Shown here piece by piece: positions 1 to 64,000 of a stretch of DNA of 64,000 bases. Numbering within the stretch: position 1 is the stretch's first letter; every line of letters starts with the position of its first letter. Both the position numbers and the translations under genes were made by a program. The DNA is taken from positions 98,521 to 162,520 of the forward strand of contig JBFWWP010000004.1 of assembly GCA_050246115.1 (NCBI GenBank). The letters run 5' to 3'. Under the pieces are notes generated by a model. The model saw only the letters and a program-made list of their open reading frames with translations, searched no databases and had not been told where the DNA came from. This DNA comes from Planctomycetota bacterium. Its GTDB lineage: Bacteria; Planctomycetota; UBA8108; UBA1146; JAJFFE01.

Positions 1-95
1 TCCTGGCGCCGTTCGAAGGAGTAGTCCAACGGCCCGCCGACCTCTGGTGTCAGATCTCCATCGCCCATGGCGATTGTCGCGCGTTCGCTCCCGCG

Positions 96-2582
96 GTGCG
101 GGCGGCGGAGCGCGCCCTCGAGCTGGACCCGCGAAGTTCGTGGGCGTGGCGACTCCTGGGACTCCGGCGTCTCGATCTCGCGGAGATCGAGCCGGCGATC
201 GCGGCCTTGACTCAGAGCAGCGACGTGAATCCCAGCGACTTCTGGTCATGGCGTGCGCTCGCCGAGCTCCACCGCGACCGCGGCGAGTACGAGAAGTCGT
301 TGGCCTGGATTCGGCACCGACATGCGTGGCGGCCCACGGACGACCGCATCTACGTCGAGCTGTTCGAGACGTGTCGCGCAGGTGGGCTTTGGGCGGAAGG
401 GGAACGTTGGTTCACCGAACTCGGGGCGGGGCGCTTCGACGAACCCGAGCGCCAGCTGTACCTGGGCCGTCTGCGCGAGGCGGCAGGCGACGCGACGGGT
501 GCGCTGGCCGCCTACGACACGGCGCTCGAGCTGGCACCGACGATGCGGGAGGCGCTCCTCCAGCGCTCCAAGTTCATGCGCAGGCTCGGTCGCAGGCAGG
601 AGTGCCGGCGAGACTTGGAGACGCTGCTCGCACTCGAGCCCGCACACACCGACGCGCTCGAGGTGTACATCTCAGATCTCGATAGCGGCGACGCGGAGCA
701 AGTCGCAGGTGCGACCGCTTTGCTCGAGCGAGCGCTGTCCAGCTCCCCGGACACACACGAGATCTACGGTCAGATCAACCGCCTCTCGCAACGAACGGGG
801 GATCCGGCACGGCTCGTCTACCTGTTCGAAGCCATGCGAGGTCGAACGGCGAGCCCCGCTACGCTCGAGGGGTACATCGGTACGGCGTTCCTCGATGCGG
901 GCCGGCTCGACGAAGCGGAGGTCGCCTTCCGCCAAGCGACCGCGATCAATCCCCACATGGCGTGGGGCTGGTCGCGGCTCGGCGATCTCGAGCGCGCACG
1001 CGGGAGGATCGACGAAGCGATCCGCCTTTGGGAACAGGCGATCGCGCGCAATCCGAGAGGCAGCTATCCCTACACGGCGCTCGCCGAAGTGGCATGCGAG
1101 CGCGGAGATCCGGAGGCGCGTTGGTCTGCCCTGTCGCGCCGGCTCGCAACAGACCCCGACAACCCAGACTTCCAAAGCGACCTCGAGGACCTGGCGGCGG
1201 AGCTCAGCTGCGTCGACCGTTTCGAGGAGTTCGTACGTTCCTTGCTCCCCGCCTCGCGAGCCCCCAACGAACTCATGACCCGCCTGGCGTACGTCCTCCA
1301 GGAGACCGGCCAGACGGCGCGCGCGATCGAAGCCTGCGATGAGGCGATCCGCTGGAATCCGCGCGACAGCTGGGCCCACGCCAAGCGCGCGACCTTTCTC
1401 CGGTTGCTCGACCGACACGACGAGGCGCTGACCGCCGCGGAGGCTTCGCTCGCCATCCTCCCGAGCAGCGCCGAAGCAGCGATCCAGCGGTACCTCTCGC
1501 TCTGCGCTACCGGGCGATCCGCCGCTGCCGATGCCGGCTTCTTCGATGCGATCCCGCGGGCTCCCCGGGCACGGCGGTTGTTCGACGTCTACGTGAATGA
1601 GCACGAGAAGCGGCGCCCGGCGGAGGCCGCGGCCCGCCTCTTGGAACACGCGAACGCGGTCATGCCAACGCTCGATCTGCTTCTCGCGGCGTCGCGGCTG
1701 TTGATTGCCGGCCGCAAGATCGAGCGCGCCTTCGCCATCATCGACCGCGTGTGCCACGAGTACCCCCAGGAAGCCGCCGGGTACTTTCGCGGGGTGACAC
1801 TCGCGAACGAGAAGAATCGCCGCGGTCGGCTCGAGACGTTCGCCATGCTCGGACTCACCACGCTGTCGGTACCTCGGCTCGAACTCGTCGAGTGGTTGGT
1901 CCACGACACCAACCGAGAGTGGTTTGCCCGTGCCGTGAGAGCGCGGCGGTTTCGGCGCGGCCTCGCCTCCTGTCGCTCCGAGGAAGAACTGCATCCGCTC
2001 GTCGAGCGCTGCCGTTCCCAGAGGTCAGCGTACGCCCGGTTGGCGCAGGTCAGACCCAGCGTCCTTGCGGTTCGGGTCGCGATCAGCGACCTGCACCAGG
2101 GCAAGTTCCGACGAGCCCGGCAGACTCTCGAGGCGGTCCTTCGCCTGCGTGCCGGCGACGTGCCGGCGCTCACGGTCCTGGCGAACGTCGCGATCCAATT
2201 GGGCGACGGCAAGGCGGCGCTCGAGTGCCTCCAGCGGACGCGCCGCGCCATGGTCGACGGCGAAGCCAACCGCTGGCACGACCTCGCCGTCGCAGCGCAT
2301 CTCCTCGTGGGCAACTTCGAGCGCGCGCAAGAAGCCGCTCGCGCCTCGTGGAGGCGGTATGAAGTCGAAGGGTCGTACTGGCCGCGATCCCTCGAGGGAA
2401 CCTGCCGCTCAATGGCCCTCGCGCACGCGCGCCGGGGACAACTCGCGGAGAGTCGCGAATGGGCCAAGCGGCATCAACTCGTTGCGTCTGACCGGAACCG
2501 GCGACGCTTGCGCTGGCGACTGCTCCTGGCACGCTGCCAACGGTGGCTGCGCTGGCGGCGGACGCCGCCCCGGCACGCGTAA
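96..2582 (+). CDS. TPR-repeat protein (large, all-alpha tetratricopeptide repeats); may be 5'-partial because the window starts just upstream
   Basis: 828-aa ORF with many degenerate 34-residue TPR-like units (W-LG-Y-A---A-P patterns, e.g. 'AWRLLGL', 'AAYDTALELAP', 'ARAIEACDEAIRWNP'). Coding-like composition throughout. The stop TAA at 2580-2582 lies inside the MITE-like element 2579-2661. Confidence 0.65.
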   Translation: MRAAERALELDPRSSWAWRLLGLRRLDLAEIEPAIAALTQSSDVNPSDFWSWRALAELHRDRGEYEKSLAWIRHRHAWRPTDDRIYVELFETCRAGGLWAEGERWFTELGAGRFDEPERQLYLGRLREAAGDATGALAAYDTALELAPTMREALLQRSKFMRRLGRRQECRRDLETLLALEPAHTDALEVYISDLDSGDAEQVAGATALLERALSSSPDTHEIYGQINRLSQRTGDPARLVYLFEAMRGRTASPATLEGYIGTAFLDAGRLDEAEVAFRQATAINPHMAWGWSRLGDLERARGRIDEAIRLWEQAIARNPRGSYPYTALAEVACERGDPEARWSALSRRLATDPDNPDFQSDLEDLAAELSCVDRFEEFVRSLLPASRAPNELMTRLAYVLQETGQTARAIEACDEAIRWNPRDSWAHAKRATFLRLLDRHDEALTAAEASLAILPSSAEAAIQRYLSLCATGRSAAADAGFFDAIPRAPRARRLFDVYVNEHEKRRPAEAAARLLEHANAVMPTLDLLLAASRLLIAGRKIERAFAIIDRVCHEYPQEAAGYFRGVTLANEKNRRGRLETFAMLGLTTLSVPRLELVEWLVHDTNREWFARAVRARRFRRGLASCRSEEELHPLVERCRSQRSAYARLAQVRPSVLAVRVAISDLHQGKFRRARQTLEAVLRLRAGDVPALTVLANVAIQLGDGKAALECLQRTRRAMVDGEANRWHDLAVAAHLLVGNFERAQEAARASWRRYEVEGSYWPRSLEGTCRSMALAHARRGQLAESREWAKRHQLVASDRNRRRLRWRLLLARCQRWLRWRRTPPRHA

Positions 2583-2661
2583 GGGGTCGCCCAAGGACCG
2601 GTCGAAGATGGCCCGAAGCAACGAGCAAGAGGGTGAAGTCATTCTTGGGCGACTCCTAAGG
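2579..2661. mobile_element. MITE-like element, short (internally deleted) copy: two ~20-bp inverted ends directly abutting. Overlaps the stop codon of the TPR gene.
   Basis: Sequence 'taaggggtcgcccaagg...gaagtcattcttgggcgactcctaagg' carries the same terminal inverted repeats as the full-length copies at 9184-9371 and 57411-57597. The internal 'accggtcgaagatggcccgaagcaacgagcaagagggtgaag' matches the right half of those copies. Confidence 0.55.
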
Positions 2662-2799
2662 GGCCGATCGGCGAGTGCGACGCAGCACGCGACCGCCCCC
2701 GTGGCCGACGACGAACCTCCTCGTGACCGCACTTCGTTGGCAGCGGATGCACTTGGCCCCGAGCCAAGAGAGGTGGCGCGAGGATCGCGGGTGACTGAA

Positions 2800-5700
2800 T
2801 CAGGGGCATGCAGACTGCGCACACCCCAGAGCATCGGCTGTCGGGTCCGACCCGCAGGACGATGGTGGTGGTAGCGGGCCCGAGCTGAACAGGAAGCCGA
2901 GGATCGTGATCACGTCGGCGATGTTGCTCGCACCGTCGTCGTTGCCATCGCACGCATCCATGCACGGTGGCGTGGAGCCCGCCGCGAAAGTCGCGTTGAG
3001 CAGGAAGATCGCGTCGGAGATGTCGCGCCCGCCATCCGCGTTGCAGTCGCCCCGTAAGAAGTCGGCGTTGCCCACGATCGTGCCGAGGGCCCAATCGACG
3101 GCGCGATCGATCAGATCCCGAGCGACGGGCGTCACCTGCAGCCAGGTCGAGTCCTCGAGGAACAAGAAAACACGCCGCGCGGGAGCCGCATGCCCCCCGA
3201 ACAACGGAGCGCCGGAGTCGGCGACGAGCACCGCGGCTTCGGCGGGCACGCCAGCGCGCGACGCGAGGACCGTCGCGCCGATGGGAAACGGCGAGACACC
3301 GACACTCATGTTGGCGGCGGTCGTGAAGACGGCTTGTGGAATCCCGGTCACCAGCCCCTGCGTGATGGGATGCGGCGCCACGGTCACTTCGATCGCGTTG
3401 GCTCCGAACGCCACGGCCCCGGCGTTCGCGAGCGGCTCACGATCGGGACGTAGCAGCGCGCTCTCCCAGAACAGCAGCGGCACGGCCTCGTCGCGAAACT
3501 CCGCACCGACGTTGGCCGAGGTCACGGTCGAGGACACGATGACCAAGTCATGCGTGGCGGCCAGTGCAGCTGCAGATGGGCGGTTGGCGGGCTCGTCGTC
3601 GTACGCGAGCACTTCGAGGCCACGGGCCCGCAAGTGATCGGCGAACGCTTCGTCCGCTGGGGTCGGTGGGAGCGAGCCACCGATCATGCCGACCAGCGGA
3701 AAGTCGCCGACACGCACGAACGCGACCTTCTGGGTGGCGACGAGTCCGTTCGCGCCGCTCACCCGCAAGGTGACATCGTAGATGCCGTCCTGGGCATACA
3801 CATGGCTGGGATTCTGGAGCGCACTCATCGATCCGTCACCAAAGCTCCACTCCCAAGCGGTCGCAACCGGAACGGTCGACAGATCGGTGAACTGCACGTT
3901 CAAGGGCGCGAGGCCACTCGTGACGCTGGCCGCGAAGTCGACTGCGCCGACGTATTTGATGCGCAGGATGTGGGAGCCGACGGCGGTGGGTGAAGCAAAG
4001 TCCTGGTCTGCGTAGAAGTCACTGAAATACAGCCCGTCCGGGCCGGCGGCCAGCGCGACCGCCGTGGCCTTGCCGTTGCCGACATAGCTCACGAACGGTG
4101 TGGGACCACTGATCAACGTGCCAGTCGGACTCAGAACGTACTCGCGGATCTGCTTGCCGTTCGACTGAGCACCCGTGGCCCAAGTCGGCCCCGAGTCAGC
4201 GATGAAGGCGTGACCCTGCTTGTCCGCGGGGAACAGGCTGCCGCCGAAAGTTGCGCCTTGGATGAACGCGATGTTCGTGGGCCCCACCGCGGGCGCCCAG
4301 TTGAGGATCGCGAAGTTGGTCATGCTGTTGTCGGAGCCGTTCCAGAGGTAGTTCTGGCCGGGGCTGATCTTCGCGAAGCGATCGATGCTGGGCCCGTTTT
4401 CGACCTCGTAGAGCGCTCCATCGGCTGCGCGCCAAGCACCGCCGAACGGATTGCGCAACCCATAGGCATACACGTAGTCGGCGGCGTTGATGCCGTTGCC
4501 CGCGTCGTAGAACGGATTGTCCACCGGCGCGGTGCCGTCGAGTTCGAGTCGCAGGATCTTGCCGCGGAACGAGTTCAGGTTCTGGGCCGTGCCCGCGTCG
4601 AAGCCGTCGCCCATGTGAACGTACAGTTTGCCATCCGGTCCGAGGCTCAAATTCGAGATCTGGTGGGACTGCCCCTGCGACTCACCCACCATGTTCAGGA
4701 TCACGTTCTGTTGACTCGCGGTCAGGCCTCCGTCGGTGCTCGAGAAGCGCACGACCCGCGGGTAGTGCGGCCCGCCGGCGTCGGCGAGGAAGGCTGCGAA
4801 CACATCCCCCGAACTCGGTTCGACGACGATGCCGGTGAGTCCCTGCTCTCCGGATCCGGGGAAGAGACCGGTGGGCGAGAAGTTGAGGAGGTTCGTGGCA
4901 TAGTCGGTGACGGTCCCCGACTGGGTCACCACCTTGATCGTGCCATAGAGTTCGGTCACGTAGTAGAGCGGAGCATCGGGACCGATGCCCGGGTTGGGCA
5001 CGAACGCGATGTTGACCGGCAGTCGGAATCCGCTCGCCACGATCTCCACTCGGTACCCCGGCTGGTGCATCTGCCAAGGCACCGGAATCCCGCGCGCGAG
5101 AGTGGAGAAGTCCGGTTGCGTCTGAGTACTGGACCCAACGTACGTGGCACCGACGGCGGACACCCAAAAGTAGGCATCGCTACCGAGACCGACACTCACC
5201 GACGGCAGATAGACGGTGTGCATGGCACCATCGTGGTCGGTGAAGGAGAGATCGCTCTCGGGCAGCACCAGGCCAGGGCTCAATCCCCCCGCCGAGATCC
5301 GGATCCGTGTCGGCGTGTGGAACGGGAGTGCCGGCGGATTGGTCACGGCGTTCGTCGTCCCGTCGAACCCCTGGAGCGCGAGCAGCAAGCCGCCCGTCGC
5401 GGACTCGACGAAGACTCCAGGAGCCACGGTCGCACCGGCAAGCACGACAGGTTGCCCCGAAATGTCGATCCAGGTGGGTGCGGGGGCAACCGCGAGGTCG
5501 TCGAGCTCGAGCGGGAAGATCTCGGTGGGAGGGCCGGTCACGAAAGTACGCTCCGACCACGCACTCCACTCCCCGCCGCCCGGCGCGCTGTCGTCTCGGT
5601 GACGCACCTGGAGTCGATAATCGTTGTCGTAGAAGAGCTCGGTGCGACCGGCGTGAGAACCGCTGAAGACGCCGTCGCCGAGGTGAGTGTGCACCGCTTC

Positions 5701-5961
5701 GAGCCCGGTGATGCACAGCGTGCTCCACACCCGCTCGACTGGCGTCACGGACCAAATCTCCCAGTCGGTGCAGAAGTGCGCGTCCCCCGGGTCCGGATCT
5801 GCAAACGGAGCGGTCTCCATGTGAACGTCGGCGGGATTCACGACCTGGCCATTGGCGACGGGCTCATTGATCGTGGGGGCGTTGGGCGGAAGTGCCGAGA
5901 CGAGAGTCGTGGCGAACCAACCGATTGCCAAGACCGCTCGGCCGCAGAGCATCTTCGACAT
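2800..5961 (-). CDS. Secreted multidomain protein: signal peptide, PQQ-type glucose/sorbosone dehydrogenase-like beta-propeller, PKD domain, unassigned alpha/beta domain, C-terminal dockerin module + Cys-rich tail
   Basis: Start trimmed to the ATG at 5961 ('MSKMLCGRAVLAIGWFATTLVSALP' signal-like). The 'YAYGLRNPFG' and 'GQNYLWNG' motifs are typical of the soluble glucose/sorbosone dehydrogenase (GSDH) fold. The PKD-like stretch is 'LNVQFTDLS...WEWSFGDGS...HVYAQDGIYDVTLRVSGANG'. C-terminus: 'RGDCNADGGRDISDAIFLLNATFAAGSTPPCMDACDGNDDGASNIADVITILGFLFSSGPLPPPSSCGSDPTADALGCAQSACP', with two Ca-binding-loop-like DxNxDG repeats characteristic of dockerin. Confidence 0.75.
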   Translation of the reverse strand: MSKMLCGRAVLAIGWFATTLVSALPPNAPTINEPVANGQVVNPADVHMETAPFADPDPGDAHFCTDWEIWSVTPVERVWSTLCITGLEAVHTHLGDGVFSGSHAGRTELFYDNDYRLQVRHRDDSAPGGGEWSAWSERTFVTGPPTEIFPLELDDLAVAPAPTWIDISGQPVVLAGATVAPGVFVESATGGLLLALQGFDGTTNAVTNPPALPFHTPTRIRISAGGLSPGLVLPESDLSFTDHDGAMHTVYLPSVSVGLGSDAYFWVSAVGATYVGSSTQTQPDFSTLARGIPVPWQMHQPGYRVEIVASGFRLPVNIAFVPNPGIGPDAPLYYVTELYGTIKVVTQSGTVTDYATNLLNFSPTGLFPGSGEQGLTGIVVEPSSGDVFAAFLADAGGPHYPRVVRFSSTDGGLTASQQNVILNMVGESQGQSHQISNLSLGPDGKLYVHMGDGFDAGTAQNLNSFRGKILRLELDGTAPVDNPFYDAGNGINAADYVYAYGLRNPFGGAWRAADGALYEVENGPSIDRFAKISPGQNYLWNGSDNSMTNFAILNWAPAVGPTNIAFIQGATFGGSLFPADKQGHAFIADSGPTWATGAQSNGKQIREYVLSPTGTLISGPTPFVSYVGNGKATAVALAAGPDGLYFSDFYADQDFASPTAVGSHILRIKYVGAVDFAASVTSGLAPLNVQFTDLSTVPVATAWEWSFGDGSMSALQNPSHVYAQDGIYDVTLRVSGANGLVATQKVAFVRVGDFPLVGMIGGSLPPTPADEAFADHLRARGLEVLAYDDEPANRPSAAALAATHDLVIVSSTVTSANVGAEFRDEAVPLLFWESALLRPDREPLANAGAVAFGANAIEVTVAPHPITQGLVTGIPQAVFTTAANMSVGVSPFPIGATVLASRAGVPAEAAVLVADSGAPLFGGHAAPARRVFLFLEDSTWLQVTPVARDLIDRAVDWALGTIVGNADFLRGDCNADGGRDISDAIFLLNATFAAGSTPPCMDACDGNDDGASNIADVITILGFLFSSGPLPPPSSCGSDPTADALGCAQSACP

Positions 5962-6210
5962 GGGAACCTCTCGTGTTGCGTGACCCGTCGCTCCAACCCG
6001 CAAGTACGAAGCCGCTGCTCTCGCGGTAGGCGGCTATCATGAGCACTGCCGCCCACGGCAACCACAGGCTCGTCGGCGGAGCGGCTCGATCCCGGCGGGC
6101 GTGGATCGAAATGGCCGCCCGCGTACCCCGAAATCCGCGATCCTTCGTGGCCGCGCGGTGCTACAACAGTACTCCCGGAGACGACCCTGACTCAACTACG
6201 GAGTTTACCC

Positions 6211-7416
6211 ATGCACCGAGATGTCCGCCTGGTCCTGATGAATGTCGTCGTGACTTGCATCCTTCTCTGGCTCGGCTCGACCTTCTTCGGCGGGACCGGG
6301 GTGGCTCTGCCGACCGCCCCCGCCCCCGGAATCTTCGTGTGGGGGGATGCCAACTGTGACGGTTCGCTCAACATCTCCGATCCAGTGACGATTCTGGGCT
6401 ATCTGTTCAGCTCGGCGCCGCTGCCTCCGGCATGCGCGCAATCCTTCTTCGCGCCGGACCAACTCGCTACCTTGCAGGAGATCCTCCCACACCTGAGCCG
6501 CGTGGAACTCGACGACGGCCTTGGCGGGACGGTCCCGACGATCCGCCTGACCGGAGTCAACCTGCAGATCGTGAACGGCTCGGGCGCGACCAACGGCAAT
6601 CCGGCAAGTCCAAACAGCGTAAACGGCATGACGAACGGGACCGGCAACTTGATCGTTGGCTACAACGAGTTCGGCACCGGCGGCAACAACCGCACGGGAT
6701 CTCACAACCTGGTCGTGGGCTCGGCGCTGCAGTACGAGCGTTGGGGCGGAGCGGTCTTGGGGCAGGGGAACGTCATCCGCGGCGCGTGGTCGAGCGTGAC
6801 CGGCGGGAACGCCAACACCGCCATCGGGGACTACGCCGCGATCACCGGCGGTCTCAACAACGAAGCTGCCGGCGACTACTCGTCGATTTCGGGTGGGCAG
6901 TTCAATGCCTCGAGCGGAGACATCGGTTGGGTCGGCGGCGGCAATGCCAACGAGGCCGCAGGAGTCGAGTCGTGCGTGTCGGGGGGAGCCAGCAACACGG
7001 CCCTCGGCGCCGCCTCCGCGGTGAGCGGCGGCGAGTTCAACAGTGCGGACGGTGACCGAGCCAGCGTGGCGGGTGGCAGAGCGAACAGCGCGGTTGGGCT
7101 CGGTGCCGTGGTCGTCGGCGGCCAAGACAACTTCGCGGGTGGCGTGCGAGCGGCGGTGTTCGGCGGGCAACGCAACGAGGCCGACGGAACCGCCGCGGTC
7201 GTGGTGGGTGGCGGCGGACCGGATCCGTTCCTGGACGGCAACCGCGCGCTCGGCGACTGGTCGGTGATCACGGGCGGACGCCAAAATGACGCGACTGGCA
7301 ACGGCTCGACCGTCGGCGGTGGACGTCAGAACGTCACCGCTCCCACCGCCGAGTACTCGGTGGTGGCAGGCGGCTGTTTGGAAACGACGTTCAGCCCGTG
7401 CGAGCTTGCCCCGTAG
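6211..7416 (+). CDS. Secreted repeat protein: N-terminal signal/TM, a single dockerin-like half-repeat, then ~14-residue 'GG-x-N-x-A-x-G' tandem repeats (YadA-head / tail-fibre-like)
   Basis: ATG at 6211 with GGAG 7 nt upstream. N-terminus: 'GDANCDGSLNISDPVTILGYLFSSAPLPPAC'. Then 'SVTGGNANTAIGDYAAITGGLNNEAAGDYSSISGGQFNASSGDIGWVGGGNANEAAGVESCVSGGASNTALGAASAVSGGEFNSADGDRASVAGGRANSAVG...'. Ends 'GGCLETTFSPCELAP'. Confidence 0.6.
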   Translation: MHRDVRLVLMNVVVTCILLWLGSTFFGGTGVALPTAPAPGIFVWGDANCDGSLNISDPVTILGYLFSSAPLPPACAQSFFAPDQLATLQEILPHLSRVELDDGLGGTVPTIRLTGVNLQIVNGSGATNGNPASPNSVNGMTNGTGNLIVGYNEFGTGGNNRTGSHNLVVGSALQYERWGGAVLGQGNVIRGAWSSVTGGNANTAIGDYAAITGGLNNEAAGDYSSISGGQFNASSGDIGWVGGGNANEAAGVESCVSGGASNTALGAASAVSGGEFNSADGDRASVAGGRANSAVGLGAVVVGGQDNFAGGVRAAVFGGQRNEADGTAAVVVGGGGPDPFLDGNRALGDWSVITGGRQNDATGNGSTVGGGRQNVTAPTAEYSVVAGGCLETTFSPCELAP

Positions 7417-7508
7417 CCGAGAAGGCGCAGCCACCCGTTCCATGCGAAGGCGCGTGCGCCACTGGGCGGCGGGCATCGGGTCTTGGGGGCTGCAGAGCGG
7501 CGAAGCCG

Positions 7509-7845
7509 GATGCGGACAGGCTGTCCGCGCTCCCAGGGCGCGCCGGGGCGTGTGGAGAGCGTGGGACTTGCGTATGCGTCGCGCTGGTACGATGGGCGGG
7601 GAGAAGACGGGAACGGGATCGTCGGGCGTGGGACTTGCGTATGCGTCGCGTTGGTGCGTTGGGCGGGGAGAAGACGGGAACGGGATCGTCGGGCGTGGGC
7701 TCGTGCGTATGCGTCGCGTTGGTGCGTTGGGCGGGGGGAGAGGAGCAAGACCCTCGGGAATGCCGCCGGAACTCGAAAGGGGAGCAGGTTCGTCGATGAC
7801 GTGCAGGGCACGCTATGCAGGGCGCTGGAGTCACCATCGCTGTGC
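7509..7845. repeat. Dispersed intergenic repeat family B, copy 1, containing a 67-bp unit tandemly repeated ~2.8 times (7561-7750)
   Basis: 'gatgcggacaggctgtccgcgctcccagggcgcgccggggc.tgtg.agagcg.gggacttgcgtatgcgtcgcg.tggt.cg.tgggcgggg.agaagacggg.acgggatcgtcg' is shared with 25648-25760. The distal 'gggcacgctatgcagggcg...gagtcaccatcgc.gtg' is shared with 25783-25815. Contains the perfect palindrome 'ggacaggctgtcc'. Confidence 0.6.
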
Positions 7846-7992
7846 TGATCAGGAGCCCATGCGGCTTGCTTCGGGTCTAGAGGACAGCGGTCGAATCGAG
7901 TACTCTTCTGCCTTCCAAACCGCACGCGCGGTAACGACATGCAGACTGGGGACGCGTTCCCCTGAAGTTCTTGCCCGCTGGGAGAGGCAAAC

Positions 7993-9120
7993 ATGAAGCA
8001 CAAGACGGGCCGGGTCGCCATCGTCGCGGGTTGTCGAACCCCATTCGTCAAGGCGCGAACGGCGTTCGAACCGCTCGGGCCGCTTGCGCTCGGAGCCCGC
8101 GCTGTGTCCGGGCTGTTGCAGCAGTCGGAGATCCCGTCCGCCGAGATCGAAGCGGTGGCTTTCGGGGTGGTGGTACCTGAGCCGGGTCGACCCAATCTCG
8201 CGCGCGAAATCGTCTTCGAGACCGGACTCCCGATGTCCGTCGAGGCGCAGACCGTGTCTTCGTACTGCATCACCGGACTACGTTCGCTGACGATCATCGC
8301 GGACGCGATTGCCCGCGGACGCATCGACGTCGGGATCGCGGGCGGCGCTGAGTCGCTCTCCCGGGCAGACCCCAACACCTTCCGCGAACCGACCACTGGC
8401 CTCTCCATGGGGGAGCACATGGAGCTCACCGCCAAGGAGTGGAAGCTGCCCCGAGCGCGGATCGATGAGATCGCGCTCGCTAGTCACCAGCGGGCCGTGG
8501 CCGCGCAAACGCACCTCGATGCAGAGATCGTGGAGGTCGAAGGCGTGCGGCGCGACTCGGGACCGCGGGCGACGTCGTCGCTCGAGGCACTCGCGGGTCT
8601 CAAGCCCGTCTTCGGCGAGACTGGAGTCATCACGGCCGGCAACGCCTCGCCAGTGACGGACGGAGCGGCGGCGGTGCTGTTGATGAGCGAGGAGCGCGCG
8701 CGCGCCGACGGCCGCGAACCGCTCGCGTTCATCCATGCCATGGAGTACGGTGCCATCGACCCCAAACAAGGGCTCTTGATGGCGCCCGCCTCGGTCGTCC
8801 CGCGCCTCCTCGAACGGTCGGGCATCGCGCTGGGCGACATCGATCTGATCGAGATCCACGAGGCGTTCGCCGCGCAAGTGCTCGCCAACGTCATGGCCTG
8901 GGAGCAGGGTTGGGGCGGCAAGCCGACCGGCACCGTGGATTGGGATCGTGTGAACGTGAACGGCAGCTCGCTGGCCATCGGGCATCCATGGTCGGCAACC
9001 GGCGGCCGCATCGTCACCACACTCGCCCACGAGATGGCCCGCCGCGACAGTAGTTGGGGACTGGTCAGCATCTGTGCCGCCGGCGCAATGGCCGGCGCCT
9101 TCTTGCTCGAACGGAGCTGA
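7993..9120 (+). CDS. Acetyl-CoA C-acyltransferase / thiolase family protein
   Basis: 375 aa. N-terminus 'VAIVAGCRTPFVKA', active-site-like 'SSYCITGLRS', C-terminal 'HPWSATGGRIVTTLAHEMARRD...SICAAGAMAGAFLLE' typical of thiolases. RBS GAGAGG upstream of the ATG. Confidence 0.85.
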   Translation: MKHKTGRVAIVAGCRTPFVKARTAFEPLGPLALGARAVSGLLQQSEIPSAEIEAVAFGVVVPEPGRPNLAREIVFETGLPMSVEAQTVSSYCITGLRSLTIIADAIARGRIDVGIAGGAESLSRADPNTFREPTTGLSMGEHMELTAKEWKLPRARIDEIALASHQRAVAAQTHLDAEIVEVEGVRRDSGPRATSSLEALAGLKPVFGETGVITAGNASPVTDGAAAVLLMSEERARADGREPLAFIHAMEYGAIDPKQGLLMAPASVVPRLLERSGIALGDIDLIEIHEAFAAQVLANVMAWEQGWGGKPTGTVDWDRVNVNGSSLAIGHPWSATGGRIVTTLAHEMARRDSSWGLVSICAAGAMAGAFLLERS

Positions 9121-9183
9121 ACGCGCCCCCGCGACCGGGACGACGCGGCCAGCTAGAGGCCAAAACCACCGAAGGACCGGCTG

Positions 9184-9371
9184 CTGAGGAGTCGCCCAAG
9201 AATGACTTCGACATCTTGCCGTCGATCGGGGTCAGATTCGGCCGATCCGGAAAGCTCGGAACCGGAGGCGTAGCCTTGGTTCCGGTGAGGATTTCGAGGT
9301 TCTCGGATCGGTCGAAGATGGCCCGAAGCGACGAGCAAGAGGGTGAAGTTATTCTTAGGCAACTCCTTAGG
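9184..9371. mobile_element. MITE-like element, full-length copy (~190 bp) with ~22-25-bp terminal inverted repeats, ~40 bp upstream of the usp gene
   Basis: Left end 'ggagtcgcccaagaatgacttc', right end 'gaagttattcttaggcaactcc' (reverse complement 19/22 identical). The interior is near-identical to 57411-57597 and includes the hairpin 'ggaacc...ggttcc'. No ORF. Confidence 0.6.
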
Positions 9372-9412
9372 GCCGGGTCCTCTCACCGCAGTTCGAAAGG
9401 CAACGACGGTCC

Positions 9413-10543
9413 ATGAAGTATCGGCGAATCCTGGTTCCCACGGATTTCTCAACCGGATCCGAGAGCGCCCTGCGCTACGCCTGCCGTTTTGCGCGGTGCA
9501 CCGCGAGCGAACTCGTGCTGCTCCATGTGCTGGATCTGCCGCTCTACTACTACCGCACACTCGAGACCCAGAGCGACAGCCCGCGTGAACTCCGACAACA
9601 CGCCTTCGAGCAAGCGCGTGCCAAGGCCCAAGAGATCCTGACTCGGCTTCCTGAGGCCGTGGACATTCCCGCGCACATCAGGGTCCGTACCGGGAGCGCG
9701 AGCCGCGAGATCATCGCCGAGGTCCAAGAGGAGAAGAACATCGATCTCGTGATCATCGCGACCTCGGGCCGTAGCGGGATTTCGCACGCACTCCTCGGCA
9801 GCGTGGCTGAGAAAGTGATCCGCACTTGCTCCTGCCCGGTGATCACGCTGCGCGAAGGCACGACCGGCTTTGCGCCAGACCAACGCTCTCTGCGTGGAGT
9901 CCTGTGCCCGTCCGACGCTTCGAAGTTGTCGGAAGGTGCATTCCCGACGGCGGTCGATCTGTGCCAGAGATTCCATGCACCGTTGCACGTACTCCACGTA
10001 CTCGAGGACCTCTCGGCGTATCCCATGGTCGAGTGGGCGTTCCTGCCAGACCAACAGATCAACGCGGTGTACGAGAAGGCGGAAGCGGACGCGCGCGCGA
10101 GCATCCAACAGGCGGTCGAGCAACGGTGCTCGTCGGCCGCCATCGTGTTCGACGTGAACGTTCGGCGAGGACACGCTGCCGACGGCATCGTCGAGGAAGC
10201 GAAGCGCACCGGATCGGACCTGATCGTCATGATGACGCACGGTCGCACCGGGTTCGAGCACTCGATTCTGGGCAGCGTCGCAGAGCGGGTGGCACGAACC
10301 GCAACGTGTCCAGTGTTGACCCTGCGCGTTACCAAGAAGAAAGAAAAGTCCAAGGACAAGAAGAAGGACAAGGTCGCGGAGCGGGAGCAGGCCGTTGCCA
10401 AGAAGCAGAAGGCGGCAGCAGCGAAGAGTCGCGAAGCAGCCGCCAAAGTAGAAGCCAAGAAGGCCAAGCAGGCGGCGAAGGCCGCCAAACAGAACGCGAA
10501 GAAGACCAAGGAGAAATCCAAAACGAAGCGCGCGGCAAAGTAG
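9413..10543 (+). CDS. Tandem-domain universal stress protein (UspA family) with a C-terminal Lys/Ala-rich (histone H1-like) tail
   Basis: Two Usp domains ('ILVPTDFSTGSESAL...LVLLHVLD...IATSGRSGISHALLGSVAEKVIRTCSCPVITLR', then a second '...HVLHVLED...LIVMMTHGRTGFEHSILGSVAERVARTATCPVLTLR'). Then 'VTKKKEKSKDKKKDKVAEREQAVAKKQKAAAAKSREAAAKVEAKKAKQAAKAAKQNAKKTKEKSKTKRAAK'. Confidence 0.85.
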   Translation: MKYRRILVPTDFSTGSESALRYACRFARCTASELVLLHVLDLPLYYYRTLETQSDSPRELRQHAFEQARAKAQEILTRLPEAVDIPAHIRVRTGSASREIIAEVQEEKNIDLVIIATSGRSGISHALLGSVAEKVIRTCSCPVITLREGTTGFAPDQRSLRGVLCPSDASKLSEGAFPTAVDLCQRFHAPLHVLHVLEDLSAYPMVEWAFLPDQQINAVYEKAEADARASIQQAVEQRCSSAAIVFDVNVRRGHAADGIVEEAKRTGSDLIVMMTHGRTGFEHSILGSVAERVARTATCPVLTLRVTKKKEKSKDKKKDKVAEREQAVAKKQKAAAAKSREAAAKVEAKKAKQAAKAAKQNAKKTKEKSKTKRAAK

Positions 10544-10703
10544 CACCGAGACCAACGCGTGCTGTCGTTCGCTTCGATCCGGAAGCGAAGCACGGTTGCG
10601 GTCGCCGCAGAGTCCAAAAGGCGCGGCTCGTGAAGCTCGAGCGTTCGACGGCGAGTTCATCCAAGCATCGGTCTCGAACGCCGCAGGCGAATGAAGGTAC
10701 GGC

Positions 10704-12380
10704 ATGAGGTCTTGGAGCATGTGGGCAGTTCTCATCGCAGGCTTCGGCTGGGGCACCCCCCTCCTCGGCCAGCCCGGTACCACGATCATCACCCATGGCT
10801 TCCAGTTGGACGGCGTGCTCCCGGCGTGGCCCGCGGTCATGGGTGCCGCGATGGCGCAGCTTCCCCAAGCCGCCGCGCCCACGGGCACCGTCCTCGTGTA
10901 CGACCCGAGCACCGGCGCGTGGTCTCCCGTGTTCGGTTCCGGAGACCCTACCGGGGAGATCGTCTTGATCTTCGACTGGGCCGACGACTCGTCGTGGTTT
11001 CCCGGCGACGACGATCGGCAGGGAACCGCTCATGGGGCGGCCGCCGCCCTCTACGGCGCGCTCCGTGCCCCGCACATTAGCGGCGCCCCGGCAATGACGA
11101 GCTTTCTCGCATGGCCGGGAGGTGCACCTCGACGACTCCACTTCCTGGGCCACAGTCGTGGGACCTGCGTGAACAGCGAGGTAGTTCGTCGACTGGTGGT
11201 CGCGGGCTACACGGTAGACCACGTCACGACGCTGGATCCTCACCCCGTTGGACCGGTGGCCGATCTCCTTGACCCGCAGCCGACCACTTGGGTTGGTGTG
11301 AACTGGGCCGACAACTACTTTCGTCAGGATGACTGTGACCTCGACTACGGTTGTTTCGGGTTCGACTTCGATGGTCAGCAGATCATCGGTGCCGCGAACC
11401 ACGACCTCGGGCTCGACGCCTTCGGACTGATCGACAACCGCCTGAACAGTTGCAGCTTGGAGCACTCCTTGGTGCACACCTGGTATCACGGCACGATCGA
11501 TACCGCGACGGCGTCGGACGGCGACTGTCCGGTCGAGCGTGCCAACTGGTACTTCGCGGGGGGGGTCGGCGAAGGTTACGCCTTCTCGCAGGTCGCGGGT
11601 GGAGCCTCGCAACGTCCCTGTGGTCCGAGCGGCGGGTGCGCGGACGCGGGACGCACCGTCGCGACGCCAGCGTCCCCGATCATCAACGGCGACTTCGAGT
11701 TCGGGGCATTCCAGGACGCGGGATGGCGCTGGCACGGTGGCGGCGGCCCAGGGCGGATCATCGAGGAATCCGGGAACTCCTTCCTGACCCTCGACTCCAC
11801 GGGGCCGTCGCGGACTCACAGTCGTTTCTACCTGGACGTCTTCGCAACGAACCTGCAGTACGACCTACGGGTGTTCGCGCCGGGGGCCGCAGCTTCCTTG
11901 GTGATCACGTTGAGAGAAGCCGGATCGCTCGTCGACCTGCTCATCGACAGCGTCCCGCTCTCGTCTTCGACGTCCTGGAGCGCTCGCAGCGTTGACCTGA
12001 CCAGCATCCCCAAGGGGCGGCTCTACTCGCTGACGGTAGCGCTCACGCCCGCCAACACCTTGGCCATTGCCGACCTGGACGAGTTCGGCCTCGAGTTCGC
12101 GGCCGGACCGCAGTTCTGGCGCGGCGACTGCAACGGCGACGGCGCCATCGATCTCGCCGACGCCGTGGCGGCGCTCAGCGCCTTGTTTGGAGCCGGTGGC
12201 CCGCCGCCTTGTGGCGTCGCTTGCGACGCGAACGACGACGGCACGTTCGACGTGGCCGATGCGGTCTCGACCCTGCTCGCGCTCTTCGGATCGGCGGGTC
12301 CGCTACCGCCCCCCAGTGTCGGCTGCGGACCCGACCCGACCGCAGATGCGCTGGATTGCGCAAACCCGACCTGCCCATGA
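10704..12380 (+). CDS. Secreted alpha/beta-hydrolase (lipase-like, GHSRG nucleophile elbow) with beta-sandwich region and C-terminal dockerin module + Cys-rich tail
   Basis: ATG 10704 with AAGG upstream. Signal-like N-terminus. 'LHFLGHSRGTCV' matches GxSxG. C-terminus: 'FWRGDCNGDGAIDLADAVAALSALFGAGGPPPCGVACDANDDGTFDVADAVSTLLALFGSAGPLPPPSVGCGPDPTADALDCANPTCP'. Confidence 0.75.
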   Translation: MRSWSMWAVLIAGFGWGTPLLGQPGTTIITHGFQLDGVLPAWPAVMGAAMAQLPQAAAPTGTVLVYDPSTGAWSPVFGSGDPTGEIVLIFDWADDSSWFPGDDDRQGTAHGAAAALYGALRAPHISGAPAMTSFLAWPGGAPRRLHFLGHSRGTCVNSEVVRRLVVAGYTVDHVTTLDPHPVGPVADLLDPQPTTWVGVNWADNYFRQDDCDLDYGCFGFDFDGQQIIGAANHDLGLDAFGLIDNRLNSCSLEHSLVHTWYHGTIDTATASDGDCPVERANWYFAGGVGEGYAFSQVAGGASQRPCGPSGGCADAGRTVATPASPIINGDFEFGAFQDAGWRWHGGGGPGRIIEESGNSFLTLDSTGPSRTHSRFYLDVFATNLQYDLRVFAPGAAASLVITLREAGSLVDLLIDSVPLSSSTSWSARSVDLTSIPKGRLYSLTVALTPANTLAIADLDEFGLEFAAGPQFWRGDCNGDGAIDLADAVAALSALFGAGGPPPCGVACDANDDGTFDVADAVSTLLALFGSAGPLPPPSVGCGPDPTADALDCANPTCP

Positions 12381-13603
12381 CTTCGAGCCCCCAAGAGCCG
12401 GGGTGGCGGCGCAGCGTCGGCGTCATTCATTCCGTAGGATCGTGGATCCTCGTGTTGGGGCTGGGCGTCGCAGCGCTACTGGTCGTCACCCCCGCTCCCA
12501 GCCTCGCGCTGTTTCGACTCGGCTTGATCGTGACGGAGTACGGGCACTGGCTCGCGCCAGCCCTCGTCGCAGTGGTGCTCACCACCCGCGCGCGCGACAC
12601 GACCGGGCGCGTTCGTCGCCTGCGGATCGGTCGCTCGGCGCTCGCTCTGGTTGCGGCCTCGCTGCTGATCAGCCCAGCAGTGCGCGCGTCGAACGCTGCG
12701 CCTGGCATCGCGGCCACGCTGACCGAAGCTGGCCTCACGCCCAGGGACCCCGTTGCCGGACGGCTTCGCGGGACACCGTTGCACGCCCTCGAACTGTGGC
12801 TCGGCGTCCCCGTGGATCGCCGCCCGATCGTCGAACGGACCTACTCACGATCCACGGGGGTAGACCTGAGACTCGACTTCCTGGCTGCAAGCGGCGCTGG
12901 AGAAGCCGGCAAGCCGTGCGTCGTCGTGGTCCACGGTGGTGGTTGGGACAGTGGTTCGCGCAAGGAGTTCCCCGAGCTATCGCACTATCTCGCGAACCGC
13001 GGGGTGAGTGTCGCCAGCATCGATTACCGGCTCGCACCCCGGCACCCCTGGCCCGCAGCGCGCGACGACGTCGTCACCGCGCTCGAGTACCTGCGCACGA
13101 ACGCCGTCGAACTCGACATCGACCCGAACCGATTCGTGTTGCTCGGCCGTTCCGCAGGTGCCCAAGTTGCGGCCGCGGCGGCGTACTCCCGTGCGGATCT
13201 CGGCGTCTGCGGACTGGTGGCGTTGTACGGCCCCATGGACATGCACTTCGCTTGGCGTCACGCCCGTGCCGATGACATTCTGGATTCGCCGCGCCTGATC
13301 GCGAGTTACCTCGGAGGCTCCCCTACTGCGGTGCCCACGGCATTCGACGAGGCCTCCCCCATCGGCTTCGTGAACGCGAGTACACCACCGACCCTCCTCC
13401 TCCATGGACTACGGGATGACCTGGTCTGGTACCGTCAGAGCGAGCGCCTCGCGGAACGGCTCGCATCCATGGGGGTTGCGCACGCGCTGATCCAGCTCCC
13501 CTGGGCAAACCACGGGTTCGACTATAACCTGAGCGGGCCGGGTGGGCAGGCCACGGTCTATGCCGTGGAACACTTCGTGGCTGCGGTCACCGACAGCGGT
13601 TGA
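12377..13603 (+). CDS. Membrane-anchored alpha/beta-hydrolase, esterase/lipase fold-3 (HGGG oxyanion motif, GRSAG nucleophile)
   Basis: Start trimmed to the ATG at 12377, which overlaps the upstream stop as ATGA (12377-12380). N-terminal hydrophobic helices. 'VVVHGGGWDSGS', 'LLGRSAGAQVA', 'LLLHGLRDDLV...WANHGFD'. The upstream 168 nt of the track ORF overlap the lipase gene in another frame and are R-rich. Confidence 0.75.
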   Translation: MTSSPQEPGWRRSVGVIHSVGSWILVLGLGVAALLVVTPAPSLALFRLGLIVTEYGHWLAPALVAVVLTTRARDTTGRVRRLRIGRSALALVAASLLISPAVRASNAAPGIAATLTEAGLTPRDPVAGRLRGTPLHALELWLGVPVDRRPIVERTYSRSTGVDLRLDFLAASGAGEAGKPCVVVVHGGGWDSGSRKEFPELSHYLANRGVSVASIDYRLAPRHPWPAARDDVVTALEYLRTNAVELDIDPNRFVLLGRSAGAQVAAAAAYSRADLGVCGLVALYGPMDMHFAWRHARADDILDSPRLIASYLGGSPTAVPTAFDEASPIGFVNASTPPTLLLHGLRDDLVWYRQSERLAERLASMGVAHALIQLPWANHGFDYNLSGPGGQATVYAVEHFVAAVTDSG

Positions 13604-13705
13604 ACGACGCGATGGGAGCTGCGGCTTCGCGACACGGGGTCGCTGCTCGCCCGGGCTGCGAATTCGCCGACGCGCGCCAGTCGCGAGGTTGCGCCAGTTG
13701 CGAGG

Positions 13706-15697
13706 TTGCACCGCGCGCGACTCCGGAGAACGACCACGAGGGGATCGTCCATGACGCACTCGGCATCGTCACCCGAACCGTCGCCACCGCGCGCGTGGTG
13801 GCTCGACGTGGGAATCGTCGTGCTGCTGTGCGGCGTATGCGCCGGCGTGTTTGCGAATGGAGTGCACGGCGACTTCGTCTACGATGACGTGCGGCAGATC
13901 CAGCAGAACCGCCTGATCGCGGATCCCGCGCTCCTGTGGAGGGCGCTCGTCTCCGACGTTTGGGCCTTCAAAGGCGATCGCGGTTCGAGTTGGAGCAATT
14001 ACTGGCGCCCCACCTTCGTGTTGTACCTCGTGTTGAACCAGCGCTTGTTCGGCACCGAGGATCCCTTGGGTTGGCACGTGATGAACGTGTCGCTCCACGC
14101 CGTCGTCGTGACCTTGGGCTATGGGCTACTCCGTTCACTCGGCGCGAGCCGCGCGCTCGCCGCTGCGGTGGCGCTGCTGTTTGCGGTCCACCCGGTGCAT
14201 GTGGAGTCGGTAACGTGGATCTCCGGCAGTCCTGACCTCCTGGTCGCGATCGGCACCCTCGGCGCCCTCGGGTGCGTCATGAGCGACTACCGACGACCTC
14301 GGCGTCGGACGAAGTTCGGCGGTTTGGCCCTTTATGCCTTCGCGCAGCTCGCGAAGGAAAGCGCTGTGCTGTTCCCGGCGCTCGTGTTCGCAACCGTGTT
14401 TCTGCTCGACCCAGGGTTCACCCAGCGACGGCTGAAGCGGGCCGCGAAAGCAACCGTGCCGTTCGCAGCCCTGACCCTCCTCTACCTCATCGCTCACCAC
14501 CGGATCGCCCCACCCATTGACGTTGCCTGGGATCCGGGGCTCGGCGGGATCCTGCGTACGGCGCCCCTGGTTTTGAGTTTCTATCTGCGGCAGGCACTGT
14601 TGCCGGTGTGGATCGGCCCCGCGTACCCGCTGCGGGCGCTCGGACCCGACGACCTGGATTGGCTCAACTTCACCGTCCCGCTGGCGGTGGCGATCGCGGG
14701 CGGAGCTGGACTGCTCTATGCCGCACGTCGCGACCCGGTGCGCCAGGTAGGCCTGCTCTTGTTTGCGTTGCTGCTCGCTCCGGCCTTCTACCTTCGTGCG
14801 TTTCGGCATGAGGAGATCGTGCACGACCGCTACCTGTACCTTCCGCTCCTCGGTCTCCTCGCTGCTCTCCTTCCCACGTTGGCGACCGCCGTGACGCACT
14901 GGCTGCCGCGCTCGGGCCCGCGTGTGCTCACAGCGTCTGTGTGCATCGTCGCGGCGCTCCTCGCCGTACAGACCGTGCGGTGCAATCGCACGTGGAGTTC
15001 GGCCGAGACACTTTGGACGCGAGCGGTCGAATCCGCACCGAACGCAGCCCACGCCTGGTCCGAGCTTGCGAATGTTCACTACCGGCGCCCAGCCTCGACG
15101 CCGGCGGAGCGGCAAGCGCGCGCGAACGACGCCAAGCGCTGTGTCGACCGAGCGCTCGAGTTGTATCCGGCAACCCAGGCATTCTTGTTGCGCGGTGTGA
15201 TCGCGCGGGACGAGCGACGCTTCGATGACGCCGTGGCCGATTTCGAGCGCATCCTGGCGCACCATCCGGAGCACGTGCTGGCGTACGAGAACCTCGCGGT
15301 TTGCCACGATGCCGCCGGCCATACCGAGGCGGCCATCGCGGCGCTCGAACGCGCTCGCGCCAAGGTGCCGTACCGCTATGCGACCTGGACCGAGAAGATC
15401 GCGGTTTGTTACTATCGCCTCGGTCGGCAAGACGACGTCGTGCGCGAGCTCGAAGAAGCCCGACCCCGGGTCGCCCAAGAGTACCGACTCGTCCCCGAGG
15501 CCAGTCTCGTGCTCTACCGGCTCGCTTCGATCCGCGCCGCTCGCGGCGAGACGCAGCTCGCGCGCGACGCTGCCACCGAGTTCCTTCGGCTCACTGCCGA
15601 CACGTCGCACCCGGGAATCCAGCGACGGCGCGCAGAGACCGAGACCTTGCTCGAGACCGTCCCCGCATTCGACGCAACGGCCCCATCGCAGAAGTGA
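13706..15697 (+). CDS. Polytopic membrane protein with DUF1736/TMTC-like N-terminal domain and C-terminal TPR repeats (putative protein O-glycosyl(mannosyl)transferase-like)
   Basis: N-terminal multi-TM region with the 'FVYDD...IQQN' motif that I recognise from TMTC/DUF1736 proteins. C-terminal TPR-like units ('AHAWSELANVHYRR', 'LELYPATQAFLLRGVIARDERRFDDAVADFERILAHHPEH', 'AYENLAVCHDAAGHTEAAIAALERA'). True start may be the downstream Met (13751). Confidence 0.6.
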   Translation: MHRARLRRTTTRGSSMTHSASSPEPSPPRAWWLDVGIVVLLCGVCAGVFANGVHGDFVYDDVRQIQQNRLIADPALLWRALVSDVWAFKGDRGSSWSNYWRPTFVLYLVLNQRLFGTEDPLGWHVMNVSLHAVVVTLGYGLLRSLGASRALAAAVALLFAVHPVHVESVTWISGSPDLLVAIGTLGALGCVMSDYRRPRRRTKFGGLALYAFAQLAKESAVLFPALVFATVFLLDPGFTQRRLKRAAKATVPFAALTLLYLIAHHRIAPPIDVAWDPGLGGILRTAPLVLSFYLRQALLPVWIGPAYPLRALGPDDLDWLNFTVPLAVAIAGGAGLLYAARRDPVRQVGLLLFALLLAPAFYLRAFRHEEIVHDRYLYLPLLGLLAALLPTLATAVTHWLPRSGPRVLTASVCIVAALLAVQTVRCNRTWSSAETLWTRAVESAPNAAHAWSELANVHYRRPASTPAERQARANDAKRCVDRALELYPATQAFLLRGVIARDERRFDDAVADFERILAHHPEHVLAYENLAVCHDAAGHTEAAIAALERARAKVPYRYATWTEKIAVCYYRLGRQDDVVRELEEARPRVAQEYRLVPEASLVLYRLASIRAARGETQLARDAATEFLRLTADTSHPGIQRRRAETETLLETVPAFDATAPSQK

Positions 15698-16085
15698 CCC
15701 GACGTCGCTCCGATGCCTCCGCATTGCGGGAGCCGTGCTCGGGACCGGCCGCGCGATCCGGCGGCCCAGAACACGCCGAAGACGCGACGGCGGAGCCTTG
15801 CCCCGTCGGACCACACGCTTCGCGCCCGCGACTCAGGCGCGAGCCGCTGGGGTCGCCTTGCGCGCCGTTCCCCGAGACGAGGTGGTGAGTCCTCGAACGT
15901 CCTCGCCGACACCCGGGAAGATCCGCCGTTTTCCGTGGCTTTTTGGGGAGCCCATGCGAAAGAATCCTCCGGTGTGCGCGTGGCGGCGTCCGCGAACCCG
16001 GCGACGAGACGAGCGTGCACAACGAACCCGCACGATCCAGAACGCACTCGTACAACTTCGCGACACGGGAAGGTCGACGACTTCG

Positions 16086-17348
16086 ATGGCAGAGCCCACC
16101 GGCGTGTCCAGGTTTCTCCCTCCCCGACCATCGGGCGTCGTTCCACGGGACACCTCGACAGAGCACGACCGACGCGCGGCCGTGGCCGACCCCGACTCGG
16201 GTCCGGTGCAGGAGGTCGGAGTCCTGATCGTCGGTGCGGGGCCTTACGGTATCGCGCTGGCGCTCGAACTACACCGCCTCGGCGTTCCCTTCGCCGTTTG
16301 CGGCGAGCCCTTCAAGCTGTGGCTGCATCACACCCTACCGAGTGCGGCCCTACGTTCGGATGCACGCACGAGCGAGGTCTACTCGCACGACGATCGTTTC
16401 GCCATGGAAGCGATCCTTGCCGAACGTTACGGAACCGTGGAGGCCCGCCGCATCTGCCGTGAGCGGATCCCGGTCTCGCTCTACCGCGAGTACCTCCAGC
16501 GGGTGTGCGAGCGCCTCCCGTTTGCAGTCCAGCGCGAGCTGATCGAGCAGCTCACCCGTACCGACAGCGGTTTCGCGGCCCGAACGAGCCGTGGCTCCGT
16601 GATCCATTCCACGCAGGTCGTACTTGCGTGTGGGCCAGAGCCACACCAAAGACTCCCGCGGGCACTCGCAAGCATCACTCCCGACCGTGTCATCCACGGC
16701 TGGGACACGGAGCGCTACCAAGCGCTGAGCCAGAAGCGGGTGTTGGTGGTGGGGTCTGGTCAGTCCGCGGCGGAGGCGATCGCGCATCTGCTGCCGCACA
16801 ACGAAGTGACGTGGGTGTACCGCACCGCGCCGATCTTCTGGGCCGATCCGATTCACCTGCCGGCACCGATCTTTCGGCTGTTGCTGCACGCGTCGACGTG
16901 CTTTCGTTGGCTCCCTTCTGCGCCGCGACGGTGGCTGGCCCGCTTGTTCACGGGTAGCACGATCACGCCGGATTTGGAAGCGGCCGTGTTCTCTACCCAG
17001 GTGGATCGCATCGAGTGCGACATCGATGGACTTGCTCTCGTCGACGTCGGCTCCGAGATCCAGAGCCGCAAGCTCGAGCGTTCCTTCGATCGCGTGGTCG
17101 CCTGCACGGGTTACCGGACGAGCTTCGCCAACCTGCGCTTCCTCGCTCCCGAACTCGCCGCAGCGACGTGCTGCCAACAGGGCTTCCCGGAACTCGATCG
17201 CAACTACGAAACCAGCGCGCGCGGTGTGTTCGCGATTGGCAGCCTGGCCGAGCCGCGCCACGGACCCGCACAACGCTTCGTCATGGGAAGCCAGAACGCC
17301 GCGATCGCCGTCTCGCGAGTGCTCGCGCGTCGCCACGAAGCTTCCTGA
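16086..17348 (+). CDS. FAD-dependent N-hydroxylating monooxygenase-like protein (lysine/ornithine N-monooxygenase 'K_oxygenase' family)
   Basis: Track ORF 15225-17348 trimmed to the first in-frame ATG (16086). The upstream part is R/P-rich and overlaps the preceding gene. 'VLIVGAGPYGIALALE' (FAD motif), second dinucleotide motif 'VLVVGSGQSAAE' (closely resembles the GGGQSAAE motif of PvdA/IucD-type enzymes), 'ACTGYR'. Confidence 0.6.
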   Translation: MAEPTGVSRFLPPRPSGVVPRDTSTEHDRRAAVADPDSGPVQEVGVLIVGAGPYGIALALELHRLGVPFAVCGEPFKLWLHHTLPSAALRSDARTSEVYSHDDRFAMEAILAERYGTVEARRICRERIPVSLYREYLQRVCERLPFAVQRELIEQLTRTDSGFAARTSRGSVIHSTQVVLACGPEPHQRLPRALASITPDRVIHGWDTERYQALSQKRVLVVGSGQSAAEAIAHLLPHNEVTWVYRTAPIFWADPIHLPAPIFRLLLHASTCFRWLPSAPRRWLARLFTGSTITPDLEAAVFSTQVDRIECDIDGLALVDVGSEIQSRKLERSFDRVVACTGYRTSFANLRFLAPELAAATCCQQGFPELDRNYETSARGVFAIGSLAEPRHGPAQRFVMGSQNAAIAVSRVLARRHEAS

Positions 17349-17789
17349 CTGGGCTCTGCCATCGACGGCGAACGAAGCGCTGCCGAGGCTCGCCTCTCGT
17401 TCGTGAGCCGATGGGGCCAGTCCCGGTGCTGCTCGTGATGCACGACTTCTCGCGAGAAACTCGATCCCAGGGGTGACCTCGGTGGGCCCATCGTGTAGAG
17501 TCCCCGGGTAACACCTTACTGAGTCCGGACTGAGTCCGGTCGACGCGAGGCCCACTGCGCGCCCTGCGGGTGGGGCTCGTTCGTTCGAGTGCGCGTCAAG
17601 ACTCGTTTCGACGGTCGTGAGCACAATGGCCAGAGCCTCCTCGATCGAGGAGCCAGTCTCGGCCCGCGTCCGCGCCTCGCCCAACCCACACCCAGAGAGC
17701 GACGCGTTGCCGTTCTCGTCGACGGTCTCGATGCGCACTCTCGTCGAGCGAGCCTCCCCTGGCTCTCGCAGCGGCTGCAAAGGAGTGAA

Positions 17790-18575
17790 ATGAAGCACCC
17801 ACAGCACCACGTCAGGTTCCCGGTCACGGAACCCCACCAGCTGGACCAGGACGAGTCCTATTTCCTCTTGGTCGAGGATGGCACCGAACGCCGACTGCGC
17901 TTCCACGACTACCGACAAATCTATCAACGACCCGGTCTGTACGAGCAGCTCTTCTACCAACGACTGAAGTGCGGCTCTCCGAAGCGAGTCGCAGACATCC
18001 TCAGCAAGGTCCTGCGCGACAACCGCGAGGAAATGTCAGAGTTGCGTGTCCTCGATCTCGGCGCCGGCAACGGGATGTTTGGGGAACAGCTCCAGTCGAT
18101 GGGGGTCGCCCGCGTCATTGGGGTCGACATCTGCCGAGAAGCGGGCATGGCTTGTGACCGAGATCGACCCGGAGTCTATGACGCGTACTTCGTACGCGAT
18201 CTCTGCGAGTTGGACGCCGAGACCCAGCGGGAGCTCGCGGAGTGGCAGATCGACTGCCTCTCTTGTGTGGCCGCGCTCGGATTTGGGGACATTCCTGCGC
18301 GAGCCTTTGCCAATGCATTCAATCTGGTTGCCGCATCCGGCTGGATCGCCTTCAACATCAAGGAGTCGTTCCTCCTCGAGAGTGACACTTCCGGCTTCTC
18401 GCGGTTGATCAAGTCGTTGCTCGTCAACGACGCGCTCGAGGTGCACCATCTCGAACGCTATCGCCACCGGATCTCGATCGACGGACGTCCGTTGTTCTAC
18501 TACGCACTGGTGGGACGGAAGGAGTCGGATATCCCGAACCGAATCATGGACTCCCTCGGGGACACCGTCGCTTGA
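17790..18575 (+). CDS. Class I SAM-dependent methyltransferase
   Basis: Trimmed to the ATG at 17790, preceded by AGGAG 8 nt upstream. 'VLDLGAGNGMFG' motif I, 'VIGVDI', acidic motif II region. Confidence 0.65.
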   Translation: MKHPQHHVRFPVTEPHQLDQDESYFLLVEDGTERRLRFHDYRQIYQRPGLYEQLFYQRLKCGSPKRVADILSKVLRDNREEMSELRVLDLGAGNGMFGEQLQSMGVARVIGVDICREAGMACDRDRPGVYDAYFVRDLCELDAETQRELAEWQIDCLSCVAALGFGDIPARAFANAFNLVAASGWIAFNIKESFLLESDTSGFSRLIKSLLVNDALEVHHLERYRHRISIDGRPLFYYALVGRKESDIPNRIMDSLGDTVA

Positions 18576-18700
18576 TCGTCCGACCGTCGCCGTGCGAGCC
18601 AGATCTCGGCCGCGCGCTGGGGCGGCTCGCCAAGGCCTGCCGTGCGGACTTGCCGCATAAGCACCGTTGATTGTGATCTGAATTTTGATAGCCTGTGGTT

Positions 18701-19621
18701 ATGGAAGTGACCATCCGGCACTTAGAGTACGTGGTCGCCTTGTCGGAAGCTCAGAGCTTCAGCCGAGCGGCGGAGCGTTGCCATGTGACGCAACCGGCTC
18801 TCAGCACGCAGATCCAACGGCTCGAAACCCACCTCGGGGTGAAGCTGTTCGAACGGGGCAATCGCCAGGTCCTGCTGACCCACGCCGGCACCCAGGTGAC
18901 GCAGATCGCGCAACGGGTGCTCGGGGACGTGCGCGCGCTGGCTGGGGCCGCGGCTACCTTCGCCAACCCGCTCGCTGGAACCCTGCGACTGGGCGTGATT
19001 CCGACCGTGGCGCCGTACTTCCTGCCGCGCGCGATGGTTGCCATCCGAAAGCACTTGCCCGAGCTGCGGTTCCTCGTCCGGGAGGAACGTACGCAAGAGC
19101 TCGTGGCGCGGGTGCAGCGTGGGGACACCGATCTGCTGCTCTTGGCACTCGAAGCCGAACTCGAGAATCTCGAGACGTTCCCTCTGTTCGAGGATCCCTT
19201 CGTCGTGGCCATGCCGCCGCAGCATCCCCTCGCTCGACGCCGGCAAATCCGACAGCGCGACTTGGCTGGGGCGCCGGTGCTGCTCCTCGAAGACGGCCAC
19301 TGCCTGCGGGATCAAGCGCTACCCCTCTGTGAGTCGGCAGGGGCTTGCGAGATTGCCGACATTCGAGCAACCAGCCTCGTCACGCTCCTGCAGATGGTCT
19401 CTGCGGGCCTGGGTCTCACGCTGATCCCGCGGCTCGCCGTCGACGTCGAGACGCGACGCGACCGCGGCCTCGTGCTGCGCCCGCTCTCCAGCCCCCGTCC
19501 GTTTCGCACCATCGGACTGGCGTGGCGACCGTCCTCCCCGCACGTCGAGCACTACAGGCGCTTGGCGCAGCTGTTTTGCAAGGCCGCTCCGGTGCTCACC
19601 CGAATCGATGAGCGCACGTGA
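18701..19621 (+). CDS. oxyR: LysR-family redox regulator OxyR
   Basis: HTH 'LEYVVALSEAQSFSRAAERCHVTQPALSTQIQRLE'. The redox-cysteine region 'LLLEDGHCLRDQALPLCESAGA...IRATSLVTLLQMV' is strongly reminiscent of E. coli OxyR 'LLLEDGHCLRDQAMGFC...RATSLETLRNMV'. AT-rich upstream region. Confidence 0.8.
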   Translation: MEVTIRHLEYVVALSEAQSFSRAAERCHVTQPALSTQIQRLETHLGVKLFERGNRQVLLTHAGTQVTQIAQRVLGDVRALAGAAATFANPLAGTLRLGVIPTVAPYFLPRAMVAIRKHLPELRFLVREERTQELVARVQRGDTDLLLLALEAELENLETFPLFEDPFVVAMPPQHPLARRRQIRQRDLAGAPVLLLEDGHCLRDQALPLCESAGACEIADIRATSLVTLLQMVSAGLGLTLIPRLAVDVETRRDRGLVLRPLSSPRPFRTIGLAWRPSSPHVEHYRRLAQLFCKAAPVLTRIDERT

Positions 19622-19678
19622 GCATTCGGCAAGTCGGGCAAAACCACCGCCCGCTCGCACGGGGTCGATCGACCTCGG

Positions 19679-21811
19679 TCACAACCCTCGCATCTCGCCG
19701 GTGAGCGCCTGGTGAATGAGCACCCAGTCGAAAGCGAACTGGCTGCTCTGGAGAATCGCCTCGACTCGCGGCACTGCCCATGGGCCGAGAGCCACGATCT
19801 CGGCTCGCAGCCGTGCACGCTCGTCCGTTTCGGTCGCGCGCTCGAGCGCCTCTCGCAACCGCTCCCAGTTCCGCTCTGCGAGTCGATTCGCTCCCACGCG
19901 CCGCCAGTAGTCCCGCCAGAGCTCGACTCCCCGCGCTCGCTCGGCGGGCGATCCCGAAGCGGAAAACGGGAGGCGCTCGTGGGTGAGGTTCTCGAGGGCC
20001 CGATGAGCGCTGAGTCGAAGCTGCGGATCCGGGTCTTCCAGCTGGTCGGTCACGGCCGGCACGGCCTCCACGGCTCCCCATCGCTGGAGAGTCGCGAGCG
20101 CGAGCATACGAAGTACGCTACCGCGTGAGCGATCGCGGAGCAGCTGGATCGCCTCCTCGAGGTGCGATCGATCCCCTTCGTCACCCCAGCGACGCAGGGA
20201 CGCACGCTGCGCAAGCCAGACCTCGAGATCCTCGACCGAGACGTCGCCGTCGAGGCCGCTGATGCGCTGCACCTGGACCCGCGCGAAACGATCGACCGCG
20301 TCACGTTTCTCATTGCGCAGCGATGCGAGGTACGGCAGGAGATCGGGCATCTGGTCGGGCGGGACGGTGTCCACGATCTCGGCGGCCACAGCCTGAAGCT
20401 CAGCGGAGCGCAGTCGATTCAGAGCGCCGAACACCTCGGACAAGCTGACCATGCCATCGCGACTCGGCAAGTAGACGCGTCCCGTGGAGACCCCGTGGTC
20501 GACCTTCTCCGCGACACTGCCGGCTCCGGTCGGAACCGGGCCGGCCGGAGTGATGCGAAGGGAACGCGTGGCCCGATTCAGAAACAGCAATGCGAACGAG
20601 GTGCTGACCAACTCGTACTCCGGATCCGTGTCTCCTCGGGAGTTGGGCCCCCGACCCCATGCGCCGTTCTGCTTCTGCTGCCCCAACAGCACGCGAGCAT
20701 GCTTCAGGTACCAATCGACCCCGCCCAAGGTGTGAATCCCACCGAGATCCATGGCCTTCTCGAAGGAGTACAGCGTGTAGTAGTAGTTGCGCCACAGATT
20801 GCCCTGATCGAGAGGGTGTAGCTCGAGTAGCTCGCGCAACGAGAGCAGACCGCCGACGATCAAGGTGTCGATCGCGTCGCGCCTCTCGGGGGTCAGGGCC
20901 GCGGCGGCGACGAACCCCGACCGCACGACCATGAGTGACGAAGTGGCGGCGGCAATCATACTGTGAGTCGAGTTGGCACCCTCGCTCGGCGACAGGTTCC
21001 ACCGCGGTCGGTAGGGCCATCCCTTGGCAACGCCCTGCAACAGGTACGTGTGACCGTCGACGCTGACCAAAGGGTCCGACTCCGGATCGCGGGGTCCGTG
21101 GAGCGACGCCGGCGCCGAGGCCGTGTCATCCCACCAACCACTGCCCTCGAACTGGAGCCAAGAGGGTCCGAGTTGGTCGCTCCCCGCCTCTTCGTACGCT
21201 GCCAGCATTTCGTTCAGCACACGCTCCGGAATCTCGATCTTCCAACGCAGCGCAACCTGCAGAGCGAGGGCCGCGAACTGAGAGTTGGAGAAGTCGACCC
21301 AAGTCGCGGAACGCTTGACGGCGGACGTTCCCGACGGCATGCGTTGATAACCCCAGATTCCCTTGCCGCGCAGTCGTGCATCCACCAGCCAAGTGACACA
21401 GCGAGCGATCTGACGCTCCACCTTGGCGTCGCTTCCCGGTTCGATGCCCAGCGCCCGCGCTCGGGAGTCGAGAGCAATTGCCAGGAGTGCCACCCCATAG
21501 ACGTTGGTCAGCGGCAGACGTTCGATCTCCCCGAAGAGACGCTCGATGCCCGCGGACCCGGCGGGGACCCCAGACTCGATCAACGCGTAGGCGATCAAGG
21601 CCCGCATCCCGATGGGATAGCTCTGCGCGGTAGCCCCGAAGCTCGACAGAGCTTCCTTCTGGAGAAAGTTGACCCCGAGTTCGATGGCTTGGTTGACATG
21701 CTGCTCGAACGGCTGCGGATCGCCAGCTCTGGCGCGACTCGGCGCAACGAGGCCGACGACGAGTCCGAAGCACATCCCGAGAATCGCGCAGCGGCAAACT
21801 CCGGCGATCAT
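19679..21811 (-). CDS. Secreted protein with prenyltransferase/terpene-cyclase-like alpha-alpha repeats (QxxxGxW) and C-terminal HEAT (PBS-lyase-type) repeats
   Basis: Trimmed to the ATG at 21811 ('MIAGVCRCAILGMCFGLVVGLVAPSRARA' signal peptide). 'QQKQNGAWG' QW-type motif. C-terminal 'PDLLPYLASLRNEKRDAVDRFA...SVLRMLALATLQRWGAVEAVPAVTDQLEDPDPQLRLSAHRALENL'. The start codon overlaps the stop of the upstream FHA gene (ATGA). Confidence 0.55.
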   Translation of the reverse strand: MIAGVCRCAILGMCFGLVVGLVAPSRARAGDPQPFEQHVNQAIELGVNFLQKEALSSFGATAQSYPIGMRALIAYALIESGVPAGSAGIERLFGEIERLPLTNVYGVALLAIALDSRARALGIEPGSDAKVERQIARCVTWLVDARLRGKGIWGYQRMPSGTSAVKRSATWVDFSNSQFAALALQVALRWKIEIPERVLNEMLAAYEEAGSDQLGPSWLQFEGSGWWDDTASAPASLHGPRDPESDPLVSVDGHTYLLQGVAKGWPYRPRWNLSPSEGANSTHSMIAAATSSLMVVRSGFVAAAALTPERRDAIDTLIVGGLLSLRELLELHPLDQGNLWRNYYYTLYSFEKAMDLGGIHTLGGVDWYLKHARVLLGQQKQNGAWGRGPNSRGDTDPEYELVSTSFALLFLNRATRSLRITPAGPVPTGAGSVAEKVDHGVSTGRVYLPSRDGMVSLSEVFGALNRLRSAELQAVAAEIVDTVPPDQMPDLLPYLASLRNEKRDAVDRFARVQVQRISGLDGDVSVEDLEVWLAQRASLRRWGDEGDRSHLEEAIQLLRDRSRGSVLRMLALATLQRWGAVEAVPAVTDQLEDPDPQLRLSAHRALENLTHERLPFSASGSPAERARGVELWRDYWRRVGANRLAERNWERLREALERATETDERARLRAEIVALGPWAVPRVEAILQSSQFAFDWVLIHQALTGEMRGL

Positions 21812-24498
21812 TGCTTGCCCTCGTTGGTCAGTGGCGGAGACTCGTCCTCGGCTCCACCCGGGCCCGGCAACGACGCGCTGCGAAGTGCCGGGTGAAAACG
21901 ACGCGCGATCTCGGACTCGTGAAGCACGCGACCACGCCCGTGCCCGGCCCCCCAATGGACGCGTACGGTTTCCGTGCCGGCGCCGGCACGAGCCGGCCCC
22001 CACAGCCAAAGATCGACGGACAGGTTCGGAAGGCGCAGAGAGAGGAGATCGAGCGCGGAAGCGAAGTCTTCCCAGTGTTGGTCGTTGCCACCAGCGACAC
22101 GTCGATCGACGGGGGGCGGCTCCGGCATCGGCACCCACACGACAGTGGGTCGCTCGGGGATTGCCCCCTCAGCCTGGCGTGTGAGCTCTCCCATCGCGAG
22201 CAGCAGCGTGCGCGCGGCTGGGCGATAGACGCTGCCGTGCGAACCACCCGCCCGCAACCGGTAGGCACCCGTCTCCCAGCGCGACTCGTCGATCGCGTCC
22301 GCGGGCGGCGTCGAAGCAGCGGTCGCATCACCGGGCTCGCCCGCGCTCTGCGCCGATCGCAGCAGGCCGCGAACCCAGTCATCGAGCCCCGGCGCCGTGG
22401 CGGGCACCCGGGGTTCGCCGAGCCGGTCCGTCAGGCGGCGTAGGCCGGGGGTCAGCATACCGTCGGCGAGCCAGATCGCGTGGCGAAGGTCCGGCGGGGA
22501 TTCCGCTGCGCGGCGGAGCGGATCGCGGTGCGAAAGCACCCAGCGCGTCGACGCGGAACTCGGCGCGGCGTGGGCTTGGATCTGGGCCAAGGAAACGCTC
22601 GGGTCGGAGGGGAACGTGAAGAGCGTGGCGTGCTCGAGTCGGGCCCACAGCCGCGGGATGCGCGCCGGCTCTCGCAGCAGCTCCCGGACCGGAAACGAAC
22701 ACCACACTTCGACTCGAACCGCGAGCGGTTGGCCGCCTGCGACCGGCCCGCCGCGCGCGTCGTGCGGCAACACCGGCGGTCGCGCGACGAAGCTGCCGAA
22801 GCACTCTTCTTCAATGAATAGCCGAGGATCGGCACTGCCGTCGAAGAGTCGCTTCGTCAGGGCATCGATGGCGTCCTCGGGGAGATCCCGTTCGCCGATC
22901 CAACGCGAGAAGCGCTTCACCCAGATCGCGTCTTGCCCAGGCTCCGGAGGCGGCACGCCGAGCGCGGGACCGTAGGCCAACGTCCGAATCAGGAGCCGTG
23001 CTGCATCCGCGGGCTCCAGTTCCGTGCCCGCGAGTTCGATGAGGCCAAGTTCCTCGTCCGCATCGAGGCGACGACCCAGTAGGGCCACCGCGAGACTGCG
23101 CAGCACCACGTCATAACGGACCGGGCGGGGTTGTGTACGACCCGCCGCAAGCCAATCCTCGAACTCGGCGTCCGCATCGTCATGCGGGATCGGCGCGTTG
23201 GATCTCGCGGACGCTGGCGGTGCCGACTCGCGCGCCGGGTGGGCGCCGACAATGCGCCGGATGGTGCTGCCCCACTCGGCAGGCGAGTCCGGCACGACCC
23301 CGATCCGCAGCGCCTCCGGCAGTCGAAACGCGCCGGATCGCGGCAACGATGATCGCTCGGCGAGCACCCGGCGCGATCGCTCCATCCACAGGTCGGGATC
23401 TCCGCGCAACTCGGCGACGATCTGATCACAGGACGCAGACCGCCACCGCGCCAGTTCGGCGAGCGTGGGCCGGCGACCGAGCAACAGCTCCGTCGTCCGG
23501 CGCAGCTCGCGCAGGCGCTCAACGGGGTACTCGTCCAGCCAGTCCGGAAGAGGCGACGCGATCGAGTGCGGAGTGATCAGTCGCCCGCGGGCCGCGAGCG
23601 CCGCCTCGATTCCCGCGGAGAGCGTGGCGTCGACGGTGAGCGGTAGCGCGCGGGAATGGGCCGCGACGCCGGGGATCTCGGCCAGCCACCAATCCGATCC
23701 GCGTCGCTCGATCCGAGCCCGACTGCGCACGGCCAGAATGTTGCGCTCCCAACGCCCCACTTCGGCGGGGCTACCGGGCAGTAGATCGAGCTGTGCCGTC
23801 GCGAGGTGACAGCCGCCGCCCTCGCAGGTGCGATCCAGTTCGGCGCCGAGCGCGTGCCAGGGAACTCCCACGGCGGTCGACGCCGCCGCCACGGGAGCGG
23901 GCGTCGGCGTTGACGCTGCAGGGCCGACAACTTCGCCGACGGCGTCCGATGTTCCCGTGGGTTCCGCGGGCGTCGGCGTGTAGAGCGCGGGAGTCGGCGC
24001 GGCCTCGCGACGTGGGAAAGCTCCGGCCCACCACAGCGCCACGCCACCGAGCCCACCGCCCAACAGGAAGATGCCGAGCAGGACGTTGCGCTCGGCGCGA
24101 TTCCACAGGGACGTCGCCGAAGCCAGATCTTCAGCGACGCCCGATGCGCGGGGTCCGTCGCTTGCCTCGGCGTTCGCATCGAGAGTCCCCGCGGGCTCCG
24201 GCCCATCGCCACAGACGGTGACCGTCACGTTGCCGAGCGTGAACTCGTCGCCGACCGTGACCTCGAGCGACTTGCACCGGGTCCCTGCGTAACGGATGCC
24301 GTTACGCGACCCGAGATCCTCGAGCCGAAACCTGTCGGTCCCCGCGATGGGTTCGATCGAAGCATGGAGCTTGGAGACGGACGGATCCACGATGCGGATC
24401 GCCGCGCGACGCGAACGACCCAGAATCGCTGGACGGTCGGGAATCGGCACCCGGGCGGGTGACGCATCGTGCGCGGCCCGAGTCAGCAGGTACGGCAT
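21808..24498 (-). CDS. FHA-domain protein with single TM segment and large C-terminal domain of unknown function
   Basis: Trimmed to the ATG at 24498. FHA: 'AILGRSRRAAIRIVDPSVSKLHASIEPIAGTDRFRLEDLGSRNGIRYAG'. TM: 'VLLGIFLLGGGLGGVALWWAGAF'. The remaining ~650 aa have no motif I recognise. Confidence 0.6.
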   Translation of the reverse strand: MPYLLTRAAHDASPARVPIPDRPAILGRSRRAAIRIVDPSVSKLHASIEPIAGTDRFRLEDLGSRNGIRYAGTRCKSLEVTVGDEFTLGNVTVTVCGDGPEPAGTLDANAEASDGPRASGVAEDLASATSLWNRAERNVLLGIFLLGGGLGGVALWWAGAFPRREAAPTPALYTPTPAEPTGTSDAVGEVVGPAASTPTPAPVAAASTAVGVPWHALGAELDRTCEGGGCHLATAQLDLLPGSPAEVGRWERNILAVRSRARIERRGSDWWLAEIPGVAAHSRALPLTVDATLSAGIEAALAARGRLITPHSIASPLPDWLDEYPVERLRELRRTTELLLGRRPTLAELARWRSASCDQIVAELRGDPDLWMERSRRVLAERSSLPRSGAFRLPEALRIGVVPDSPAEWGSTIRRIVGAHPARESAPPASARSNAPIPHDDADAEFEDWLAAGRTQPRPVRYDVVLRSLAVALLGRRLDADEELGLIELAGTELEPADAARLLIRTLAYGPALGVPPPEPGQDAIWVKRFSRWIGERDLPEDAIDALTKRLFDGSADPRLFIEEECFGSFVARPPVLPHDARGGPVAGGQPLAVRVEVWCSFPVRELLREPARIPRLWARLEHATLFTFPSDPSVSLAQIQAHAAPSSASTRWVLSHRDPLRRAAESPPDLRHAIWLADGMLTPGLRRLTDRLGEPRVPATAPGLDDWVRGLLRSAQSAGEPGDATAASTPPADAIDESRWETGAYRLRAGGSHGSVYRPAARTLLLAMGELTRQAEGAIPERPTVVWVPMPEPPPVDRRVAGGNDQHWEDFASALDLLSLRLPNLSVDLWLWGPARAGAGTETVRVHWGAGHGRGRVLHESEIARRFHPALRSASLPGPGGAEDESPPLTNEGKQ

Positions 24499-24826
24499 TC
24501 GAAGAACTCCGCAACCGGCCGGAGGGTGGAACGGCCACCCCATTAGAGAGGTCCGCGACCCCCAATGCAACAGGCAGCACCTCCAGCCGTCCAGCCGGCC
24601 AGCGACCGGGGAGCGCCCGAGGCCACTCGTGGCGTCTTTGCGTCCAGGTGTGTTCCAGCGAGACCGAGGCCGGCGCGAGGGACTCGGAGATGGAGTGCGC
24701 ACTCGTGACGTGGACCCTCAACGCGCGGGAAACATGCACCCCGGGCGATTGACACCGGCGCGGTCCATCGCGGGCCAGAGAGACGCAGCGAGCCCCGTAG
24801 CAAGATCCACCAACGAAAGGGCGACC

Positions 24827-25159
24827 GTGACATCGACACTGGGTCTGTTCGGGCTCCTCGACGCGCTACGCCGGGACCTGGCGCTCGAGGCAGTCCTGGA
24901 GGCTTACACGAGCAACTCCACCTTCGCGACGCTGCGCCGCAAGATCGGCGAACCGATCCGCGACATCGGTTCCGGCCGCCACATCTATGTCTACCGCCTC
25001 GGCGATCGTCGCGCGGTCACGTTCGTCGTGACTTCGGAGGACGAGCCGATCGCGAGCGCCGCCCTCCACGACGGCTACGACCTCGACGCGGGACTCGGCA
25101 AGTTCATCGAAGAGCTAACGCCGCGCGACACTCGTGCCAGAAAGCCGCGCGAACCGTAA
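24827..25159 (+). CDS. Small hypothetical protein (~110 aa); GTG start
   Basis: Compositionally protein-like ('LGLFGLLDALRRDLALEAVLEAYTSNSTFATLRRKIGEPIRDIGSGRHIYVYRLGDRRAVTFVVTSEDEPIASAALHDGYDLDAGLGKFIEEL'). GAAAGG upstream of GTG 24827. No family assigned. Confidence 0.3.
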   Translation: MTSTLGLFGLLDALRRDLALEAVLEAYTSNSTFATLRRKIGEPIRDIGSGRHIYVYRLGDRRAVTFVVTSEDEPIASAALHDGYDLDAGLGKFIEELTPRDTRARKPREP

Positions 25160-25382
25160 CGTCACCCGCCCGCCACCGCCGCGTGGGTTCTCGAGCCCGT
25201 CGACGAGTCTCACGATCCAGAGCCGCGCTTCATCACATCACCACCACGAGCCGAGCGGGGTCGCCATCGCCGGATTGTCGACCCTTCATTCTGACCGCTG
25301 GTGAACGGAAGCTACCATCTCGAGGCGGCACCTCGAGTGGGCTCTGCAGGCAACCTCGACCGAACGGAGGGTGTCGACGAAC

Positions 25383-25862
25383 AGGCTCCCAGGGCGCGCC
25401 AGAGCGGCCGATCGAGCATGGGCTCCTGACATGCGTAACGATGGTGGCTCCATCGCCGTGTGTGGCGTGCCCAGCCCGGCGCCACTCGGGACGCCGAGCA
25501 CGAACTGGCTTTCTCCGGATCGCGCTCGGTGCCCCGAGCCGAAGGCGAGTGCTTGTGGGTGAAGTGGATGCGGCTGTGCCGGCGCCACGATGGTGGTAGG
25601 CGTGGGGCCCAGGCGGTAAGCGGAGGGTGCCGTGGCGCGAGGCCAAGATGCGGACAGGCTGTCCGCGCTCCCAGGGCGCGCCGGGGCATGTGAAGAGCGC
25701 GGGACTTGCGTATGCGTCGCGTTGGTGCGTTGGGCGGGGGAGAAGACGGGGACGGGATCGTCGACGCGGTGCTGGGCACGCTATGCAGGGCGATCGAGTC
25801 ACCATCGCCGTGTGTGGCGTGCCCAGCCCGGCGCCACTCGGGACGCCGAGCGCGAACTGGCG
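25383..25862. repeat. Dispersed intergenic repeat family B, locus 2 (one partial and one fuller copy; 60-bp subunit 'ccatcgccgtgtgtggcgtgcccagcccggcgccactcgggacgccgagc.cgaactggc' present twice)
   Basis: 25648-25815 matches 7509-7845 (see that feature). 25452-25511 and 25808-25862 are near-identical to each other. 'gctcccagggcgcgcc' occurs at both 25385 and 25660. Confidence 0.55.
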
Positions 25863-26212
25863 TTCTCGGGGTTGCGGCGTGGCGTGCCCAGCCGGGCGTC
25901 GACGATCCGGTTCCCTCTTCTTCCCCGCCCGACGCGCTGGCGCGGGCAGCGCTGCCGACTGGCGGCAAGCCGGCCTGGGCATTGTTGCCGGGCAGTCAAC
26001 GGTTGGCGCCACTTCGCGTCGCCGAGAGCCTGGGGCAGCACAGCCGTTCCACCACACGGCAAACGACTTGGGGCGTTCCCGCTCGATTCGCGGGCGCGGC
26101 GCATGGTTGTTGCCCCTCGGAGGTCGATCCTACGGGCTCCTGCGTGCCGCGCTCGGGTCACGCCAGGTCGGGATCATCCAAAGACAAGTTTCGCGAAGGG
26201 AGTCATGCGCCT

Positions 26213-27271
26213 GTGTATCAACTGGCAGGGATCGTTCTCCTCTTGTTGTGTCCGACGGTAGCATTTTTCACGCCTCTGTGGTTGCGTCACCCCAAGGTGC
26301 GCGCCGCCTTCCAACGACTCGCGGCCCGACTTCCACGGATCCCCATGCGGGAGGGCTACCAGCCCGCGAACCGAGATCGGCTGCCTCCGAGCAGCCCAGC
26401 GCAGTGCCGCACTCGCGCCTTCGTTCGCGGTGGGATCCTCGCGGCTTCGATCATTTGCGGCGTCGTGGTGTTCGGGGCGTTTCCTGACGCCAAGGGTACG
26501 GACTTCGCCCACCTGCGAAACGCGCTCTTGAGTGGTGGGCTTTTGGGGGCTGTGATCATTGGCGTATCGGCCGCGGCCCACTCGGCGTCGCTGAGCCTGC
26601 GTTGTGCGAGTTCCTTGGGTCGCTTCGGACTGCGCGGGGTGTGGCGCAACACTACGGTCCAGCGCGCGCCGTCGTTTCGGGCCGAGCTGCTGAAGCAGAT
26701 CGACGAGACCGGAACCCTGGATGCTCTGAGCGAGAATGGGCTCGACGTACTCACCGCACTCTCGCACCCAGCTCACGTGGCGCTAGCGGTCCCTCATGCT
26801 GCGCTCGCAGGCGCCACGATTCGTCTCGTGCTGCTTCCTCCGCGCAGTGCGATCGTCGATCCGGAGCGCAAACGCAGCTCGTGCGCGGAGGAAGCTCTCG
26901 TGCGACGGCGCGTCAGCCCAGAGCAACACTGGCGCGATCTCCAGCGGACCCTCGAGGCGGTTGCGCAGTGGCAGACCTGCTCCGATGTGAAGATCCAGGT
27001 ACGGTTCTTGGAGGCGCGCCCAGCAATGCACGCCATGGTCACCGGCTCGAGGGCGTGGTTCCGGCCGTGGCTGTCGGACGGGACGCTGTGGGTCGACGCA
27101 AGTGCGACCGCTGACAATGGTGGTCTATTCGACCTGGCACGCGACGGTTTCCTGAGCGCTTGGGCCACGGCCGCCGAGGAACTCAGCTACTCCCTGGCCG
27201 CTGGTCCGACGAGCTCGACCGTGATTCGCAAGGGACTCGAGCCCACGCAACTGCGTCTCATCGAAACTTGA
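26213..27271 (+). CDS. Hypothetical membrane-anchored protein
   Basis: Track ORF 25706-27271 runs through the repeat region. Trimmed to the GTG at 26213 (GAAGGGAG upstream), just before the TM helix 'LAGIVLLLLCPTVAFFTPLWL'. The remainder is soluble with no recognisable motif. Confidence 0.4.
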   Translation: MYQLAGIVLLLLCPTVAFFTPLWLRHPKVRAAFQRLAARLPRIPMREGYQPANRDRLPPSSPAQCRTRAFVRGGILAASIICGVVVFGAFPDAKGTDFAHLRNALLSGGLLGAVIIGVSAAAHSASLSLRCASSLGRFGLRGVWRNTTVQRAPSFRAELLKQIDETGTLDALSENGLDVLTALSHPAHVALAVPHAALAGATIRLVLLPPRSAIVDPERKRSSCAEEALVRRRVSPEQHWRDLQRTLEAVAQWQTCSDVKIQVRFLEARPAMHAMVTGSRAWFRPWLSDGTLWVDASATADNGGLFDLARDGFLSAWATAAEELSYSLAAGPTSSTVIRKGLEPTQLRLIET

Positions 27272-27281
27272 TCCGCACGAG

Positions 27282-28031
27282 TCAGACGTCACGCTCGTAG
27301 ACCTGGATGAACTTGTTGTGGCGCACGGATTCCGGCAGCAGTTGCTGCGCCGCATGAACCCACTGCCTGAGGCCGCGTCGCTTCGTCGTCGAAGCGACCG
27401 TGAGGTAGTGAGCCTCCGTGAGGCGGAAACCGCTGTCGAGCAGGATCCGCTGCACACGGCTCGGGCTCACCGCTCGCTGGTTTGGCGTCAGGAAGGCCGG
27501 ACGCAGCAGCGGATTGATGACGTTGAGCAGCGCGTACGACTGCGGGTTGCGGGCATTCGGTTCGAAGACGAAGACGCGACTCGCAGCCACTCGCGCCGCT
27601 TCGCGGAGCACGAGCTCGAAGTCTCGAAAGTGGTGGAGGATCAGACTCAGGAACGCGGCATCGAAGTGGCGGTCGGCAAACGGCAAGTGCCGTACGTCTC
27701 CGCAGCGGATGTCGCCTCGAAGGCCCAGTCGTTCGAAGGCTGCGTGTGCAGTGTCGACGGCGGTCTGAGCCAGCTCCACGCCGGTGACCTCGTAGCCGTA
27801 CTGGGCGAAACGGCGGGCGTGCTGTCCGGTGCCGCAGCCGACATCGATCACCGTCGCGCCCGGCGGGAGACGCTTCACGGTGAGTTCGTGCACGCGCTCA
27901 TAGCCCGAAGCGATGAAGTGGTGGTCCCCGTCGCGCTCATAGAGTCGCTCGTAGTGGGAACGCTCTCGCGTGACGTCCTGGGTCCCGTGCGGGATCGAAC
28001 TTCGACTCAGCGTGCTCACGGTCGGCTCCAT
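27282..28031 (-). CDS. Class I SAM-dependent methyltransferase (Methyltransf_11/25-like)
   Basis: 'VIDVGCGTGQHARRFAQYGYEVTGVEL', 'DAAFLSLILHH', 'RVFVFEPN'. Confidence 0.8.
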   Translation of the reverse strand: MEPTVSTLSRSSIPHGTQDVTRERSHYERLYERDGDHHFIASGYERVHELTVKRLPPGATVIDVGCGTGQHARRFAQYGYEVTGVELAQTAVDTAHAAFERLGLRGDIRCGDVRHLPFADRHFDAAFLSLILHHFRDFELVLREAARVAASRVFVFEPNARNPQSYALLNVINPLLRPAFLTPNQRAVSPSRVQRILLDSGFRLTEAHYLTVASTTKRRGLRQWVHAAQQLLPESVRHNKFIQVYERDV

Positions 28032-28298
28032 CTCTCTCGAAGCGGTTGGCGAGCGCGACTCGGCCCAGCACGGGCCTCACGCTCCGTCGATCTCGACCCT
28101 GTCTTCTTCGGATCGACGGACACCCCACATGAACCCCTGAGACCGCTCGCGCCGCCCGACGGGTCCGCACCCCAGTCCCGGAATCGAGCGTATCCGCGCT
28201 TGCTTCGGGCCCAGATGCCCTCCAAGGGGGCCTTCGCACGCCCGTTCGCGGCGCCAAGCGCTCGTTGGCGGTATTCCGATTCGCTGACGCGCACCTCC

Positions 28299-30041
28299 CT
28301 ATCGTCCGACCTCGACCCGGCGAGCCGTCACGAAGATGAGCAGGTCGCGCTGCTCGCGGACGCGGGTCTCCCGTCGGAACAAGAAGCCGATGAGCGGCGC
28401 CCGCATCAGCCACGGGATGCCCACGACGCGTGTGCGCATGACATTGCTGCGCAAGCCGCCGAGGACCACCGTCGCGCCTTCGGTGACGACGAGCTGCGTG
28501 TCGAGGTAGCGGGTCTCGATGACGGGCCTGGTGATGGCAGGAGCTTCGACGCCCTGCACGACCGCGCCGCTCGGGATCGTGATCGTGTCCACTTGGTCAC
28601 GAATCACCGGTTGGATGCGCAGTTGCACTTCGTTCGGTCGGGCCCCGGCCGACGGCGTGACGTTCAGCACGATGCCGGTGAAGTTGCGATCGTTCACGAC
28701 CGCAACCAATGCCACGTTGGCGTCCGAAGTACTCAGACCGTCGCGCGACACCACCGTCGTGTCGAACACCGGGCGGTAATCCTCGACATAAGGAAGGTTG
28801 GTGGTGATCGCGATCGTTGCACGCGAGTTATTGACCGATGCGATCGTGGGCGCGGACAAGACCTCCGCCTCGTCCTCGGACTCGAGCGCGCGGAGCAGGG
28901 CCTCGAACCGTGGCTCGCTCAAGATGCCGAGCACCTCCAAGTTGAGTCCAGTGGCAGCACCTGGGATCAAGGGCGCGATACCCACGCGCTGTCCGGTGGC
29001 CGGCGACAGGGACACCATCTCACGATCGTCACCGAGCTGCGCAAACTCGGTCAGGCCGAACTCCACTCCAAGTTCGCGGGCTGCTTCCGCGGACAGCTCC
29101 AGGAAGCGTGCCTCGATCTCGATGAGATCGGGACTGCGCGCGAGGGTATCGAGGCAGCGCTCGATCTGGTCGAGGGACGACGCTTCCGAGCGCACGAAGA
29201 GCAGGTTGTGTCGTCGATCGAGGAACCACGTGGATCCGTCGGGCCAGGGTACGAGCTCCGGCATCCGGGCCAGGAACTTCTCGAGATGAGACACGGGCTC
29301 GACCGCGGAAGGTCCTTCCGCGGGAACTAGCGCTGCACCGCCATCCCCTTCGCTCTCTTGCCGTTGCACGCGGGAGATGAACGACAGCTGACGCAGAGAA
29401 TCGAAGTCATTCGGAAGACTGGCCTGGATCAGCCCGCCCGGCAGGGGATACACGAGCAACGCCAAACGCGCTCCGGGTCGGGGGTGGACGACCAGGAGCC
29501 GACCTTCGAGTTCGAACTCGATCGGAAACAGCTGGCCCAAACGCGTGAGGAGTTCGCCCAGGGGAAGCTGGCTAACGCGGAGGGAGAGCTCGAGGTCGCC
29601 CACCAATCCCTGGTCGACCAGCAGTTCGAAGCCGAGACTATCGGCAAGGTGCACGAGCGCTTCGCCGAGGGGAACGCGGTCGAGACTGAGACTCACCGGT
29701 GTGGTGGCCAACCGCGGGTCCGCGTTCGGCGCGCGCGGGCTCAGGCGGTAGGGCCGCGCGGACTCGGCGGCGGGGCCTGGCGACAGCGACCGGCGCGTCG
29801 GCGCCGGCGCCGGACCGACCGTGACGCCCGGGCGGCGTGGGTCGTCGATCGCCTCTTTCACGGCGCACCCCGCGCTCAGCGTGAGGACGGCGAGCACGCC
29901 CGCCACGAAGGTCGACGCCGTGCGACGATCCACTTCGACGCCGCCGGGCGGAGGGGGCGCCGTGGGCCCACGCACGGAGGCCGCGAGTGGCGCGGCACCG
30001 GCGCGCAGGAAGTCCGGCGTGCGCGCGCTCCATAGCTGCAT
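28299..30041 (-). CDS. Secretin-family outer-membrane channel (GspD/PilQ-type), lipoprotein
   Basis: Trimmed to the ATG at 30041 ('MQLWS...'); the upstream track sequence is R-rich. Lipobox 'LTLSAGC'. Secretin C-domain: 'VQLRIQPVIRDQV...IETRYLDTQLVVTEGATVVLGGLRSNVMRTRVVGIPWLMRAPLIGFLFRRETRVREQRDLLIFVTARRV'. N3-like: 'PDLIEIEARFLEL'. Confidence 0.75.
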   Translation of the reverse strand: MQLWSARTPDFLRAGAAPLAASVRGPTAPPPPGGVEVDRRTASTFVAGVLAVLTLSAGCAVKEAIDDPRRPGVTVGPAPAPTRRSLSPGPAAESARPYRLSPRAPNADPRLATTPVSLSLDRVPLGEALVHLADSLGFELLVDQGLVGDLELSLRVSQLPLGELLTRLGQLFPIEFELEGRLLVVHPRPGARLALLVYPLPGGLIQASLPNDFDSLRQLSFISRVQRQESEGDGGAALVPAEGPSAVEPVSHLEKFLARMPELVPWPDGSTWFLDRRHNLLFVRSEASSLDQIERCLDTLARSPDLIEIEARFLELSAEAARELGVEFGLTEFAQLGDDREMVSLSPATGQRVGIAPLIPGAATGLNLEVLGILSEPRFEALLRALESEDEAEVLSAPTIASVNNSRATIAITTNLPYVEDYRPVFDTTVVSRDGLSTSDANVALVAVVNDRNFTGIVLNVTPSAGARPNEVQLRIQPVIRDQVDTITIPSGAVVQGVEAPAITRPVIETRYLDTQLVVTEGATVVLGGLRSNVMRTRVVGIPWLMRAPLIGFLFRRETRVREQRDLLIFVTARRVEVGR

Positions 30042-30046
30042 GCCTC

Positions 30047-31123
30047 TCACGGTTGCCCCGAGGGTTGGCCGGTGCCGTTCCAGAGCGCGTCGTCCGACAC
30101 GAACACCTCGAGCGGCAACCACTCCACTCGACCGTCCCCGAACAACGCACAGCAACCGCCGCGGTGGCGCGCGTGCGGGCGGCTCGGCAGCGTGGGCTCG
30201 CCCAATCCCGGGACCGGTGAGTCGCTCGCCCAAACGGGCGCGAACCCGCTGCCGCTCGACCCCAACGCCGGGATCCGTGGCGGGTCGACGGTGAAGGAGT
30301 GATTCCCGAGAGCGCCCGCATCGAGGTGACTCGGGGGCTGATACGGCGCGACACCCGTGCCGGCCGAGTCCATCAGCACGACCGTGTGAGCTGGATCCGC
30401 GATCTCGGACGAGCGCACGGGGTAGCGGCGTCGACGGGGCTCTCCGGCCGGACCGTGATCCACGACGCGGGCATCGCCCAGGTACTGGTGGTTGTAGCCG
30501 TAGGCGCCATTGCGTCCAACCGGCCAATGGGCCACCGTCGGACAGCGAAAGACATCGGGAAACACGCGCTGCTCGGCGTCATCCTCCGAAGGCAAGACGC
30601 TGCGTGATGCCACGCCGCTCGCGGGGTCTATCATGGCGCGACCTTGGCCCGAGGAGGAGGCTCCCGGCGGCGCTCCGAGGTACGGCGCCAGACTATGGTA
30701 CCAACGGCGCCGCTCGACCACCCGCCCGGTGGTGTCGGTGACCTCGATCTCGGCCGCCGGATAGTGCCCATGGTCGGCGACGTACTCGGTTACGGCCTGC
30801 CCGATCTGTCGGAGATTCGACAAACAGACAGTACGGTCCGCACGCTCCAACGCCCCACGCAGCGCCGGGACTGCCATCGCACCGAGGACCGCTAGGATCG
30901 TGATCACCACCAACAACTCGGTCAGCGTGAATCCGTGTTCTTGGCCGGTCGGTAACGGGACGGTTCGCCAAGTGCTCGCTGCGCTCGGGATCGACGTCGG
31001 TCCATTCGCGGCGGTTGGGAACGCGGACGATTCAGTCAACTCAGTGGCTCCTTCCCGAGGTCTCTCGGGAGAGGAAGCACGCGGAGGGCCAGCGCGCCGA
31101 GAAGTCACAAGACTCGCGTTCAC
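30047..31123 (-). CDS. Prepilin-type N-terminal cleavage/methylation domain protein with DUF1559 C-terminal domain (PVC-type pseudopilin-like)
   Basis: 'GFTLTELLVVITILAVLGAMAVPAL' class III signal. C-terminal 'GGCCALFGDGRVEWL' resembles the DUF1559 signature. The track start (GTG 31123) gives a 63-aa leader, so the real start is probably further downstream. Immediately upstream of, and co-oriented with, the secretin. Confidence 0.7.
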   Translation of the reverse strand: MNASLVTSRRAGPPRASSPERPREGATELTESSAFPTAANGPTSIPSAASTWRTVPLPTGQEHGFTLTELLVVITILAVLGAMAVPALRGALERADRTVCLSNLRQIGQAVTEYVADHGHYPAAEIEVTDTTGRVVERRRWYHSLAPYLGAPPGASSSGQGRAMIDPASGVASRSVLPSEDDAEQRVFPDVFRCPTVAHWPVGRNGAYGYNHQYLGDARVVDHGPAGEPRRRRYPVRSSEIADPAHTVVLMDSAGTGVAPYQPPSHLDAGALGNHSFTVDPPRIPALGSSGSGFAPVWASDSPVPGLGEPTLPSRPHARHRGGCCALFGDGRVEWLPLEVFVSDDALWNGTGQPSGQP

Positions 31124-31301
31124 GGCTCCCTGAGCGTTGGCTCCCGCTTCAGGTCGTGCGGCCGTGGTCGTCCGGGTGTGGACAACCGTACGGATGCGGC
31201 CGATCGTCGAGGGCGGTTCGCGGCGCGGTTGAACTCGGGCAGCTCACTGCATCTCGGGTGCGGGCGAAACTCAGGACGGGGAGACTCTCCGGGGCGACTC
31301 C

Positions 31302-31952
31302 TCAGCTCTTTGCCTTTTTTGCGCGACCGCGTGCCGCCCACTTCTTGCCGACGAACGGCACGGCCTCTTTGGCGCGGGTCCAGTCGAGCCACAGGTGGTT
31401 CGCGATGCCCCAAGCCTCGGCCAGCCCCCACGCTGCGATCAGAATCAAAAAGCCAGCGACGATCAGCATCGGGTGGATACGGAGCCCCTGATCGTCGATT
31501 GCCGTGAGGGTCGCCCCATCCTGCGGTACGGGCTTCCCCTTCGAAGCGCGCCACATGCTGATCGCCCACTGCGCGCCGACGAAGCAAATCACGGCGTAGG
31601 CCACCGAGATGAAGAACTTGCGAGTGAGGCGACCCTCTTCCTCGATGCGGGCAGCGACTTCCTCGCGAAGATCGTCGTCGGACTTGCGGCGCTCGGCGTA
31701 GGGTCCTTCTTCGAAGACGACTAGCTTGCACTCGGGACACTTACTGACGTGCCGGACCAGCTTGACCAGTTCGTCCGGCGACAACGCATGCGACTCGTGA
31801 GGAGGGCGGCGGAAACGATCGGCCTTGGTGCGATCGAGGACACCGGTCAGTTCGGAGTCGATCGTCAACCCCGCGATGGGGGCCGCACCCTGACGATGCT
31901 GGAAGAGCCTGTGGTACAAGGCATAGAGATCTTGGGGATCGACGTGGGCCAT
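31302..31952 (-). CDS. Hypothetical membrane protein with N-terminal CxxC-x..-CPEC zinc-ribbon-like segment and C-terminal TM helices / Lys-rich tail
   Basis: Track ORF 31302-32954 trimmed to the ATG at 31952; the upstream part is antisense to the esterase gene at 32148-32879. 'KCPECK', TM helices 'FFISVAYAVICFVGAQWAI' and 'MLIVAGFLILIAAWGLA'. Confidence 0.45.
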   Translation of the reverse strand: MAHVDPQDLYALYHRLFQHRQGAAPIAGLTIDSELTGVLDRTKADRFRRPPHESHALSPDELVKLVRHVSKCPECKLVVFEEGPYAERRKSDDDLREEVAARIEEEGRLTRKFFISVAYAVICFVGAQWAISMWRASKGKPVPQDGATLTAIDDQGLRIHPMLIVAGFLILIAAWGLAEAWGIANHLWLDWTRAKEAVPFVGKKWAARGRAKKAKS

Positions 31953-32147
31953 GGGTTCGACTCGCTGCTTGGCTGGTGAATTGCCGGACACCTGGAAATC
32001 GACCCGGCGCCCCGACGAGGAACAAACCACCCGGATCGCACACAGAACGCGCGCAGCGTTGGCGGCCGAGCGCAGAAACCGGCAGTATAGGAGCCGCGCG
32101 CCGGCCTCGGTAAGGTTTTTCTGGCGCCTGGCCCGAGGAGGTAGCCT

Positions 32148-32879
32148 TTGGATCCCAGCACGCCGGCCCCGATGCTCCAACGCGGCGAGCATCCGTTCAC
32201 GCAGCCCTGTGGGTACCTCTGGCGCAGCGGCGGCCCGACCCCGAGCGGAGCGGCCCTCCTGGTTGCCCTCCACGGCATGGGGATGACCGCCGAGAAGTTC
32301 GCGCGGGTCCTGCGTCACCTGCCGCCCACCGACCGCGGGCTGCTGATACCCGACGGACCTTACCCCTACGAAATGCGGTCCGCGGATGGTATTCAGGTGG
32401 GTCGGGCGTGGTACATCTACCGCGGCGACCAAGACGAGTTCCGTGAGCATCTGCTGCGCAGCGAGGCGTATCTGCTCGCGTTGCTCGACACCCTCGCCCT
32501 GCGCGAGCCGATCGCGGCCCGGCGAACGGTCCTCGTGGGCTTCAGCCAAGGCGGGTACCTCGCGGGCTTCGTCGCGTGTCGGCACCCGGAGCGATTCGCC
32601 GGCTTGGTCATCGCGTCGGCGCGGCTCAAACACGAGTTCTTGAGGCCGGAGCTCGAGACTCCGGGGCGGCGGTTGCCACGCGCACTGTTCCTGCACTCGG
32701 CAAGCGACGCTCAGATCGACGCTCGACACGCCCACGACGGGGTCGAGCGCCTCCGCGCCGCCGGCGGCGATGCCGAGTTGTTCCTCCATGGCGGAGGACA
32801 TCGGCTGCCGACCGAGGCCTTGAACGAACTCCATCACTGGCTCGAGAGAAAGGGGCTCGATGCTCCAACCGATCAATGA
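32148..32879 (+). CDS. Phospholipase/carboxylesterase-family alpha/beta hydrolase
   Basis: 'LLVALHGMG', 'VLVGFSQGGYLAG' (GxSxG), 'FLHSASDAQID', 'HGGGHRL'. TTG start with GGAGG 7 nt upstream (ATG alternative at 32172). Confidence 0.75.
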   Translation: MDPSTPAPMLQRGEHPFTQPCGYLWRSGGPTPSGAALLVALHGMGMTAEKFARVLRHLPPTDRGLLIPDGPYPYEMRSADGIQVGRAWYIYRGDQDEFREHLLRSEAYLLALLDTLALREPIAARRTVLVGFSQGGYLAGFVACRHPERFAGLVIASARLKHEFLRPELETPGRRLPRALFLHSASDAQIDARHAHDGVERLRAAGGDAELFLHGGGHRLPTEALNELHHWLERKGLDAPTDQ

Positions 32880-33675
32880 CCGTGTCGAGCAGATTTGGGA
32901 AGCCCTCGAGGCCGGCAACGTCGAGGAGGCCTTCGAGCTGGCAGGGCGTCTCAATCCCGCGCCCGACGAGTACGAAGCACGGCTCGCCGTGGCGGTGACC
33001 CTGCTCGAGGCCGGCAGCGCGCGCGAGGCCTACAGCCGCTTGACCGAGCTCGGCACGGATCCACTCGATGACGACATGGAGTTCGCCCGCCGCGTACACC
33101 TCGGCGAAGCGGCGTACGCCCTCGGCGAAATGGAAGAGGCGTTCGGGCTGTTCGAGAGTCTCGAGCCGAGCGACCCGAGCGAGCAAGCACAACTCTCGTG
33201 GTGGCTGGGTCTGTGTCACGACCACCAAGGGGATAGCGAGCAAGCCGATCGCTGCTTTCGCGACGCACGCGCCGCTGACCCGGAGAGTGTCCCGTTACTG
33301 GTGTCGATCACTCCGGACGAAGTGCGGTCCGTGGTGGAGCGGGTCGCCAAGACGCTGCCGGCGCCGATTGCCAAGTCCTTCGAAGAGGTGCCCGTGGTCA
33401 TCGAGGATCTCCCGGCCCGCGAGATCATCCGCAGTAGCGATGGCGAGGTGCATCCCGACACGCTGGGGCTCTACGTAGGCACGAACCTGCTCGAGCGCTC
33501 GCACATGGCGCCGGACGGACTGCCGCCGACGATCTACATCTACCGCCGCAATCTCGAGCGCTTCGTCGATGATCGAGAAGAACTCGAGCAAGAGATCCGC
33601 ACGACCTTGCTGCATGAGCTGGGCCACCACCTGGGGTACGAGGAAGAGGATCTCGACCGGCTGGGCCTGGCGTAG
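32860..33675 (+). CDS. TPR-like N-domain + zincin-like metallopeptidase domain (HExxH)
   Basis: C-terminal 'IYIYRRNLERF...LLHELGHHLGYEEEDL' resembles the 'possible zinc metallopeptidase' (zincin) family. Overlaps the preceding gene by 20 bp. Confidence 0.55.
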   Translation: MLQPINDRVEQIWEALEAGNVEEAFELAGRLNPAPDEYEARLAVAVTLLEAGSAREAYSRLTELGTDPLDDDMEFARRVHLGEAAYALGEMEEAFGLFESLEPSDPSEQAQLSWWLGLCHDHQGDSEQADRCFRDARAADPESVPLLVSITPDEVRSVVERVAKTLPAPIAKSFEEVPVVIEDLPAREIIRSSDGEVHPDTLGLYVGTNLLERSHMAPDGLPPTIYIYRRNLERFVDDREELEQEIRTTLLHELGHHLGYEEEDLDRLGLA

Positions 33676-33835
33676 GGACGGTGGGAGAAACGTCGAGCGG
33701 AGCATCGTTCGAGCGGGCGCATTCACCGGCGATTCGCGTCGGCATGGGTTCTCCGACAGCCTCCCGGCCTTGACGTTGAATGCACGGCCCGATCGGTGGG
33801 GCACGCGTTGGCGGCGGCTCGCTACACCGGTGCGT

Positions 33836-35713
33836 TCAATAGTCGGTCAAGGTTTTGGGGCGCAGCGCGACCCGGAGAGCGTTGGTGACCGCGAGCACAT
33901 CGATGATCTCTTGCACCACCGCGCCGGCGACCGGGGGTAGGTATCCGGCAGCCGCGACGAGCATACCCACGATGCTGAGAACCATACCCCCCACGGCACT
34001 CTGCAACAGGATGCGGCGCATCCGTTGGCTGATGTGGAGAAACTCGTCGACCTTGGCGAGCGAGCTGTCGAGGATGACGACGTCGGCCGCCTGGGTGGTC
34101 ACGTCGCTGCGCTCTCCGAACGCAATACCGACCGTGGCCGAGATCAACGCCGGCGCGTCGTTGATCCCGTCGCCCACGAAGATCGTCTCCGCGCGGCTCA
34201 TCTCCTCGCGAACGATCTCCACCTTCCGTTCTGGACTGGAGCTGAAGTAGACGTCGTGGATACCGACCTCCTCGGCCAGGTATCTCACCTCCGATTCACG
34301 ATCCCCCGACACCAGGAGCACTCGGTCGACGCCGTGCCGTGGCCGTAGGTGATTGACGAACAAGGCGCCATCGGAGCGCGGCGTGTCCCGGAATTGAAAC
34401 GTCGCGGCATAACGACCGTCGACGACGACCACGCACTCGAGGCCACCCCGATGCGGGGGCAGGAGCGCGGCCGACTCCGGAAACTCCTCGATGAGCCGCT
34501 GGCGACTCAGGATCCGAACGTGGCGCCCTCCGACCACGCCAGTGAGGCCTTCACCCGGACGTTCTGAGATCTGGCTCGCCTCACGGAGCACGACTCGTGC
34601 CCCGCGCCCGGCCTCGATCATGGCTTGGGCAAGCGGGTGCCGCGAGTACTGCTCGAGGCTGGTCGCCAGCGATAGCGCCTCGTTCGGGTCGAACTCGGGC
34701 GCGGTGCTCTGCCCGATGAGCCGCGGCTTGCCGTACGTGAGGGTTCCGGTCTTGTCGAAGATGATCGTCCGGCAACGATCGACACGCTCGAGCGCCACCG
34801 GATTGCGGACGATGATCGCGCGCTTCGCTGCGAGCGAGATGGAGCCGATGATCGCGACCGGGATGGCGATCAGCAGGGGGCAGGGAGTGGCGACGACGAG
34901 GACCGCGAGGAAGCGCACGGGGTCACCGCAAAGCGCCCACGCGCACAACGCGACCAGGACCGCGAGCGGGGTGTAGAAGGCTCCGAGTCGATCGCCGATG
35001 CGCCGGAGGCGCGGCCGGTGCTGCTCGGATGACTGCATGACCCGCATGATCTTCGCGTAACGGGAGTCCACGGCGAGTCGATCCGCACGAATCGTCAGTA
35101 CCGACTCGCCGTTGATCGCCCCCGAGATCACCGCCGAGCCGGGAGTCTTCGACAGCAAGTACGGCTCGCCGGTGAGATAGGACTCATCCATGACGCTATG
35201 GCCCGCGAGCACGGTGCCGTCGATGGGGCAAGTCTCGTGCGGCATGACCAGCACGACGTCACCGACGGCAACCTCGGACAGCGCGACTTCCTCGACGCGG
35301 GATCCGACCTGGCGATGGGCGATCGATGGCATCCGATCGGCCAGCGCTCTGAGCACCGACGATGCGCTACGAACCGCGTACGCCTCGAGGGTCGCCCCGC
35401 CGGCGAGCATCAAAACGACGAAGGCGCCGGCGAGGTACTCACCGAGCACGATCGAGGTCACGATGGAGAGACCCGCGAGCAAGTCCGAACCGAACTCGCG
35501 GCGCAGGAGCTTTCGGGACAGATCCCATACGAGAGGGACGCCGCCAAGCACCAAGACCGCGAGCAGGGGGACCGCTTGGGCGGTGGTCGAGCTCTCGAGC
35601 CCAAACCGCAAGACCAGGTGCGCGACGATCCCGAGCAGCGCAAGTCCGGCGATCACGGCTTCGCGGAGCGCGCCGGCGACTGGAGCCACGGCGACCGGCG
35701 AGTCGGGACTCAT
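33836..35713 (-). CDS. Heavy-metal-translocating P1B-type ATPase, 'PCP' subgroup (P1B-5-like), no N-terminal metal-binding domain
   Basis: Trimmed to the ATG at 35713 (GGAGGAG upstream). 'DKTGTLTYGKP', 'VGDGINDAPALISATVGIAFG', TM6 'VVATPCPLLIAIP'. No CxxC/HMA domain before TM1. Confidence 0.85.
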   Translation of the reverse strand: MSPDSPVAVAPVAGALREAVIAGLALLGIVAHLVLRFGLESSTTAQAVPLLAVLVLGGVPLVWDLSRKLLRREFGSDLLAGLSIVTSIVLGEYLAGAFVVLMLAGGATLEAYAVRSASSVLRALADRMPSIAHRQVGSRVEEVALSEVAVGDVVLVMPHETCPIDGTVLAGHSVMDESYLTGEPYLLSKTPGSAVISGAINGESVLTIRADRLAVDSRYAKIMRVMQSSEQHRPRLRRIGDRLGAFYTPLAVLVALCAWALCGDPVRFLAVLVVATPCPLLIAIPVAIIGSISLAAKRAIIVRNPVALERVDRCRTIIFDKTGTLTYGKPRLIGQSTAPEFDPNEALSLATSLEQYSRHPLAQAMIEAGRGARVVLREASQISERPGEGLTGVVGGRHVRILSRQRLIEEFPESAALLPPHRGGLECVVVVDGRYAATFQFRDTPRSDGALFVNHLRPRHGVDRVLLVSGDRESEVRYLAEEVGIHDVYFSSSPERKVEIVREEMSRAETIFVGDGINDAPALISATVGIAFGERSDVTTQAADVVILDSSLAKVDEFLHISQRMRRILLQSAVGGMVLSIVGMLVAAAGYLPPVAGAVVQEIIDVLAVTNALRVALRPKTLTDY

Positions 35714-35883
35714 GGTCGAACTCCTCCGGCCCCGACTCCGCTGACCCCCAAGCCGTACCTTCGGGAGCACGCGGCGCTGCGGGCGCGAGCACACCTACGA
35801 ACGCGGACGATCCGGACGACCCGAACCTCGCGGCTCCGGCTCGGCGCCGCCCGCGTGGCTACGGGTCGAACTCCTGGAAACGC

Positions 35884-37026
35884 CTAGCGCAGCTTGGCCG
35901 CTGCGGCAGTGTTCTCCCAAGTGAACTGCGGAAGCTCGCGGCCGAAGTGCCCGTGCCGTGCGGTCTCGTAGTAGATCGGACGCATCAGGTCGAGGTACTC
36001 GATCAGGGCGGCCGGCTTCAGCGGGAAGTTGCGCCGTACGATCTGCTCGATCTCCGGGTCGGGAAGGGTCCCGGTTCCGAAGGTATCGACGTAGACCGAA
36101 GTCGGTTCGGCCACGCCAATGGCGTACGAGATCTGCACCTCGCAACGCTTCGCCAGGCCGGCCTTCACGACGTTCTTGGCCACGTGTCGCGCCATGTAGG
36201 CCGCGGAACGATCCACTTTCGACGGGTCTTTGCCGCTGAAGGCACCGCCGCCGTGGCGGCCCGCGCCGCCGTACGTGTCGACGATGATCTTACGGCCGGT
36301 CAATCCACAGTCGCCGTGAGGGCCACCGATCACGAAACGCCCGGTGGGATTGATGAGGAACTTGGTCTCGCCCGTCAGGTACTGCGCGGGTACCACCTTG
36401 CGAATGAGCCTGCTCTCGATCGCTTCCTTGAGCTCTGCCTGCGTGACGTCCTCATTGTGCTGCGAAGAGAGGACGACGGTACTCACGGACACCGGAGTCG
36501 CCCCGTCGTAGTCCACGGTCACCTGCGACTTGGCGTCAGGGCGCAGAAACGGCAGTTCGCCGCTGCGGCGCAGTCGGGCGTGTTCTTCGACCAATCGATG
36601 GGCGAGCTGGATCGGCAGCGGCATCAGCTCCGGGGTCTCGTCGCAGGCGTACCCGAACATGAGTCCTTGATCGCCGGCGCCCTGCTCTTTGTTCACCGAA
36701 GAGTCGACGCCCATGGCGATGTCCGGGGATTGGCGATCGAGCGACACGAGTACCGCGCACGAGTCGCACCCGATGCCGAAGGCCTCGTTGGTGTAACCGA
36801 TCTCGCGCAGGGTACGGCGGACGATGTCGGCGGTCGGGATCACGGCTTTACTGGTGATCTCGCCGGCGATCACCGCCATGCCGGTGCTGACCATGGTTTC
36901 GCAGGCAACGCGACTGCGCGGATCCTGTTCGAGGTAGGCGTCGAGGACTGCATCGGAGATCTGGTCCGCGACCTTGTCGGGATGCCCCATCGATACCGAC
37001 TCGGAGGTGAACTGCTTTCTTCGCAT
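35884..37026 (-). CDS. metK: S-adenosylmethionine synthetase
   Basis: Trimmed to '[29 protein letters not shown]'. '[12 protein letters not shown]', '[18 protein letters not shown]'. Confidence 0.95.
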
Positions 37027-37347
37027 CACGCGACAGTCCTTTCTTCTGTGCGACGGGAACCGAGAACGATCGGCTGGACGGGACGACTCGTCGGCCGTCG
37101 CCGCGGGCAATGCCGGTCCATGGGTTCTTCGGCTTTCCGGACGAGGGTTCTACGGAGCCGCTCTCGGCGGGGCCCCGTCCCCAAGCTCGTAGAGTGTCGT
37201 TCTGGCCACTCCGCCTCCCGCGGGGCGGGCGCGTGGCCGTCCACGGGTTGCTGGGAAAGCGCGGGATCGTAACCTCATGCAGTGCGCAAGGCAAAGGGGC
37301 TCGGCGGCCTATTCTCGGCCGCGCCTGCCTGGGGACCGGATTCCTCG

Positions 37348-38667
37348 TCAATGGGGCTCTCGCAAGGCCCCCTCGGAGCCGCGACCAAGGAGTCGAGCGA
37401 GGATCGCGCCGGCGGTGACGTTCGCTGCGCCGCGGTGGCGCGCCAGGGTCTCCCGGCCACGGCGAACCCGATCGGCGCGCTCCGCGGGGCTCGCGAGGAG
37501 CTGCGCCACGGTATGCGCGAGTCCAGCCGCGTCGACCACTTCTTCGACCGCCCCGCTTGCGCGCAAGCGGTCGACGATCTCCTGGAAGTTGGCCATCGCC
37601 GGGCCATGCAGGGTCGCCGTGCCCGCGAGAAATGGCTCGAGTACGTTGTGACCACCCCGCGGAACCAGGCTGCCGCCCACGAAGGCGACGTCGGCGCACG
37701 CGTAGTGTTGGAGCAGGACTCCGGTCTGGTCGACGACGACCACCTGCGGTGCACGGGGAGACGCCGGCGGCGCGATCGATGAACGACCGACCGTGAAGCC
37801 GCGGGTCTCGGCGAGGGCGGCGACCTCCGCGGCGCGCTCGACATGGCGCGGCGCCAGAATCAGCGTCAGTTCGGGGTGCGCGCCGAGCAGTTCGCGGTGG
37901 ACGCCGAGCACCAGATCCTCTTCGCCGGGATGCGTGCAGCCCGCGATCCAGCGCAGGGCCGCCGGGTAGCTCCACGTGCGCTCGAACTCCCGCCGGCAGG
38001 CCGCGGGCTCCGGAAGTTCGTCGCGGTCGTACTTCAGGTTGCCGACCTCCTGAATGCGCGTCGGCTCGACCCCCAAGTCGCGCAGCCGCTCCCCGTACTC
38101 GGCGTTCTGCACCAACCACCGGTCCACTCGCCGCAGGAACGGCGCGAACGCAAACCGGACCCGCCGCATGCGGCGGTGGCCGCGAGACGAAACCCGACCA
38201 TTCACGACCAAGATGGGTACGCCGCGCTGCTCGCAGAGCAGCACCAGGTTCGGCCACAACTCCAACTCGACCAGCACCAGCAGCGTCGGTGACAGACGCT
38301 GCAGCGCACGTCGTACGCAGAAGCCCAGATCGATCGGCAGCAAGAACACGGTGAGGTCGGGACGGCGCGACCGGGCCAGACGTTGGGCCGTCATGGTGGT
38401 GGTCGACAACACCATGTCGAATGCCGGGCGTGCGGCCTCGAGGCGAGCGATCAAAGACAGCGCTACCTCGAGCTCGCCGACGCTGACGGCGTGCAACCAC
38501 AACCGTGGCCGATCCGGGGCCAGTCGTGGACTCGCCCCCAGGCGCTCCCGCCACGAACCCAGACCACGCCGCTTGGCGAGCACCAGGAACAACAACCAGG
38601 GACCGAGAACGAGCAGGGCGAGGCAGTAGCCCAGGTCGAGCGCTGCGCTGATGAGTCGGTTACGCAT
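37348..38667 (-). CDS. waaA: 3-deoxy-D-manno-octulosonic acid (Kdo) transferase
   Basis: 'LWLHAVSVGELEVA' N-terminal signature of KdtA/WaaA. Glycosyltransferase GT-B C-terminal half. Trimmed to Met12 (38667). Confidence 0.8.
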   Translation of the reverse strand: MRNRLISAALDLGYCLALLVLGPWLLFLVLAKRRGLGSWRERLGASPRLAPDRPRLWLHAVSVGELEVALSLIARLEAARPAFDMVLSTTTMTAQRLARSRRPDLTVFLLPIDLGFCVRRALQRLSPTLLVLVELELWPNLVLLCEQRGVPILVVNGRVSSRGHRRMRRVRFAFAPFLRRVDRWLVQNAEYGERLRDLGVEPTRIQEVGNLKYDRDELPEPAACRREFERTWSYPAALRWIAGCTHPGEEDLVLGVHRELLGAHPELTLILAPRHVERAAEVAALAETRGFTVGRSSIAPPASPRAPQVVVVDQTGVLLQHYACADVAFVGGSLVPRGGHNVLEPFLAGTATLHGPAMANFQEIVDRLRASGAVEEVVDAAGLAHTVAQLLASPAERADRVRRGRETLARHRGAANVTAGAILARLLGRGSEGALREPH

Positions 38668-38766
38668 CGGAACGCCGGCACGGGCAGGGCCCGCGAGCAA
38701 CCCTCCCCGGGCCGGCGTCGGGTGGCGGCCACGGATCCCGGCGCCTCGCCGAGCGAGGCGCGACCG

Positions 38767-41388
<2,622 letters not shown>

Positions 41389-41621
41389 GGCGGGTCCTGG
41401 ATTCCTGTCGTACTTCGTGAGGTCGCGGTCCGGCTGGCAAGAAGGCCATCGAACCGCACTGGGGGCGCAAGACGGCCCTCGATCTCGCGCGACTCACCGC
41501 GCTGGCAAACTGACCTGGATCGACGCCACCGCCGTCGTTCCGGCGTGGCCGCCGAAAAAAGGACAAGCGGCCAAGGTAACGGGGAGGGCCGAGCGTTGCC
41601 AGTCGGAGTGTCGGAGCCGGC

Positions 41622-42701
41622 TCACCCGTCGGGCTGGAATGTCCCGACCAGATCGGCGACCCGGAAAATGCCCTCCTCGGCCAGCCAAGTCCGAATCTGC
41701 TCCAGCCATTGCGGCAGACAGGCTGGCTCGCGGTACAAATGCGTTCCCACCTGAACGGCGTGCGCGCCCGCAACCATGAACTCGAGCACGTGCTCCGGGG
41801 CGGTGACGCCGCCGATGCCACAGACGGGGATCTTCACGGCCGTGCTCGCCTCCCACACCATGCGCAGCGCAATGGGGCGGATCGCCGGCCCGGACAGCCC
41901 CCCGGTTGCACGCCCGATGCGCGAGCGGCGGGTCCGCCAGTCGAGCGCCATGGCGCGCAGCGTGTTGATGAGGGACAGCGCGTCGGCGCCACCGTCCTCG
42001 GCTGCGCGCGCCTGCTCCGCGATGTCGGTGACGTTCGGCGTAAGCTTGGCGATCAGCGGCAACCCGGTGCACGGTCGCACCGCCTCGAGGAGCTGGCGCG
42101 TCGCGCGCGGGTCGAGCCCAAAGCGCAGCCCCGCCGTGACGTTTGGACAAGAAACGTTCAACTCCAGGGCGTGGACGGCGGGCTCGGCATCGAGGCGCTC
42201 GGCGAGGTAGCTATAGTCCTCGATCCGGTTGCCGACGATGTTGACGACCACCGGAGCCCCGTAGGCGGCGAGCCGCGGGAGGTACTCGGCGAGGAAGCGC
42301 TCGAGGCCGGGGTTCTGGAGACCAATGGAGTTGAGCAGCCCGGCTGGGGTCTCCACGGTGCGCTGCGGCGGGTTGCCCGGCCGCGGCTCGCGCGAAATGC
42401 TCTTCCCGACGACCGCAGCGAAAGTGCCCGGCGGCACGAACGGCTCGAACTCACGCCCGTATCCAAAAGTTCCGCTCGCCGGCAGGATCGGGTGCGCCAG
42501 CTGGAGCGAACGGTTCGGCCCGTCGATCCGGATCGACAAGTCGACGGTTGGGCCCGCGCTCCCTGGCGCCTCGGCGCGGCCGAGCTCGGACCGCTCACCG
42601 GTCAGAACGACTCTTCCTTCCGCTGGCAATCCACGCAGAACGGAGCCCACGGAATCGCCTTCAGCCGCGCCTTGGGAATGGGCTTCTCGCACATGTCGCA
42701 C
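41622..42701 (-). CDS. pyrD: Dihydroorotate dehydrogenase, class 1 catalytic subunit
   Basis: 'ILPASGTFGYGREF', 'NSIGLQNPGLE', 'LELNVSCPNV', 'GGLSGPAIRPIAL', 'VCGIGGV'. Homology begins around residue ~55 of the track ORF, so the annotated GTG 42701 start is probably too far upstream; it would overlap the dksA-like gene by 100 bp. Confidence 0.85.
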   Translation of the reverse strand: MRHVREAHSQGAAEGDSVGSVLRGLPAEGRVVLTGERSELGRAEAPGSAGPTVDLSIRIDGPNRSLQLAHPILPASGTFGYGREFEPFVPPGTFAAVVGKSISREPRPGNPPQRTVETPAGLLNSIGLQNPGLERFLAEYLPRLAAYGAPVVVNIVGNRIEDYSYLAERLDAEPAVHALELNVSCPNVTAGLRFGLDPRATRQLLEAVRPCTGLPLIAKLTPNVTDIAEQARAAEDGGADALSLINTLRAMALDWRTRRSRIGRATGGLSGPAIRPIALRMVWEASTAVKIPVCGIGGVTAPEHVLEFMVAGAHAVQVGTHLYREPACLPQWLEQIRTWLAEEGIFRVADLVGTFQPDG

Positions 42702-42961
42702 ACCCCGAACGACCCCTCTTGGAGCCGACCCAGGGCGGCGTCGATCTTCTGGATGACATTCCCTTCGCTCTCGAGCAAGCTGAGCGAGAGATCGGCCTCG
42801 TAGGTCTCGGCGCCGAGGTCGGCGCTATCCCCGCCGGAGCCGCTGCCGCCGATGTCACCGACCCCCTGCTCGAGGTCCTGCATGTTGCCGGTGAGGAAGT
42901 GCCGCTTCTGCAAGAGGAGGGAGCTGAACTCGTCGATTTCCTTCTTGGTCATTTTCTTCAT
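42602..42961 (-). CDS. DksA/TraR-family C4 zinc-finger protein
   Basis: Trimmed to 'MKKMTKKEIDEF'. C-terminal 'CDMCEKPIPKARLKAIPWAPFCVDCQ'. Confidence 0.7.
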   Translation of the reverse strand: MKKMTKKEIDEFSSLLLQKRHFLTGNMQDLEQGVGDIGGSGSGGDSADLGAETYEADLSLSLLESEGNVIQKIDAALGRLQEGSFGVCDMCEKPIPKARLKAIPWAPFCVDCQRKEESF

Positions 42962-43255
42962 AGCGAATTCTCGGAGCTTTCTCTGCGGGGGGATCAAAAG
43001 GCCTGCGAAATGCCGCACCTCGAGGCACGCAAGCCAGGGCGAAGACGCCCGGGAGACGACTCACCGGACGAATCTCGCGGGTTGGCGCCAGTCGAGCCGA
43101 TCCGGGATTGCGCATCTGCGCGTCCGCCCTGCACTATATCTTCCAGCAAGGGCTAGAGTTAAGATAACCGCTATCGACTCTTACGACTTCAGGGGAGGAA
43201 TTCTAGGGACCATGTTGGGGCAGATCAACAACGATTTCCCGTTCGTGAGCACGCC

Positions 43256-44167
43256 ATGACGGCCGAGCGTCCCGGCTCCTCGACCCAACCCGAGTCCCGC
43301 TGGATCGTCGAGTTCCTGGACTATGCCACCGTCGAGGCCGGGCTCTCGGACCTCACTCTGGAGGCCTATCGCCGCGATTTGCGCGCGCTGAACGCTTTCC
43401 TCGGCAGCCGGGGCGTCGACCTCGGCGCTGCCGATCGCCACGCCTTGCGAGACTTCGTCGAGAGCCACTCGGCCGACCTCAGCGTGGCGACGCTCCGACG
43501 CCGAATCTCGTCCGTTCGCACCTTCTACCGGTTCTTGTCGAGTGAGGGTCGAGTCGCCCGGAACCCGGCGGAGGACCTGATGTTGCCCAAGACGTGGGCA
43601 CGTCTGCCGATCGTGCTGTCGACGAAACAAGTGTTTGCGCTACTCGAAGCTCCGTCCCCGGCCACCACCAAGACCCCGCTGCGCGACCGGGCCATCCTCG
43701 AACTGTTGTACGGTTGCGGCCTGCGGGTGTCGGAACTCTGCGACCTGGAGCTGCGAGACGTACGTTCCGTAGACGGCTTCTTGAGGTGCCGCGGCAAGGG
43801 CCGCAAGCAGCGCCTCGTGCCCATCGGGGCCAAAGCCGTCGCGGCCTTGGGCGCCTACTTGGAGCGGGAGCGCCCGCGAAACCCCGGGCAGGATTTCGCG
43901 CTCCTGTCGATCCGCGGGCGCCGGCTGGGGCGCGAGCTGATCTTTCGCCTGTTGCGGAAGTACGCCGGACTGGCGGGTCTCGCGGGGTCAGTCTCGCCTC
44001 ACACGCTGCGGCACAGTTACGCAACCCACCTCCTCGAAGGAGGCGCCGGCCTGCGGGAAGTCCAGGAGCTGCTCGGCCACGCCGACATTCGCACGACCGA
44101 GATCTACACGCACGTGGATCGTCACGAACTCAAGAGCCTGCACCGGAAGTACCACCCACGGGGGTAA
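43256..44167 (+). CDS. xerD: Site-specific tyrosine recombinase XerD/XerC
   Basis: 'LRDRAILELLYGCGLRVSEL', 'HTLRHSYATHLLEGGAGLREVQELLGHADIRTTEIYTHV'. Confidence 0.9.
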   Translation: MTAERPGSSTQPESRWIVEFLDYATVEAGLSDLTLEAYRRDLRALNAFLGSRGVDLGAADRHALRDFVESHSADLSVATLRRRISSVRTFYRFLSSEGRVARNPAEDLMLPKTWARLPIVLSTKQVFALLEAPSPATTKTPLRDRAILELLYGCGLRVSELCDLELRDVRSVDGFLRCRGKGRKQRLVPIGAKAVAALGAYLERERPRNPGQDFALLSIRGRRLGRELIFRLLRKYAGLAGLAGSVSPHTLRHSYATHLLEGGAGLREVQELLGHADIRTTEIYTHVDRHELKSLHRKYHPRG

Positions 44168-44244
44168 ACGGTACACCTGGAGTCACGCGGTCGTCCGCGC
44201 ACCTCGCCCTCGGCGAAACGGGATCGGGATCGGTGTTCGCCGGT

Positions 44245-45171
44245 TCAGTACATGCGCTGAGCGTCGGGAACCAGCTCGTAGGCGAGGACCGTGAACCCGA
44301 GCCGAACGTAATCGCCCGAGCGCAAGAGTGCTCGGCTCACCTTCTGGCCGTTCACGACCGTGCCGTTGGCCGAGTTGAGGTCGAGGATCACGTGGCCACC
44401 CTCCACGGCTTCGATTCGCGTGTGGTGGCGCGAGACTTTGCCGTCGTTGAGGACCAGCCCACAGTCGAGCGCGCGCCCAATGAGGAGGGTGGGGCAACCC
44501 GCGAGATCGACGCTTCTGCCCACGTCGCGCGGGTCGCCGTCGATGATGATCAAGCCACAACGCTGGCCGGCCGCGGCCGGGACGGGTTGGGGGGGCGTTG
44601 CGCGCGGGCGCGCCTCGACGTGTGCAGGACTCGTCGCGACGGCGCCCGGCGTCCCTCGGTGCACGGCTGGGTGGTGCGCTCCGGGAGGAGCGGCGTAGCC
44701 GAAGGCCGGCGCCGCCGCGCCGCCGACGGGCGCCATGGGTGGCGGATCGGCCGGCGTCAGCTCGTGCACCTCGGCGTCGGGCACCATCAGGCAGGCCGGG
44801 GTGACGACCGACGATGGAGCGTCCATCCGCACGGGTGCCGGCGCGGGCTTGGCCCCCTTCGGAGTCGGCGGCGAGAACGTGAACTGGAACTCGGTGGTTC
44901 CGAGCCGAATGATCTCGCCCCCCGCGAGCTCACGCTTCTCGACCGGGATGTCGTTGATCGAGCTTCCCTGCTCGGTGTTCAAGTCGAAGAAGGTCCAGAC
45001 CTCGCCCTTGCGATAGATCCGAGCGTGGTGTGACGCGACCCCGGTGTCCTCCAGCACGATCTGACAACCGCTTCCGCGTCCCAGATCGAACACCGAAAGA
45101 TCCTTGAGGACGTAGACCCTGCCCGATTGGGGACCTGACATGAATCTGAGGTAGGCCTTGTCTCTCGACAC
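44245..45171 (-). CDS. Protein with two FHA domains separated by a Pro/Ala-rich linker
   Basis: FHA1 'FDLGRGSGCQIVLEDTGVASHHARIYRKGEVWTFFDLNTEQGSSIND'. FHA2 'LLIGRALDCGLVLNDGKVSRHHTRIEAVEGGHVILDLNSANGTVVNG'. Confidence 0.8.
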   Translation of the reverse strand: MSRDKAYLRFMSGPQSGRVYVLKDLSVFDLGRGSGCQIVLEDTGVASHHARIYRKGEVWTFFDLNTEQGSSINDIPVEKRELAGGEIIRLGTTEFQFTFSPPTPKGAKPAPAPVRMDAPSSVVTPACLMVPDAEVHELTPADPPPMAPVGGAAAPAFGYAAPPGAHHPAVHRGTPGAVATSPAHVEARPRATPPQPVPAAAGQRCGLIIIDGDPRDVGRSVDLAGCPTLLIGRALDCGLVLNDGKVSRHHTRIEAVEGGHVILDLNSANGTVVNGQKVSRALLRSGDYVRLGFTVLAYELVPDAQRMY

Positions 45172-45434
45172 CTTCGCCGCGCGCCCTTTCCTGGGGCAAC
45201 GAGATCCGAGTCACGCTGCGGATCTCTGCCTCCAGAAGATTAGCCCGGCGGCCCGAACGCTTCAAATCGACGCCCCCGGAACGTCTTCACAAGTCCAGGG
45301 GAAAGAAAGGACTTAGATGCGTTCGCGGCAGGCGTCTCGAACCCCTGACCCGGCTCTCCGGAGGCCGCTCCGGGCGAGGTGCCAGGAGGACCCGCCGTAT
45401 CCCCGAGGGGGACGACCGGCGTCGGATCGATTGC

Positions 45435-46691
45435 CTACGGACAGGCGAGGTACGGCGCGGTCGGGTCGGTTCCCGGGGAAGGAAATGGTGCGGCCGGCGG
45501 CACTCCCTCGAGAAACAGGTAGGTGCCGAGGCTCACCGCGTCCGAGATCTGGACCTTGGCGTTGTCATCGACATCGAGCGCGGCGACACAGGGAGGTGAC
45601 GGCATGGCTCCGGTCGCGACGAGCGCTAGCACGACGAGGTCGGAGAGGTCGAGGTGGAGATCGTCGTTCGCGTCCCCCCGCAAGAAGGGGCGCTGGGGAA
45701 TGATCTCGATCACACCGTTCATGAGGAGCGGGCTCACCGACTGCAGATCGATCACGAAGACGTTCTGCACCGGCGGAGTCCCGAAGCCGTCCTCGAGAGT
45801 CACCGCGACCTCGCTCACGGCGATCGCTTCCGGTCGAACCGCGACGACCAGTTGGGCGATGGTCTGAGCCTGTCCGATCGGCGGGATCGACTGGGAATCG
45901 AACGGCGGTAGCAGGTCGAGCAGGATCCCCACCACGAAAGTGCCGAGGGCGTTGTCGATGTTGGCTTCGAAGAACTCCGCGCCCACCGCTTCGGTGATGG
46001 TGCCGTCGATGGTCACGTCTTGACCGATCACGTACGCGGTGTCGAACGCTCCCGAAATCGAGAGTCCTTGAAGATCGTCGGTGTTCACGGCCATGAGCGG
46101 CACCCGGTGACCCTCGACGCCGATTCCGGCCACGGAGTCTCCAACGAAGAGGATGTTTTCATCCGTAACTTCGATCGATCCGTTCGCCACGGCCGCGGGG
46201 ATCTCGACTCCCGCAGCGAGAGCCATGTTGGGCAGGTCACCGGGCGTCGTGCGAAAGTCGACGAACACCAGCGTGCCTGGACTGAGGCCGTTCTCGATCT
46301 CCAGCCTGAGGGTGGCAACCCCCTGGTCCACGCCAACCGGGATCAGGTCGTCGAACGGCGCCAGACTGTCGAGCAGGGAGGTCACGTCGACATGCCCGGC
46401 GCTCGGGTCCACCATGATCCACTGAATCTCCGGGTCGACGCCTGCCAGAACGTCCGCGAGTTCGAAGCCAACGTAGTTCGCCTTGAACGCGTCGTAAGCC
46501 ATCGCGACCTGAAACCCATGGAGCGGGGTCACCGTCGTTACGGTGAGGGGAACCGCGGCGATCGCACCCGGGTAGGTCGTGACTTCCCCGAGTCGAAACT
46601 CGAGGTCTTGTGCACCCACGAAAGCGGGCAGCACACAAGAAACCACGAAGACGGTGCGTGGAACGAGCAGACGCAGTCCTTGGGTGGGCAT
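45435..46691 (-). CDS. Scaffoldin-like secreted protein: signal peptide + two cohesin-like domains + C-terminal dockerin module
   Basis: Trimmed to the ATG at 46691 ('MPTQGLRLLVPRTVFVVSCVLPAFVGAQ'). Domain 1: '...GAIAAVPLTVTTVTPLHGFQVAMAYDAFKANYVGFEL...LVFVDFRTTPGDLPNMALAAGVEIPAAVANGSIEVT'. Domain 2: '...GHRVPLMAVNTDDLQGLSISGAFDTAYVIG...VFVIDLQSVSPLLMNGVIEI'. Then 'RGDANDDLHLDLSDLVVLALVATGAMPSPPCVAALDVDDNAKVQISDAVSLGTYLFLEGVPPAAPFPSPGTDPTAPYLACP'. Confidence 0.65.
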   Translation of the reverse strand: MPTQGLRLLVPRTVFVVSCVLPAFVGAQDLEFRLGEVTTYPGAIAAVPLTVTTVTPLHGFQVAMAYDAFKANYVGFELADVLAGVDPEIQWIMVDPSAGHVDVTSLLDSLAPFDDLIPVGVDQGVATLRLEIENGLSPGTLVFVDFRTTPGDLPNMALAAGVEIPAAVANGSIEVTDENILFVGDSVAGIGVEGHRVPLMAVNTDDLQGLSISGAFDTAYVIGQDVTIDGTITEAVGAEFFEANIDNALGTFVVGILLDLLPPFDSQSIPPIGQAQTIAQLVVAVRPEAIAVSEVAVTLEDGFGTPPVQNVFVIDLQSVSPLLMNGVIEIIPQRPFLRGDANDDLHLDLSDLVVLALVATGAMPSPPCVAALDVDDNAKVQISDAVSLGTYLFLEGVPPAAPFPSPGTDPTAPYLACP

Positions 46692-47440
46692 TGATTGGAG
46701 TCTCCGCTGGGCACTTGGATCCTCCGGGGAAAGCAGTCTCGGTTCAACCGGAGGGGTGGTGCGAGGTCGTTGGGACCGAAGGTCGCGCAAGCGCCCGATC
46801 ATACTGCCGATGCGGGGCCGCGCCAACGTCCTGGACGAATTGACGGTCGGAGGCTCCCGAAGCCGAAGCAGTACGTCGGTCTCGCGCGGCAGCGATGGGG
46901 TGGGTAAGGGACGGAAGCAGAGTGACCGAGGCAGGCGGACCGGAACCAAAAATGGGGGAAGCCCACGAACTCCGGAAGCCCAATCAATGCCCGCCGATGT
47001 GGACCTCTTCGTGACTTCCCCCCCAAGAAAACAGTGCTCCGTTAGCAAGCCAACATCCACATCGGAAGACTATTCATAAGCCAAACTTTGAACTTCTCTT
47101 AGGAACACATCCCGAAATCATCAGAGTCCCCGACGACTCAAATCCGAGCACACGGACCCAGGGATCTCCCTGATGTCGCCGGTGAGGCGCGGACAGGAAA
47201 TCTCCAAGACCTGAAATATTCAGTGCTTAATCGTCGCATACTCAATGCGACGAGACGCGTCGAAACACGACAAGCGACGCCGTTTGGCCCCGGGAAACGA
47301 AGTGAACGGTGCGCTGATTCGTGGCACCGGGTCCCGGACGGGTACGAAATGGACGCGGGTAAGCCACCGTCGGTAGGCGGCCCTTCGGAGGCCCCTGCGG
47401 GAGAATCGGGCTCGACGCCGATGGGGTAAGCGTCGGCCGG

Positions 47441-48832
47441 TCAGGCTTGGATCCGGTACTTGTGCATCAGCCGGTAGAGCCGATTCCGGTCGATCCCGAG
47501 GAGGTCGGCAGCCCGCGTCTTCACCCCGCCAGCAACCTGGAGCGCTCGCATCAGATGGCTTCTGACAATGCTGTCGAGCCGCGGGAACGCTCGCCCGCTG
47601 TCCGAATCCGGAGTTTGAGCCCGAGCCAGGAGATCCGCGGGCAGATCGTCGCGCAGGATCTCGGTCGCGCTCTTGCCGAGGGCGAACGCGCGTTCGATGG
47701 CGTTCTGCAGCTCCCGCACGTTTCCCGGCCAATCGTAGCTCTGAAAAACATCCATCGCCTCGGGGCTGACTCGCTTCGGCGGCACGCGATAAGACTTGGC
47801 GGTGCGGGCCACGAAGTGCTCCACCAGCGCTGGGACATCGTCCACGCGATCCCGCAGCGGCGGGACCTGGATGTTGACGACGTTGATCCGATAGTAGAGG
47901 TCCGCCCTGAACTTGCCCTCCTGGACCAGCTTCGCGATCGGTTGGTTGGTCGCGGTGATGACCCGGGCGCGAATCGGCACGGGCTGGGTCGCCCCCAGCG
48001 GAGTGACCTCTTGCTCCTGGATCGCACGGAGCAACTTGACCTGCAGGTCGAGGTCCAGCTCGGTGATCTCGTCCAGGAACAGGGTCCCCGCTTTGGCCGC
48101 AACGAACACTCCTTCGTGGTCACTGAACGCCCCGGTGAACGTGCCGCGCTTGAAACCGAACAGCTGGCTCTCGAGCAAGCTGCGAGCGAAGGCACCACAG
48201 TTCACGGCCATGTAGGGTCGATCGGCAGCAGCGCTACCGTTGAGACCTTCGGCCTTCAACCCCGCCGTGTGAATCGCACGAGCGATGAGTTCCTTGCCCG
48301 TGCCGGGTTCGCCTTGGATCAGGATGCGTGAGGGCGTCACCGCGACGCGTGCGATCATCTGGAAGATCTCGCGCATCCCGGGGTTGGTTCCGATGATCTC
48401 GCCGTAGCGCCCGTCTTTGACGACCGCAGAGGCGAATTCGGAGTTCTCCGTCCGGAGACCAGCGACCCGGAGCCCCTTGGCGACGCCAACGAGTAGCTCC
48501 GACGGGTGCAGCGGCTTGAGCAAGTAGTCGGAAGCGCCCGCCGCCATCGCCTTCACGGCCGAGCGGACATCCGCATCTGCGGTGAGCACGATGATCGGCA
48601 CGTTCGGCCACGACCGACTCACCTGTTCGATCAGACCGCTGCCACTCGCGGATACGTTCAGGTCGGCGATGACGAGGTCGACGCGTCGCAATTCGAGGCG
48701 TTCGAGCGCTTCCGTTCCGGTGCGGACGGTATCGACGAGATACCCTTCGCGCTCGAGCAGGTCCCGGAAGGTCTCGAGGATGACGGGATCGTCGTCGACG
48801 ATCAGAATGCGGCCCGCTTCGGCTCGGATCAT
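47441..48832 (-). CDS. Sigma-54-dependent response regulator (NtrC family: REC + AAA+ sigma-54 activator + HTH)
   Basis: 'ILIVDDDPVI...DLVIADLNV' REC domain. 'GEPGTGKELIARAIH', 'GAFTGA', 'LYYRINVVNIQVPPLRDR'. C-terminal HTH 'AADLLGIDRNRLYRLMHKY'. Confidence 0.93.
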   Translation of the reverse strand: MIRAEAGRILIVDDDPVILETFRDLLEREGYLVDTVRTGTEALERLELRRVDLVIADLNVSASGSGLIEQVSRSWPNVPIIVLTADADVRSAVKAMAAGASDYLLKPLHPSELLVGVAKGLRVAGLRTENSEFASAVVKDGRYGEIIGTNPGMREIFQMIARVAVTPSRILIQGEPGTGKELIARAIHTAGLKAEGLNGSAAADRPYMAVNCGAFARSLLESQLFGFKRGTFTGAFSDHEGVFVAAKAGTLFLDEITELDLDLQVKLLRAIQEQEVTPLGATQPVPIRARVITATNQPIAKLVQEGKFRADLYYRINVVNIQVPPLRDRVDDVPALVEHFVARTAKSYRVPPKRVSPEAMDVFQSYDWPGNVRELQNAIERAFALGKSATEILRDDLPADLLARAQTPDSDSGRAFPRLDSIVRSHLMRALQVAGGVKTRAADLLGIDRNRLYRLMHKYRIQA

Positions 48833-49861
48833 CGAGTCGCCCCCTCACCACGGGGACGTCTGCGGTCCGTCGCCAACGTACCGTCGAGTGGCGCGACGAA
48901 GGTCTGCCGTTCGCTACGAACGCGCACTTCGTTGCGGGCGCGATGGTCAAGCCCCCTGCACCCACCCCCGAACTCGGAATCACCCGAGCTGGAGGCGTGA
49001 CTTCCCCTAAGCATGACAGAGTCCTCCCGGTGCCCGTGGATCTCGCCTGGCTACCGAACGTGACGCCTGCTGTGCCGCTGCTTCTCGGAGGGGGGATGTG
49101 GAGAATAACACAACCCAAGCCGGTGATAAGGCCTAGATCCAAAAAAGTCGGGCCGAGGAGGGGTGGTGGCGAGGGCGACTCGCTCCCGACCGAGCAACGG
49201 GAGCGAACACACGGGCGGCCAGGACGATCCACACCACGCGCAAGGCCCGGCCGCCCGTTTTCACATGACTCGGTCAGAGGCCGGACCCGACTCCGGGGCG
49301 AGTCGACGCTGCGTCCGGCGGGAGAGCGCCCCGCTTCTTGCGAACGAGGGGGCGCTCGGGCTGCAGAAATGGCAGGGGCGGACGGCCGGTGCTCATCGAA
49401 GCGGGTCGTACCGATTGGCCGTTCGTAGCCCCTATAGGTTCAGTGAAAACAGGCAGCCGGCCTTTTCCTCTTCCAGCACACCAAAACAACAAACCGAGAT
49501 TCCGGCTGCCTGTAGTTCGAAAGTTCTGCTGTTCGAAGCGTCGCGGCGCTCGTCTCGCGCCGCACACCCCTAGCCTCGCACGACGCCGAGTCGTTGGCGA
49601 ACGGCAAACTTTGTCGAGCCGGGAGTCCGGGAATCCCGCCCAAGACAGCCGACTCCGGGCACCCGTGAGCCAACGCTGCCGATCGGAGTCGACGGGCCTT
49701 GAAATCACCGGGCCCGCGCGACACTCTTGACCCACGCGCTCGTGCCGCTTCCGCCCGACACGGTCGACCGGGGGCCGGTCGCCCGCCGCGTCCAGGCCCC
49801 CCGTCTTGGGCCGCCAGACTCGAGAGTCTCGCGCATCGCCGTGCGAGTCGAAGGAAACAGC

Positions 49862-51340
<1,479 letters not shown>

Positions 51341-51389
51341 CGGCGCCCCGACCCAGACCGAAGAACGTTCGCCGCAGATCGCTCGATGG

Positions 51390-52493
51390 TTACCACGAGA
51401 GCTTGATCAACCACAGCAGCGAGAACGTCTTTCGCTCCGGAGTGCGTTTGTAGCCAATGAGGTTGAGCAATGCGCCCCAAGAACGGGTCTGACGATGCTC
51501 CGTGCCGAACACGTCGGAGTTGCGGTCGTAGTCGAACAGGATTCCCCAGATCAAATCCAAGTCCGTGTACTCGGCATTGCTCTTGTAATCGCACAGGAAC
51601 GGCAGCTTGAACGAGACGTGGGTGGGCAGGCTCCGCAGCGGTCGGAAGCTGTCCTGCACGATCTTGGGACCGCGACGAATGGCGACTGCGAAGGAATCGC
51701 CCGCGAGGGCGGTCGCCTCCAAACGGCTGACAAAGGCCTCGGCGTCGCTCGTCGCCTCTGCGCCGGTCGCAACCAGTACATCCCCAACGCGCACTCGCGA
51801 GTAGAACGCCGGGGTCCCGCCCCGAATCGACATGACGATGACGCCGGACTCGTCGGGTTCGACCAGGTACTGCCGGAGGCGACCATCTAGGCTACCAAAA
51901 GTGAAACCGGCGTGCGGATCCACCACCGTGCCGAGGCGGATGGGCTCGTAGTCGTCGGTGCTCACGGATTCCGTCGTCAGCTGGACCTCGAGCGGGAAGG
52001 TGCGAGGCCCCCGTTGGATGTTGAGGAGCACTGGCTGATCGAGGGCATGATTGCGAACCAGGTGGCTCAGGCGTCCGGGGTGACCGAGTGGCTCCCCGTC
52101 GAGCTCGAGGATCACGTCTTCGGCCACGAGGCCGGCGCGAGCCGCAGGGCTCTCCGCCTCGACCGCGGTGACGCGTAGCCCGACGAACGGTTCGGCGCCG
52201 GCCGCGGGACGCTCTTCGACAGCCGTCGTGCGGACCCCCAAGAACGGAACCGCACTCACGAGGGTTCGACGCAGGGTGATCTCATGATCGCCCGTCACTT
52301 GGTAGTAGAGCGCGGTCAACTGTTTCCCCTCGGGGACCGGAACTCCGGGTCGAACCGGAATCTGGATCTGCCGGTCACTCGGCCCCCGCGGGAAGCGGAG
52401 CCCACCCGTCCCTTCGCACAAGGACGACTGAAACAGGCCGCATAACATCACCAGTACCGCGATAGCCGTGGATCTCGGGAGCAAGTTCTTCAT
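51390..52493 (-). CDS. Secreted protein with two PDZ domains (no protease domain)
   Basis: Trimmed to 'MKNLLPRSTAIAVLVMLCGLF' (signal peptide). PDZ-like 'GLRVTAVEAESPAARAGLVAEDVILELDGEPL' and 'GVIVMSIRGGTPAFYSRVRVGDVLVATGAE'. No GDSGG-type serine-protease motif. Confidence 0.65.
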   Translation of the reverse strand: MKNLLPRSTAIAVLVMLCGLFQSSLCEGTGGLRFPRGPSDRQIQIPVRPGVPVPEGKQLTALYYQVTGDHEITLRRTLVSAVPFLGVRTTAVEERPAAGAEPFVGLRVTAVEAESPAARAGLVAEDVILELDGEPLGHPGRLSHLVRNHALDQPVLLNIQRGPRTFPLEVQLTTESVSTDDYEPIRLGTVVDPHAGFTFGSLDGRLRQYLVEPDESGVIVMSIRGGTPAFYSRVRVGDVLVATGAEATSDAEAFVSRLEATALAGDSFAVAIRRGPKIVQDSFRPLRSLPTHVSFKLPFLCDYKSNAEYTDLDLIWGILFDYDRNSDVFGTEHRQTRSWGALLNLIGYKRTPERKTFSLLWLIKLSW

Positions 52494-52506
52494 GGCGTCA
52501 CTTTCA

Positions 52507-53685
52507 TTAGGAGCGGCCGCGCCGCACTTTGTTCGCTGGCTGTTCGTCCCACACGCGGCGATATGCCGCCACTCGTCGCTGATCGGCATCGAGTTCCGCC
52601 GGTGGCTCCTCGCGTCCGAACCAGTTGCCCATCACGCCGAGCAGGCCCGCACCCGCAGGTGTCGCGGGAACGGACACGTCCCACGGGGCAAAGAACGCAT
52701 CGAGTTCGGCGAGCGCGAGACGACGCACTTCGGGTTGACCATCGTCGAAGAGTTCGAACAGGGTAGTCACCGCCCGCGGGTGCCCCCAATCGACCTCGAG
52801 GCGATAGCGCCCCTTCTCGCGATGCACGGCGCACGCCTTGCCCGCCGCCAAGTCGGTCACGGGCGTCGTCCCCGGCGGCGACGCTACGGTCGGCGCAGAC
52901 ACCGCGAGCGCCCGGTCATCACGACCTGAATCCGCCGGCCGGTCGGGACCTTCTCGGGTCGGTCGCTCCGGCTCGGGGGGGCGCGCCGCGAGGGTGAACT
53001 CGAGGGCGGCGAAGCCTCGCTCGAGATCGAGCAAACGAGCTTCAAGGGGACTCAGGTCCACCGTCGCCGGGCTCCCCCCTCGGGCCGCGACCTCGGCGCG
53101 GACGGCGAGAAGTTCACGCCGAACATCCAACAGCCGACGCTCTTGGTCCTCCGATTCGCGCGCCAGCTCGTCGGCGAGCGCACCCGTGCGTGCACGAATC
53201 GACTCCACGGCGGTCCGGAGTTCAGCCAGCCGGTCGCGGCCGTCCCGCGTGGCCACGGAGACGCCGTTCAGCTGCTCGTCGGCCTGCTCGATCCACCGTT
53301 CGATCCGAGTCGTTTCCTGGCTCCGGGCGACGGTGAGCGCGCGGAGCTGCTCCTCGAGACCCCACCGGCGCCATTCCGAATGAAGCAGCAACAGGGCCAG
53401 GGCGATCCCGGCGGCAGCCGCGGCGCGCCGGGGCCAAGCGGGGCCAACCGACACGGCACCGGAGCTCACCGATCGCGCGATCACCTGCTCGGTGAACGCG
53501 GCGGGCACCGGCGCCCGCGGCAAGGCGCGCAACTCGCTCAAGGCCGACTGGAAGTCGAGCCAGCGCGTGCGGCACGGCTCACACGCCGCCAAGTGTTTGC
53601 GGACGTCTTCGGCTTCGACCACGTCGAGGTCTTCGTCGTGAAGAGCCGACAATCGCTCGATCACCGCTTGGCAAGTACTGCTCAT
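52507..53685 (-). CDS. Putative anti-sigma factor (zf-HC2-like N-terminus, TM segment, extended coiled-coil periplasmic region)
   Basis: 'HLAACEPCRTRW' HC2-type motif. TM 'AAAGIALALLLL'. Immediately downstream of, and overlapping by 4 bp with, the ECF sigma gene. Confidence 0.6.
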   Translation of the reverse strand: MSSTCQAVIERLSALHDEDLDVVEAEDVRKHLAACEPCRTRWLDFQSALSELRALPRAPVPAAFTEQVIARSVSSGAVSVGPAWPRRAAAAAGIALALLLLHSEWRRWGLEEQLRALTVARSQETTRIERWIEQADEQLNGVSVATRDGRDRLAELRTAVESIRARTGALADELARESEDQERRLLDVRRELLAVRAEVAARGGSPATVDLSPLEARLLDLERGFAALEFTLAARPPEPERPTREGPDRPADSGRDDRALAVSAPTVASPPGTTPVTDLAAGKACAVHREKGRYRLEVDWGHPRAVTTLFELFDDGQPEVRRLALAELDAFFAPWDVSVPATPAGAGLLGVMGNWFGREEPPAELDADQRRVAAYRRVWDEQPANKVRRGRS

Positions 53686-54302
53686 GCTTCCTCCCGTCGC
53701 TCGTTACCGCCGCGCAGCGCGCGGTGGTAAAGCTCCTCGAACTGCTTGCGCGCTCGATGGAGTCGACTTTTCACCGTTCCGACTTCGCAGCTCAGAACCT
53801 CGGCCATTTCCTCGTAGGACAGTCCTTCGTAGTCCCGCAGCAGCATTAGAGTCCGGGGTTGGTCGCCCAACTGGGCAAGCACTGCCTCGACCAATGCCCG
53901 CACCTCCTCGCGCTCGATCGACTCCGCCGGCGCCTCCGGGGTCCAGCTCGCCGGACCGCTCGGATCTTGGCGGTAGCGGTCCAGGTGGACGATCCGACTC
54001 TTGTGGGCGCGGAGATGGTCGCGGGCAGCGTTCACGGCGACCGCCAAGATCCAGGCGGTCGCGCTCCCGTCGGGGCGGAAACTCGTGGCCCGTTGGAGCA
54101 CTCGCAGGAAGGTATCCTGCGCTAGGTCCAAGGCCGCCTCTCCATCGCGGACGATCCGGAGGATGAGATTCACGACGCGATGCTGATACCGAGCGACGAG
54201 TTCCTCGAAGCACGCGGGGGTGCCCGTGGCGACCCCGACGAGGCACCGCTCGTCGCTCCAGGTCGCGGCCGCCGTGGGTCTCGATCGCTCGACACGTCCG
54301 GG
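53682..54302 (-). CDS. ECF-family RNA polymerase sigma factor (sigma-70 regions 2 and 4)
   Basis: 'FEELVARYQHRVVNLILRIVRDGEAALDLAQDTFLRV', 'LSYEEMAEVLSCEVGTVKSRLHRARK'. Track ORF trimmed to the GTG at 54302, which has GGAGGAG 9 nt upstream. No ATG/GTG/TTG lies closer to the region-2 onset. Confidence 0.8.
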   Translation of the reverse strand, partial: PGRVERSRPTAAATWSDERCLVGVATGTPACFEELVARYQHRVVNLILRIVRDGEAALDLAQDTFLRVLQRATSFRPDGSATAWILAVAVNAARDHLRAHKSRIVHLDRYRQDPSGPASWTPEAPAESIEREEVRALVEAVLAQLGDQPRTLMLLRDYEGLSYEEMAEVLSCEVGTVKSRLHRARKQFEELYHRALRGGNERREEA

Positions 54303-54336
54303 CACCAACACCTTCTCCTCCCCCCGCACCCCGCCT

Positions 54337-54407
54337 CGATCTACGGCCGCCGCACGCCGTTGTTCCCGAGTTTCCGGCCAAAAGTGACCGCCCAAAAGTG
54401 ACCGCCC
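54337..54407 (-). promoter_or_regulatory. Candidate autoregulated ECF-type promoter (GGGAAC-N16-CGTA) with a tandem 15-bp direct repeat 'CCAAAAGTGACCGCC' x2 just upstream of the -35
   Basis: On the minus strand: 'GGGAACaacggcgtgcggcggcCGTAg' (plus coordinates 54342-54367), ~40 nt upstream of the GTG 54302. Direct repeats at 54378-54392 and 54393-54407. Confidence 0.3.
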
Positions 54408-54621
54408 CGAAGAAACGTTCGCCCGGATCCCGGGGGCGACCTGGCTCCGCCGCCGATCGGCAGACCGCGGCGCCGCCCCCGCTCCAGCCCGGGTAGCGTG
54501 CGCGGAGCAATCGGCTAGAATACCCATCCCGCGGTCGCCGTGTTCGCTCGGCGCGCCGCGACGGGAGTCGCCTCGCGAGCAACCCTAGGCAACGGCCGCA
54601 GCGCAGTAGAGAGGAGAGCCG

Positions 54622-55335
54622 ATGTTGGACACGCCCGAGCTCACCTTCTCGCTACTGCTTTGGCCCACGTTCTTGGTTTTCCTCAACGGCGCACTGATGA
54701 CCTTCGCCTACATCTGCTTCGAAACGCTGCGCGAAGACCCATGGTGGAAGCTCATCACGGTCGTCTACCTGTTGATGTGTCTCGGCGCGTACCTCCAACA
54801 GCTGCCCGACGGCGCGGTAAACAACCCCGTCACCTACTGGGCGTACATGGTCGCGTTCTCGGGGTCGCTCCCGGTGTTCCTCTACGTGAGCGTCGGTGCG
54901 ATCTCGGCTGCCTTGGCGCAGTTGTCGCTGGGTTATCCTGCGAAGGACCCACTCTACTCCCAACGTGCCCGTTGGCACCGCAAGCTCCGGCGCGCCTTGA
55001 GGCGTGGCGACCTACGACTCCTCGAGGCCAGGCTTGCCGACCTCGGCGACCGGCCGACGGACCCGGTACTCCGCAGCCAGTTGATCGACCTGTACCTGGG
55101 TCTCGGCGATGTCGATGGCGCCCTCTACCACGCCTACGCGTTGGTGGAACTGCTCCCGCGCGGCCACGCCCATGGCTATGCGCTCTATCGGTTGGCGCAG
55201 ATCTTGGTCGAGCAGCGCAAGCGCTTGGACGCCGCGCAGCCCTACCTGCGCCGCATCATCCGGTTGTATCCGCGTTCCTTCTTCGCGAGCTACGCCCGGC
55301 GTCTCGTGAATCAGTTCGAGGCCTACGCGGAGTAG
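54622..55335 (+). CDS. Hypothetical membrane protein (N-terminal TM helices, C-terminal TPR-like helical domain)
   Basis: 'LLLWPTFLVFLNGALMTFAYICF', 'LITVVYLLMCLGAYL'. C-terminal 'LGDVDGALYHAYALVELLPRGHAHGYALYRLAQIL'. Confidence 0.5.
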   Translation: MLDTPELTFSLLLWPTFLVFLNGALMTFAYICFETLREDPWWKLITVVYLLMCLGAYLQQLPDGAVNNPVTYWAYMVAFSGSLPVFLYVSVGAISAALAQLSLGYPAKDPLYSQRARWHRKLRRALRRGDLRLLEARLADLGDRPTDPVLRSQLIDLYLGLGDVDGALYHAYALVELLPRGHAHGYALYRLAQILVEQRKRLDAAQPYLRRIIRLYPRSFFASYARRLVNQFEAYAE

Positions 55336-55344
55336 CCGCTGACC

Positions 55345-57399
55345 ATGGAAGCGGTGATCTCGGTCGCGTCGACCTGCGTCCTGCACCTGCCGCTGCTGCT
55401 CGCCTCGCGTCGATTCAACCGTTGCTTCTTCCCCGCCGAGTGTCGCGCTCAGGAATGGCTGCAGATCTTCTTCGTGGCCTGCGTCATCTGGCGCCTCGAG
55501 ACATTGCTCCTGCACGCGTGCGGGGCGGTCCATTGGCCGGCGGTGGTCGGCGCCCATGTCTTGATCTGCGCCGCGTGCAGGATCGCTACTTCGCGAACCG
55601 TCACTGCCCCTCCGGGCGCGGCCACACCGGCACCCCAGAGCGGTGGACCGACGACGTTCGTGGCTGCGGGCTGGATCGTGCTGCTGGCGGCTCTCGCCCT
55701 CCACCGCGTCGTCTTTCTCCCGGATCCTTACGACGCACTCACCTACCACCTCATGCTCCCGGTGCACTGGCTGCAGACGGGAAGCCTTCAACTCCTTGCG
55801 ACACCGTTCGGCGACGCCTCGCCTGGCTACACCCCGGAAGCGGTCGAGGGGTTCTTCCTCGCGCTGATGCTCCCCAGCGGACACGACTCCTTGGCACGCG
55901 TCGGTCAGTTGCCGCTGGTGCTCGCCGCCGCCTACTTGGTGTTCGACCTGACGCGACGTGAGCGTCGAGAGTCGCCGACTTGGGTGGCGGCAGTCGCCGC
56001 GAGCGCGTTCCTGCTGCTGCCGGATCTGCTGACTCAAGGAACGAACTCCATGGCCGACGTCGGTGCCGCGGCGTTCTTCCTCGGTGCTTGCCAACAGCTC
56101 ACACGTTACCGTGACGAAGGAAGCGCGGCGCGCGCAGTCCTCGGCGGCGCACTCGCAGGTCTCTTCGTCGCGAGTCGCTTCCCGGCCTTGCTCGCGTTCC
56201 CCCTCCTCGTAGCGCCATGGGTCGTGACGCTGCGCCGCAACAAGCGCCACGCGGCGCTGTTCCTCGCGTCGACCCTGGCGACCGGCGCATTTCCATACCT
56301 TCGCAACTGGATGCTCACCGGCAATCCGGTCTATCCGCTCGCCGTCGACTTCGTGGCCGGACTCGGGTTTCCTGGGCTCTTCACCCGCGACGCCATGACC
56401 CAGTCGATCTTCCACCTCGAAGGTCAAAAGCTGCTCGACTACTACCTCTACTACTTGCGCGCGGGCCTCGGATGGTGCGCCGCCGGAGTGATTGCGCCGC
56501 TCCTGTTGTACCGACGCCCAACGACGTTGGGGTACGCACTCGGCGGGGCAGTGCTCCTCTGCTTGCAGCTCTTCGTCATGCCCTTCAATGCCAATGGTCG
56601 GTTCATCTTCCCCGCCTGGGCCTGGCTGGTCATCGCGGCCGCGAGCGCGCTCGGCGCCTCCCGGGGTGGCCGCGTGATTTTGGCCATCGGCTGCGGTGCG
56701 CTCGCGTGCGACACCCTGTGGGTGTTCCCGCTCTGGGCCATGAGTCGCGGGCACACCCTCTCGTTGGTCGCCGCAGGAGTCTTCCTTCTGGGGCTCAACA
56801 CCGCCTGGCTCCTTGCGCGGCTGTCGCCCCGGGCCCGCGTCACGAGTTGGGCGACTGCCGCGACGCTCTGGCTCGTCGCCCTAGGGGTCGCCGGGGTGAA
56901 GCGTGAAGCACGACTCGATCGCATCTGGGCGCGAGATCATCGCTACGCCCCCTTTCGCGACGGCTGGCGCACGGTACGCATGGATCTCCCGGCATTGCTA
57001 GCAGCCGACGGCTCGGCTCGACCGCTGCGAATCGCCTATACCGGACTCAACCTGCCCTACCCGCTGACGGGCAGCGCTCTCGCGAACCACGTCACTACCG
57101 TTCCCCTCGACGGCGGCCCGTCCGGTCAGCTCCCCCACGAGCAACGGCTGCGCCTACCCGACTACGACCTCAACCGACACACCGTGGTACTGGCACTCGA
57201 CCGCATGCGACCGAACCGCGCTGCATGGCGTCAGGCCCTCACACGCGACGCGATCGACGTCCTCGCCGTCTACGTGCAACCGGGCCACGACGTTCCCATC
57301 GAGTATCGTTGGGCAACGGCGGACCCCGCGAGCTTCGAACCCATCGACACCGGCGCCGCCGAAGGACAGTTGCTGCTGTTTCGCGTGCGGGAGCCGTAG
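55345..57399 (+). CDS. Polytopic membrane protein, GT-C-fold glycosyltransferase-like (mannosyl/arabinosyl-transferase-type topology)
   Basis: 684 aa, >10 predicted TM helices with large loops ('FLPDPYDALTYHLMLPVHW', 'LAFPLLVAPWVVTL'). Architecture resembles the PMT/ArnT/DUF2029 classes. No precise family assignable by eye. Confidence 0.45.
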   Translation: MEAVISVASTCVLHLPLLLASRRFNRCFFPAECRAQEWLQIFFVACVIWRLETLLLHACGAVHWPAVVGAHVLICAACRIATSRTVTAPPGAATPAPQSGGPTTFVAAGWIVLLAALALHRVVFLPDPYDALTYHLMLPVHWLQTGSLQLLATPFGDASPGYTPEAVEGFFLALMLPSGHDSLARVGQLPLVLAAAYLVFDLTRRERRESPTWVAAVAASAFLLLPDLLTQGTNSMADVGAAAFFLGACQQLTRYRDEGSAARAVLGGALAGLFVASRFPALLAFPLLVAPWVVTLRRNKRHAALFLASTLATGAFPYLRNWMLTGNPVYPLAVDFVAGLGFPGLFTRDAMTQSIFHLEGQKLLDYYLYYLRAGLGWCAAGVIAPLLLYRRPTTLGYALGGAVLLCLQLFVMPFNANGRFIFPAWAWLVIAAASALGASRGGRVILAIGCGALACDTLWVFPLWAMSRGHTLSLVAAGVFLLGLNTAWLLARLSPRARVTSWATAATLWLVALGVAGVKREARLDRIWARDHRYAPFRDGWRTVRMDLPALLAADGSARPLRIAYTGLNLPYPLTGSALANHVTTVPLDGGPSGQLPHEQRLRLPDYDLNRHTVVLALDRMRPNRAAWRQALTRDAIDVLAVYVQPGHDVPIEYRWATADPASFEPIDTGAAEGQLLLFRVREP

Positions 57400-57410
57400 T
57401 CCGCGTCGTG

Positions 57411-57597
57411 CTAAGGAGTCGCCCAAGAGTAACTTCGACATCTTGCCGTCGATTTGGGTCAGATTCGGCCGATCCGGAAAGCTCGGAACCGGAGGCGTAG
57501 CCTTAGTTCCGGTGAGGATTTCGAGGTCTTCGGATCGGTCGAAGATGGCCCGGAGCGACGAGCAAGAGGGTGAAGTTATTCTTGGGCGACTCCTAAC
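57411..57597. mobile_element. MITE-like element, full-length copy, between convergent genes
   Basis: 'ctaaggagtcgcccaagagtaacttc...gaagttattcttgggcgactcctaacc' with near-perfect ~25-bp terminal inverted repeats. Interior ~95% identical to 9184-9371. Confidence 0.6.
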
Positions 57598-57751
57598 CCA
57601 CTCGCGACCTCCCGCAGTCGTGTCCCGAACTCGGGCCCCGCTTGCTCGACGACTCAACAGAAAAAGGGTCGGACCCCTCGTGGGATCCGACCCTTCGAAC
57701 ACTCGTACGCACTAGGGACTCATCGGTCCGAGCCCCTCACGCGCACACCCA

Positions 57752-60589
57752 CTACGGACACGGCGGGAAGCTGTTGCAACCCAGACCATCGTTGGTCGGA
57801 TCCGGTCCGCAGATCGGGAACGGCGCCGGCGGCGGAGCTCCGCCACTGAACAGGAACGCGAGGTTCCAGATCGCATCGGCGATGTTCAGATTGCCGTCGT
57901 CGTTCGAGTCGCACGCATCGTCGCACACCGGCGGAGCGGGCACGGTGCCACCGGGGAACAGGAACCCGAGCAATCGGATCCCGTCGGCGATGTCGACCAC
58001 GCCGTCCGCGTTGCAGTCGCCACGAATCAGAGCCTGCACGCCAACAACGGCTTGCGCGGCGGACAACGTGGGATCGTGCTGCGCGGACATGCCTGGATCG
58101 TGGAAACCCGACTGGACCGGGGTATGCACCGCGGAGTGGATCGGGTTGTGGGCCGCGGAGGCCATCGGATCGTGAACCACGGAGAACGACGGATCATGGA
58201 TCGCAGAGTCACCAGCGCTGTGCATGCTGGTCCAGAACGGATCGTGGATCGTCGAAGTCAGCGGCCCGTGCAGCGCACTCTCACCGGGGATGTGAACGCT
58301 CGAGACGCCCGGATTGTGGGTCGCGGACAAGCCCGGATCATGCTGCGCCGAGTTGAACGGCGAGTGTACCGACGACGTGAGCGGATCGTGGTTCGCGGAC
58401 AGCGCCGCGTCGTGGACCACCGACTGCGCGGGGTCGTGCTGCGCCGAAGCCGCCGGATCGTGCATGCCGGACCAGTGAGGATCGTGCACGGTCGAGGTCA
58501 GCGGATTGTGCAACACGCTGTTGGCTGCGTCGTGAACCGACGAGATCGCCGGGTCGTGCGTACCCGAGACCGTCGGGTCGTGCTGATTCGAATTGAACGG
58601 CGAGTGCACGACGCTGATGGACGGATCGTGCTGCGTCGACGTGGTCGCGTCGTGAACGTTGGAGCGGGCCGGGTCGTGAACGACCGACTGCGTGGGATCG
58701 TGCTGCATCGACCAGAACGGGTCGTGCGTGTTCGATCCCAGTGGGTCGTGCTGACCCGACAAGGTCGGCACGTGCACCGTCGAGACCGCCGGGTCGTGGA
58801 TGTCGGACGCCAACGGCCGGTGGACTCCGGACATCAGCGGCGCGTGCACACCGGACACCAACGGATCGTGGTGGTTCGAGTTGAACGGCGAGTGCACCGC
58901 ACTCACCACGGGTACGTGGACTTGCGACAGTCCCGGCTCGTGGATGTTGGTGGTCACCGGGTTGTGGAACTGCGACAACGAGGGGTCGTGTTGCGACGAC
59001 CAGAACGGGTCGTGCACCGCCGAGTTGAACGGGTTGTGGTTGCTGCTGATCCCCGGCTCGTGGATCGGCGAGATCGTCGGGTTGTGGAACGACGACACGC
59101 TCGGACTATGCGTCACCGACTGATCCGGAGCATGGAAGATCGAGTTCAGCACCGGGTGCGAGCCCGACACGAGCGGATCGTGCTGCGACGACAGGGTCGG
59201 AGCATGGAACGGCGACAGCGCCGGGTCGTGTTGGCTCGAGACGAACGGATCGTGTTGAGCCGACATGACCGGAGAGTGCACGGTCGACACTACGGGGTCG
59301 TGCTGCGCGGTCAGGGCCGGGTCGTGCACCGCCGACAAGTTGGGATTGTGCGTCGACGAATCCGCGGCGGTGTGCATGCCGGTCCAGTGAGGATCGTGGA
59401 CGAGCGAGGTCGATGCAATGTGCTGAGAGCTCGGCCCCGGCAAGTGGACGCCGGACACGAACGGGTCGTGGCCGGACCCCGACAAGTTGGGGTTGTGGGC
59501 CGAGAAGGTCGGGTCGTGGCCCGTGGCCGTCAGCATGGGATCGTGCAAGGGCGACAGCGTCGCGTCGTGCTGGCTGGTCACCACTGGGTCGTGGATCGGC
59601 GAGATCGACGGATCGTGCATCGAGGTCCACAACGGATCATGCAGCTGCGAGAACTCCGGCGGGTGAGCTTGGCTCATGCCGGGATCATGCAACGGCGACA
59701 AGCCCGGCACGTGCACCTGCGACACGAACGGCTCGTGCTGGTCGGAGCGAATCGGCGCGTGCATGACCGAAGTCAGCGGCTGGTGCGTGTTGGTCATGGT
59801 CGGATCGTGGACGATCGACTGAGCGGGGTCGTGGGTGCTGGAGATCGCCGTGTCGTGCATGGACGACCAGAACGGGTCGTGGATGTCCGACGTCAGCGGG
59901 TTGTGCAGGCTGCTGCTGGCCGGATCGTGGATCGAGGAGGTCACGGGATCGTGAGTGCCGGACGTCGCGGCGTCGTGCTGCGCCGAGACCATCGGTGCGT
60001 GTACCGATGAGTCGAACGGCTGGTGCACCATCGACTGGTTCGGGTTGTGCAGGATCGACGCCGCGGGTTCGTGGATCGCGGACTGGGCTGCCGTGTGCAT
60101 GCCGGTCCAGTGGGGATCGTGCACATCCGAGGTCAACGGGTTGTGGAGCGTGCTGCTGCCGGGGTCGTGCACGGCGGAGATCGCCGGATCGTGGCCGGTC
60201 GACACGCTCGGGTCGTGCTGCTGGGAGGTCAGCGGTGAGTGGACCGCAGAGTCCAGCGGCGCGTGAATCGGCGACAGGTCTGGATCGTGCAGAATCGACA
60301 CCGCCGGGTCGTGCAACGCCGAGTTCGTGGCCGTGTGCATGCCCGACCAAACCACGTCATGGATGGTCGACGTCAGGGGGTTGTGCAGGGCGCTCTCGCC
60401 CGGGATGTGGACGACCGAAAGCGCTGGGTCGTGCTGAACCGACATCGCCGGATCGTGCTGCGCCGAAGCGCCGGGGTCGTGCAACACCGACGCCACTGGG
60501 TCGTGCGTGGTTTGTGCAAACGAATGCGAGGGCACGCATGCGGCAAACGCGCATACGACTCCCGCGATCACGAGACACTTGCGAAGCAT
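57752..60589 (-). CDS. Secreted protein consisting of ~100 tandem octapeptide repeats (consensus H-D-P-x-x-S-x-x) followed by a C-terminal dockerin module + Cys-rich tail
   Basis: Trimmed to 'MLRKCLVIAGVVCAFAACVPSHSFAQ' (signal peptide) at 60589. Residues ~29-850: 'HDPVASVL HDPGASAQ HDPAMSVQ HDPALSVV ...'. C-terminus: 'LIRGDCNADGVVDIADGIRLLGFLFPGGTVPAPPVCDDACDSNDDGNLNIADAIWNLAFLFSGGAPPPAPFPICGPDPTNDGLGCNSFPPCP'. Confidence 0.8.
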   Translation of the reverse strand: MLRKCLVIAGVVCAFAACVPSHSFAQTTHDPVASVLHDPGASAQHDPAMSVQHDPALSVVHIPGESALHNPLTSTIHDVVWSGMHTATNSALHDPAVSILHDPDLSPIHAPLDSAVHSPLTSQQHDPSVSTGHDPAISAVHDPGSSTLHNPLTSDVHDPHWTGMHTAAQSAIHEPAASILHNPNQSMVHQPFDSSVHAPMVSAQHDAATSGTHDPVTSSIHDPASSSLHNPLTSDIHDPFWSSMHDTAISSTHDPAQSIVHDPTMTNTHQPLTSVMHAPIRSDQHEPFVSQVHVPGLSPLHDPGMSQAHPPEFSQLHDPLWTSMHDPSISPIHDPVVTSQHDATLSPLHDPMLTATGHDPTFSAHNPNLSGSGHDPFVSGVHLPGPSSQHIASTSLVHDPHWTGMHTAADSSTHNPNLSAVHDPALTAQHDPVVSTVHSPVMSAQHDPFVSSQHDPALSPFHAPTLSSQHDPLVSGSHPVLNSIFHAPDQSVTHSPSVSSFHNPTISPIHEPGISSNHNPFNSAVHDPFWSSQHDPSLSQFHNPVTTNIHEPGLSQVHVPVVSAVHSPFNSNHHDPLVSGVHAPLMSGVHRPLASDIHDPAVSTVHVPTLSGQHDPLGSNTHDPFWSMQHDPTQSVVHDPARSNVHDATTSTQHDPSISVVHSPFNSNQHDPTVSGTHDPAISSVHDAANSVLHNPLTSTVHDPHWSGMHDPAASAQHDPAQSVVHDAALSANHDPLTSSVHSPFNSAQHDPGLSATHNPGVSSVHIPGESALHGPLTSTIHDPFWTSMHSAGDSAIHDPSFSVVHDPMASAAHNPIHSAVHTPVQSGFHDPGMSAQHDPTLSAAQAVVGVQALIRGDCNADGVVDIADGIRLLGFLFPGGTVPAPPVCDDACDSNDDGNLNIADAIWNLAFLFSGGAPPPAPFPICGPDPTNDGLGCNSFPPCP
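58045..60505. repeat. 24-bp in-frame tandem repeat array (coding for the HDPxxSxx octads), ~100 units, with a 240-bp super-period
   Basis: On the plus strand 'ggatcgtg' (reverse complement of CAC-GAT-CC = His-Asp-Pro) recurs every 24 nt. The Trp-containing octads (HDPxW[ST][GS]M) recur about every 10 units. Confidence 0.85.
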
Positions 60590-60664
60590 GGAATACCTCC
60601 TCCTCTTTCCTCGTGAACCGCGGCGACGTCCGACAAGGACGAGCGCGCGAGGTCCACGCATCGG

Positions 60665-61936
60665 TTACTGTTCGCCATCCGCTCCGGGTGAAACCGGAGC
60701 ACTGTCTTCGGCGTCCGGCCGCGTTTCCGGGGCCTGACTCTTGGCCTCGTAGCGCGGAATCCCGCGACGCGAGACGTACTCGTAGAAGTCTTCGGCGGCC
60801 TGGGCACGGTCCAAGAAGGTCACGAGGTCGGACCGGGCCAAGTAGCTGTAGTAGCACGCGAGCGCCACACGCATCGGTCGCACTTGATCGGTGTAGTAAC
60901 CGAAGCGGTCGATTCGCCCGCGGAGCGATGGGGCGGCCCGCTGCATGTACTCGCTGATCTTCACCTCATCCGCGTAGTTGTCGGCCAGCTGATCGAACGG
61001 ACCATCATAGTAGTCGTTGCGGTTGGAATTCAGGCGGCGGATCGCCAGCAGCACCTTACGGTTGCCGTGAGCCGCGTCGAGCCAGAAGGCGAAACCGCTG
61101 CGCTGACCGATCAGCAGCTCCGGCCGCTCGGCATCGGGAACGAGGACGTCAGGAACCCCGGGCTCCTCGTTCAACACCCAGAAGAAGTACTCCTTCTTGT
61201 CGTGGAACAAGAGGAAGAACTGGTACCCGGATTCGTCGAAGGTGCGCTCGATGAAGACTTCGTCGGGGCCGAGTTCGAAGCGCTTCGGCGGCACTTGCGG
61301 CAGCGGGTACAAGTGAAAGATGACCTGCTTCCCCCGGTACTTGACGACCCAGTCCAACGGGGTGAGCGACTCGAGGGAGAGCCCTTCTTTCTGCGTGAAG
61401 AACTTCGAGTTGCTGAGGCCCGTCTTCGGTCCCCGCAGTTGCGGAAACTCCACGTACTCGAAGTAGCCGAACGAGACCTCGCCCTCGTCGCGCTTGCCGG
61501 CGGGAATACGAATGTTGCCCCAGATCTGACGGCCGCGAACGTTGAGGATGAAGTAGTAGTAGTTCTCGGACGGGTAGACGACGACCTCGTCGGGCAGGCG
61601 CGAGAAAACATGCCAGAACATCGCGTCCGCGTCGTAGAGGTTGAGCCCCTGGGTGTACAGCCCCTCGATGAAGCGTTGGTTGAGTAGCATGTAGGAGGTT
61701 GGCGATTCGGTGGGCGGCGTCGCGGATGGCGGCGCAGGAGCGGCCGCACCGGCATTCGGTGGAGGATCGGCCGAGAGGATGGCGGCTGGCGGAAGCACGC
61801 CACTCGGGGGCGCCATCGAAGTGCCCGGGCCCGCGCACCCCGATGCAACGGCAGCGGACGCGAGTACCGCGCACATCGCTGCCCGAAGTCCGGCGTGGGA
61901 AGTCGGGCGAGGCAGAAGCCAGGCTGGGAGTCGCAT
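60665..61936 (-). CDS. Hypothetical lipoprotein with Ala/Pro-rich linker and conserved-looking globular domain
   Basis: Trimmed to 'MRLPAWLLPRPTSHAGLRAAMCAVLASAAVASGC' (lipobox-like ASGC) at 61936. Tyr/Phe/Trp-rich globular region ('YPSENYYYFILNVRGRQIWGNIRIP', 'YQFFLLFHDKKEYFFWVLNEEPG'). Confidence 0.5.
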   Translation of the reverse strand: MRLPAWLLPRPTSHAGLRAAMCAVLASAAVASGCAGPGTSMAPPSGVLPPAAILSADPPPNAGAAAPAPPSATPPTESPTSYMLLNQRFIEGLYTQGLNLYDADAMFWHVFSRLPDEVVVYPSENYYYFILNVRGRQIWGNIRIPAGKRDEGEVSFGYFEYVEFPQLRGPKTGLSNSKFFTQKEGLSLESLTPLDWVVKYRGKQVIFHLYPLPQVPPKRFELGPDEVFIERTFDESGYQFFLLFHDKKEYFFWVLNEEPGVPDVLVPDAERPELLIGQRSGFAFWLDAAHGNRKVLLAIRRLNSNRNDYYDGPFDQLADNYADEVKISEYMQRAAPSLRGRIDRFGYYTDQVRPMRVALACYYSYLARSDLVTFLDRAQAAEDFYEYVSRRGIPRYEAKSQAPETRPDAEDSAPVSPGADGEQ

Positions 61937-62361
61937 CGTAGGCACGAAGACACCGATCATGGATGGCCACCTCCCGCAAGCGTGAGTGAGCACGCCAACG
62001 GAGATGGGCGCCACACTCCCGTGTGTTCGAAACTCAACGTGGACTCGCATCGCCCAAATGCGAGAACTCAACTTCTAACTCGTCAAACAGTCGGGCGCAA
62101 CCGAAAAGTTTGTCGTCGCTGCCGCAGGGCGTAGCCCGTGTCGAGCAAGAAGCTGGCCGCTCGGACGGGCGAGTCTGTGCGGGGAAAGGGGGAGGCGGTT
62201 CTCGGAAACGCGAAGGTGTGCCGCGCAGCGCCGTTCCTCGGGGCACCGTGAACGGAGCAGAGCTCGGACCTTGGAGACCCGACTGCACGAGGCCAAAATC
62301 AACAGCGAATTCGCAAGCAACTCTAGTTCGCGCTTGGCGCTACGAGCGCAGCCTTGGCGAC

Positions 62362-63948
62362 TCAGGACGGCGGACTTGGCACCGCTCGCGCCCACGTCAC
62401 GCCCTCTTCTTGCTGAATCCGCTGCAGAGCGGCGGCGGAGGGCGCATCGTCGAGTTGGAAGACCGACAGGGCACTCCCCCCAGCGCGATCGCGGCCGAGG
62501 GAGAGATTCGCAATGTTGAGACCGAGTCCACCCAACACGCCGCCGACTCGGCCCATCATGCCCGGGCGGTCGTCGCTCCGCGTCAGGAGCAGGGGCCCTT
62601 CCAAGGAAGCGTCGAGCAGATACTCGTCCAAACGAACGAGTCGCAGCGAGTTGCGTCCGACGACCGCACCCTCCAAGCGGCGACTGCCGGAAGCGCCCTG
62701 AACCTCGAGGCCAACCCACCGAATCCAGTCGGTCTGTCGCGTCCGACAGCGGAACACGATGTCGAGACCGCGCTCGCGCGCAATCAAGCGCGCGTTCACC
62801 GTGTTCACCAGGACCTCTGCGGAAGGTTGCAGGAAGCCGGCAAGCGCGTGATCGGTCACCAACCGCTGAAGCAAGGCGATGTTGTCTTGGTCTTCGAGCT
62901 CGACCGTCAACGACCGCGGCGCCTCATCCAACGTATGCGCCAAGAGCCAGCCGAGCTGGCGTGCGAGCTGCGCGATCGGGCTGTACCGGGTCGCGTCGTC
63001 GCCCGCGAGGCTCGCCGCATTCACGGCGTTCTCGACGGTCCCGTGCAGGAGATATGCTGCCACCTGCCGTGCACTCGCCGTGGCAACTTGCTCTTGCGCC
63101 TCGACCGTCGAGGCCCCGAGGTGAGGAGTGACGATGATCCGCGGGTGCCCCAGGTAAGGCGAACTGGCCGGTAGCGGCTCTTGGGCGAACACGTCGAGCG
63201 CCGCCCCCCCCACCTGACCACTCGCGAGGGCCGCCAACAACCCGGACTCGTCGACGACCTCCCCGCGACTGCAGTTGACGATCCGGACACCGCGTTTGCA
63301 ACGTGCCAGATTCGCTTCCCCCATGAGCCCACGCGTACCGTCGGTCAGCGGCGTGTGCAGGGTGATGAAGTCGGCGTCCGGCAGCATGTCCTCGAAGGTG
63401 CGAGGCTCGGCTCCCAGCTGCTTGGCGGCGTCCGGCGACAGGAAGGGATCTACGGCGATGACGTTCATGTCGAGCCCCCGCGCCATTCGGGCCACGTGAG
63501 CTCCGACCCGCCCCATGCCGACGATGCCGACGGTCTTGCCCTTGACCTCGGTGCCCGTGAAGTCTTTGCGGTTCCACTTCCCATTGGACAACTGCGCGTG
63601 CGCGAACGGAATGTGGCGCGCCAGACTCATCATGAGCGCCACGGTCAGCTCGGCCGCCGCGCGTGCGTTCGACCCGGGCGTATTCATGACGACGACACCG
63701 TGCTTGGTGGCGGCTTGGAGGTCGACGTTGTCGACGCCGGCACCGGCACGGCAAACGCACCGCAGCTTCGTCGCGCGCTCCAGCAGATCGGCCGTCACTT
63801 GAGTACCGGACCGGACGATCCAACCGTGGATCGAAGGTACGACCTCCTCCAGTCGCTCACTCTGTTCGACGACTTCGAGGCCCGGTTCGGCCAGGAGGAT
63901 CTGACGGGCGTCCGGCGGCAACGGATCCGAAATGAGTACGCGATACAT
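62362..63948 (-). CDS. serA: D-3-phosphoglycerate dehydrogenase (with C-terminal ACT domain)
   Basis: 'GKTVGIVGMGRVGAHVARMARGLDMNVIAVD' NAD Rossmann. 'CSRGEVVDE', 'IVTPHLGASTVEAQE'. C-terminal ASB+ACT region 'LLLTRSDDRPGMMGRVGGVLGGLGLNIANLSLGR'. Confidence 0.93.
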   Translation of the reverse strand: MYRVLISDPLPPDARQILLAEPGLEVVEQSERLEEVVPSIHGWIVRSGTQVTADLLERATKLRCVCRAGAGVDNVDLQAATKHGVVVMNTPGSNARAAAELTVALMMSLARHIPFAHAQLSNGKWNRKDFTGTEVKGKTVGIVGMGRVGAHVARMARGLDMNVIAVDPFLSPDAAKQLGAEPRTFEDMLPDADFITLHTPLTDGTRGLMGEANLARCKRGVRIVNCSRGEVVDESGLLAALASGQVGGAALDVFAQEPLPASSPYLGHPRIIVTPHLGASTVEAQEQVATASARQVAAYLLHGTVENAVNAASLAGDDATRYSPIAQLARQLGWLLAHTLDEAPRSLTVELEDQDNIALLQRLVTDHALAGFLQPSAEVLVNTVNARLIARERGLDIVFRCRTRQTDWIRWVGLEVQGASGSRRLEGAVVGRNSLRLVRLDEYLLDASLEGPLLLTRSDDRPGMMGRVGGVLGGLGLNIANLSLGRDRAGGSALSVFQLDDAPSAAALQRIQQEEGVTWARAVPSPPS

Positions 63949-64000
63949 GCAGGCTGACTCCTCGTTAGACGCACTCCCGTTAGGCGCACTCCTCGTTAGA

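Follow-up and report, generated by a model that had tools for sequence, protein, structure and literature searches.

Dockerin modules on five exported proteins of a Planctomycetota genome, one with two cohesin-like domains: a candidate noncellulosomal cohesin-dockerin system

The role of cohesin-dockerin pairs outside cellulosomes has been a long-standing question since genome surveys found these modules in many phyla, and noncellulosomal cohesin-dockerin systems are already in the literature. For Planctomycetes, the sole precedent named is the hypothetical "planctosome" of freshwater members of the phylum (Nemodlikiaceae; Andrei et al. 2019), in which noncellulosomal cohesin and dockerin proteins are proposed to build an extracellular complex (PMC6461901). 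Its parts are a lamin-tail-domain anchor with a cohesin, M12B and M14 peptidases as cargo, and an adaptor with an N-terminal dockerin, a hyalin repeat (HYR), and a cohesin (PMC6461901). In the Cloacimonadota, a cellulosome-like complex has been inferred for "Ca. Stygibacter," whose 3,755-aa scaffoldin combines CBMs with tandem cohesins and uses a T9SS-type CTD for attachment (PMC8542988). A first-pass annotation of the DNA analyzed here had called such assemblies in PVC bacteria uncharacterized; the planctosome had already been proposed for the phylum, on purely computational grounds (PMC6461901).

We analyzed a 64,000-nucleotide stretch of DNA, the window, which had been assigned to a PVC-type host. 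This assignment was correct, since the protein encoded at 45435-46691 is 100% identical to NCBI protein AB7O52_04605 of a Planctomycetota MAG. The first-pass annotation had described five secreted proteins with a dockerin-type module, and each of these ORFs is present where it was reported: A (2800-5961, minus strand), B (6211-7416, plus strand), C (10704-12380, plus strand), D (45435-46691, minus strand), and E (57752-60589, minus strand). By inspection, all five have a hydrophobic, signal-peptide-like N terminus. A six-frame scan of the window with the Ca-loop expression D.[NDS].[DN]G.{4,6}D gave exactly seven matches, two each in A, C, and E and one near the N terminus of B, with none outside the named ORFs; 100 block shuffles scanned with the same expression gave a mean of 0.16 matches and a maximum of 2. 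An HMM of the dockerin module matched exactly five window ORFs, at 103 to 113 bits (E about 1e-31 to 1e-34) for the four full copies and at E=1.3e-6 for the half copy in B, which agrees with the claim of five module proteins, one of them with a half-module. Four of the ORFs end in an ~88-aa module with two Ca-loop repeats, and the fifth, B, has a single repeat behind the signal peptide. Cohesin HMMs matched D alone among the window ORFs, twice, and its two domains match each other; the window holds no other cohesin, in line with the earlier statement that no anchoring scaffoldin lies in it. Neither module nor cohesin signal was found in the Pfam-negative window ORFs at 25706-27271, 31302-32954, 55345-57399, and 60665-62071, and an NCBIfam search returned no match for the dockerin module or the cohesin-like domains. 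The genes of the five module proteins are dispersed amid housekeeping genes without a common operon. A secretin gene also lies within the window, at 28299-30527.

The modules of A, C, and E consist of two tandem ~22-residue repeats, each with a 12-residue Ca loop and then a helix; the exceptions are B, with one repeat, and D, with degenerate loops that lack Gly6. The two DxNxDGxxxxxD repeats claimed for the full modules are therefore present in A, C, and E but not in D. We scored an alignment of 155 copies for the dockerin ligand pattern (D1, N/D3, D/N5, D/N9, D12) and found Ca-ligand positions 1, 3, 5, 9, and 12 conserved at 83 to 98%. The Pfam check suggested in the first-pass annotation went halfway toward its refuting outcome. 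Against PF00404 Dockerin_1 (gathering threshold, 22.9 bits), the window copies stayed below threshold, with 18.2 bits for C (E=0.0028), 14.3 bits for E (E=0.049), and no match at E≤1 in A, B, or D, but deeper profile and fold searches outweigh this result. The best matches of the module profile to PDB sequences were all cellulosomal dockerins (2y3n_B, E=4.6e-7), and EF-hand proteins reached E≥0.016 at best in the same search. The AF2 model of the module of E (pLDDT 94.4, pTM 0.86) has, together with the profile, the paired F-hands and three-helix arrangement of a dockerin. A Foldseek search of the PDB with this model returned dockerins in all top 30 places (probability 0.9-0.99, TM 0.65-0.79), with EF-hand proteins at a probability of 0.01. 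By both profile and fold, the C-terminal modules are homologous to dockerins, and given the far lower ranking of EF-hand proteins in both searches, we reject the generic EF-hand or thrombospondin-type identity that had been raised as the refuting outcome.

With its ordered 25-aa tail and up to three predicted disulfides, the module represents a dockerin subtype of its own. Cysteines C32 and C81 are nearly invariant, and strong co-occurrence was found for C5 with C36 (phi 0.82, p=5e-27) and for C70 with C87 (phi 0.66, p=3e-17). This pattern points to C32-C81, C5-C36, and C70-C87 as the probable disulfide pairs, and one to three such bonds would imply folding in an oxidizing periplasmic or extracellular compartment.

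The proteins that carry the module have little else in common. Protein A has a signal-like N terminus, a glucose/sorbosone-dehydrogenase beta-propeller (Pfam GSDH, E=1e-32), a PKD domain (PKD_4, E=5e-14), a ~200-aa domain, and a C-terminal dockerin (2803-3060, minus strand; residues 968-1053; module HMM, 105 bits; six Cys) with Ca loops DCNADGGRDISD and DGNDDGASNIAD and a tail that ends in CGSDPTADALGCAQSACP. Protein E has a signal peptide, about 100 octads of the form H-D-P-x-x-S-x-x that make up an 80-aa super-repeat, and a C-terminal dockerin (57755-58027, minus strand; residues 855-945; module HMM, 113 bits; six Cys), the copy used for the AF2 model; apart from Dockerin_1, Pfam gave a low-complexity Cornifin match and nothing else. 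Successive His residues are spaced by exactly 8 residues in 93 of 107 cases. Protein B has a signal or anchor-like N terminus, a single F-hand (half dockerin; 6337-6444, plus strand; about residues 43-78) made up of GDANCDGSLNISD, a helix, and PLPPAC, and repeats that resemble the UspA1/YadA head. The half dockerin aligns with repeat 2 of the full module (residues 45-76 in the alignment), and in PDB sequence searches residues 38-66 matched dockerin 5m2s_B (E=0.0027) and residues 184-375 matched the UspA1 head 3pr7_A (E=2.8e-20). No Pfam family matched B, and the C-terminal YadA-type beta-barrel of trimeric autotransporters is absent from it, the protein stopping ~25 residues past the head repeats. 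These data bear out the descriptions of A as a sugar-dehydrogenase/PKD protein, of B as a YadA-head-like repeat protein, and of E as a His-octad protein. Protein C, which had been called a lipase, is a putative alpha/beta-hydrolase with a beta-rich middle domain and a C-terminal dockerin (12114-12377, plus strand; residues 471-558; module HMM, 103.5 bits; six Cys). Its GHSRG nucleophile elbow fits a lipase, but the Pfam Lipase match has E=0.2 and a PDB sequence search of C was empty, and at best a tentative lipase label would apply.

Behind its signal peptide, protein D has two cohesin-like domains and then a divergent dockerin. The AF2 model of D has a pLDDT of 87.5, with both cohesin-like domains above 90. 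Domain 1 (46158-46607, minus strand; residues 29-178) is modeled as a beta-sandwich and scores 131 bits with the HMM, and domain 2 (45690-46157, minus strand; residues 179-334) has the family motifs GTITEAVGAEF and LLDxLPPFxxQxIPP. A Foldseek search with the D model returned the ScaA type II cohesin dyad on top (E=8e-13), CipA, and further cohesin dyads and many single cohesins (TM 0.75-0.82, rmsd ~3 Å), and the model has the nine-stranded flattened beta-sandwich/jelly-roll of ~140-150 residues that is typical of cohesins. Pfam found nothing in D at E≤1, including PF00963 Cohesin (threshold, 24.1 bits), and a D-type domain profile matched the ScaC cohesin alone among PDB sequences (E=0.3). Two relatives exceed the Pfam Cohesin threshold (P0145, 26.3 bits; P0155, 25.4 bits). 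The two domains of D thus have the cohesin fold, other members of their family are recognized by Pfam Cohesin, and the earlier claim of two cohesin-like domains stands.

The dockerin of D (45438-45689, minus strand; residues 335-418; module HMM, 103 bits; helices 349-359 and 382-394) has the degenerate Ca loops DANDDLHLDLSD and DVDDNAKVQISD, which fall outside the strict motif because Gly is missing at position 6, and it retains the core Cys pair alone (PPC ... LAC-P). Among D orthologues, this dockerin is a conserved divergent subtype without the C1/C3 cysteines and without Gly6 in loop 1, which suggests that it may discriminate between partners. The D gene is single copy, with a conserved chromosomal position in a housekeeping neighborhood. 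Its upstream neighbor encodes a sigma-54 response regulator. A sigma-54 promoter upstream of D was considered and rejected: TGGCAC-N5-TTGC with one mismatch gave 2 window matches versus 3.6 expected, neither near D, and the aligned upstream regions of four D orthologues contained no conserved block.

We examined relatives of both modules. The cohesin-like family comprises ~1,900 clusters, and its taxonomically placeable members are Planctomycetota; a narrow-motif scan of GTDB representatives returned six loci, all in Planctomycetota MAGs and none from the window's own genome. The module is carried by 131 of the 146 top cohesin-family representatives, at the extreme C terminus in 128, and the remainder are mostly truncated. 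Among 79 metagenome loci that were selected by a cargo-type module alone, 43 hold at least two module genes, all 51 cohesin-like ORFs have the module, and 115 of the 166 module-bearing ORFs have no cohesin. Related loci L003 and L011 contain tandem runs of four to five cohesin-plus-dockerin genes, and this clustering, together with the obligate co-occurrence, is the pattern expected from coevolving binding partners. For 94% of the module copies, no more than 12 residues separate the module from the stop codon, and N-terminal, internal, and repeated copies within a single protein also occur. Among 45 large relatives, Pfam Cohesin matched 15 (best, 5e-8) and Dockerin_1 matched 19 (best, 2e-15) at E<1e-3, and about a third of the fragments carry a precomputed PF00404 annotation. 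An extra N-terminal domain of the longer relatives matched solved cohesins at E=4e-4 with the family profile.

The cargo of 75 relatives is diverse and noncellulolytic, as had been claimed for the window and as the window Pfam results show. Proprotein-convertase P-domains occur in 9 of the 75, and LPMO_10, a sulfatase, and a SASA esterase were each seen once. Of the 32 families matched, the 25 most frequent were listed, and these include no GH family. In the 45 cohesin proteins, the partner domains are adhesin-like (Big_5, FG-GAP, and SdrD_B), and neither CBM nor SLH domains were found. No dockerin-free cohesin protein, the classical anchor type, was seen in the family. Since nearly every cohesin protein bears a dockerin, there may be no anchoring scaffoldin of the classical kind, free of a dockerin; this absence fits a network and, equally well, a dockerin whose binding partner is not a cohesin. 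A class of ~950- to 1,360-aa Big_5/FG-GAP/cohesin/dockerin relatives has lipobox N termini, and P0179, a member of this class, is encoded in a MAG that also has a syntenic D orthologue. Such lipoprotein-type proteins with multiple cohesins and a dockerin could be the anchors. A profile of this lipoprotein class returned no AB7O52-tagged protein, and its candidate list was dominated by FG-GAP proteins.

The module might instead be a general retention or attachment tag for an envelope glycan, an outer membrane protein, or itself, with the cohesin-like domains as Ig-like passengers or spacers. About two thirds of the module-bearing ORFs (115/166) are without a cohesin, each cohesin-like protein bears the module and leaves the family without a dockerin-free receptor, and the Big_5, FG-GAP, and SdrD_B partners look like adhesin parts, all of which would suit a tag, as would the marginal sequence similarity of D-type domains to proven cohesins. 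Genome surveys are said to point the same way, that of Peer et al. in 2009 reportedly having found that dockerins often exceed cohesins or stand without them. However, the fold matches of D are specific to dockerin-binding cohesins, the obligate co-occurrence and tandem clusters fit coevolving partners, and the conserved divergent dockerin of D orthologues suggests partner discrimination, so that we regard the tag as rather doubtful, though the most serious of the alternatives.

It is considerably less probable that the module is a Ca2+- and disulfide-stabilized folding cap, generic and EF-hand- or thrombospondin-type-3-like, without a partner. Such a cap would not explain why the module is so strictly linked to cohesin-like domains or why the genes cluster, the profile and fold searches place dockerins far above EF-hand proteins, and the copies at N-terminal or internal positions, like the half copy in B, speak for a binding unit of modular character. 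In its favor are the sub-threshold Pfam scores, an EF-hand Pfam match on one relative, a Ca-loop pattern that is common to EF-hands, and a tail with disulfides that points to a stability role, for which the ScaA dockerin with its noncovalent "intramolecular clasp" is a precedent (PMC3821032). The position of 94% of copies next to the stop codon, the extremely diverse cargo, as with sorting domains, and the secretin gene in the window could also be taken to mean that the module acts as a C-terminal signal for secretion or sorting, like T9SS CTDs or PEP-CTERM, which an export or anchoring machine would read. Against this, the fold is that of paired helical F-hands and not of a beta-sandwich CTD, a hydrophobic anchor segment is absent, N-terminal, internal, and repeated copies exist besides the N-terminal half copy in B, and we know of no sorting system that uses a dockerin fold; we consider a sorting signal very improbable.

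The reading toward which we lean, with modest confidence, is that the cohesin-dockerin assembly principle is used here in a planctomycete, noncellulose form. Five proteins exported by Sec would bear a Ca2+-binding dockerin of two F-hand repeats, extended in this subtype by an ordered ~25-residue tail and probably stapled by one to three disulfides. The bearers would be a sugar dehydrogenase of the PQQ type, a putative hydrolase, an adhesin that resembles the UspA1 head, a His-rich protein of octad repeats, and the small two-cohesin protein D, which would offer its two beta-sandwiches as sockets for dockerins. With its own conserved divergent dockerin, D would most likely link two proteins that bear dockerins to another partner that bears a cohesin, and because every cohesin protein of the family also bears a dockerin, a branched noncovalent network would be expected and not one scaffold. 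The tether of this network would probably be Big_5/FG-GAP/multicohesin/dockerin proteins of the lipoprotein type, as in the related MAG. Points against this reading are the sub-threshold Pfam scores of the window copies, the marginal sequence match of D-type domains to solved cohesins, the fact that the family yielded no dockerin-free cohesin protein and the profile search no anchor for this MAG, and the scattered positions of the five genes. A bolder version, which we hold to be unlikely, takes the disulfide-stapled dockerin on each cohesin protein of the family to mean head-to-tail polymerization into a self-assembling branched lattice on the planctomycetal surface; this phylum-specific, envelope-organizing matrix would have a lipoprotein multicohesin tether, display enzymes, adhesins, and repeat fibers, and use the syntenic D as its conserved core connector.

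From a single organism, the window provides a compact, testable set of two cohesins and five variant dockerins, among them the divergent one of the scaffoldin and the half module on an adhesin head that is probably a trimer. Sequence models are now defined for a large cohesin family that Pfam detects poorly and for a dockerin subtype with predicted disulfide staples. If the predicted binding is true, it would give a diderm phylum without classical anchors a route to display diverse exoproteins and would supply protein engineering with cohesin-dockerin pairs that are stable to oxidation.

Both modules share their fold with the cellulosomal type I pairs (Clostridium thermocellum Xyn10B-CipA, 1ohz; C. 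cellulolyticum, 2vn5), and clostridial type I dockerins have the same two ~22-residue F-hand repeats, the same ligands at 1, 3, 5, 9, and 12, and the same C-terminal place on secreted proteins. Unlike in clostridial cellulosomes, the host is a diderm planctomycete, the cargo is without glycoside hydrolases, the scaffoldin is without a CBM and without an SLH or sortase anchor, and each cohesin protein of the family bears a dockerin too; the plant-cell-wall GH cargo, scaffoldin CBM, and SLH/sortase anchor of a cellulosome in the strict sense are thus all absent from the window proteins, from the families listed for the 75 relatives (GH), and from the 45 cohesin proteins (CBM and SLH). The planctomycete dockerin also adds the ordered tail and up to three probable disulfides, and its recognition positions 10/11 are I/L plus A/S, compared with S/T in clostridial type I. 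Adaptor scaffoldins (Acetivibrio cellulolyticus ScaB; ScaA-type dyads 3l8q and 4uyp) likewise combine cohesins with a dockerin of a different subtype in a small noncatalytic protein, whereas D has two cohesins only and is encoded outside any sca-type cluster. The head-repeat region of B is similar to the trimeric autotransporter heads of UspA1 and YadA, but B has a half dockerin at its N terminus instead of a stalk or beta-barrel anchor, so its attachment would have to be noncovalent. The lamin-tail domain, the hyalin repeat, and the M12B/M14 peptidases of the planctosome (PMC6461901) are not in the window proteins; proprotein-convertase P-domains, a point of resemblance, recur among the relatives. 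With "Ca. Stygibacter" (PMC8542988), the planctomycete proteins share a diderm phylum, signal-peptide proteins with C-terminal dockerins, and noncellulolytic cargo, but each of the planctomycete cohesin proteins is small and bears a dockerin.

We searched the window in all six frames with a regular expression for the Ca-loop and found exactly seven matches, every one within the five ORFs that the first-pass annotation had described as secreted, dockerin-bearing proteins (mean of 0.16 matches in shuffled sequence). All five ORFs exist where they had been placed: A (2800-5961, minus strand), B (6211-7416, plus), C (10704-12380, plus), D (45435-46691, minus), and E (57752-60589, minus). An HMM built from four window copies of the module and their relatives matched exactly these ORFs, with the four full copies at 103 to 113 bits and the N-terminal single repeat of B at E = 1.3e-6, which bears out the half module claimed for B.

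The cargo mostly agreed with its earlier descriptions. A, annotated as a sugar dehydrogenase/PKD protein, matched Pfam GSDH (E = 1e-32), and its PKD assignment was confirmed. The YadA-head-like B matched the UspA1 head (E = 2.8e-20); an autotransporter anchor was looked for in B and was absent. By eye, the N-terminal single F-hand of B (…ISDPVTILGYLFSSAPLPPAC) is very like dockerin repeat 2 of its divergently transcribed neighbor A (…IADVITILGFLFSSGPLPPPSSC). Trimerization of B, should it occur as in UspA1 heads, would put three half dockerins together. The octad repeat of E was also present, with about 100 consecutive H-D-P-x-x-S-x-x units at about 58040-60511 on the minus strand. These contain 108 His, with 93 of 107 successive spacings exactly 8 residues, Pro at position 3 in 80 and Ser at position 6 in 87 of 93 units, and a Trp every 80 residues, a 10-octad super-repeat. 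The repeats have diverged at the DNA level (73 to 79%), E had no family match besides the low-complexity "Cornifin," and it may be a metal-binding or solenoid fiber. The exception was the lipase label of C, for which the evidence was only a GHSRG elbow and a Pfam Lipase match at E = 0.2. The ORF that follows C (12209-13603, plus strand) overlaps its 3' end by about 170 nt in a different frame and has strong BD-FAE/Abhydrolase_3 esterase matches (E = 2e-38); either these are two adjacent hydrolase genes or the second start was called too far upstream.

Pfam Dockerin_1 (cutoff of 22.9 bits) scored C at 18.2 and E at 14.3 bits, both below threshold, and did not match A, B, or D; an NCBIfam search returned nothing for the module. 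When an 18-sequence module profile was compared with all PDB chain sequences, the twenty best matches were cellulosomal dockerins (best E = 4.6e-7), and EF-hand proteins appeared only from E = 0.016. The AlphaFold model of the E module (124-sequence alignment; pLDDT, 94.4; pTM, 0.86) retrieved dockerins as all of its thirty best Foldseek PDB matches (probability, 0.9 to 0.99; TM, 0.65 to 0.79), with troponin and caltractin at probability 0.01. Ca-ligand positions 1, 3, 5, 9, and 12 of both loops were 83 to 98% conserved in 155 copies. Although the Pfam matches were subthreshold, the profile ranking, the fold of the E model, and the ligand conservation identify the module as a dockerin. Only 6 of 75 module proteins without cohesins reached Dockerin_1 E < 1e-4, so Pfam sees this subtype poorly.

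The module helices are followed by PPxPxP and (C)GxDPTxDxLxC, often with a terminal CP, and this tail is ordered (pLDDT, 81 to 96) and nonhelical in the E module model. Because the cysteines co-occur in three pairs, PPC with LxC (present in 97% and 95%), GDC with AC|D (phi, 0.82; Fisher P = 5e-27), and CGxDPT with the terminal C (phi, 0.66; P = 3e-17), we infer up to three disulfides from sequence, not coordinates. A, C, and E have all six cysteines, D has the core pair only, and the half copy of B has two. The D dockerin belongs to a subtype (GDA-N/D-x-D/N-L-x-L-D-L-S-D) that lacks the second Cys pair and is kept among D orthologues, as expected if its partner differs from that of the cargo dockerins.

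HMMs of the two beta domains of D matched each other's domain and no other window ORF, in agreement with the earlier description of D as the one protein with two cohesin-like domains. Pfam gave no match for D at E ≤ 1, so the window copy falls outside the family at the Pfam threshold, and the D-type domain profile had one match only among PDB sequences, the ScaC cohesin (E = 0.3). The AlphaFold model of D (23 sequences; pLDDT, 87.5, with both sandwiches >90; pTM, 0.68) retrieved the ScaA type II cohesin dyad (E = 8e-13) and CipA Coh-X-Doc at the top of a fold search. Next in rank were single type I cohesins, dozens of them (TM, 0.75 to 0.82; rmsd, ~3 Å; 15 to 25% identity). Relatives provide a transitive sequence link: the 600-residue relatives have an additional N-terminal domain that matches solved cohesins in the family profile (E = 4e-4), Pfam Cohesin is found in 15 (best E = 5e-8) and Dockerin_1 in 19 of 45 large family members, and two relatives (P0145 and P0155) exceed the Cohesin gathering score. 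Fold and relatives thus support reading both domains of D as probable cohesins, whereas the Pfam threshold does not.

A word-indexed search returned only 24 relatives. A full HMMER pass with a cohesin-only profile over 1.84 billion cluster representatives returned 1,941 at E ≤ 1e-3 and 199 at E ≤ 1e-30, with two to six cohesin-like domains and lengths to 1,424 residues. The module was present in 131 of the best 146 representatives, at the very C terminus in 128; the 15 without it are mostly frameshifted or stop within a domain. In an independent sample of 79 metagenome loci (768 kb), picked only by the cargo-type module, there were 166 ORFs with the module, which was located at the extreme C terminus in 94%, and all 51 ORFs with cohesin-like domains had it. 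The ten copies that lie farther than 12 residues from the stop are near the N terminus or internal in proteins of 500 to 950 residues (L018 710-3358, L087 1594-4443, and L081), so the C terminus is not the only place for the module. Two or more module genes occurred in 43 loci. Same-strand runs of four to five genes ending in the module, most with one to three cohesin-like domains, lie on Planctomycetota-like contigs (four consecutive genes in L003 5745-17356 and five in L011 6876-15086; also L022, L067, and L069 about 4750-12830). No such sca-like run is present in the window, where the dockerin genes are dispersed. Named or placed sequences came from Planctomycetota MAGs and one Eisenbacteria fragment. 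One Logan assembly protein (P0148, 1243 aa) has four dockerin modules interleaved with four cohesin-like domains, starting with a dockerin immediately behind the signal peptide. Such a chain could polymerize or fold onto itself, and it is possibly an assembly artifact.

The window (G+C, ~66%) is ordinary chromosome, encoding SecA, MetK, Kdo transferase, PyrD, an XerC-like recombinase, PurF, a secretin, a sigma-54 response regulator, an ECF sigma/anti-sigma pair, and TPR proteins. The D product is 100% identical to the NCBI entry [quoted passage not shown] so the guess of a PVC-type host was right. With D read forward, the order PurF (reverse), sigma-54 response regulator, D, and double-FHA protein (forward), XerC-like (reverse), (DksA/TraR), PyrD, and SecA (both forward) is shared by the window (41622-51340) and three divergent Planctomycetota MAGs (L004, L006, and L008), across which SecA is 57 to 69% identical and D only 32 to 40%. 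The kept gene order and this contrast argue that D is not a mobile accessory but a gene long established in the lineage, passed on vertically and evolving fast. No sigma-54 promoter was found for D; the ~750-bp gap upstream has no −24/−12 match and no block conserved between the window and relatives. The secretin gene (28299-30527; Pfam Secretin E = 1e-29) lies between large ORFs without Pfam hits (25706-27271 and 31302-32954), and upstream of it are a 964-aa FHA protein (21808-24702) and an 819-aa HEAT-repeat protein. The region 25706-32954 may be a secretion or pilus locus, and no link from it to the dockerin proteins was found.

The 75 module proteins without cohesins carry galactose-binding-like domains (12), proprotein-convertase P-domains (9), FG-GAP, PKD, and LamG domains, and di-haem peroxidases, with single cases of subtilase, C25 and M66 peptidases, sulfatase, LPMO_10, SASA esterase, cupredoxin, dioxygenase, arylsulfotransferase, and EEP nuclease. 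Their 25 most frequent families listed include no glycoside hydrolase. The large cohesin proteins combine either Big_5, FG-GAP, and two to four cohesins or SdrD_B and cohesins with a dockerin, and none of the 45 examined had SLH or CBM. About eight of the ~950- to 1360-aa class start with a lipobox (e.g., ...LAGAGC|SKS). One MAG, JACQVS01 (NC_groundwater_1469), encodes such a lipoprotein with Big_5, FG-GAP, three cohesins, and a dockerin (P0179, L012 10001-13513), together with a syntenic D orthologue and two three-cohesin proteins, on separate contigs (L008, L009, L010, and L012), giving at least 11 cohesin-like domains in one genome. Given the lipobox starts and the MAG shared by P0179 and a D orthologue, lipoprotein multi-cohesin proteins are the best candidates for the anchor. 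A profile search for one in the window's MAG found none, with a candidate list dominated by FG-GAP proteins.

In our view, the likeliest reading is a genuine cohesin-dockerin assembly, which we hold with moderate confidence. The proteins would be exported, fold with Ca2+ and disulfides, and join noncovalently, and D would link a pair of dockerin proteins to a further cohesin protein. Since every cohesin protein has a dockerin of its own, such assembly would yield a branched network, not a single scaffold. That no cohesin protein in the family is free of a dockerin fits the main rival equally well, namely, that the dockerin has a ligand other than cohesin, with the cohesin-like sandwiches as passengers, which we regard as rather unlikely. 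The ranking of dockerin folds, the N-terminal, internal, and half copies, and the tight coupling of the two domains are less well accommodated if the module is a pure stability cap, an improbable explanation in our view, or a sorting signal, which we would give very little weight.

Cohesins and dockerins outside cellulosomes are already known, and a cohesin-dockerin assembly here is not a new kind of system: noncellulosomal modules were found in surveys (Peer et al. 2009, as cited in PMC6461901 and PMC8542988), dockerin expansions were described in Planctomycetes (PMC5264255), a "planctosome" was proposed computationally for Nemodlikiaceae (PMC6461901), and a similar inference was made for Cloacimonadota (PMC8542988). 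We found no test of the planctosome in the papers that we examined on it. Its architecture, with an LTD anchor, HYR adaptor, and peptidase cargo, differs from that of the present system. Relative to the literature found, what appears new is the tail-extended dockerin subtype with its predicted disulfide staples, the extent of a cohesin family that Pfam mostly misses, the presence of a dockerin on cohesin proteins almost without exception, the two-cohesin gene with its conserved synteny, and lipoprotein multi-cohesin proteins as likely tethers.

Follow-up and report, generated by a model that had tools for sequence, protein, structure and literature searches.

The cysteine-rich C-terminal tail of Planctomycetota dockerins is a conserved segment of the module and probably an extended, covalent form of the dockerin clasp

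Our data indicate that the cysteine-rich tail carried by four dockerin-like proteins of a Planctomycetota bacterium is the conserved final segment of a very large dockerin subfamily of uncultured Planctomycetota, and not a sorting tag. This subfamily has apparently not been described so far. In our best reading, which we consider probable, the tail represents the 'intramolecular clasp' known from dockerins, here in a longer and covalent version; judged from the sequences, it is as if one to three disulfide bonds pinned the tail segment onto the dockerin core. All coordinates given below refer to the window, that is, the whole stretch of 64,000 nucleotides analysed.

An earlier note on this DNA had claimed four dockerin proteins ending in such a tail, and all four tails were found, each corresponding to the final 14–20 codons plus the stop codon of a long ORF (4/4). 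Specifically, module 1 (2800..3066, minus strand), in a 6-Cys form, constitutes the C-terminus of a 1067-aa GSDH+PKD protein (ORF 2800-6003) and comprises two F-hand Ca2+ loops, helices, a PxPP linker and the tail SCGSDPTADALGCAQSACP (2800-2859, minus strand). Its cysteine codons map, on the minus strand, to 3043-3045 (C1), 2962-2964 (C2), 2950-2952 (C3), 2854-2856 (C4), 2821-2823 (C5) and 2806-2808 (C6), with the stop codon at 2800-2802. Two further 6-Cys modules were found: module 2 (12105..12380, plus strand), which closes a 558-aa secreted protein (ORF 10704-12380) with the tail GCGPDPTADALDCANPTCP (12321-12380, plus strand), and module 3 (57752..58036, minus strand), at the C-terminus of a 969-aa HDPxxSxx-repeat protein (ORF 57752-60661), with the tail ICGPDPTNDGLGCNSFPPCP (57752-57814, minus strand). 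Module 4 (45435..45692, minus strand) is a 2-Cys form located at the C-terminus of a cohesin-bearing protein (ORF 45435-47060); it ends in the tail SPGTDPTAPYLACP (45435-45479, minus strand) and keeps C2 ('PPC') and C5 ('LAC'), while C1, C3, C4 and C6 are missing. A signal-peptide-like start could be read in all four protein sequences.

The tail follows the pattern CGxDPTxDxLxC-x4-5-CP in three of these proteins and the short form PGxDPTxxxLxCP in the remaining one. Translated in all six frames, the window contains [CP]GxDPT just 4 times, each time directly 3' of a dockerin-like module, and an HMM scan of the same six frames returned exactly 4 full modules, with the tail in 4/4, together with one half-module lacking it (6301-6435, plus strand). 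Because pairwise identity among the four window modules is only 41–57%, they are not recent copies of one another.

As to the identity of the core, the modules show two tandem F-hand Ca2+ loops (D-x-N/D-x-D-G…D) with helices, and among 604 modules conservation of the loop residues D/N/D/G/D amounts to 74–100% in each of the two repeats. Taken singly, the window modules reach 14–21 bits with Pfam Dockerin_1, under the gathering cut-off of 22.9 (module 2, for instance, gives E 4e-4 and 20.9 bits), and the family profile matches about 13 solved dockerins with E 5e-7 to 1e-3. The core matches solved type I dockerins, and fold searches returned bacterial dockerins only. In NCBIfam, no family covers the module, and a 'GC-type dockerin' model gave no match. 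The statement that canonical dockerins do not carry such a tail was borne out, as PDB dockerins align to the core alone, both by sequence profile and by fold. The bacterial type I dockerin (Pfam PF00404; for instance C. thermocellum Cel48S/Xyn10B, PDB 2mte, 1ohz, 4fl4) ends soon after helix 3 and is Cys-free, whereas the Planctomycetota module adds a conserved extension of about 25 residues, PxPFPxCGxDPTxDxLxCx4-5C, and up to six covarying cysteines. In addition, the hosts differ from those of type I dockerins, being Gram-negative Planctomycetota of mostly aerobic habitats, with cargo that is not cellulolytic.

The co-occurrence of tail and dockerin, which the earlier note had proposed to check, was surveyed in 79 related MAG loci with a tail-blind HMM of the dockerin core, containing no tail columns. 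This core-only HMM detected 157 full modules, and the motif was found behind almost all of them, in loci and alignments that had been seeded with tail-containing queries. C-terminal modules carried the strict 3-Cys tail in 93/157 cases, other, mostly degenerate, Cys-containing tails in 27/157 and a 1-Cys tail in 15/157, while 20/157 modules were not C-terminal and 2/157 ran off the contig end. When only the evaluable modules not used for fetching the loci were considered (n=76), a cysteine lay within 38 residues past the core in 75 and a GxDPT-like motif was present in 62. Most of the 20 non-C-terminal modules sit directly after the signal peptide and still display CGxDPTxDxLxC…C, followed by up to about 1,000 more residues; moreover, in tandem multi-module proteins the motif also appears behind internal modules. 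Hence the 'strict terminal position' formerly ascribed to the tail holds within the window but not across the family, where N-terminal and internal copies exist.

Conservation points in the same direction: among the 604 modules, the tail positions P (.96), G (.91), D (.94), P (.78), T (.81), D (.85), L (.78) and C (.94) are conserved on a par with the Ca2+-loop residues. The family comprises at least 29,000 sequence clusters (E <= 1e-10, 50% identity).

By position, the cysteines fall into three pairs, one within the core (C1–C3), one within the tail (C4–C6) and one that connects the inter-repeat linker with the tail (C2–C5). In the 604 modules, and without proper phylogeny correction, covariation was found for C1–C3 (OR 242, p 2e-66), C2–C5 (OR 138, p 2e-63) and C4–C6 (OR 541, p 2e-97). 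The main cysteine states were xCxxCx (203 modules), xCxCCC (119), no Cys (93) and CCCCCC (48). Even states (0, 2, 4 or 6 cysteines) account for 463/604 modules and the cysteines are gained and lost as specific pairs, as would be expected of a disulfide-stabilised domain. On a similarity tree of the modules, taken as a proxy for phylogeny, C1 and C3 changed jointly on 71 edges and alone on 20 and 16, C4 and C6 changed jointly on 81 edges and alone on 34 and 39, and 19 of the 21 C2 changes had a C5 change alongside. Changes of C5 only were frequent (82 edges), probably as a result of tail misalignment.

These data also modify the picture of a conserved 'PPC…ACD' cysteine couple lying between the two Ca2+ loops: both cysteines are present in 3/4 window modules, and the 45435-47060 protein has the first one only. 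The pairing of the two with each other, as the earlier description implied, did not hold, since 'PPC' goes with the tail 'LxC' and 'AC-D' goes with the cysteine of the first Ca2+ loop ('GDC-N'). C2 and C3 were rejected as a pair on account of their weak association (OR 3.4) and of a joint change on one tree edge only. The cysteine of the first Ca2+ loop had been absent from the earlier note. On the other hand, the idea of a 'disulfide-stapled cap' is supported by the three covarying pairs in the 604 modules and by AF2 models, in which the tail is confidently predicted and packed against the core. Taking covariation together with the DSSP bridge positions of these models, we infer that C2–C5, C4–C6 and C1–C3 would be the disulfide-bonded pairs.

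The AF2 models reached a pLDDT of 95.5 for the 6-Cys form and 94.7 for the 2-Cys module 4, with tail blocks at 83–95 and helices at 16-27 and 49-61. In the 2-Cys model, F3 and the tail G74 are the sole two residues assigned to a β-bridge by DSSP, while the bridge residues of the 6-Cys model are F3, C35 (C2), G72 and C82 (C5). In classical dockerins, the N- and C-termini are held together by a non-covalent clasp, which is known to confer stability and to support cohesin binding; residues just before the conserved N-terminal Gly touch Pro-rich C-terminal residues, thereby stabilising the Ca2+-bound fold (Slutzki et al. 2013, PMC3821032). The Planctomycetota module is predicted to make a similar contact: among the residues at -1 to -3 before the conserved Gly, it is the Phe at -3 (F3), nearly invariant in the family, that would bridge with the tail Gly (G74 or G72), which comes after the PxPFP segment. 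Known clasps, however, consist of one non-covalent contact each, by stacking, hydrophobic interaction or a salt bridge, whereas the Planctomycetota clasp is longer by a whole conserved segment and, as far as the models indicate, apparently covalent through the C2–C5 disulfide.

The following architecture can be proposed on this basis. The tail would be the integral last 25 residues or so of the Planctomycetota-type dockerin module: past the second F-hand helix, the chain would make a proline-rich turn (PxPFP) and then return along the module as G-x-D-P-T-x-D-x-L-x-C. The tail Gly, itself conserved, would pair with the Phe of the F-x-R-G-D sequence at the N-terminus, at the site of the known dockerin clasp, and C5 ('LxC') would form a disulfide with the nearly invariant C2 ('PPC') of the linker between the Ca2+-binding repeats, tying the tail covalently to the core. 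Two optional disulfides may be added, C4–C6, closing a loop of about 16 residues inside the tail, and C1–C3, between the first Ca2+ loop and the beginning of the second. In such a dockerin, one to three disulfides would hold the fold and both termini in place, with a putative stabilising role, and this lock would suit Sec-exported proteins in an oxidising periplasm or exterior. Candidate cargo in the window includes a PQQ-type dehydrogenase+PKD protein, the 558-aa secreted protein, the HDP-repeat protein and a two-cohesin adaptor. The 558-aa protein (ORF 10704-12380) gave no family match.

An alternative view, which we regard as unlikely, is that the extension is mainly a recognition element on the cohesin-binding surface, with the 2-, 4- and 6-Cys variants encoding cohesin specificities, as between type I and type II, and with scaffoldin-borne modules using the short form. 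The only cohesin-bearing protein of the window is indeed 2-Cys, against three 6-Cys cargo proteins, and, among the multi-module representatives, those bearing cohesin show a mild enrichment of the 1-Cys tail (OR 1.8, p 0.008). That representative set is, however, biased to tandem-module proteins and the statistic ignores relatedness; in the MAG loci no association was observed (4/46 vs 13/108, p 0.78), and the 1-Cys tail was consequently discarded as a mark of scaffoldin-borne dockerins. Furthermore, the cohesin contacts of classical dockerins sit on the helices, which are intact here.

A second alternative, in which the D-P-T-x-D segment and/or the cysteines would serve as an additional metal site, for a third Ca2+ or of a Zn type with Cys ligands, instead of forming disulfides, appears very improbable. 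The D, T and D at segment positions 1, 3 and 5, conserved at 81–94%, resemble half an EF-hand loop, but the strict pairwise gain and loss of cysteines, with the 2-Cys state as the commonest, fits disulfides in exported proteins better.

Finally, the tail as a C-terminal sorting or processing signal for a dedicated protease or transpeptidase, after the likeness of PEP-CTERM/exosortase, LPXTG/sortase, GlyGly-CTERM/rhombosortase or the MYXO-CTERM type, is a tempting but wrong lead, with next to no probability left, and was removed: the 4/4 window tails lie at the extreme C-terminus and, of 199 C-terminal 3-Cys tails, 155 stop exactly one residue past the last Cys (0–1 residue in 173/199) and 121 finish in Cys-Pro, but a stop one residue past C6 is what is expected of a domain boundary, the position is not obligatorily C-terminal, the motif standing behind N-terminal or internal modules (20/157 in the loci, and many tandem-module proteins), the tail lacks a basic cluster as well as any hydrophobic or transmembrane stretch, its cysteines covary with a core Cys, and a Pfam scan of roughly 30 window ORFs detected no member of the sortase, exosortase or rhombosortase families. 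The non-terminal copies of the motif alone speak against this idea and were the ground for its rejection.

Cohesin-like domains gave 61 jackhmmer matches in the loci and the window, often within one protein together with the dockerin; cohesin homologues co-occur with dockerin both at 45702-46607 of the window and in 40+ proteins of the loci. The 45435-47060 protein contains two of them on the minus strand, cohesin-like module 1 (46161..46607; jackhmmer match at reading-frame residues 155-303), which is a putative type of docking partner, and cohesin-like module 2 (45702..46136; jackhmmer and family profile). A cohesin family profile (A3) matches solved cohesins with E 2e-6 (1g1k, 2vn5, 5lxv), while cohesin-like module 1 matches Pfam Cohesin weakly (E 0.035); a word-based search for homologues of the cohesin-like module gave no hit. 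Presumably, the dockerin-like module docks cargo onto the cohesin-like modules of the same genomes, with which it co-occurs.

More tentatively, the modules might represent a distinct, covalently clasped dockerin type underlying a vast and essentially unstudied surface cohesin–dockerin system of Planctomycetota (many proteins having both domains, and no fewer than 29,000 clusters at 50% identity), in which the DPTxD segment and the grades of 2, 4 and 6 Cys could modulate the stability of the module, its specificity for a partner or an extra metal site. If so, the docking module would be oxidation-dependent and mechanically locked, in contrast to its clostridial counterparts, which depend on Ca2+ only. 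The fungal dockerins of Neocallimastigomycota are known as small docking modules of secreted enzymes, rich in cysteine and disulfide-bonded; these are, however, not homologous to bacterial dockerins and are devoid of F-hand Ca2+ repeats. For the freshwater Phycisphaerae, an assembly model termed 'Planctosome' has been proposed from domain annotation (Andrei et al. 2019, PMC6461901). It resembles the present case in dealing with non-cellulosomal cohesin and dockerin modules of Planctomycetes and with non-cellulolytic cargo, but describes no Cys-rich dockerin extension. Our literature search found no description of a disulfide-clasped dockerin.

Research on cohesin–dockerin pairs has so far centred on the Cys-free modules of anaerobic Firmicutes, and the data presented here depict a very large dockerin family, in Planctomycetota of aerobic habitats, with a conserved and probably disulfide-locked extension. 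They bring into view many Planctomycetota surface proteins of unknown function that combine cohesin and dockerin, and provide annotation with a precise domain boundary and a signature, current Pfam and NCBIfam models missing the modules or scoring them under threshold. The proposed disulfide connectivity is concrete and directly checkable and, for protein engineering, naturally stapled docking modules are candidate parts.

A minor observation concerns the YadA-head-like protein (ORF 6211-7416), whose end GGCLETTFSPCELAP had been described as related to the tail. No kinship between the two was detectable; the module HMM matches this protein only near its N-terminus, at a single F-hand half-dockerin devoid of a GxDPT tail (6301..6435, plus strand; GDANCDGSLNISD…LFSSAPLPPAC), which covers HMM profile positions 26-71 only, with E 8e-7.

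The four Cys-rich tails (CGxDPTxDxLxC-x4-5-CP) that the earlier note had described at the ends of dockerin proteins were all confirmed in position, each abutting a stop codon. Specifically, SCGSDPTADALGCAQSACP (2800-2859, minus strand) ends an ORF of 1067 aa (2800-6003), GCGPDPTADALDCANPTCP (12321-12380, plus strand) an ORF of 558 aa (10704-12380), ICGPDPTNDGLGCNSFPPCP (57752-57814, minus strand) an ORF of 969 aa (57752-60661) and SPGTDPTAPYLACP (45435-45479, minus strand) the cohesin-bearing, scaffoldin-like protein of 541 aa (45435-47060). A pattern scan for [CP]GxDPT over the six reading frames of the whole window returned four occurrences only, all at these tails; the observation is genuine and lies far outside chance expectation. 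Every tail is preceded by a module of ~62 residues with two D-x-N-x-D-G…D loop-helix repeats; counted together with the tail, there are six Cys in three cases and two Cys in the cohesin-bearing protein. Since the pairwise identity among the four aligned modules is only 41–57%, they are paralogues that have diverged, rather than recent copies.

When an HMM of the four modules was run against the six-frame translation, the four full modules and one half-module were found. The latter, a single F-hand 'half-dockerin' (6301-6435, plus strand; profile positions 26-71 only), lies in the N-terminal part of the YadA-head-like ORF 6211-7416 and reads GDANCDGSLNISD…LFSSAPLPPAC, followed by Gly/Asn/Ala-rich repeats (…GG.N.A.G…). 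The same scan gave no match at the two-Cys C-terminus of this ORF (GGCLETTFSPCELAP), leaving its proposed kinship with the tail unsupported. As the G+C content of the window is 66%, nearly all real genes are overlaid by long spurious ORFs in another frame or on the complementary strand, e.g. 4210-6042 (plus strand) over 2800-6003 (minus strand), and ORF length alone is therefore no evidence for a gene here.

The window modules score 14–21 bits against Pfam Dockerin_1, below its cut-off of 22.9, and NCBIfam reported nothing relevant for the module. A 124-member family profile matched solved type I dockerins (2y3n_B, 2mte, 1daq, 4fl4 and others) with E values from 5e-7 to 1e-3; these alignments end with the second helix, and the tail is covered by no solved chain. 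The AlphaFold2 model of the module at 2800..3066 (minus strand), built on the 124-member alignment, reached a pLDDT of 95.5 overall (92, 95 and 89 for the tail blocks) and a pTM of 0.86. On the strength of the profile matches and the confident model, we conclude that the core is a true but divergent dockerin, and the tail an addition without structural precedent in the PDB.

The 538 matches of a word-indexed search are largely fragments; they come from Planctomycetota MAGs and metagenomes and are annotated as 'hypothetical protein' or 'dockerin type I domain-containing protein'. Among the best 120 of these, the strict three-Cys tail is terminal in 58, and 19 more carry a looser tail, including a short one-Cys form (PGxDPTxDxLxC). 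When 1.84 billion cluster representatives were searched exhaustively with a profile, 52,825 proteins passed E ≤ 1e-3, 29,385 passed E ≤ 1e-10 and 4,520 passed E ≤ 1e-30; the top matches hold 2–12 modules apiece. Among species-representative genomes, 411 stretches could be confirmed, and 79 loci were retrieved. Almost all of these belong to uncultured Planctomycetota MAGs, in which the module is present in many copies; the labels of a few read Eisenbacteria, 'Proteobacteria' or 'Bacillota'. In this sampling, which was seeded with tail-bearing queries, the tail is the normal end of a very large, apparently undescribed dockerin subfamily. No description of a Cys-stapled dockerin extension was found in the full-text literature, the coverage of which is incomplete, so that absence is no proof; disulfides in a 2025 cellulosome review are engineered links only.

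Locus L015 (QNYK01000107.1, 'Bacillota bacterium MAG 7') is near-identical in gene order and tail sequences to L017 (Planctomycetota XB_MAG1214), and the 'Proteobacteria bacterium' MAG (L005, L011, L013, L063) carries the Planctomycetota-type module in many copies. The taxonomic labels of these 'Bacillota' and 'Proteobacteria' MAGs are probably wrong.

In the full form, the Cys residues are numbered C1 (GDC-N), C2 (PPC), C3 (AC-D), C4 (CG-DPT), C5 (LxC) and C6 (C-P). The 124-sequence alignment shows C2 in every member and C5 in almost every one; the presence of C1 goes with that of C3 (p 4e-23), and the presence of C4 with that of C6 (p 6e-16). With Cys-free relatives included (604 modules), the best partner is unambiguous for each of the six: C1–C3 (OR 242, p 2e-66), C2–C5 (OR 138, p 2e-63) and C4–C6 (OR 541, p 2e-97). 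The main Cys states all have even counts (xCxxCx 203, xCxCCC 119, none 93, CCCCCC 48). On a minimum-spanning tree computed from the core columns other than the Cys positions, a crude proxy for phylogeny that corrects only roughly for relatedness, joint switches of C1 and C3 fall on 71 edges, against 20 and 16 edges where one of them switches alone. For C4 and C6 there are 81 edges with joint switches and 34 and 39 with single ones, and a C5 switch accompanies 19 of the 21 C2 switches; cross-pairs are far less coupled. Paired co-occurrence and even states therefore point to a family graded by its putative disulfides, with 0, 1, 2 or 3 per module. The first step of this series, C2–C5, would be a staple joining the inter-repeat linker to the tail.

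Of the two readings proposed for the tail, the disulfide-stapled cap is thus supported by Cys covariation and by confident models, its disulfides being putative; what did not stand is the wiring of 'PPC…AC' as one Cys pair, since by covariation C2 partners C5 and C3 partners C1. In the AlphaFold2 model of the two-Cys module (pLDDT 94.7; tail at 87 and 83), F3 and G74 are the only two β-bridge residues, which pairs the nearly invariant Phe (position -3 relative to the conserved Gly) with the Gly conserved in the tail. The bridge residues of the six-Cys model (F3, C35 (C2), G72 and C82 (C5)) are compatible with an F3–G72 bridge plus the predicted C2–C5 contact. In classical dockerins, stability and cohesin binding depend on an 'intramolecular clasp' of residues -1 to -3 with C-terminal residues, often Pro (Slutzki 2013, PMC3821032); compared with it, the Planctomycetota-type extension looks like a longer, putatively covalently locked version. 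Oxidative folding is plausible, as all four window dockerin proteins have a signal-peptide-like start.

The second reading, a C-terminal sorting or processing signal, is refuted by the same motif following N-terminal and internal modules. A core-only HMM, from which the tail columns were left out, found 157 full modules in the six-frame translation of the 79 loci. Terminal modules ended in the strict three-Cys tail (93/157), in other Cys-containing tails, mostly degenerate three-Cys and a few minimal …PGCP* (27/157), or in a one-Cys tail (15/157); two ran off the contig end, and 20 were followed by more than 45 residues. Most of these 20 lie directly after a signal peptide (e.g. …LLLLCLTPALSAQ/SFLRGDCNADTG…), and N-terminal modules retain …CGTDPTADALGCISYPC… before 150 to about 1,000 further residues. 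Among 76 non-seed evaluable modules, 75 have a Cys within 38 residues past the core and 62 a GxDPT-like motif. Tandem arrays in multi-module representatives show the motif behind internal modules as well, and a minority of modules lack any Cys, resembling the classical form. Nor does the tail contain a hydrophobic or basic stretch, and in 173 of 199 terminal tails the protein ends 0–1 residue past the last Cys (Pro follows it in 121), so that the end looks like a domain boundary. Tail conservation in the 604 modules (P.96, G.91, D.94, P.78, T.81, D.85, L.78, C.94) equals that of the Ca2+ ligands, which likewise argues against a signal. No sortase- or exosortase-like enzyme was seen among the window genes scanned. 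In a few modules, at L008 5426-7777 (minus), L013 8260-10914 (minus) and L068 3507-4448 (plus), the tail is minimal: the protein stops at …PxPFPNPGCP*, immediately past the proline turn, and this end has one Cys but lacks the DPTxDxL segment.

As for partners, the 45435-47060 protein contains two modules of ~150 residues with a weak Pfam Cohesin match (E 0.035) and no match by phmmer in the PDB. A local jackhmmer search of the fetched loci and the window gave 61 related cohesin-like domain matches in 40+ proteins, often just upstream of a dockerin module, and a 24-sequence profile matched solved cohesins (1g1k, 2vn5, 5lxv, 5nrm) at E 2e-6. These matches and the co-occurrence with dockerins therefore indicate a putative cohesin–dockerin system with non-cellulolytic cargo, docking being predicted from homology and co-occurrence. 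This is consistent with mentions of such modules for Planctomycetes in previous work (Andrei 2019 'planctosome', PMC6461901; MetaSort 2017, PMC5264255). Between the short-tail form and cohesin-bearing, scaffoldin-like proteins no association showed up across the loci (p 0.78); the representative set, which is biased, gave a weak one (OR 1.8, p 0.008). L015 1-7192 and L017 1-7196 (plus strand) each hold five consecutive genes, every one of them encoding 1-3 cohesin-like modules plus a C-terminal dockerin-like module, a tandem array whose protein products could polymerise, and one protein of L059 (2479-6276) has five cohesin-like modules.

In the GSDH-like protein (2800-6003, minus strand), neither the N-terminal ~340 residues ahead of the GSDH domain nor residues ~770-975 (about 200, from PKD to the dockerin module) matched Pfam. 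Other window genes are typical of Planctomycetota (DUF1559/N-methyl prepilin-like protein, secretin, SecA, KdtA, ECF sigma/anti-sigma pair). The secretin gene (PF00263; 28299-31123, minus strand) adjoins the DUF1559/N-terminal-methylation prepilin-like gene, a type II secretion/pilus-like pairing typical of the phylum, through which the dockerin proteins might be exported. The cargo part of the secreted protein 57752-60661 (minus strand) consists of about 100 tandem octapeptides H-D-P-x-x-S-x-x (in the 93 clean units of 8 residues, H is present in 100%, P in 86% and S in 94%); its sole Pfam match, to the 'Cornifin' repeat, is spurious, and it may be a surface protein, either fibrous or His-rich and metal-binding.

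What the first reader, a model, noticed from the sequence alone, without database searches (positions are those of the whole stretch)
2800..5961. PQQ-type sugar dehydrogenase propeller + PKD + dockerin: a redox enzyme as dockerin cargo
The GSDH-like beta-propeller ('YAYGLRNPFG', 'GQNYLWNG') is normally a soluble periplasmic aldose/sorbosone dehydrogenase. Here it is fused to a PKD domain, an extra alpha/beta domain and a dockerin. This implies surface display of an oxidoreductase on the cohesin scaffold, together with a lipase (10704-12380). That is an unusual, non-polysaccharide cargo set.
Basis: partly seen in the sequence, partly recalled or inferred. Interest (0 to 1): 0.55.

Follow-up and report, generated by a model that had tools for sequence, protein, structure and literature searches.

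The report
Surface-tethered sugar-dehydrogenase-like propeller protein
This is a real 1053-residue secreted protein from a Planctomycetota bacterium: a sugar-dehydrogenase-type propeller with several accessory domains and a dockerin-like tail. It belongs to a large family that databases already annotate, and nothing in the window shows a cohesin scaffold.

Summary
**Observation: confirmed.** Window 2800-5961 (- strand) encodes a 1053-aa secreted protein. It is identical to an NCBI MAG protein named 'PQQ-dependent sugar dehydrogenase [Planctomycetota bacterium]'.
- **Domains found as described:** a GSDH six-bladed propeller (Pfam 114 bits; best folds 2ISM and 3A9G), a PKD domain, an alpha/beta domain, and a C-terminal dockerin-like module with two calcium-binding loops.
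two N-terminal FN3-like domains. The first is His-rich and accompanies this GSDH subfamily in other architectures too.

**Interpretation: partly supported.**
- The architecture is conserved in more than 120 protein clusters, and those that carry names are Phycisphaerae/Planctomycetota. The C-terminal anchors are interchangeable and include NCBIfam 'GC-type dockerin'.
- The Cys-rich dockerin-like tail is a generic tag. It occurs on 4 window proteins and more than 1000 database proteins.
- No cohesin or pqq gene was detected in the 64 kb.
- Relatives carry PA14, CBM6 and CBM35 modules, so 'non-polysaccharide cargo' is doubtful.

**PQQ site:** the catalytic His433, Arg503-Asn504 and Gly523-Pro524 are invariant. 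The canonical C-terminal Arg-x-Arg is replaced by Thr-x-Val in the whole family, so PQQ dependence is unproven.

**Verdict:** a new variant of a known kind, of modest interest.

The parts
5893..5961 (-). Signal peptide (aa 1-23, MSKMLCGRAVLAIGWFATTLVSA|LPP)
   Evidence: Read from the sequence: a basic N-region, a hydrophobic helix and a VSA cleavage-like site. AF2 shows a helix at aa 2-19. The start agrees with NCBI protein P0001.
5521..5892 (-). FN3-like domain 1, His/Asp-rich (aa 24-147). Invariant residues: D45 H47 M48 F53 D55 D60 H62 W67 H91 D96 R120 D123; C64, C83, H93 and H121 are at least 90% conserved.
   Evidence: AF2 pLDDT about 90. Foldseek gives only generic FN3 tandems. No Pfam or PDB sequence family. 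It recurs directly upstream of the same GSDH subfamily in other architectures. The His cluster is absent from tandem-array relatives.
5068..5520 (-). Second beta-sandwich domain (aa 148-298)
   Evidence: AF2 models all-beta strands with pLDDT >90. It is absent from the PA14/CBM architectures and is found separately in P0360.
3946..5067 (-). GSDH-type six-bladed beta-propeller (aa 299-672). Invariant: H433, R503-N504, E521-N522-G523-P524, D527-R528, K603. K631 is at least 90% conserved.
   Evidence: Pfam PF07995 at 114 bits. PDB sequence matches 2ISM and 3A9G. Foldseek target TM 0.77-0.84 to GSDH structures. Residue mapping to E. coli YliI.
3709..3945 (-). PKD domain (aa 673-751)
   Evidence: Pfam PKD_4 at 52.5 bits and PKD at 41.2 bits. 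PDB matches 1L0Q and ColH PKD domains.
3076..3708 (-). Rossmann/flavodoxin-like alpha/beta domain of unknown function (aa 752-962), with an invariant H864 followed by P865 (at least 90% conserved) in the 'HPIT' motif
   Evidence: AF2 shows a beta-alpha-beta pattern with pLDDT about 90. No significant Pfam or PDB sequence match; 1 of 27 members gives ThuA at E 0.09.
2803..3075 (-). Cys-rich dockerin-like module (aa 963-1053): two 12-residue Ca-loops, each followed by a helix, then the CG.DPT.D.L.C....CP tail; six invariant Cys
   Evidence: Motif scan, alignment A4, weak profile matches to solved dockerins, AF2 helices at 981-992 and 1014-1026 after a low-confidence linker at 962-967. Orthologues carry PF00404 or NF041540 at this position.
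12081..12377 (+). Same dockerin-like module at the C-terminus of the alpha/beta-hydrolase-like protein 10704-12380
   Evidence: Pfam Dockerin_1 at 18.2 bits, below the cut-off. PDB dockerin 2Y3N_B at E 1.4e-4.
57755..58081 (-). Same dockerin-like module at the C-terminus of the Pro-rich 970-aa protein 57752-60664
6346..6408 (+). Single dockerin-like Ca-loop plus helix near the N-terminus of the divergently transcribed Gly-rich repeat protein 6211-7416
   Evidence: The protein has no Pfam family.

Best explanation
The gene encodes a Sec-exported extracellular multidomain protein. Its catalytic core is a GSDH/Asd-type six-bladed propeller, the fold of the soluble PQQ/Ca-dependent aldose dehydrogenases.

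**Likely mechanism (inferred).** Substrate would bind on the top face of the propeller. His433 would act as general base and a quinone-type cofactor would accept the hydride. The most likely cofactor is PQQ with Ca2+, held by Arg503, Asn504 and the Gly523-Pro524 backbone.

**Subfamily.** The propeller belongs to a distinct, widespread subfamily that is always preceded by a His-rich FN3-like domain. In other lineages this unit is fused to carbohydrate-binding modules (PA14, CBM6/35). The likely substrates are therefore sugars or glycans outside the cell.

**Accessory domains.** In Phycisphaerae the core is extended by a PKD spacer, an uncharacterised alpha/beta domain and a C-terminal Ca-binding dockerin-like module. 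This module is the lineage's generic tag for holding secreted proteins at the cell surface. Its partner is unknown.

**Shown:** the fold, the domain order, residue conservation, the family's spread and the interchangeability of the anchors.
**Inferred:** export, the cofactor, the substrate class and surface tethering.
For: - **Fold and family:** Pfam GSDH at 114 bits. Best PDB sequence and fold matches are PQQ aldose dehydrogenases.
- **Active-site residues:** H433 aligns with YliI H147 (the sGDH His144 equivalent), R503/N504 with R214/N215, and E521-x-G523-P524 with E-H-G-P. All are invariant in 46 family members. The same motifs recur in distant architectures.
- **Glycan link:** PA14, CBM6, CBM35_2, GLEYA and Golvesin_C are fused to the same FN3+GSDH unit. 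AA12 enzymes provide a precedent for multidomain extracellular PQQ dehydrogenases (PMC6881789).
- **Anchor:** the Ca-loops are intact. There are weak but consistent matches to solved dockerins. Orthologues end in PF00404 or NF041540 'GC-type dockerin domain-anchored protein' modules. A flexible linker precedes the module.
- **Conservation:** more than 120 clusters at 52-79% identity over 88-100% of the length.
Against: - **Arg-x-Arg lost.** The canonical motif on strand 6A is G-R-[LI]-R-[DE]-V-x-x-GPDG in YliI, 7CDY and 2ISM; 3A9G keeps the G-R-L-R-D-V part, followed by DDDG. It corresponds to sGDH R406/R408, and R406 is also conserved in fungal AA12 (PMC6881789). In the whole family it reads G-K-A-T-x-V.
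- **Lys377 equivalent uncertain.** It is not conserved in position; K603 aligns only with a 12-residue gap.
- **Partial profile matches.** Pfam matches only positions 15-223 of 332. TIGR03606 scores 52.8 bits against a cut-off of 434.55.
- **Other substitutions.** Gln (sGDH Q231) is Phe506, and the canonical D-E after the Ca site is D527-R528.
- **Missing context.** No pqq genes, electron-acceptor domain or cohesin are in the window. There is no conserved gene neighbourhood.
- **No experimental data.** No member of the subfamily has been characterised.
Confidence: 0.55

Rival explanations
1. Cellulosome-like 'planctosome' cargo. The dockerin-like module would bind a cohesin on a dedicated scaffoldin. 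That would assemble this oxidoreductase, the hydrolase at 10704-12380 and other tagged proteins into one surface complex.
For: - The two-repeat Ca-binding module matches solved type I dockerins.
- Four tagged proteins lie within 64 kb.
- A non-cellulolytic cohesin/dockerin complex has been hypothesised for Phycisphaerae of the family Nemodlikiaceae (PMC6461901).
Against: - No cohesin is detectable in any window ORF.
- The module is below the Pfam dockerin threshold.
- It carries six invariant Cys and an extra CG.DPT..C..CP tail that classical dockerins lack.
- Orthologues use several unrelated dockerin flavours.
- Many hits are short proteins (about 90-190 aa) or fragments.
- No binding data exist.
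Confidence: 0.2
2. Non-catalytic propeller. The GSDH fold would serve as a binding or adhesion platform, as in vertebrate HHIP. With the FN3, PKD, Ig and dockerin-like modules it would form a surface adhesin or lectin rather than an enzyme.
For: - The PQQ carboxylate-binding Arg-x-Arg is lost and blades 5-6 are divergent.
- HHIP is a detectable structural relative (E 2e-13).
- The architecture is rich in adhesion-type domains.
- There is no recognisable electron-acceptor partner.
Against: - The general-base His, Arg-Asn, ENGP and a further set of top-face residues are invariant across more than 100 clusters and across unrelated architectures. That pattern is typical of a conserved active site.
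- The best fold matches are the enzymes (E 1e-18 to 1e-20), not HHIP.
Confidence: 0.12
3. An enzyme with different chemistry. The His-rich FN3-like domain would supply a metal centre (for example Cu, Zn or Fe), or would be part of the active site. The FN3+propeller unit would then use a cofactor or metal arrangement different from the canonical PQQ-Ca site.
For: - The extra conserved residues (H47-M48, C64/C83, H91-x-H93) occur only in GSDH-associated copies of the domain, not in tandem-array relatives.
- 83 of 100 long representatives pair this domain with the GSDH motif.
- The canonical PQQ carboxylate ligands are missing.
Against: - There is no structural or sequence similarity to any known metal-binding domain.
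- C64 and C83 probably just form a hairpin disulfide. This is inferred from strand register in the model.
Confidence: 0.13

Closest known systems
Soluble PQQ-dependent aldose sugar dehydrogenases (E. coli YliI/Asd 2G8S, T. thermophilus TTHA0570 2ISM, P. aerophilum 3A9G/3A9H, S. coelicolor 3DAS, A. calcoaceticus sGDH 1C9U)
   Same: - Six-bladed GSDH propeller: Pfam PF07995, Foldseek E 1e-17 to 1e-20, target TM 0.77-0.84 for the Asd-type entries and about 0.61 for sGDH 1C9U.
- Conserved general-base His, Arg-Asn and the Gly-Pro Ca site.
- Exported.
   Different: - Those enzymes are single-domain periplasmic proteins of about 350-450 aa.
- This protein has 1053 aa and six extra modules.
- It lacks the strand-6A Arg-x-Arg.
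- It has a 12-residue insertion in the 5B-5C loop.
- Identity is only 19-26%.
Fungal CAZy AA12 PQQ pyranose dehydrogenases (CcPDH; TrAA12 6H7T), and the bacterial AA12-like six-bladed PQQ proteins surveyed in preprint 10.64898/2026.07.10.737718
   Same: - Extracellular, multidomain GSDH-fold oxidoreductases associated with carbohydrate-binding modules.
- The concept is the same: a secreted quinoprotein acting on glycans.
   Different: - A weaker structural match (E 1e-11, target TM 0.60).
- The metal-site motif here is the Asd-type ENGPSxD, not the AA12 NxxD...D/E.
- There is no cytochrome b (AA8) domain.
- The equivalent of CcPDH Arg621 is absent.
NCBIfam NF041540 'GC-type dockerin domain-anchored protein'
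   Same: - Orthologues of this very protein carry NF041540 at the same C-terminal position (P0035 at 59 bits).
- Same logic: a secreted protein ending in a two-repeat dockerin-like module.
   Different: - The window protein's tail does not hit NF041540.
- It is a Cys-rich variant with six invariant Cys that ends ...C.QSACP rather than ...GC.
Clostridial/ruminococcal type I dockerins (PF00404) and the proposed Phycisphaerae 'planctosome' (PMC6461901)
   Same: Tandem 12-residue Ca-loops, each followed by a helix, at the C-terminus of secreted enzymes. There is a weak sequence match to solved dockerins.
   Different: - No cohesin partner has been identified.
- Extra disulfide-type Cys and a C-terminal extension are present.
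- The cargo is redox or unknown rather than glycoside hydrolases or peptidases.
PVC-type heme-binding CxxCH proteins (TIGR02604 N-terminal GSDH-like domain)
   Same: A weak hit through the later blades (orthologue P0035, E 1.5e-5, aligned over aa 414-658). It is also a divergent GSDH-like propeller from the PVC superphylum.
   Different: There is no cytochrome c domain or CxxCH motif here, and scores are far below the family cut-off (21.9 against 122.2 bits).
Hedgehog-interacting protein (HHIP)
   Same: GSDH-fold propeller inside a multidomain extracellular protein (Foldseek E 2e-13).
   Different: HHIP is non-enzymatic. In this protein the catalytic-type residues are invariant.

Membership tests
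GSDH / soluble PQQ-dependent sugar dehydrogenase (PF07995) | Profile match above the curated threshold | tested here: met
   114.2 bits against a cut-off of 25, but only profile positions 15-223 of 332.
GSDH / soluble PQQ-dependent sugar dehydrogenase (PF07995) | Six-bladed GSDH-type propeller fold, rather than NHL/YWTD | tested here: met
   The AF2 model's top 14 Foldseek PDB hits are all GSDH enzymes (E 1e-17 to 4e-20). The Asd-type entries reach target TM 0.77-0.84 and sGDH about 0.61. Paraoxonase- and lactonase-type propellers reach only about 1e-7.
GSDH / soluble PQQ-dependent sugar dehydrogenase (PF07995) | General-base His (sGDH His144 / YliI His147) | tested here: met
   H433 aligns and is invariant in 46 of 46 sequences.
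GSDH / soluble PQQ-dependent sugar dehydrogenase (PF07995) | Arg-Asn pair contacting PQQ O4/O5 (sGDH R228/N229; CcPDH R430/N431) | tested here: met
   R503 and N504 are invariant. The residue roles are taken from PMC6881789.
GSDH / soluble PQQ-dependent sugar dehydrogenase (PF07995) | Active-site Ca2+ ligands from the Gly-Pro backbone (sGDH G247/P248) | tested here: met
   E521-N522-G523-P524 is invariant and aligns to the YliI E-H-G-P.
GSDH / soluble PQQ-dependent sugar dehydrogenase (PF07995) | Arg-x-Arg on strand 6A binding PQQ carboxylates (sGDH R406/R408; YliI RIRDV) | tested here: not met
   All four canonical sequences have G-R-[LI]-R-[DE]-V. The family has G-K-A-T-x-V, so T633 and V635 sit at those positions. 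This alignment agrees with the AF2 strand topology. A rival hhalign register is shifted by one blade and was rejected. K631, two residues upstream and at least 90% conserved, might compensate.
GSDH / soluble PQQ-dependent sugar dehydrogenase (PF07995) | Lys/Arg at the end of strand 5B (sGDH K377) | tested here: inconclusive
   The positional equivalent is G591. Invariant K603 aligns to YliI K314 only across a 12-residue gap.
GSDH / soluble PQQ-dependent sugar dehydrogenase (PF07995) | PQQ binding and dye-linked sugar oxidation | not testable with these tools
   Needs recombinant protein.
TIGR03606 non_repeat_PQQ (sGDH subfamily) | Score above the NCBIfam cut-off | tested here: not met
   52.8 bits against 434.55.
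Type I dockerin (PF00404) | Two tandem Ca-binding loops (D/N at positions 1, 3, 5, 9 and 12), each followed by a helix | tested here: met
   The loops read DCNADGGRDISD and DGNDDGASNIAD. AF2 places helices at 981-992 and 1014-1026.
Type I dockerin (PF00404) | Profile match above the gathering score | tested here: not met
   No hit at E<0.1 for this protein. The same module scores 18.2 and 14.2 bits in neighbours, against a cut-off of 22.9. Weak matches to PDB dockerins: E 0.003-0.009 and 1.4e-4.
Type I dockerin (PF00404) | A cognate cohesin-bearing scaffoldin | tested here: not met
   No cohesin Pfam hit in about 38 window ORFs. The rest of the genome could not be searched.
NF041540 GC-type dockerin domain-anchored protein | HMM hit at the C-terminus, which ends in Gly-Cys | tested here: not met
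   No hit for the window tail. Orthologue P0035 scores 59.4 bits against a cut-off of 29; P0015 and P0095 score 23-27 bits. The window tail ends ...SACP.
PKD domain (PF00801/PF18911) | Profile match above threshold | tested here: met
   41.2 bits (cut-off 23.5) and 52.5 bits (cut-off 27).
CAZy AA12 | The nine CcPDH PQQ-binding residues used as a signature (R273, H363, R430, N431, H539, H560, W563, N564, R621) | tested here: inconclusive
   The H363, R430 and N431 equivalents are present. The R621 equivalent is absent. The others were not mapped because no CcPDH sequence or coordinates were at hand. The fold match to 6H7T is weaker than to Asd-type enzymes.
ThuA-like / class I glutamine-amidotransferase-like domain (for aa 752-962) | Profile match | tested here: not met
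   Only 1 of 27 members gives ThuA, at E 0.09. There is no PDB sequence hit. The resemblance rests on the secondary-structure pattern and on my memory of an HPIT motif.

The most novel reading that the evidence does not exclude
The His-rich FN3-like domain plus the Arg-x-Arg-less GSDH propeller would form a previously unrecognised two-domain catalytic unit. The FN3 domain would supply a metal or electron-transfer site, or a lid over the active site. This would be a new class of extracellular bacterial glycan oxidoreductase, analogous to AA12+AA8 in fungi. In Phycisphaerae it would be displayed at the cell surface through lineage-specific dockerin-like anchors.
Probability: 0.15. Interest if true: 0.7.

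Novelty: new variant of a known kind. Interest (0 to 1): 0.35.

Why it matters
- **A neglected enzyme group.** If the protein is active, Phycisphaerae (abundant aquatic and soil polysaccharide degraders) would display a quinoprotein-type sugar or glycan dehydrogenase on their surface. That would be a bacterial counterpart of the fungal AA12 auxiliary activities. The FN3+GSDH subfamily comprises hundreds of clusters, many with PA14 or CBM6 modules, and would be an uncharacterised CAZy-relevant redox family.
- **Annotation caution.** The name 'PQQ-dependent sugar dehydrogenase' is applied to this family even though one hallmark PQQ-binding motif is missing.
- **Dockerin caution.** The dockerin-like tags of Planctomycetota appear to be generic and interchangeable anchors. 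They should not be read as evidence of a cellulosome-like scaffold without a cohesin.

Tried and rejected
1. **NHL/YWTD or lactonase propeller.** Rejected. There are no such Pfam hits, and Foldseek ranks GSDH enzymes 10-12 orders of magnitude better.
2. **Cohesin or pqq genes in the window.** None found in about 38 ORFs.
3. **Conserved operon context.** Orthologues in a Tepidisphaera-named genome (P0104) and a Phycisphaerae MAG (P0076) sit among unrelated genes. The gene appears monocistronic.
4. **YliI homologue search to build a diverse canonical profile.** It returned only enterobacterial sequences at 77% identity or more, so it was of little use. I replaced it with sequences read out of the PDB alignments.
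5. **Second hhalign register** (K603/I605 aligned to the Arg-x-Arg). Rejected because it shifts the alignment by one blade and contradicts the AF2 strand topology.
6. **Family assignment for the alpha/beta domain.** There is no significant Pfam or PDB sequence hit.
7. **DOMON/AA8 cytochrome, cupredoxin or other metal-domain identity for the N-terminal domain.** Foldseek and profile searches give only generic FN3 hits.
8. **Model coordinates are not exposed**. His clustering, domain packing and PQQ docking could therefore not be examined.
9. **Rfam scan of 1-13000.** Nothing found.
10. **'Lipase' identity of 10704-12380.** A GHSRG motif is visible by eye, but there is no Pfam or PDB catalytic-domain match.

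Full report

The 64-kb window is about 66% GC. The ORF at 2800..6003 on the minus strand has the codon-position GC pattern of a true gene, with GC3 of 0.81. Translation from the ATG at 5961 gives 1053 aa. That sequence is 100% identical over its full length to an NCBI MAG protein named 'PQQ-dependent sugar dehydrogenase [Planctomycetota bacterium]', on a 209-kb contig (P0001).

Pfam finds GSDH (PF07995, aa 333-544, 114 bits against a cut-off of 25) and PKD/PKD_4 (aa 677-747).

**2. Anatomy**

An AlphaFold2 model built from a 46-sequence family alignment has mean pLDDT 86.3. Combined with a second model of the N-terminal region (pLDDT 91.9), it gives seven parts:

| Part | Residues | Notes |
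|---|---|---|
| Signal peptide | 1-23 | |
| FN3-like domain 1 | 24-147 | Conserved His/Asp/Met/Cys set: D45, H47, M48, D55, D60, H62, C64, C83, H91, H93, D96, R120, H121, D123 |
| Second beta-sandwich | 148-298 | |
| Six-bladed propeller | 299-672 | |
| PKD domain | 673-751 | |
| Rossmann-like alpha/beta domain | 752-962 | |
| Dockerin-like module | 963-1053 | Follows a low-confidence linker |

The dockerin-like module has two canonical 12-residue Ca-loops (DCNADGGRDISD and DGNDDGASNIAD). Each is followed by a helix. The module ends in a CG.DPT.D.L.C....CP tail and has six invariant cysteines.

Foldseek matches them only to generic FN3 tandems (E 2e-4 or weaker). They have no Pfam or PDB sequence family. 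The alpha/beta domain likewise has no significant sequence match.

**3. Is the propeller GSDH-type, and is it a quinoprotein?**

The fourteen best Foldseek PDB matches are all GSDH-type enzymes: 2ISM, 3A9G, 7CGZ/7CDY, 3DAS, 2G8S and sGDH. E-values run from about 1e-17 to 4e-20. Target TM is 0.77-0.84 for the Asd-type entries. HHIP scores 2e-13 and fungal AA12 (6H7T) 1e-11. Paraoxonase- or lactonase-type propellers reach only about 1e-7. The 'scores better as NHL/YWTD' refutation therefore fails.

I mapped the PQQ site by profile alignment to E. coli YliI and to 7CDY, 2ISM and 3A9G. Residue roles came from PMC6881789.

Conserved and invariant in the family:
- H433, the general-base His.
- R503-N504, the Arg-Asn pair.
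- E521-N522-G523-P524, the Ca-site Gly-Pro.
- E372, at the top of blade 2.

Not conserved:
- All four canonical enzymes have G-R-[LI]-R-[DE]-V at the start of strand 6A. This corresponds to sGDH R406/R408, and R406 is conserved even in fungal AA12. The whole family has G-K-A-T-x-V instead, with T633 and V635 at the Arg positions.
- The Lys/Arg at the end of strand 5B is replaced by G591, followed by a 12-residue conserved loop.
- Gln (sGDH Q231) is Phe506.
- The canonical D-E is D527-R528.

The conserved K603, K631 and R528 lie in the same blades or loops (K603 and R528 are invariant; K631 is at least 90% conserved). They could take over carboxylate binding, but I could not test this because model coordinates are not exposed.

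A second hhalign run produced a register shifted by one blade. I rejected it because it contradicts the AF2 strand topology.

In sum, the redox half of the site is intact and the cofactor-anchoring half is remodelled. PQQ dependence is plausible but unproven. The pattern of invariant top-face residues argues for an enzyme rather than a passive scaffold.

**4. How widespread is it, and what does the family tell us?**

The whole-protein search returned more than 120 clusters at 52-79% identity over 88-100% of the length. Those that carry names are from Phycisphaerae or other Planctomycetota, and many are named 'PQQ-dependent sugar dehydrogenase' or 'PKD repeat protein/glucose/arabinose dehydrogenase'. 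The core (FN3s, propeller, PKD, alpha/beta domain) is constant.

The C-terminus varies. It may include an optional Ig (I-set) or Big_7 domain. In about two-thirds of the tails I could delimit by eye, it ends in a two-repeat dockerin-like module of one of several sequence flavours. One flavour is recognised by NCBIfam as NF041540 'GC-type dockerin domain-anchored protein': P0035 scores 59 bits, and P0015 and P0095 score just below the cut-off. The window protein's Cys-rich flavour is not recognised by NF041540 or by Pfam Dockerin_1.

An exhaustive profile search with the N-terminal region found 779 clusters. The first FN3-like module recurs immediately upstream of the same GSDH subfamily in quite different architectures. 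These carry PA14, CBM6, CBM35_2, GLEYA, Golvesin_C, Big_7 or DUF1349 modules.
- 83 of 100 long representatives carry the GSDH motif.
- The subfamily's signature motifs are nearly identical across these architectures.
- Tandem-array relatives of the FN3 module lack the His cluster.

FN3(His)+GSDH is therefore a conserved functional unit, and its fusion partners point to carbohydrates.

**5. The dockerin/cohesin interpretation**

The module is dockerin-like by three criteria:
- The Ca-loop residues are intact.
- The family profile matches solved dockerins weakly (E 0.003-0.009).
- The copy in 10704-12380 matches 2Y3N_B at 1.4e-4.

Several observations limit the interpretation:
- The module occurs on four unrelated proteins in this window. 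Three copies are C-terminal and one is a single N-terminal repeat.
- It occurs on more than 1057 database proteins, mostly from Planctomycetota MAGs.
- No cohesin and no pqq gene is detectable in about 38 window ORFs.
- Orthologues have no conserved neighbourhood.

Here the evidence supports only a generic Ca-binding surface-anchoring tag with an unknown partner.

The 'lipase' partner could not be confirmed. It has no Pfam or PDB catalytic match, only a GHSRG motif seen by eye.

**6. Most likely function**

The protein is probably a Sec-exported, surface-tethered sugar or glycan oxidoreductase. His433 would act as general base over a quinone-type cofactor, probably PQQ with Ca2+. The His-rich FN3 domain would act as an obligatory partner, and the PKD and alpha/beta modules as spacers or accessory domains.

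| Explanation | Confidence |
|---|---|
| Surface-tethered sugar/glycan oxidoreductase (best) | about 0.55 |
| True cohesin-dockerin complex | 0.20 |
| Different cofactor or metal chemistry involving the FN3 His cluster | 0.13 |
| Non-catalytic adhesin or lectin, HHIP-like | 0.12 |

**7. Comparison with known systems, and novelty**

It works like the Asd/sGDH enzymes and resembles fungal AA12 in concept. As a member of the GSDH superfamily it passes the fold, Pfam, His, Arg-Asn and Gly-Pro tests. It fails the Arg-x-Arg test and the sGDH-specific TIGR03606 cut-off.

As a dockerin it passes the Ca-loop test. It fails the Pfam threshold and the cohesin-partner test within the window.

A 2026 preprint surveys about 22,000 bacterial AA12-like six-bladed PQQ proteins using a nine-residue signature that includes the C-terminal Arg (10.64898/2026.07.10.737718). 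This subfamily would not meet that signature.

The protein itself is already in databases and annotated. The FN3(His)+GSDH subfamily and its dockerin-tagged Phycisphaerae form appear to be uncharacterised. I rate it a new variant of a known kind, with interest 0.35.

Noticed in passing
window 2803-3075 (-), 12081-12377 (+), 57755-58081 (-), 6346-6408 (+): A Cys-rich dockerin-like module (RGDCN.DG..DI.DA...L..LF...PPC..ACD.NDDG..N..DA...L..LF...P.P..CG.DPT.D.L.C....CP, six invariant Cys) tags four unrelated proteins in 64 kb. A profile of it finds more than 1057 proteins, mostly from Planctomycetota MAGs. Many are short proteins of 90-190 aa or fragments. No curated model (Pfam Dockerin_1, NF041540) captures it above threshold.
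   Followed up: partly
window 5521-5892 (-); proteins P0313, P0321, P0324, P0339, P0341, P0342: A roughly 120-aa FN3-like domain with a conserved His/Met/Cys set (DVHME, H.C, H.HLGDG, RH.D) sits directly upstream of one GSDH subfamily in many architectures (PA14, CBM6, Golvesin_C and others). Tandem-array relatives (up to 18 copies per protein) lack the His cluster. No Pfam model covers it. It may be a metal-binding or active-site partner domain.
   Followed up: partly
window 6211-7416 (+): This gene is transcribed divergently from the target. It encodes a 401-aa protein with a single dockerin-like repeat near the N-terminus. The rest is Gly-rich repeats of the type GG..N.A.G..S.VSGG. It has no Pfam or NCBIfam family.
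   Followed up: no
window 7559-7760 (+): Three tandem copies of a 67-nt unit (96% and 61% identity to the first copy) lie in the intergenic region between 6211-7416 and the thiolase gene at 7993-9120. There is no Rfam match in this region.
   Followed up: partly
window 57752-60664 (-) and 60665-62074 (-): A 970-aa protein has Pro-rich 'cornifin-like' repeats (aa 514-634) and the dockerin-like tail. It directly abuts an upstream 469-aa ORF with no family (stop and start are adjacent), which suggests an operon of unknown function.
   Followed up: no
It has no Pfam, NCBIfam or PDB match to any hydrolase family, so its catalytic identity is unverified.
   Followed up: partly
window 9413-10543 (+): A tandem universal-stress-protein (Usp) pair is followed by a roughly 70-aa Lys/Ala-rich, highly basic C-terminal tail.
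   Followed up: no

Follow-up and report, generated by a model that had tools for sequence, protein, structure and literature searches.

Long-hairpin bacterial MITEs include the Correia (NEMIS) elements of Neisseria, the ERIC (IRU) elements of enterobacteria and the RUP elements of Streptococcus pneumoniae, which are 100-200 bp long, end in terminal inverted repeats (TIRs), are flanked by short AT-rich target duplications, lie between genes, where they are often co-transcribed, and fold from end to end. RUP has an IS630-type partner and TA duplications, and RNase III processing as well as effects on promoters and stability have been shown for Correia and ERIC. Among eukaryotic elements, Tourist MITEs of the PIF/Harbinger superfamily use a 3-bp TWA target. 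Insertion sequences (ISs) of the ISAzo13 family are reported to make 3-bp target-site duplications (TSDs) (PMC10045372), and TSDs of the same length are described for Zator, eukaryotic transposons related to ISAzo13 (PMC10045372, PMC5718144). REP/BIME repeats, which RAYT transposases move, are described as 20-40-bp extragenic palindromes with GTAG/CGTC heads and no TIR-plus-TSD anatomy (PMC3733652).

We analysed a 64-kb stretch of DNA (hereafter the window) from an uncultured Planctomycetota bacterium and found in it a non-coding 179-bp repeat that we regard, with a probability of about 0.85, as a MITE family with ISAzo13-type ends, moved in trans by a transposase of that type, duplicating 3 bp of a TNA target and accumulating at gene ends. 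The repeat family, its TIRs, its 3-bp duplications and the match of its ends to those of ISAzo13-type ISs can be read directly from the DNA; the repeat is short and non-coding, its TSDs have a fixed length and its dispersed copies have unrelated flanks, so that it displays every testable trait of a bacterial MITE. The element is like Correia, ERIC and RUP in the traits named above, but it is unrelated to them in sequence and its presumed transposase family is different. Zator and Tourist share the 3-bp target with it, but they are eukaryotic and without sequence similarity, and the transposase superfamily of Tourist is another one. REP/BIME repeats are likewise extragenic palindromes that accumulate at gene ends, whereas their size, heads and TIR/TSD anatomy differ from those of the MITE.

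Copies, target duplications and fold of the element

Sequence comparison within the window revealed three copies, A, B and C, all on the plus strand, and an outward walk of 20 kb to the right and 7 kb to the left, which extended the contiguous sequence to 91 kb, added copy D, 7.3 kb past the right end of the window (Table 1). An alignment of copies B and C over 184 nt shows 94% identity (E = 1e-79), and copy D is 97% identical to copy C. The deleted copy A consists of ~17 nt of the left TIR fused to the right 62 nt, and its right 65 nt are 91-94% identical to the full copies. Two further copies, E and F, were found at the ends of a 42-kb and a 45-kb contig of the same MAG by exhaustive scanning with HMMER, for which copy C translated in a single frame served as the query; there they form the last 42 codons of the partial hypothetical proteins MGE3965486 and MGE3965390 (locus tags AB7I09_15435 and AB7I09_14915) at 93-95% identity, the residues before them representing new flanks. 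The assignment of E and F to the same MAG relies on the MGE3965xxx series, which also holds one of the two NCBI accessions of each window protein. The preliminary description of this DNA had counted three copies, which is an undercount, as at least six are now documented on at least four contigs and on both strands, four of them within 91 kb; this number is a lower bound, being drawn from the window, the 27 kb of flanks and the protein-scan matches.

Table 1. Coordinates of the MITE copies and of their parts (window positions unless a contig is named)
Feature	Position	Strand	Description
Copy A	2583-2656	+	74 bp, internally deleted MITE
Copy A, left TSD	2580-2582	+	TAA, stop codon of the TPR/peptidase C39 gene (96..2582)
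Copy A, right TSD	2657-2659	+	TAA
Copy B	9188-9366	+	179 bp, full-length, most diverged copy
Copy B, left flanking trinucleotide	9185-9187	+	TGA, differs from the right one (decayed duplication)
Copy B, right flanking trinucleotide	9367-9369	+	TTA
Copy B, TIRs	9188-9209 and 9345-9366	+	2 mismatches in the right TIR
Copy B, central hairpin (ggaacc/ggttcc)	9258-9283	+	
Copy C	57415-57593	+	179 bp, full-length MITE
Copy C, left TSD	57412-57414	+	TAA
Copy C, right TSD	57594-57596	+	TAA
Copy C, TIRs	57415-57436 and 57572-57593	+	21/22 complementary
Copy D	contig L029, 2428-2606	opposite genomic strand to A-C	full-length, 7.3 kb past the right end of the window

Pairwise divergence between copies is 3-6%, no two copies being identical, and copy B alone carries eight private substitutions, two of which fall in its right TIR. 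A profile of the full copies detected no additional diverged copy in the window, in which the 17-nt core of the TIR occurs six times with up to three mismatches, against 0.1 occurrences expected from shuffled sequence. Two TIR-like strings, at 31292-31305 and 15470-15483, were taken as chance matches (E 0.1).

The copies are flanked by 3-bp direct repeats, TAA/TAA at copies A and C and TGA/TGA at copy D, with TGA/TTA at copy B, and the protein sequences running into copies E and F imply a TAA on their left side. In the matched pairs the middle base is equal within a copy and different between copies, and the trinucleotide is therefore a 3-bp target duplication rather than a part of the TIR, since a trinucleotide inside the inverted repeat would be expected to give pairs such as TAA/TTA or TGA/TCA. 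The unequal pair of copy B is a decayed duplication, B also being the most mutated copy. Consistent flanking TSDs had been set as a check on the earlier proposal of a mobile element, and the flanks supply them. The same proposal had placed a TIR of ~25 bp, beginning TAAGGAG, at the ends of the element; the inverted repeat is real, but it is 22 bp long (consensus GGAGTCGCCCAAGAATAACTTC), its leading TAA belonging to the target duplication, and it pairs at 21/22 positions in copies C and D and at 19/22 in copy B. A 5-bp CTWAG duplication was ruled out, its G being missing from several right flanks.

Homology between the copies ends exactly at the 3-bp repeats, beyond which the flanks are unrelated, and for copy C the empty site can be reconstructed as CGTCGTGC-TAA-CCCACTCG. 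No natural empty site was found among the contigs that carry the flanking genes, all of which are identical in sequence (100%). In the nearest relative examined (L033), the gene order serS-pfkB-alaS-rpmF-plsX is kept and the element is absent, the alaS-rpmF spacer not being alignable.

With a G+C content of 57.5%, against 66% for the window, the element is imperfectly palindromic over its whole length and shares ~72% identity with its reverse complement. The internal ggaacc/ggttcc hairpin noticed earlier is present, but it is the centre of one long imperfect hairpin that takes up the whole element. When the element is folded as RNA, a check that had been proposed, the plus-strand (sense) RNA of the full copies is predicted to form a single stem of ~90 bp with a minimum free energy of -125 to -131 kcal/mol (z of -13 to -15), whereas the antisense RNA reaches -96 to -98 kcal/mol, ~30 kcal/mol weaker; the stem of copy C contains ten G-T against three A-C mismatches, and the better fold of the sense strand is a property of the family consensus. 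The RNA of copy A still folds into a hairpin with a 16-bp stem (-35 kcal/mol), most of the original stem having been lost. At the gathering threshold, Rfam gave zero matches in the window. The element has no coding capacity, as had been stated from the start: its open frames are without start codons, and the sole protein matches are the ORFs that run into copies E and F.

Ends shared with ISAzo13-type insertion sequences

Scanning the TIR pattern GGAGTCGCCCAAGANTNACTTC returned one match in a genome collection and five in JGI metagenomes. One of the JGI contigs (L004) carries CTAAGGAGTCGCCCAAGAATTACTTC 195 bp upstream of an ORF which, once a frameshift in an A9 run is corrected, matches the ISAzo13 family transposase model NF033519 of NCBIfam (E = 5e-37) as a truncated protein. 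This protein has 1551 relatives at E <=1e-10, the closest of which are nearly all ~260-aa orfA products on ~2-kb contigs, and the relatives that we fetched represent a uniform IS of ~1.95 kb, in which orfA is followed by an orfB of 307-323 aa; every orfB examined matches PF07592 (DDE_Tnp_ISAZ013). Members of this IS group (L004 at ~1037-1045, L010 at ~4750, L015, L017, L018 and L019) have a conserved A8-9 run ~40 nt before the orfA stop, past which orfB continues in another frame, and some relatives are already fused (425-494 aa). Judged by its position, the run looks like a site of programmed frameshifting or transcriptional slippage that would join orfA and orfB.

The ends of these ISs were set independently, by inverted-repeat searches and from identical copies in different flanks. 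The TIR consensus of the MITE agrees with the left end of L004 at 21/22 positions, with the right end of the L019 type at 20/22, with the ends of the L034 type at 19/22 (left) and 20/22 (right), with the left end of L015 at 18/22 and with the ends of L010 at 17/22 (left) and 16/22 (right), and the similarity reaches a few bases further inward in L015 and L034 (TTCGACATC and CTTCAC). Where one IS occurs as identical copies at several sites, its ends are adjoined by different trinucleotides, TAA or TTA, and these 3 bp are therefore derived from the target; L010 is flanked by TTA/TTA and L034-L036 by CAA/CAA.

The MITE and the two-ORF subgroup of ISAzo13 ISs (PF07592, NF033519; L004, L010, L015, L019-L028 and L034-L037) thus have their terminal 17-26 bp in common, at 16-21 of 22 positions, and both are bounded by 3-bp target duplications, in both cases mostly at T(A/T)A, so that ends and integration footprint are common to the MITE and the IS group. 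Their interiors differ: the IS is ~1.95 kb long and encodes a transposase, whereas the 179-bp MITE does not and is unrelated inside to any sampled IS, blastn and tblastx having found no source for its interior among them and similarity being limited to the terminal ~17-30 nt. A conserved TTGAYA motif ~30 nt inside the left ends of the ISs is absent from the MITE. The closest-matching IS ends come from other metagenomes, in which the GC content is lower, and the 91 kb made up of the window (64 kb) and its flanks (27 kb) contained no ISAzo13-type transposase. Both the idea of a MITE-like family and the suggestion that its TIR might match an IS family are borne out by these data, the former through the extra copies, the consistent 3-bp direct repeats and the IS-like ends, the latter through ISAzo13, a family with a known transposase.

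The common ends and the 3-bp footprint make mobilisation in trans by an ISAzo13-type transposase the most likely origin of the copies. The MITE would carry end sequences that this subgroup of ISAzo13-family ISs recognises, and an ISAzo13-type transposase supplied in trans would have moved it, and its autonomous partner would be expected to be a ~1.95-kb element that ends in GGAGTCGCCCAAGAAT... Integration would duplicate 3 bp of the target, usually TNA; the stop codons TAA and TGA are such TNA sites, and a duplication there would restore the stop and leave the protein unchanged. Selection against intragenic insertion, together with the TNA target, would then pile up copies at gene ends, and the present copies would mostly be decaying passengers, transcribed as 3′-UTR hairpins of no demonstrated function.

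Several other TIR matches came from the same searches. Those at L001 4853-4874, L002 1907-1928 and L005 5057-5078 are chance matches inside pyruvate:ferredoxin oxidoreductase genes, in which GGAGTCGCCCAAGAATCACTTC encodes a conserved ESPKNHFT motif, a trap for searches with this TIR pattern. A soil metagenome contig (L003 349-373, L006 3946-3970) contains a solo match of 25/25 nt to the left end of copy B, near which neither a second TIR nor a transposase was present, and which could be what remains of a related element or a chance match. Viral contigs and plasmids gave no TIR matches.

Placement at gene ends and alternative readings

Two copies sit on a stop codon, the left TAA of copy A doubling as that of the TPR/peptidase C39 gene and the left TGA of copy D being that of alaS. 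Copy B lies 64 nt past the stop of the thiolase gene and 43 nt short of the ATG of usp (9413), and copy C lies 12 nt past the TAG stop (57397-57399) of gene 55345-57399, between convergent genes. For the three copies in the window these positions agree with the preliminary description, which had put A over the TPR stop, B ~40 bp before usp and C 12 bp past the stop of 55345-57399 between convergent genes. The reconstructed intergenic regions of this G+C-rich genome offer only 3-13 TNA sites each, and the probability that at least two of four copies fall on the upstream stop codon is ~0.1; the stop-codon landings are therefore unremarkable and not significant. Insertion at a TNA stop codon is silent for the protein because the 3-bp duplication regenerates the stop, and gene-end placement is adequately explained by the TNA target and the loss, through purifying selection, of insertions inside genes, which together suffice for it.

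With the MITE removed in silico, a small hairpin with the target in its loop is predicted directly past the upstream gene for copy B (9150-9190 joined to 9367-9400) and for copy C (57397-57414 joined to 57594-57625); this does not hold for copies A and D.

The element might be more than a passive parasite, either because its transposase is directed to gene 3′ ends, at stop codons or in the loops of gene-end hairpins, or because its 90-bp sense hairpins are kept in this Planctomycetota lineage as 3′-UTR structures that set mRNA ends or stability. We consider this unlikely, the hints being that all four copies whose context is known have the orientation of the upstream gene, that three of the four lie within 12 nt of the stop codon of that gene, that two targets fall in predicted loops and that the sense RNA has an advantage of ~30 kcal/mol.

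Co-option, in which the sense hairpin of ~90 bp past the stop codons would be kept by selection as a 3′-end stabiliser, an RNase III site or a barrier to read-through, is to be regarded as distinctly unlikely. The co-orientation of all four copies with the gene whose 3′ end adjoins, including copy D on the opposite strand, would fit such a role, as would the start of three of them 0-12 nt from the upstream stop codon, but four of four gives only p = 0.125 (two-sided), and the two stop-codon landings have p ~0.1 when the scarcity of intergenic TNA sites is allowed for. The stronger fold of the sense RNA and the excess of G-T over A-C mismatches in copy C point the same way, but the private substitutions at paired positions produce, on the sense strand, four wobble pairs against five mismatches, so that the hairpin is not visibly protected after insertion, and copy A is without most of the stem.

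Nor do the copies contain recognisable signals. In none of the copies does the sense strand contain a hairpin with a U-tract, the bases that follow the hairpin being CCTAACCC, CCTTAGGG or CCTGAGTC, although a canonical intrinsic terminator (57663-57696, minus strand; 15-bp stem and T-run) lies between the repeat-rich minus-strand gene and copy C and serves that neighbouring gene, which indicates that the organism uses such signals. Copies A, B and C and their immediate surroundings contained no sigma-70-like promoter in a scan for sigma-70-type consensus sites. The terminator and portable-promoter roles that the preliminary description had put forward thus lose their footing, and its further suggestion of an mRNA stabiliser is left unsupported by the copy-specific substitutions, which show no bias towards keeping the RNA hairpin. 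A role at the RNA level is possible but unsupported.

That a RAYT (IS200/IS605-like) transposase spread the repeat as a REP/BIME-type palindrome, or that the repeat is a structured RNA gene standing on its own, is highly improbable. The element is indeed palindromic, extragenic and strongly folding, but it measures 179 bp rather than 20-40 bp, has TIRs and target duplications, which REPs lack, and ends in sequences that match a DDE IS family, while an RNA gene is opposed by the absence of any Rfam family and of any promoter-like site; the anatomy already contradicts both readings. That the repeats are immobile and arose from a palindromic intergenic sequence by segmental duplication or gene conversion is scarcely credible, for although neither an empty site nor a resident transposase was found and the documented copies number only six, this origin is already at odds with TSDs that differ between copies, with homology that stops exactly at them within unrelated flanks, with IS-like ends and with copies on both strands and on at least four contigs.

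Host genome and neighbouring repeats

The preferred reading, a MITE with ISAzo13-type ends, makes the repeat an ordinary kind of selfish DNA whose family had not been catalogued before. A Planctomycetota lineage of which few samples exist thereby gains a concrete repeat family that can be annotated, and a MITE is connected to the little-studied ISAzo13 family; a search of one literature library found no work linking a MITE to ISAzo13 and none on such MITEs in Planctomycetota, which speaks only weakly for novelty. The family also illustrates neatly how a transposon that duplicates 3 bp of a TNA target can occupy a stop codon and leave the protein unchanged. Beyond annotation and the cataloguing of mobile elements, its significance is modest.

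The repeat also accounts for the breaks in short-read assemblies of this organism, Logan contigs ending ~30-45 nt inside copies A, B and C, as would be expected of a repeat. Window positions 1-20543 are 100% identical to contig JBFWPE010000037.1 of assembly GCA_050250155.1, and a second MAG (locus-tag prefix AB7O52) carries the window proteins on a 209,560-bp contig. The host lineage of uncultured Planctomycetota is poorly sampled: each of the three window proteins looked up forms a 90% cluster of one member, and the nearest AlaS is 66% identical. From coordinate offsets, contigs of GCA_050250155.1 also apparently end near window positions 43,717 and 49,414, where the window, which comes from the sister MAG, is continuous.

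Besides the MITE, the window contains another dispersed repeat family, which bears no relation to it, at 7500-7862 and 25416-25876, both sites lying in long intergenic regions upstream of plus-strand genes. Its segments 7500-7624 and 25637-25763 are 91% identical over 127 nt, and it includes a local tandem duplication of 67 nt at 7559-7739 as well as other pieces in direct and inverted orientation. On the minus strand, the gene at 57752-60661 encodes 969 aa and consists over ~2.4 kb, nearly its whole length, of 24-nt (8-residue) repeats, with a Cornifin/SPRR-like entry as its only Pfam match. At 63950-64000, tandem units of ~16 nt (GCACTCCTCGTTAGAC and variants) begin just upstream of the serA-like gene and continue past the window end, and the host alaS-rpmF spacer (L030, ~13240-13300) carries four tandem copies of GGGCCCGACGATA upstream of rpmF.
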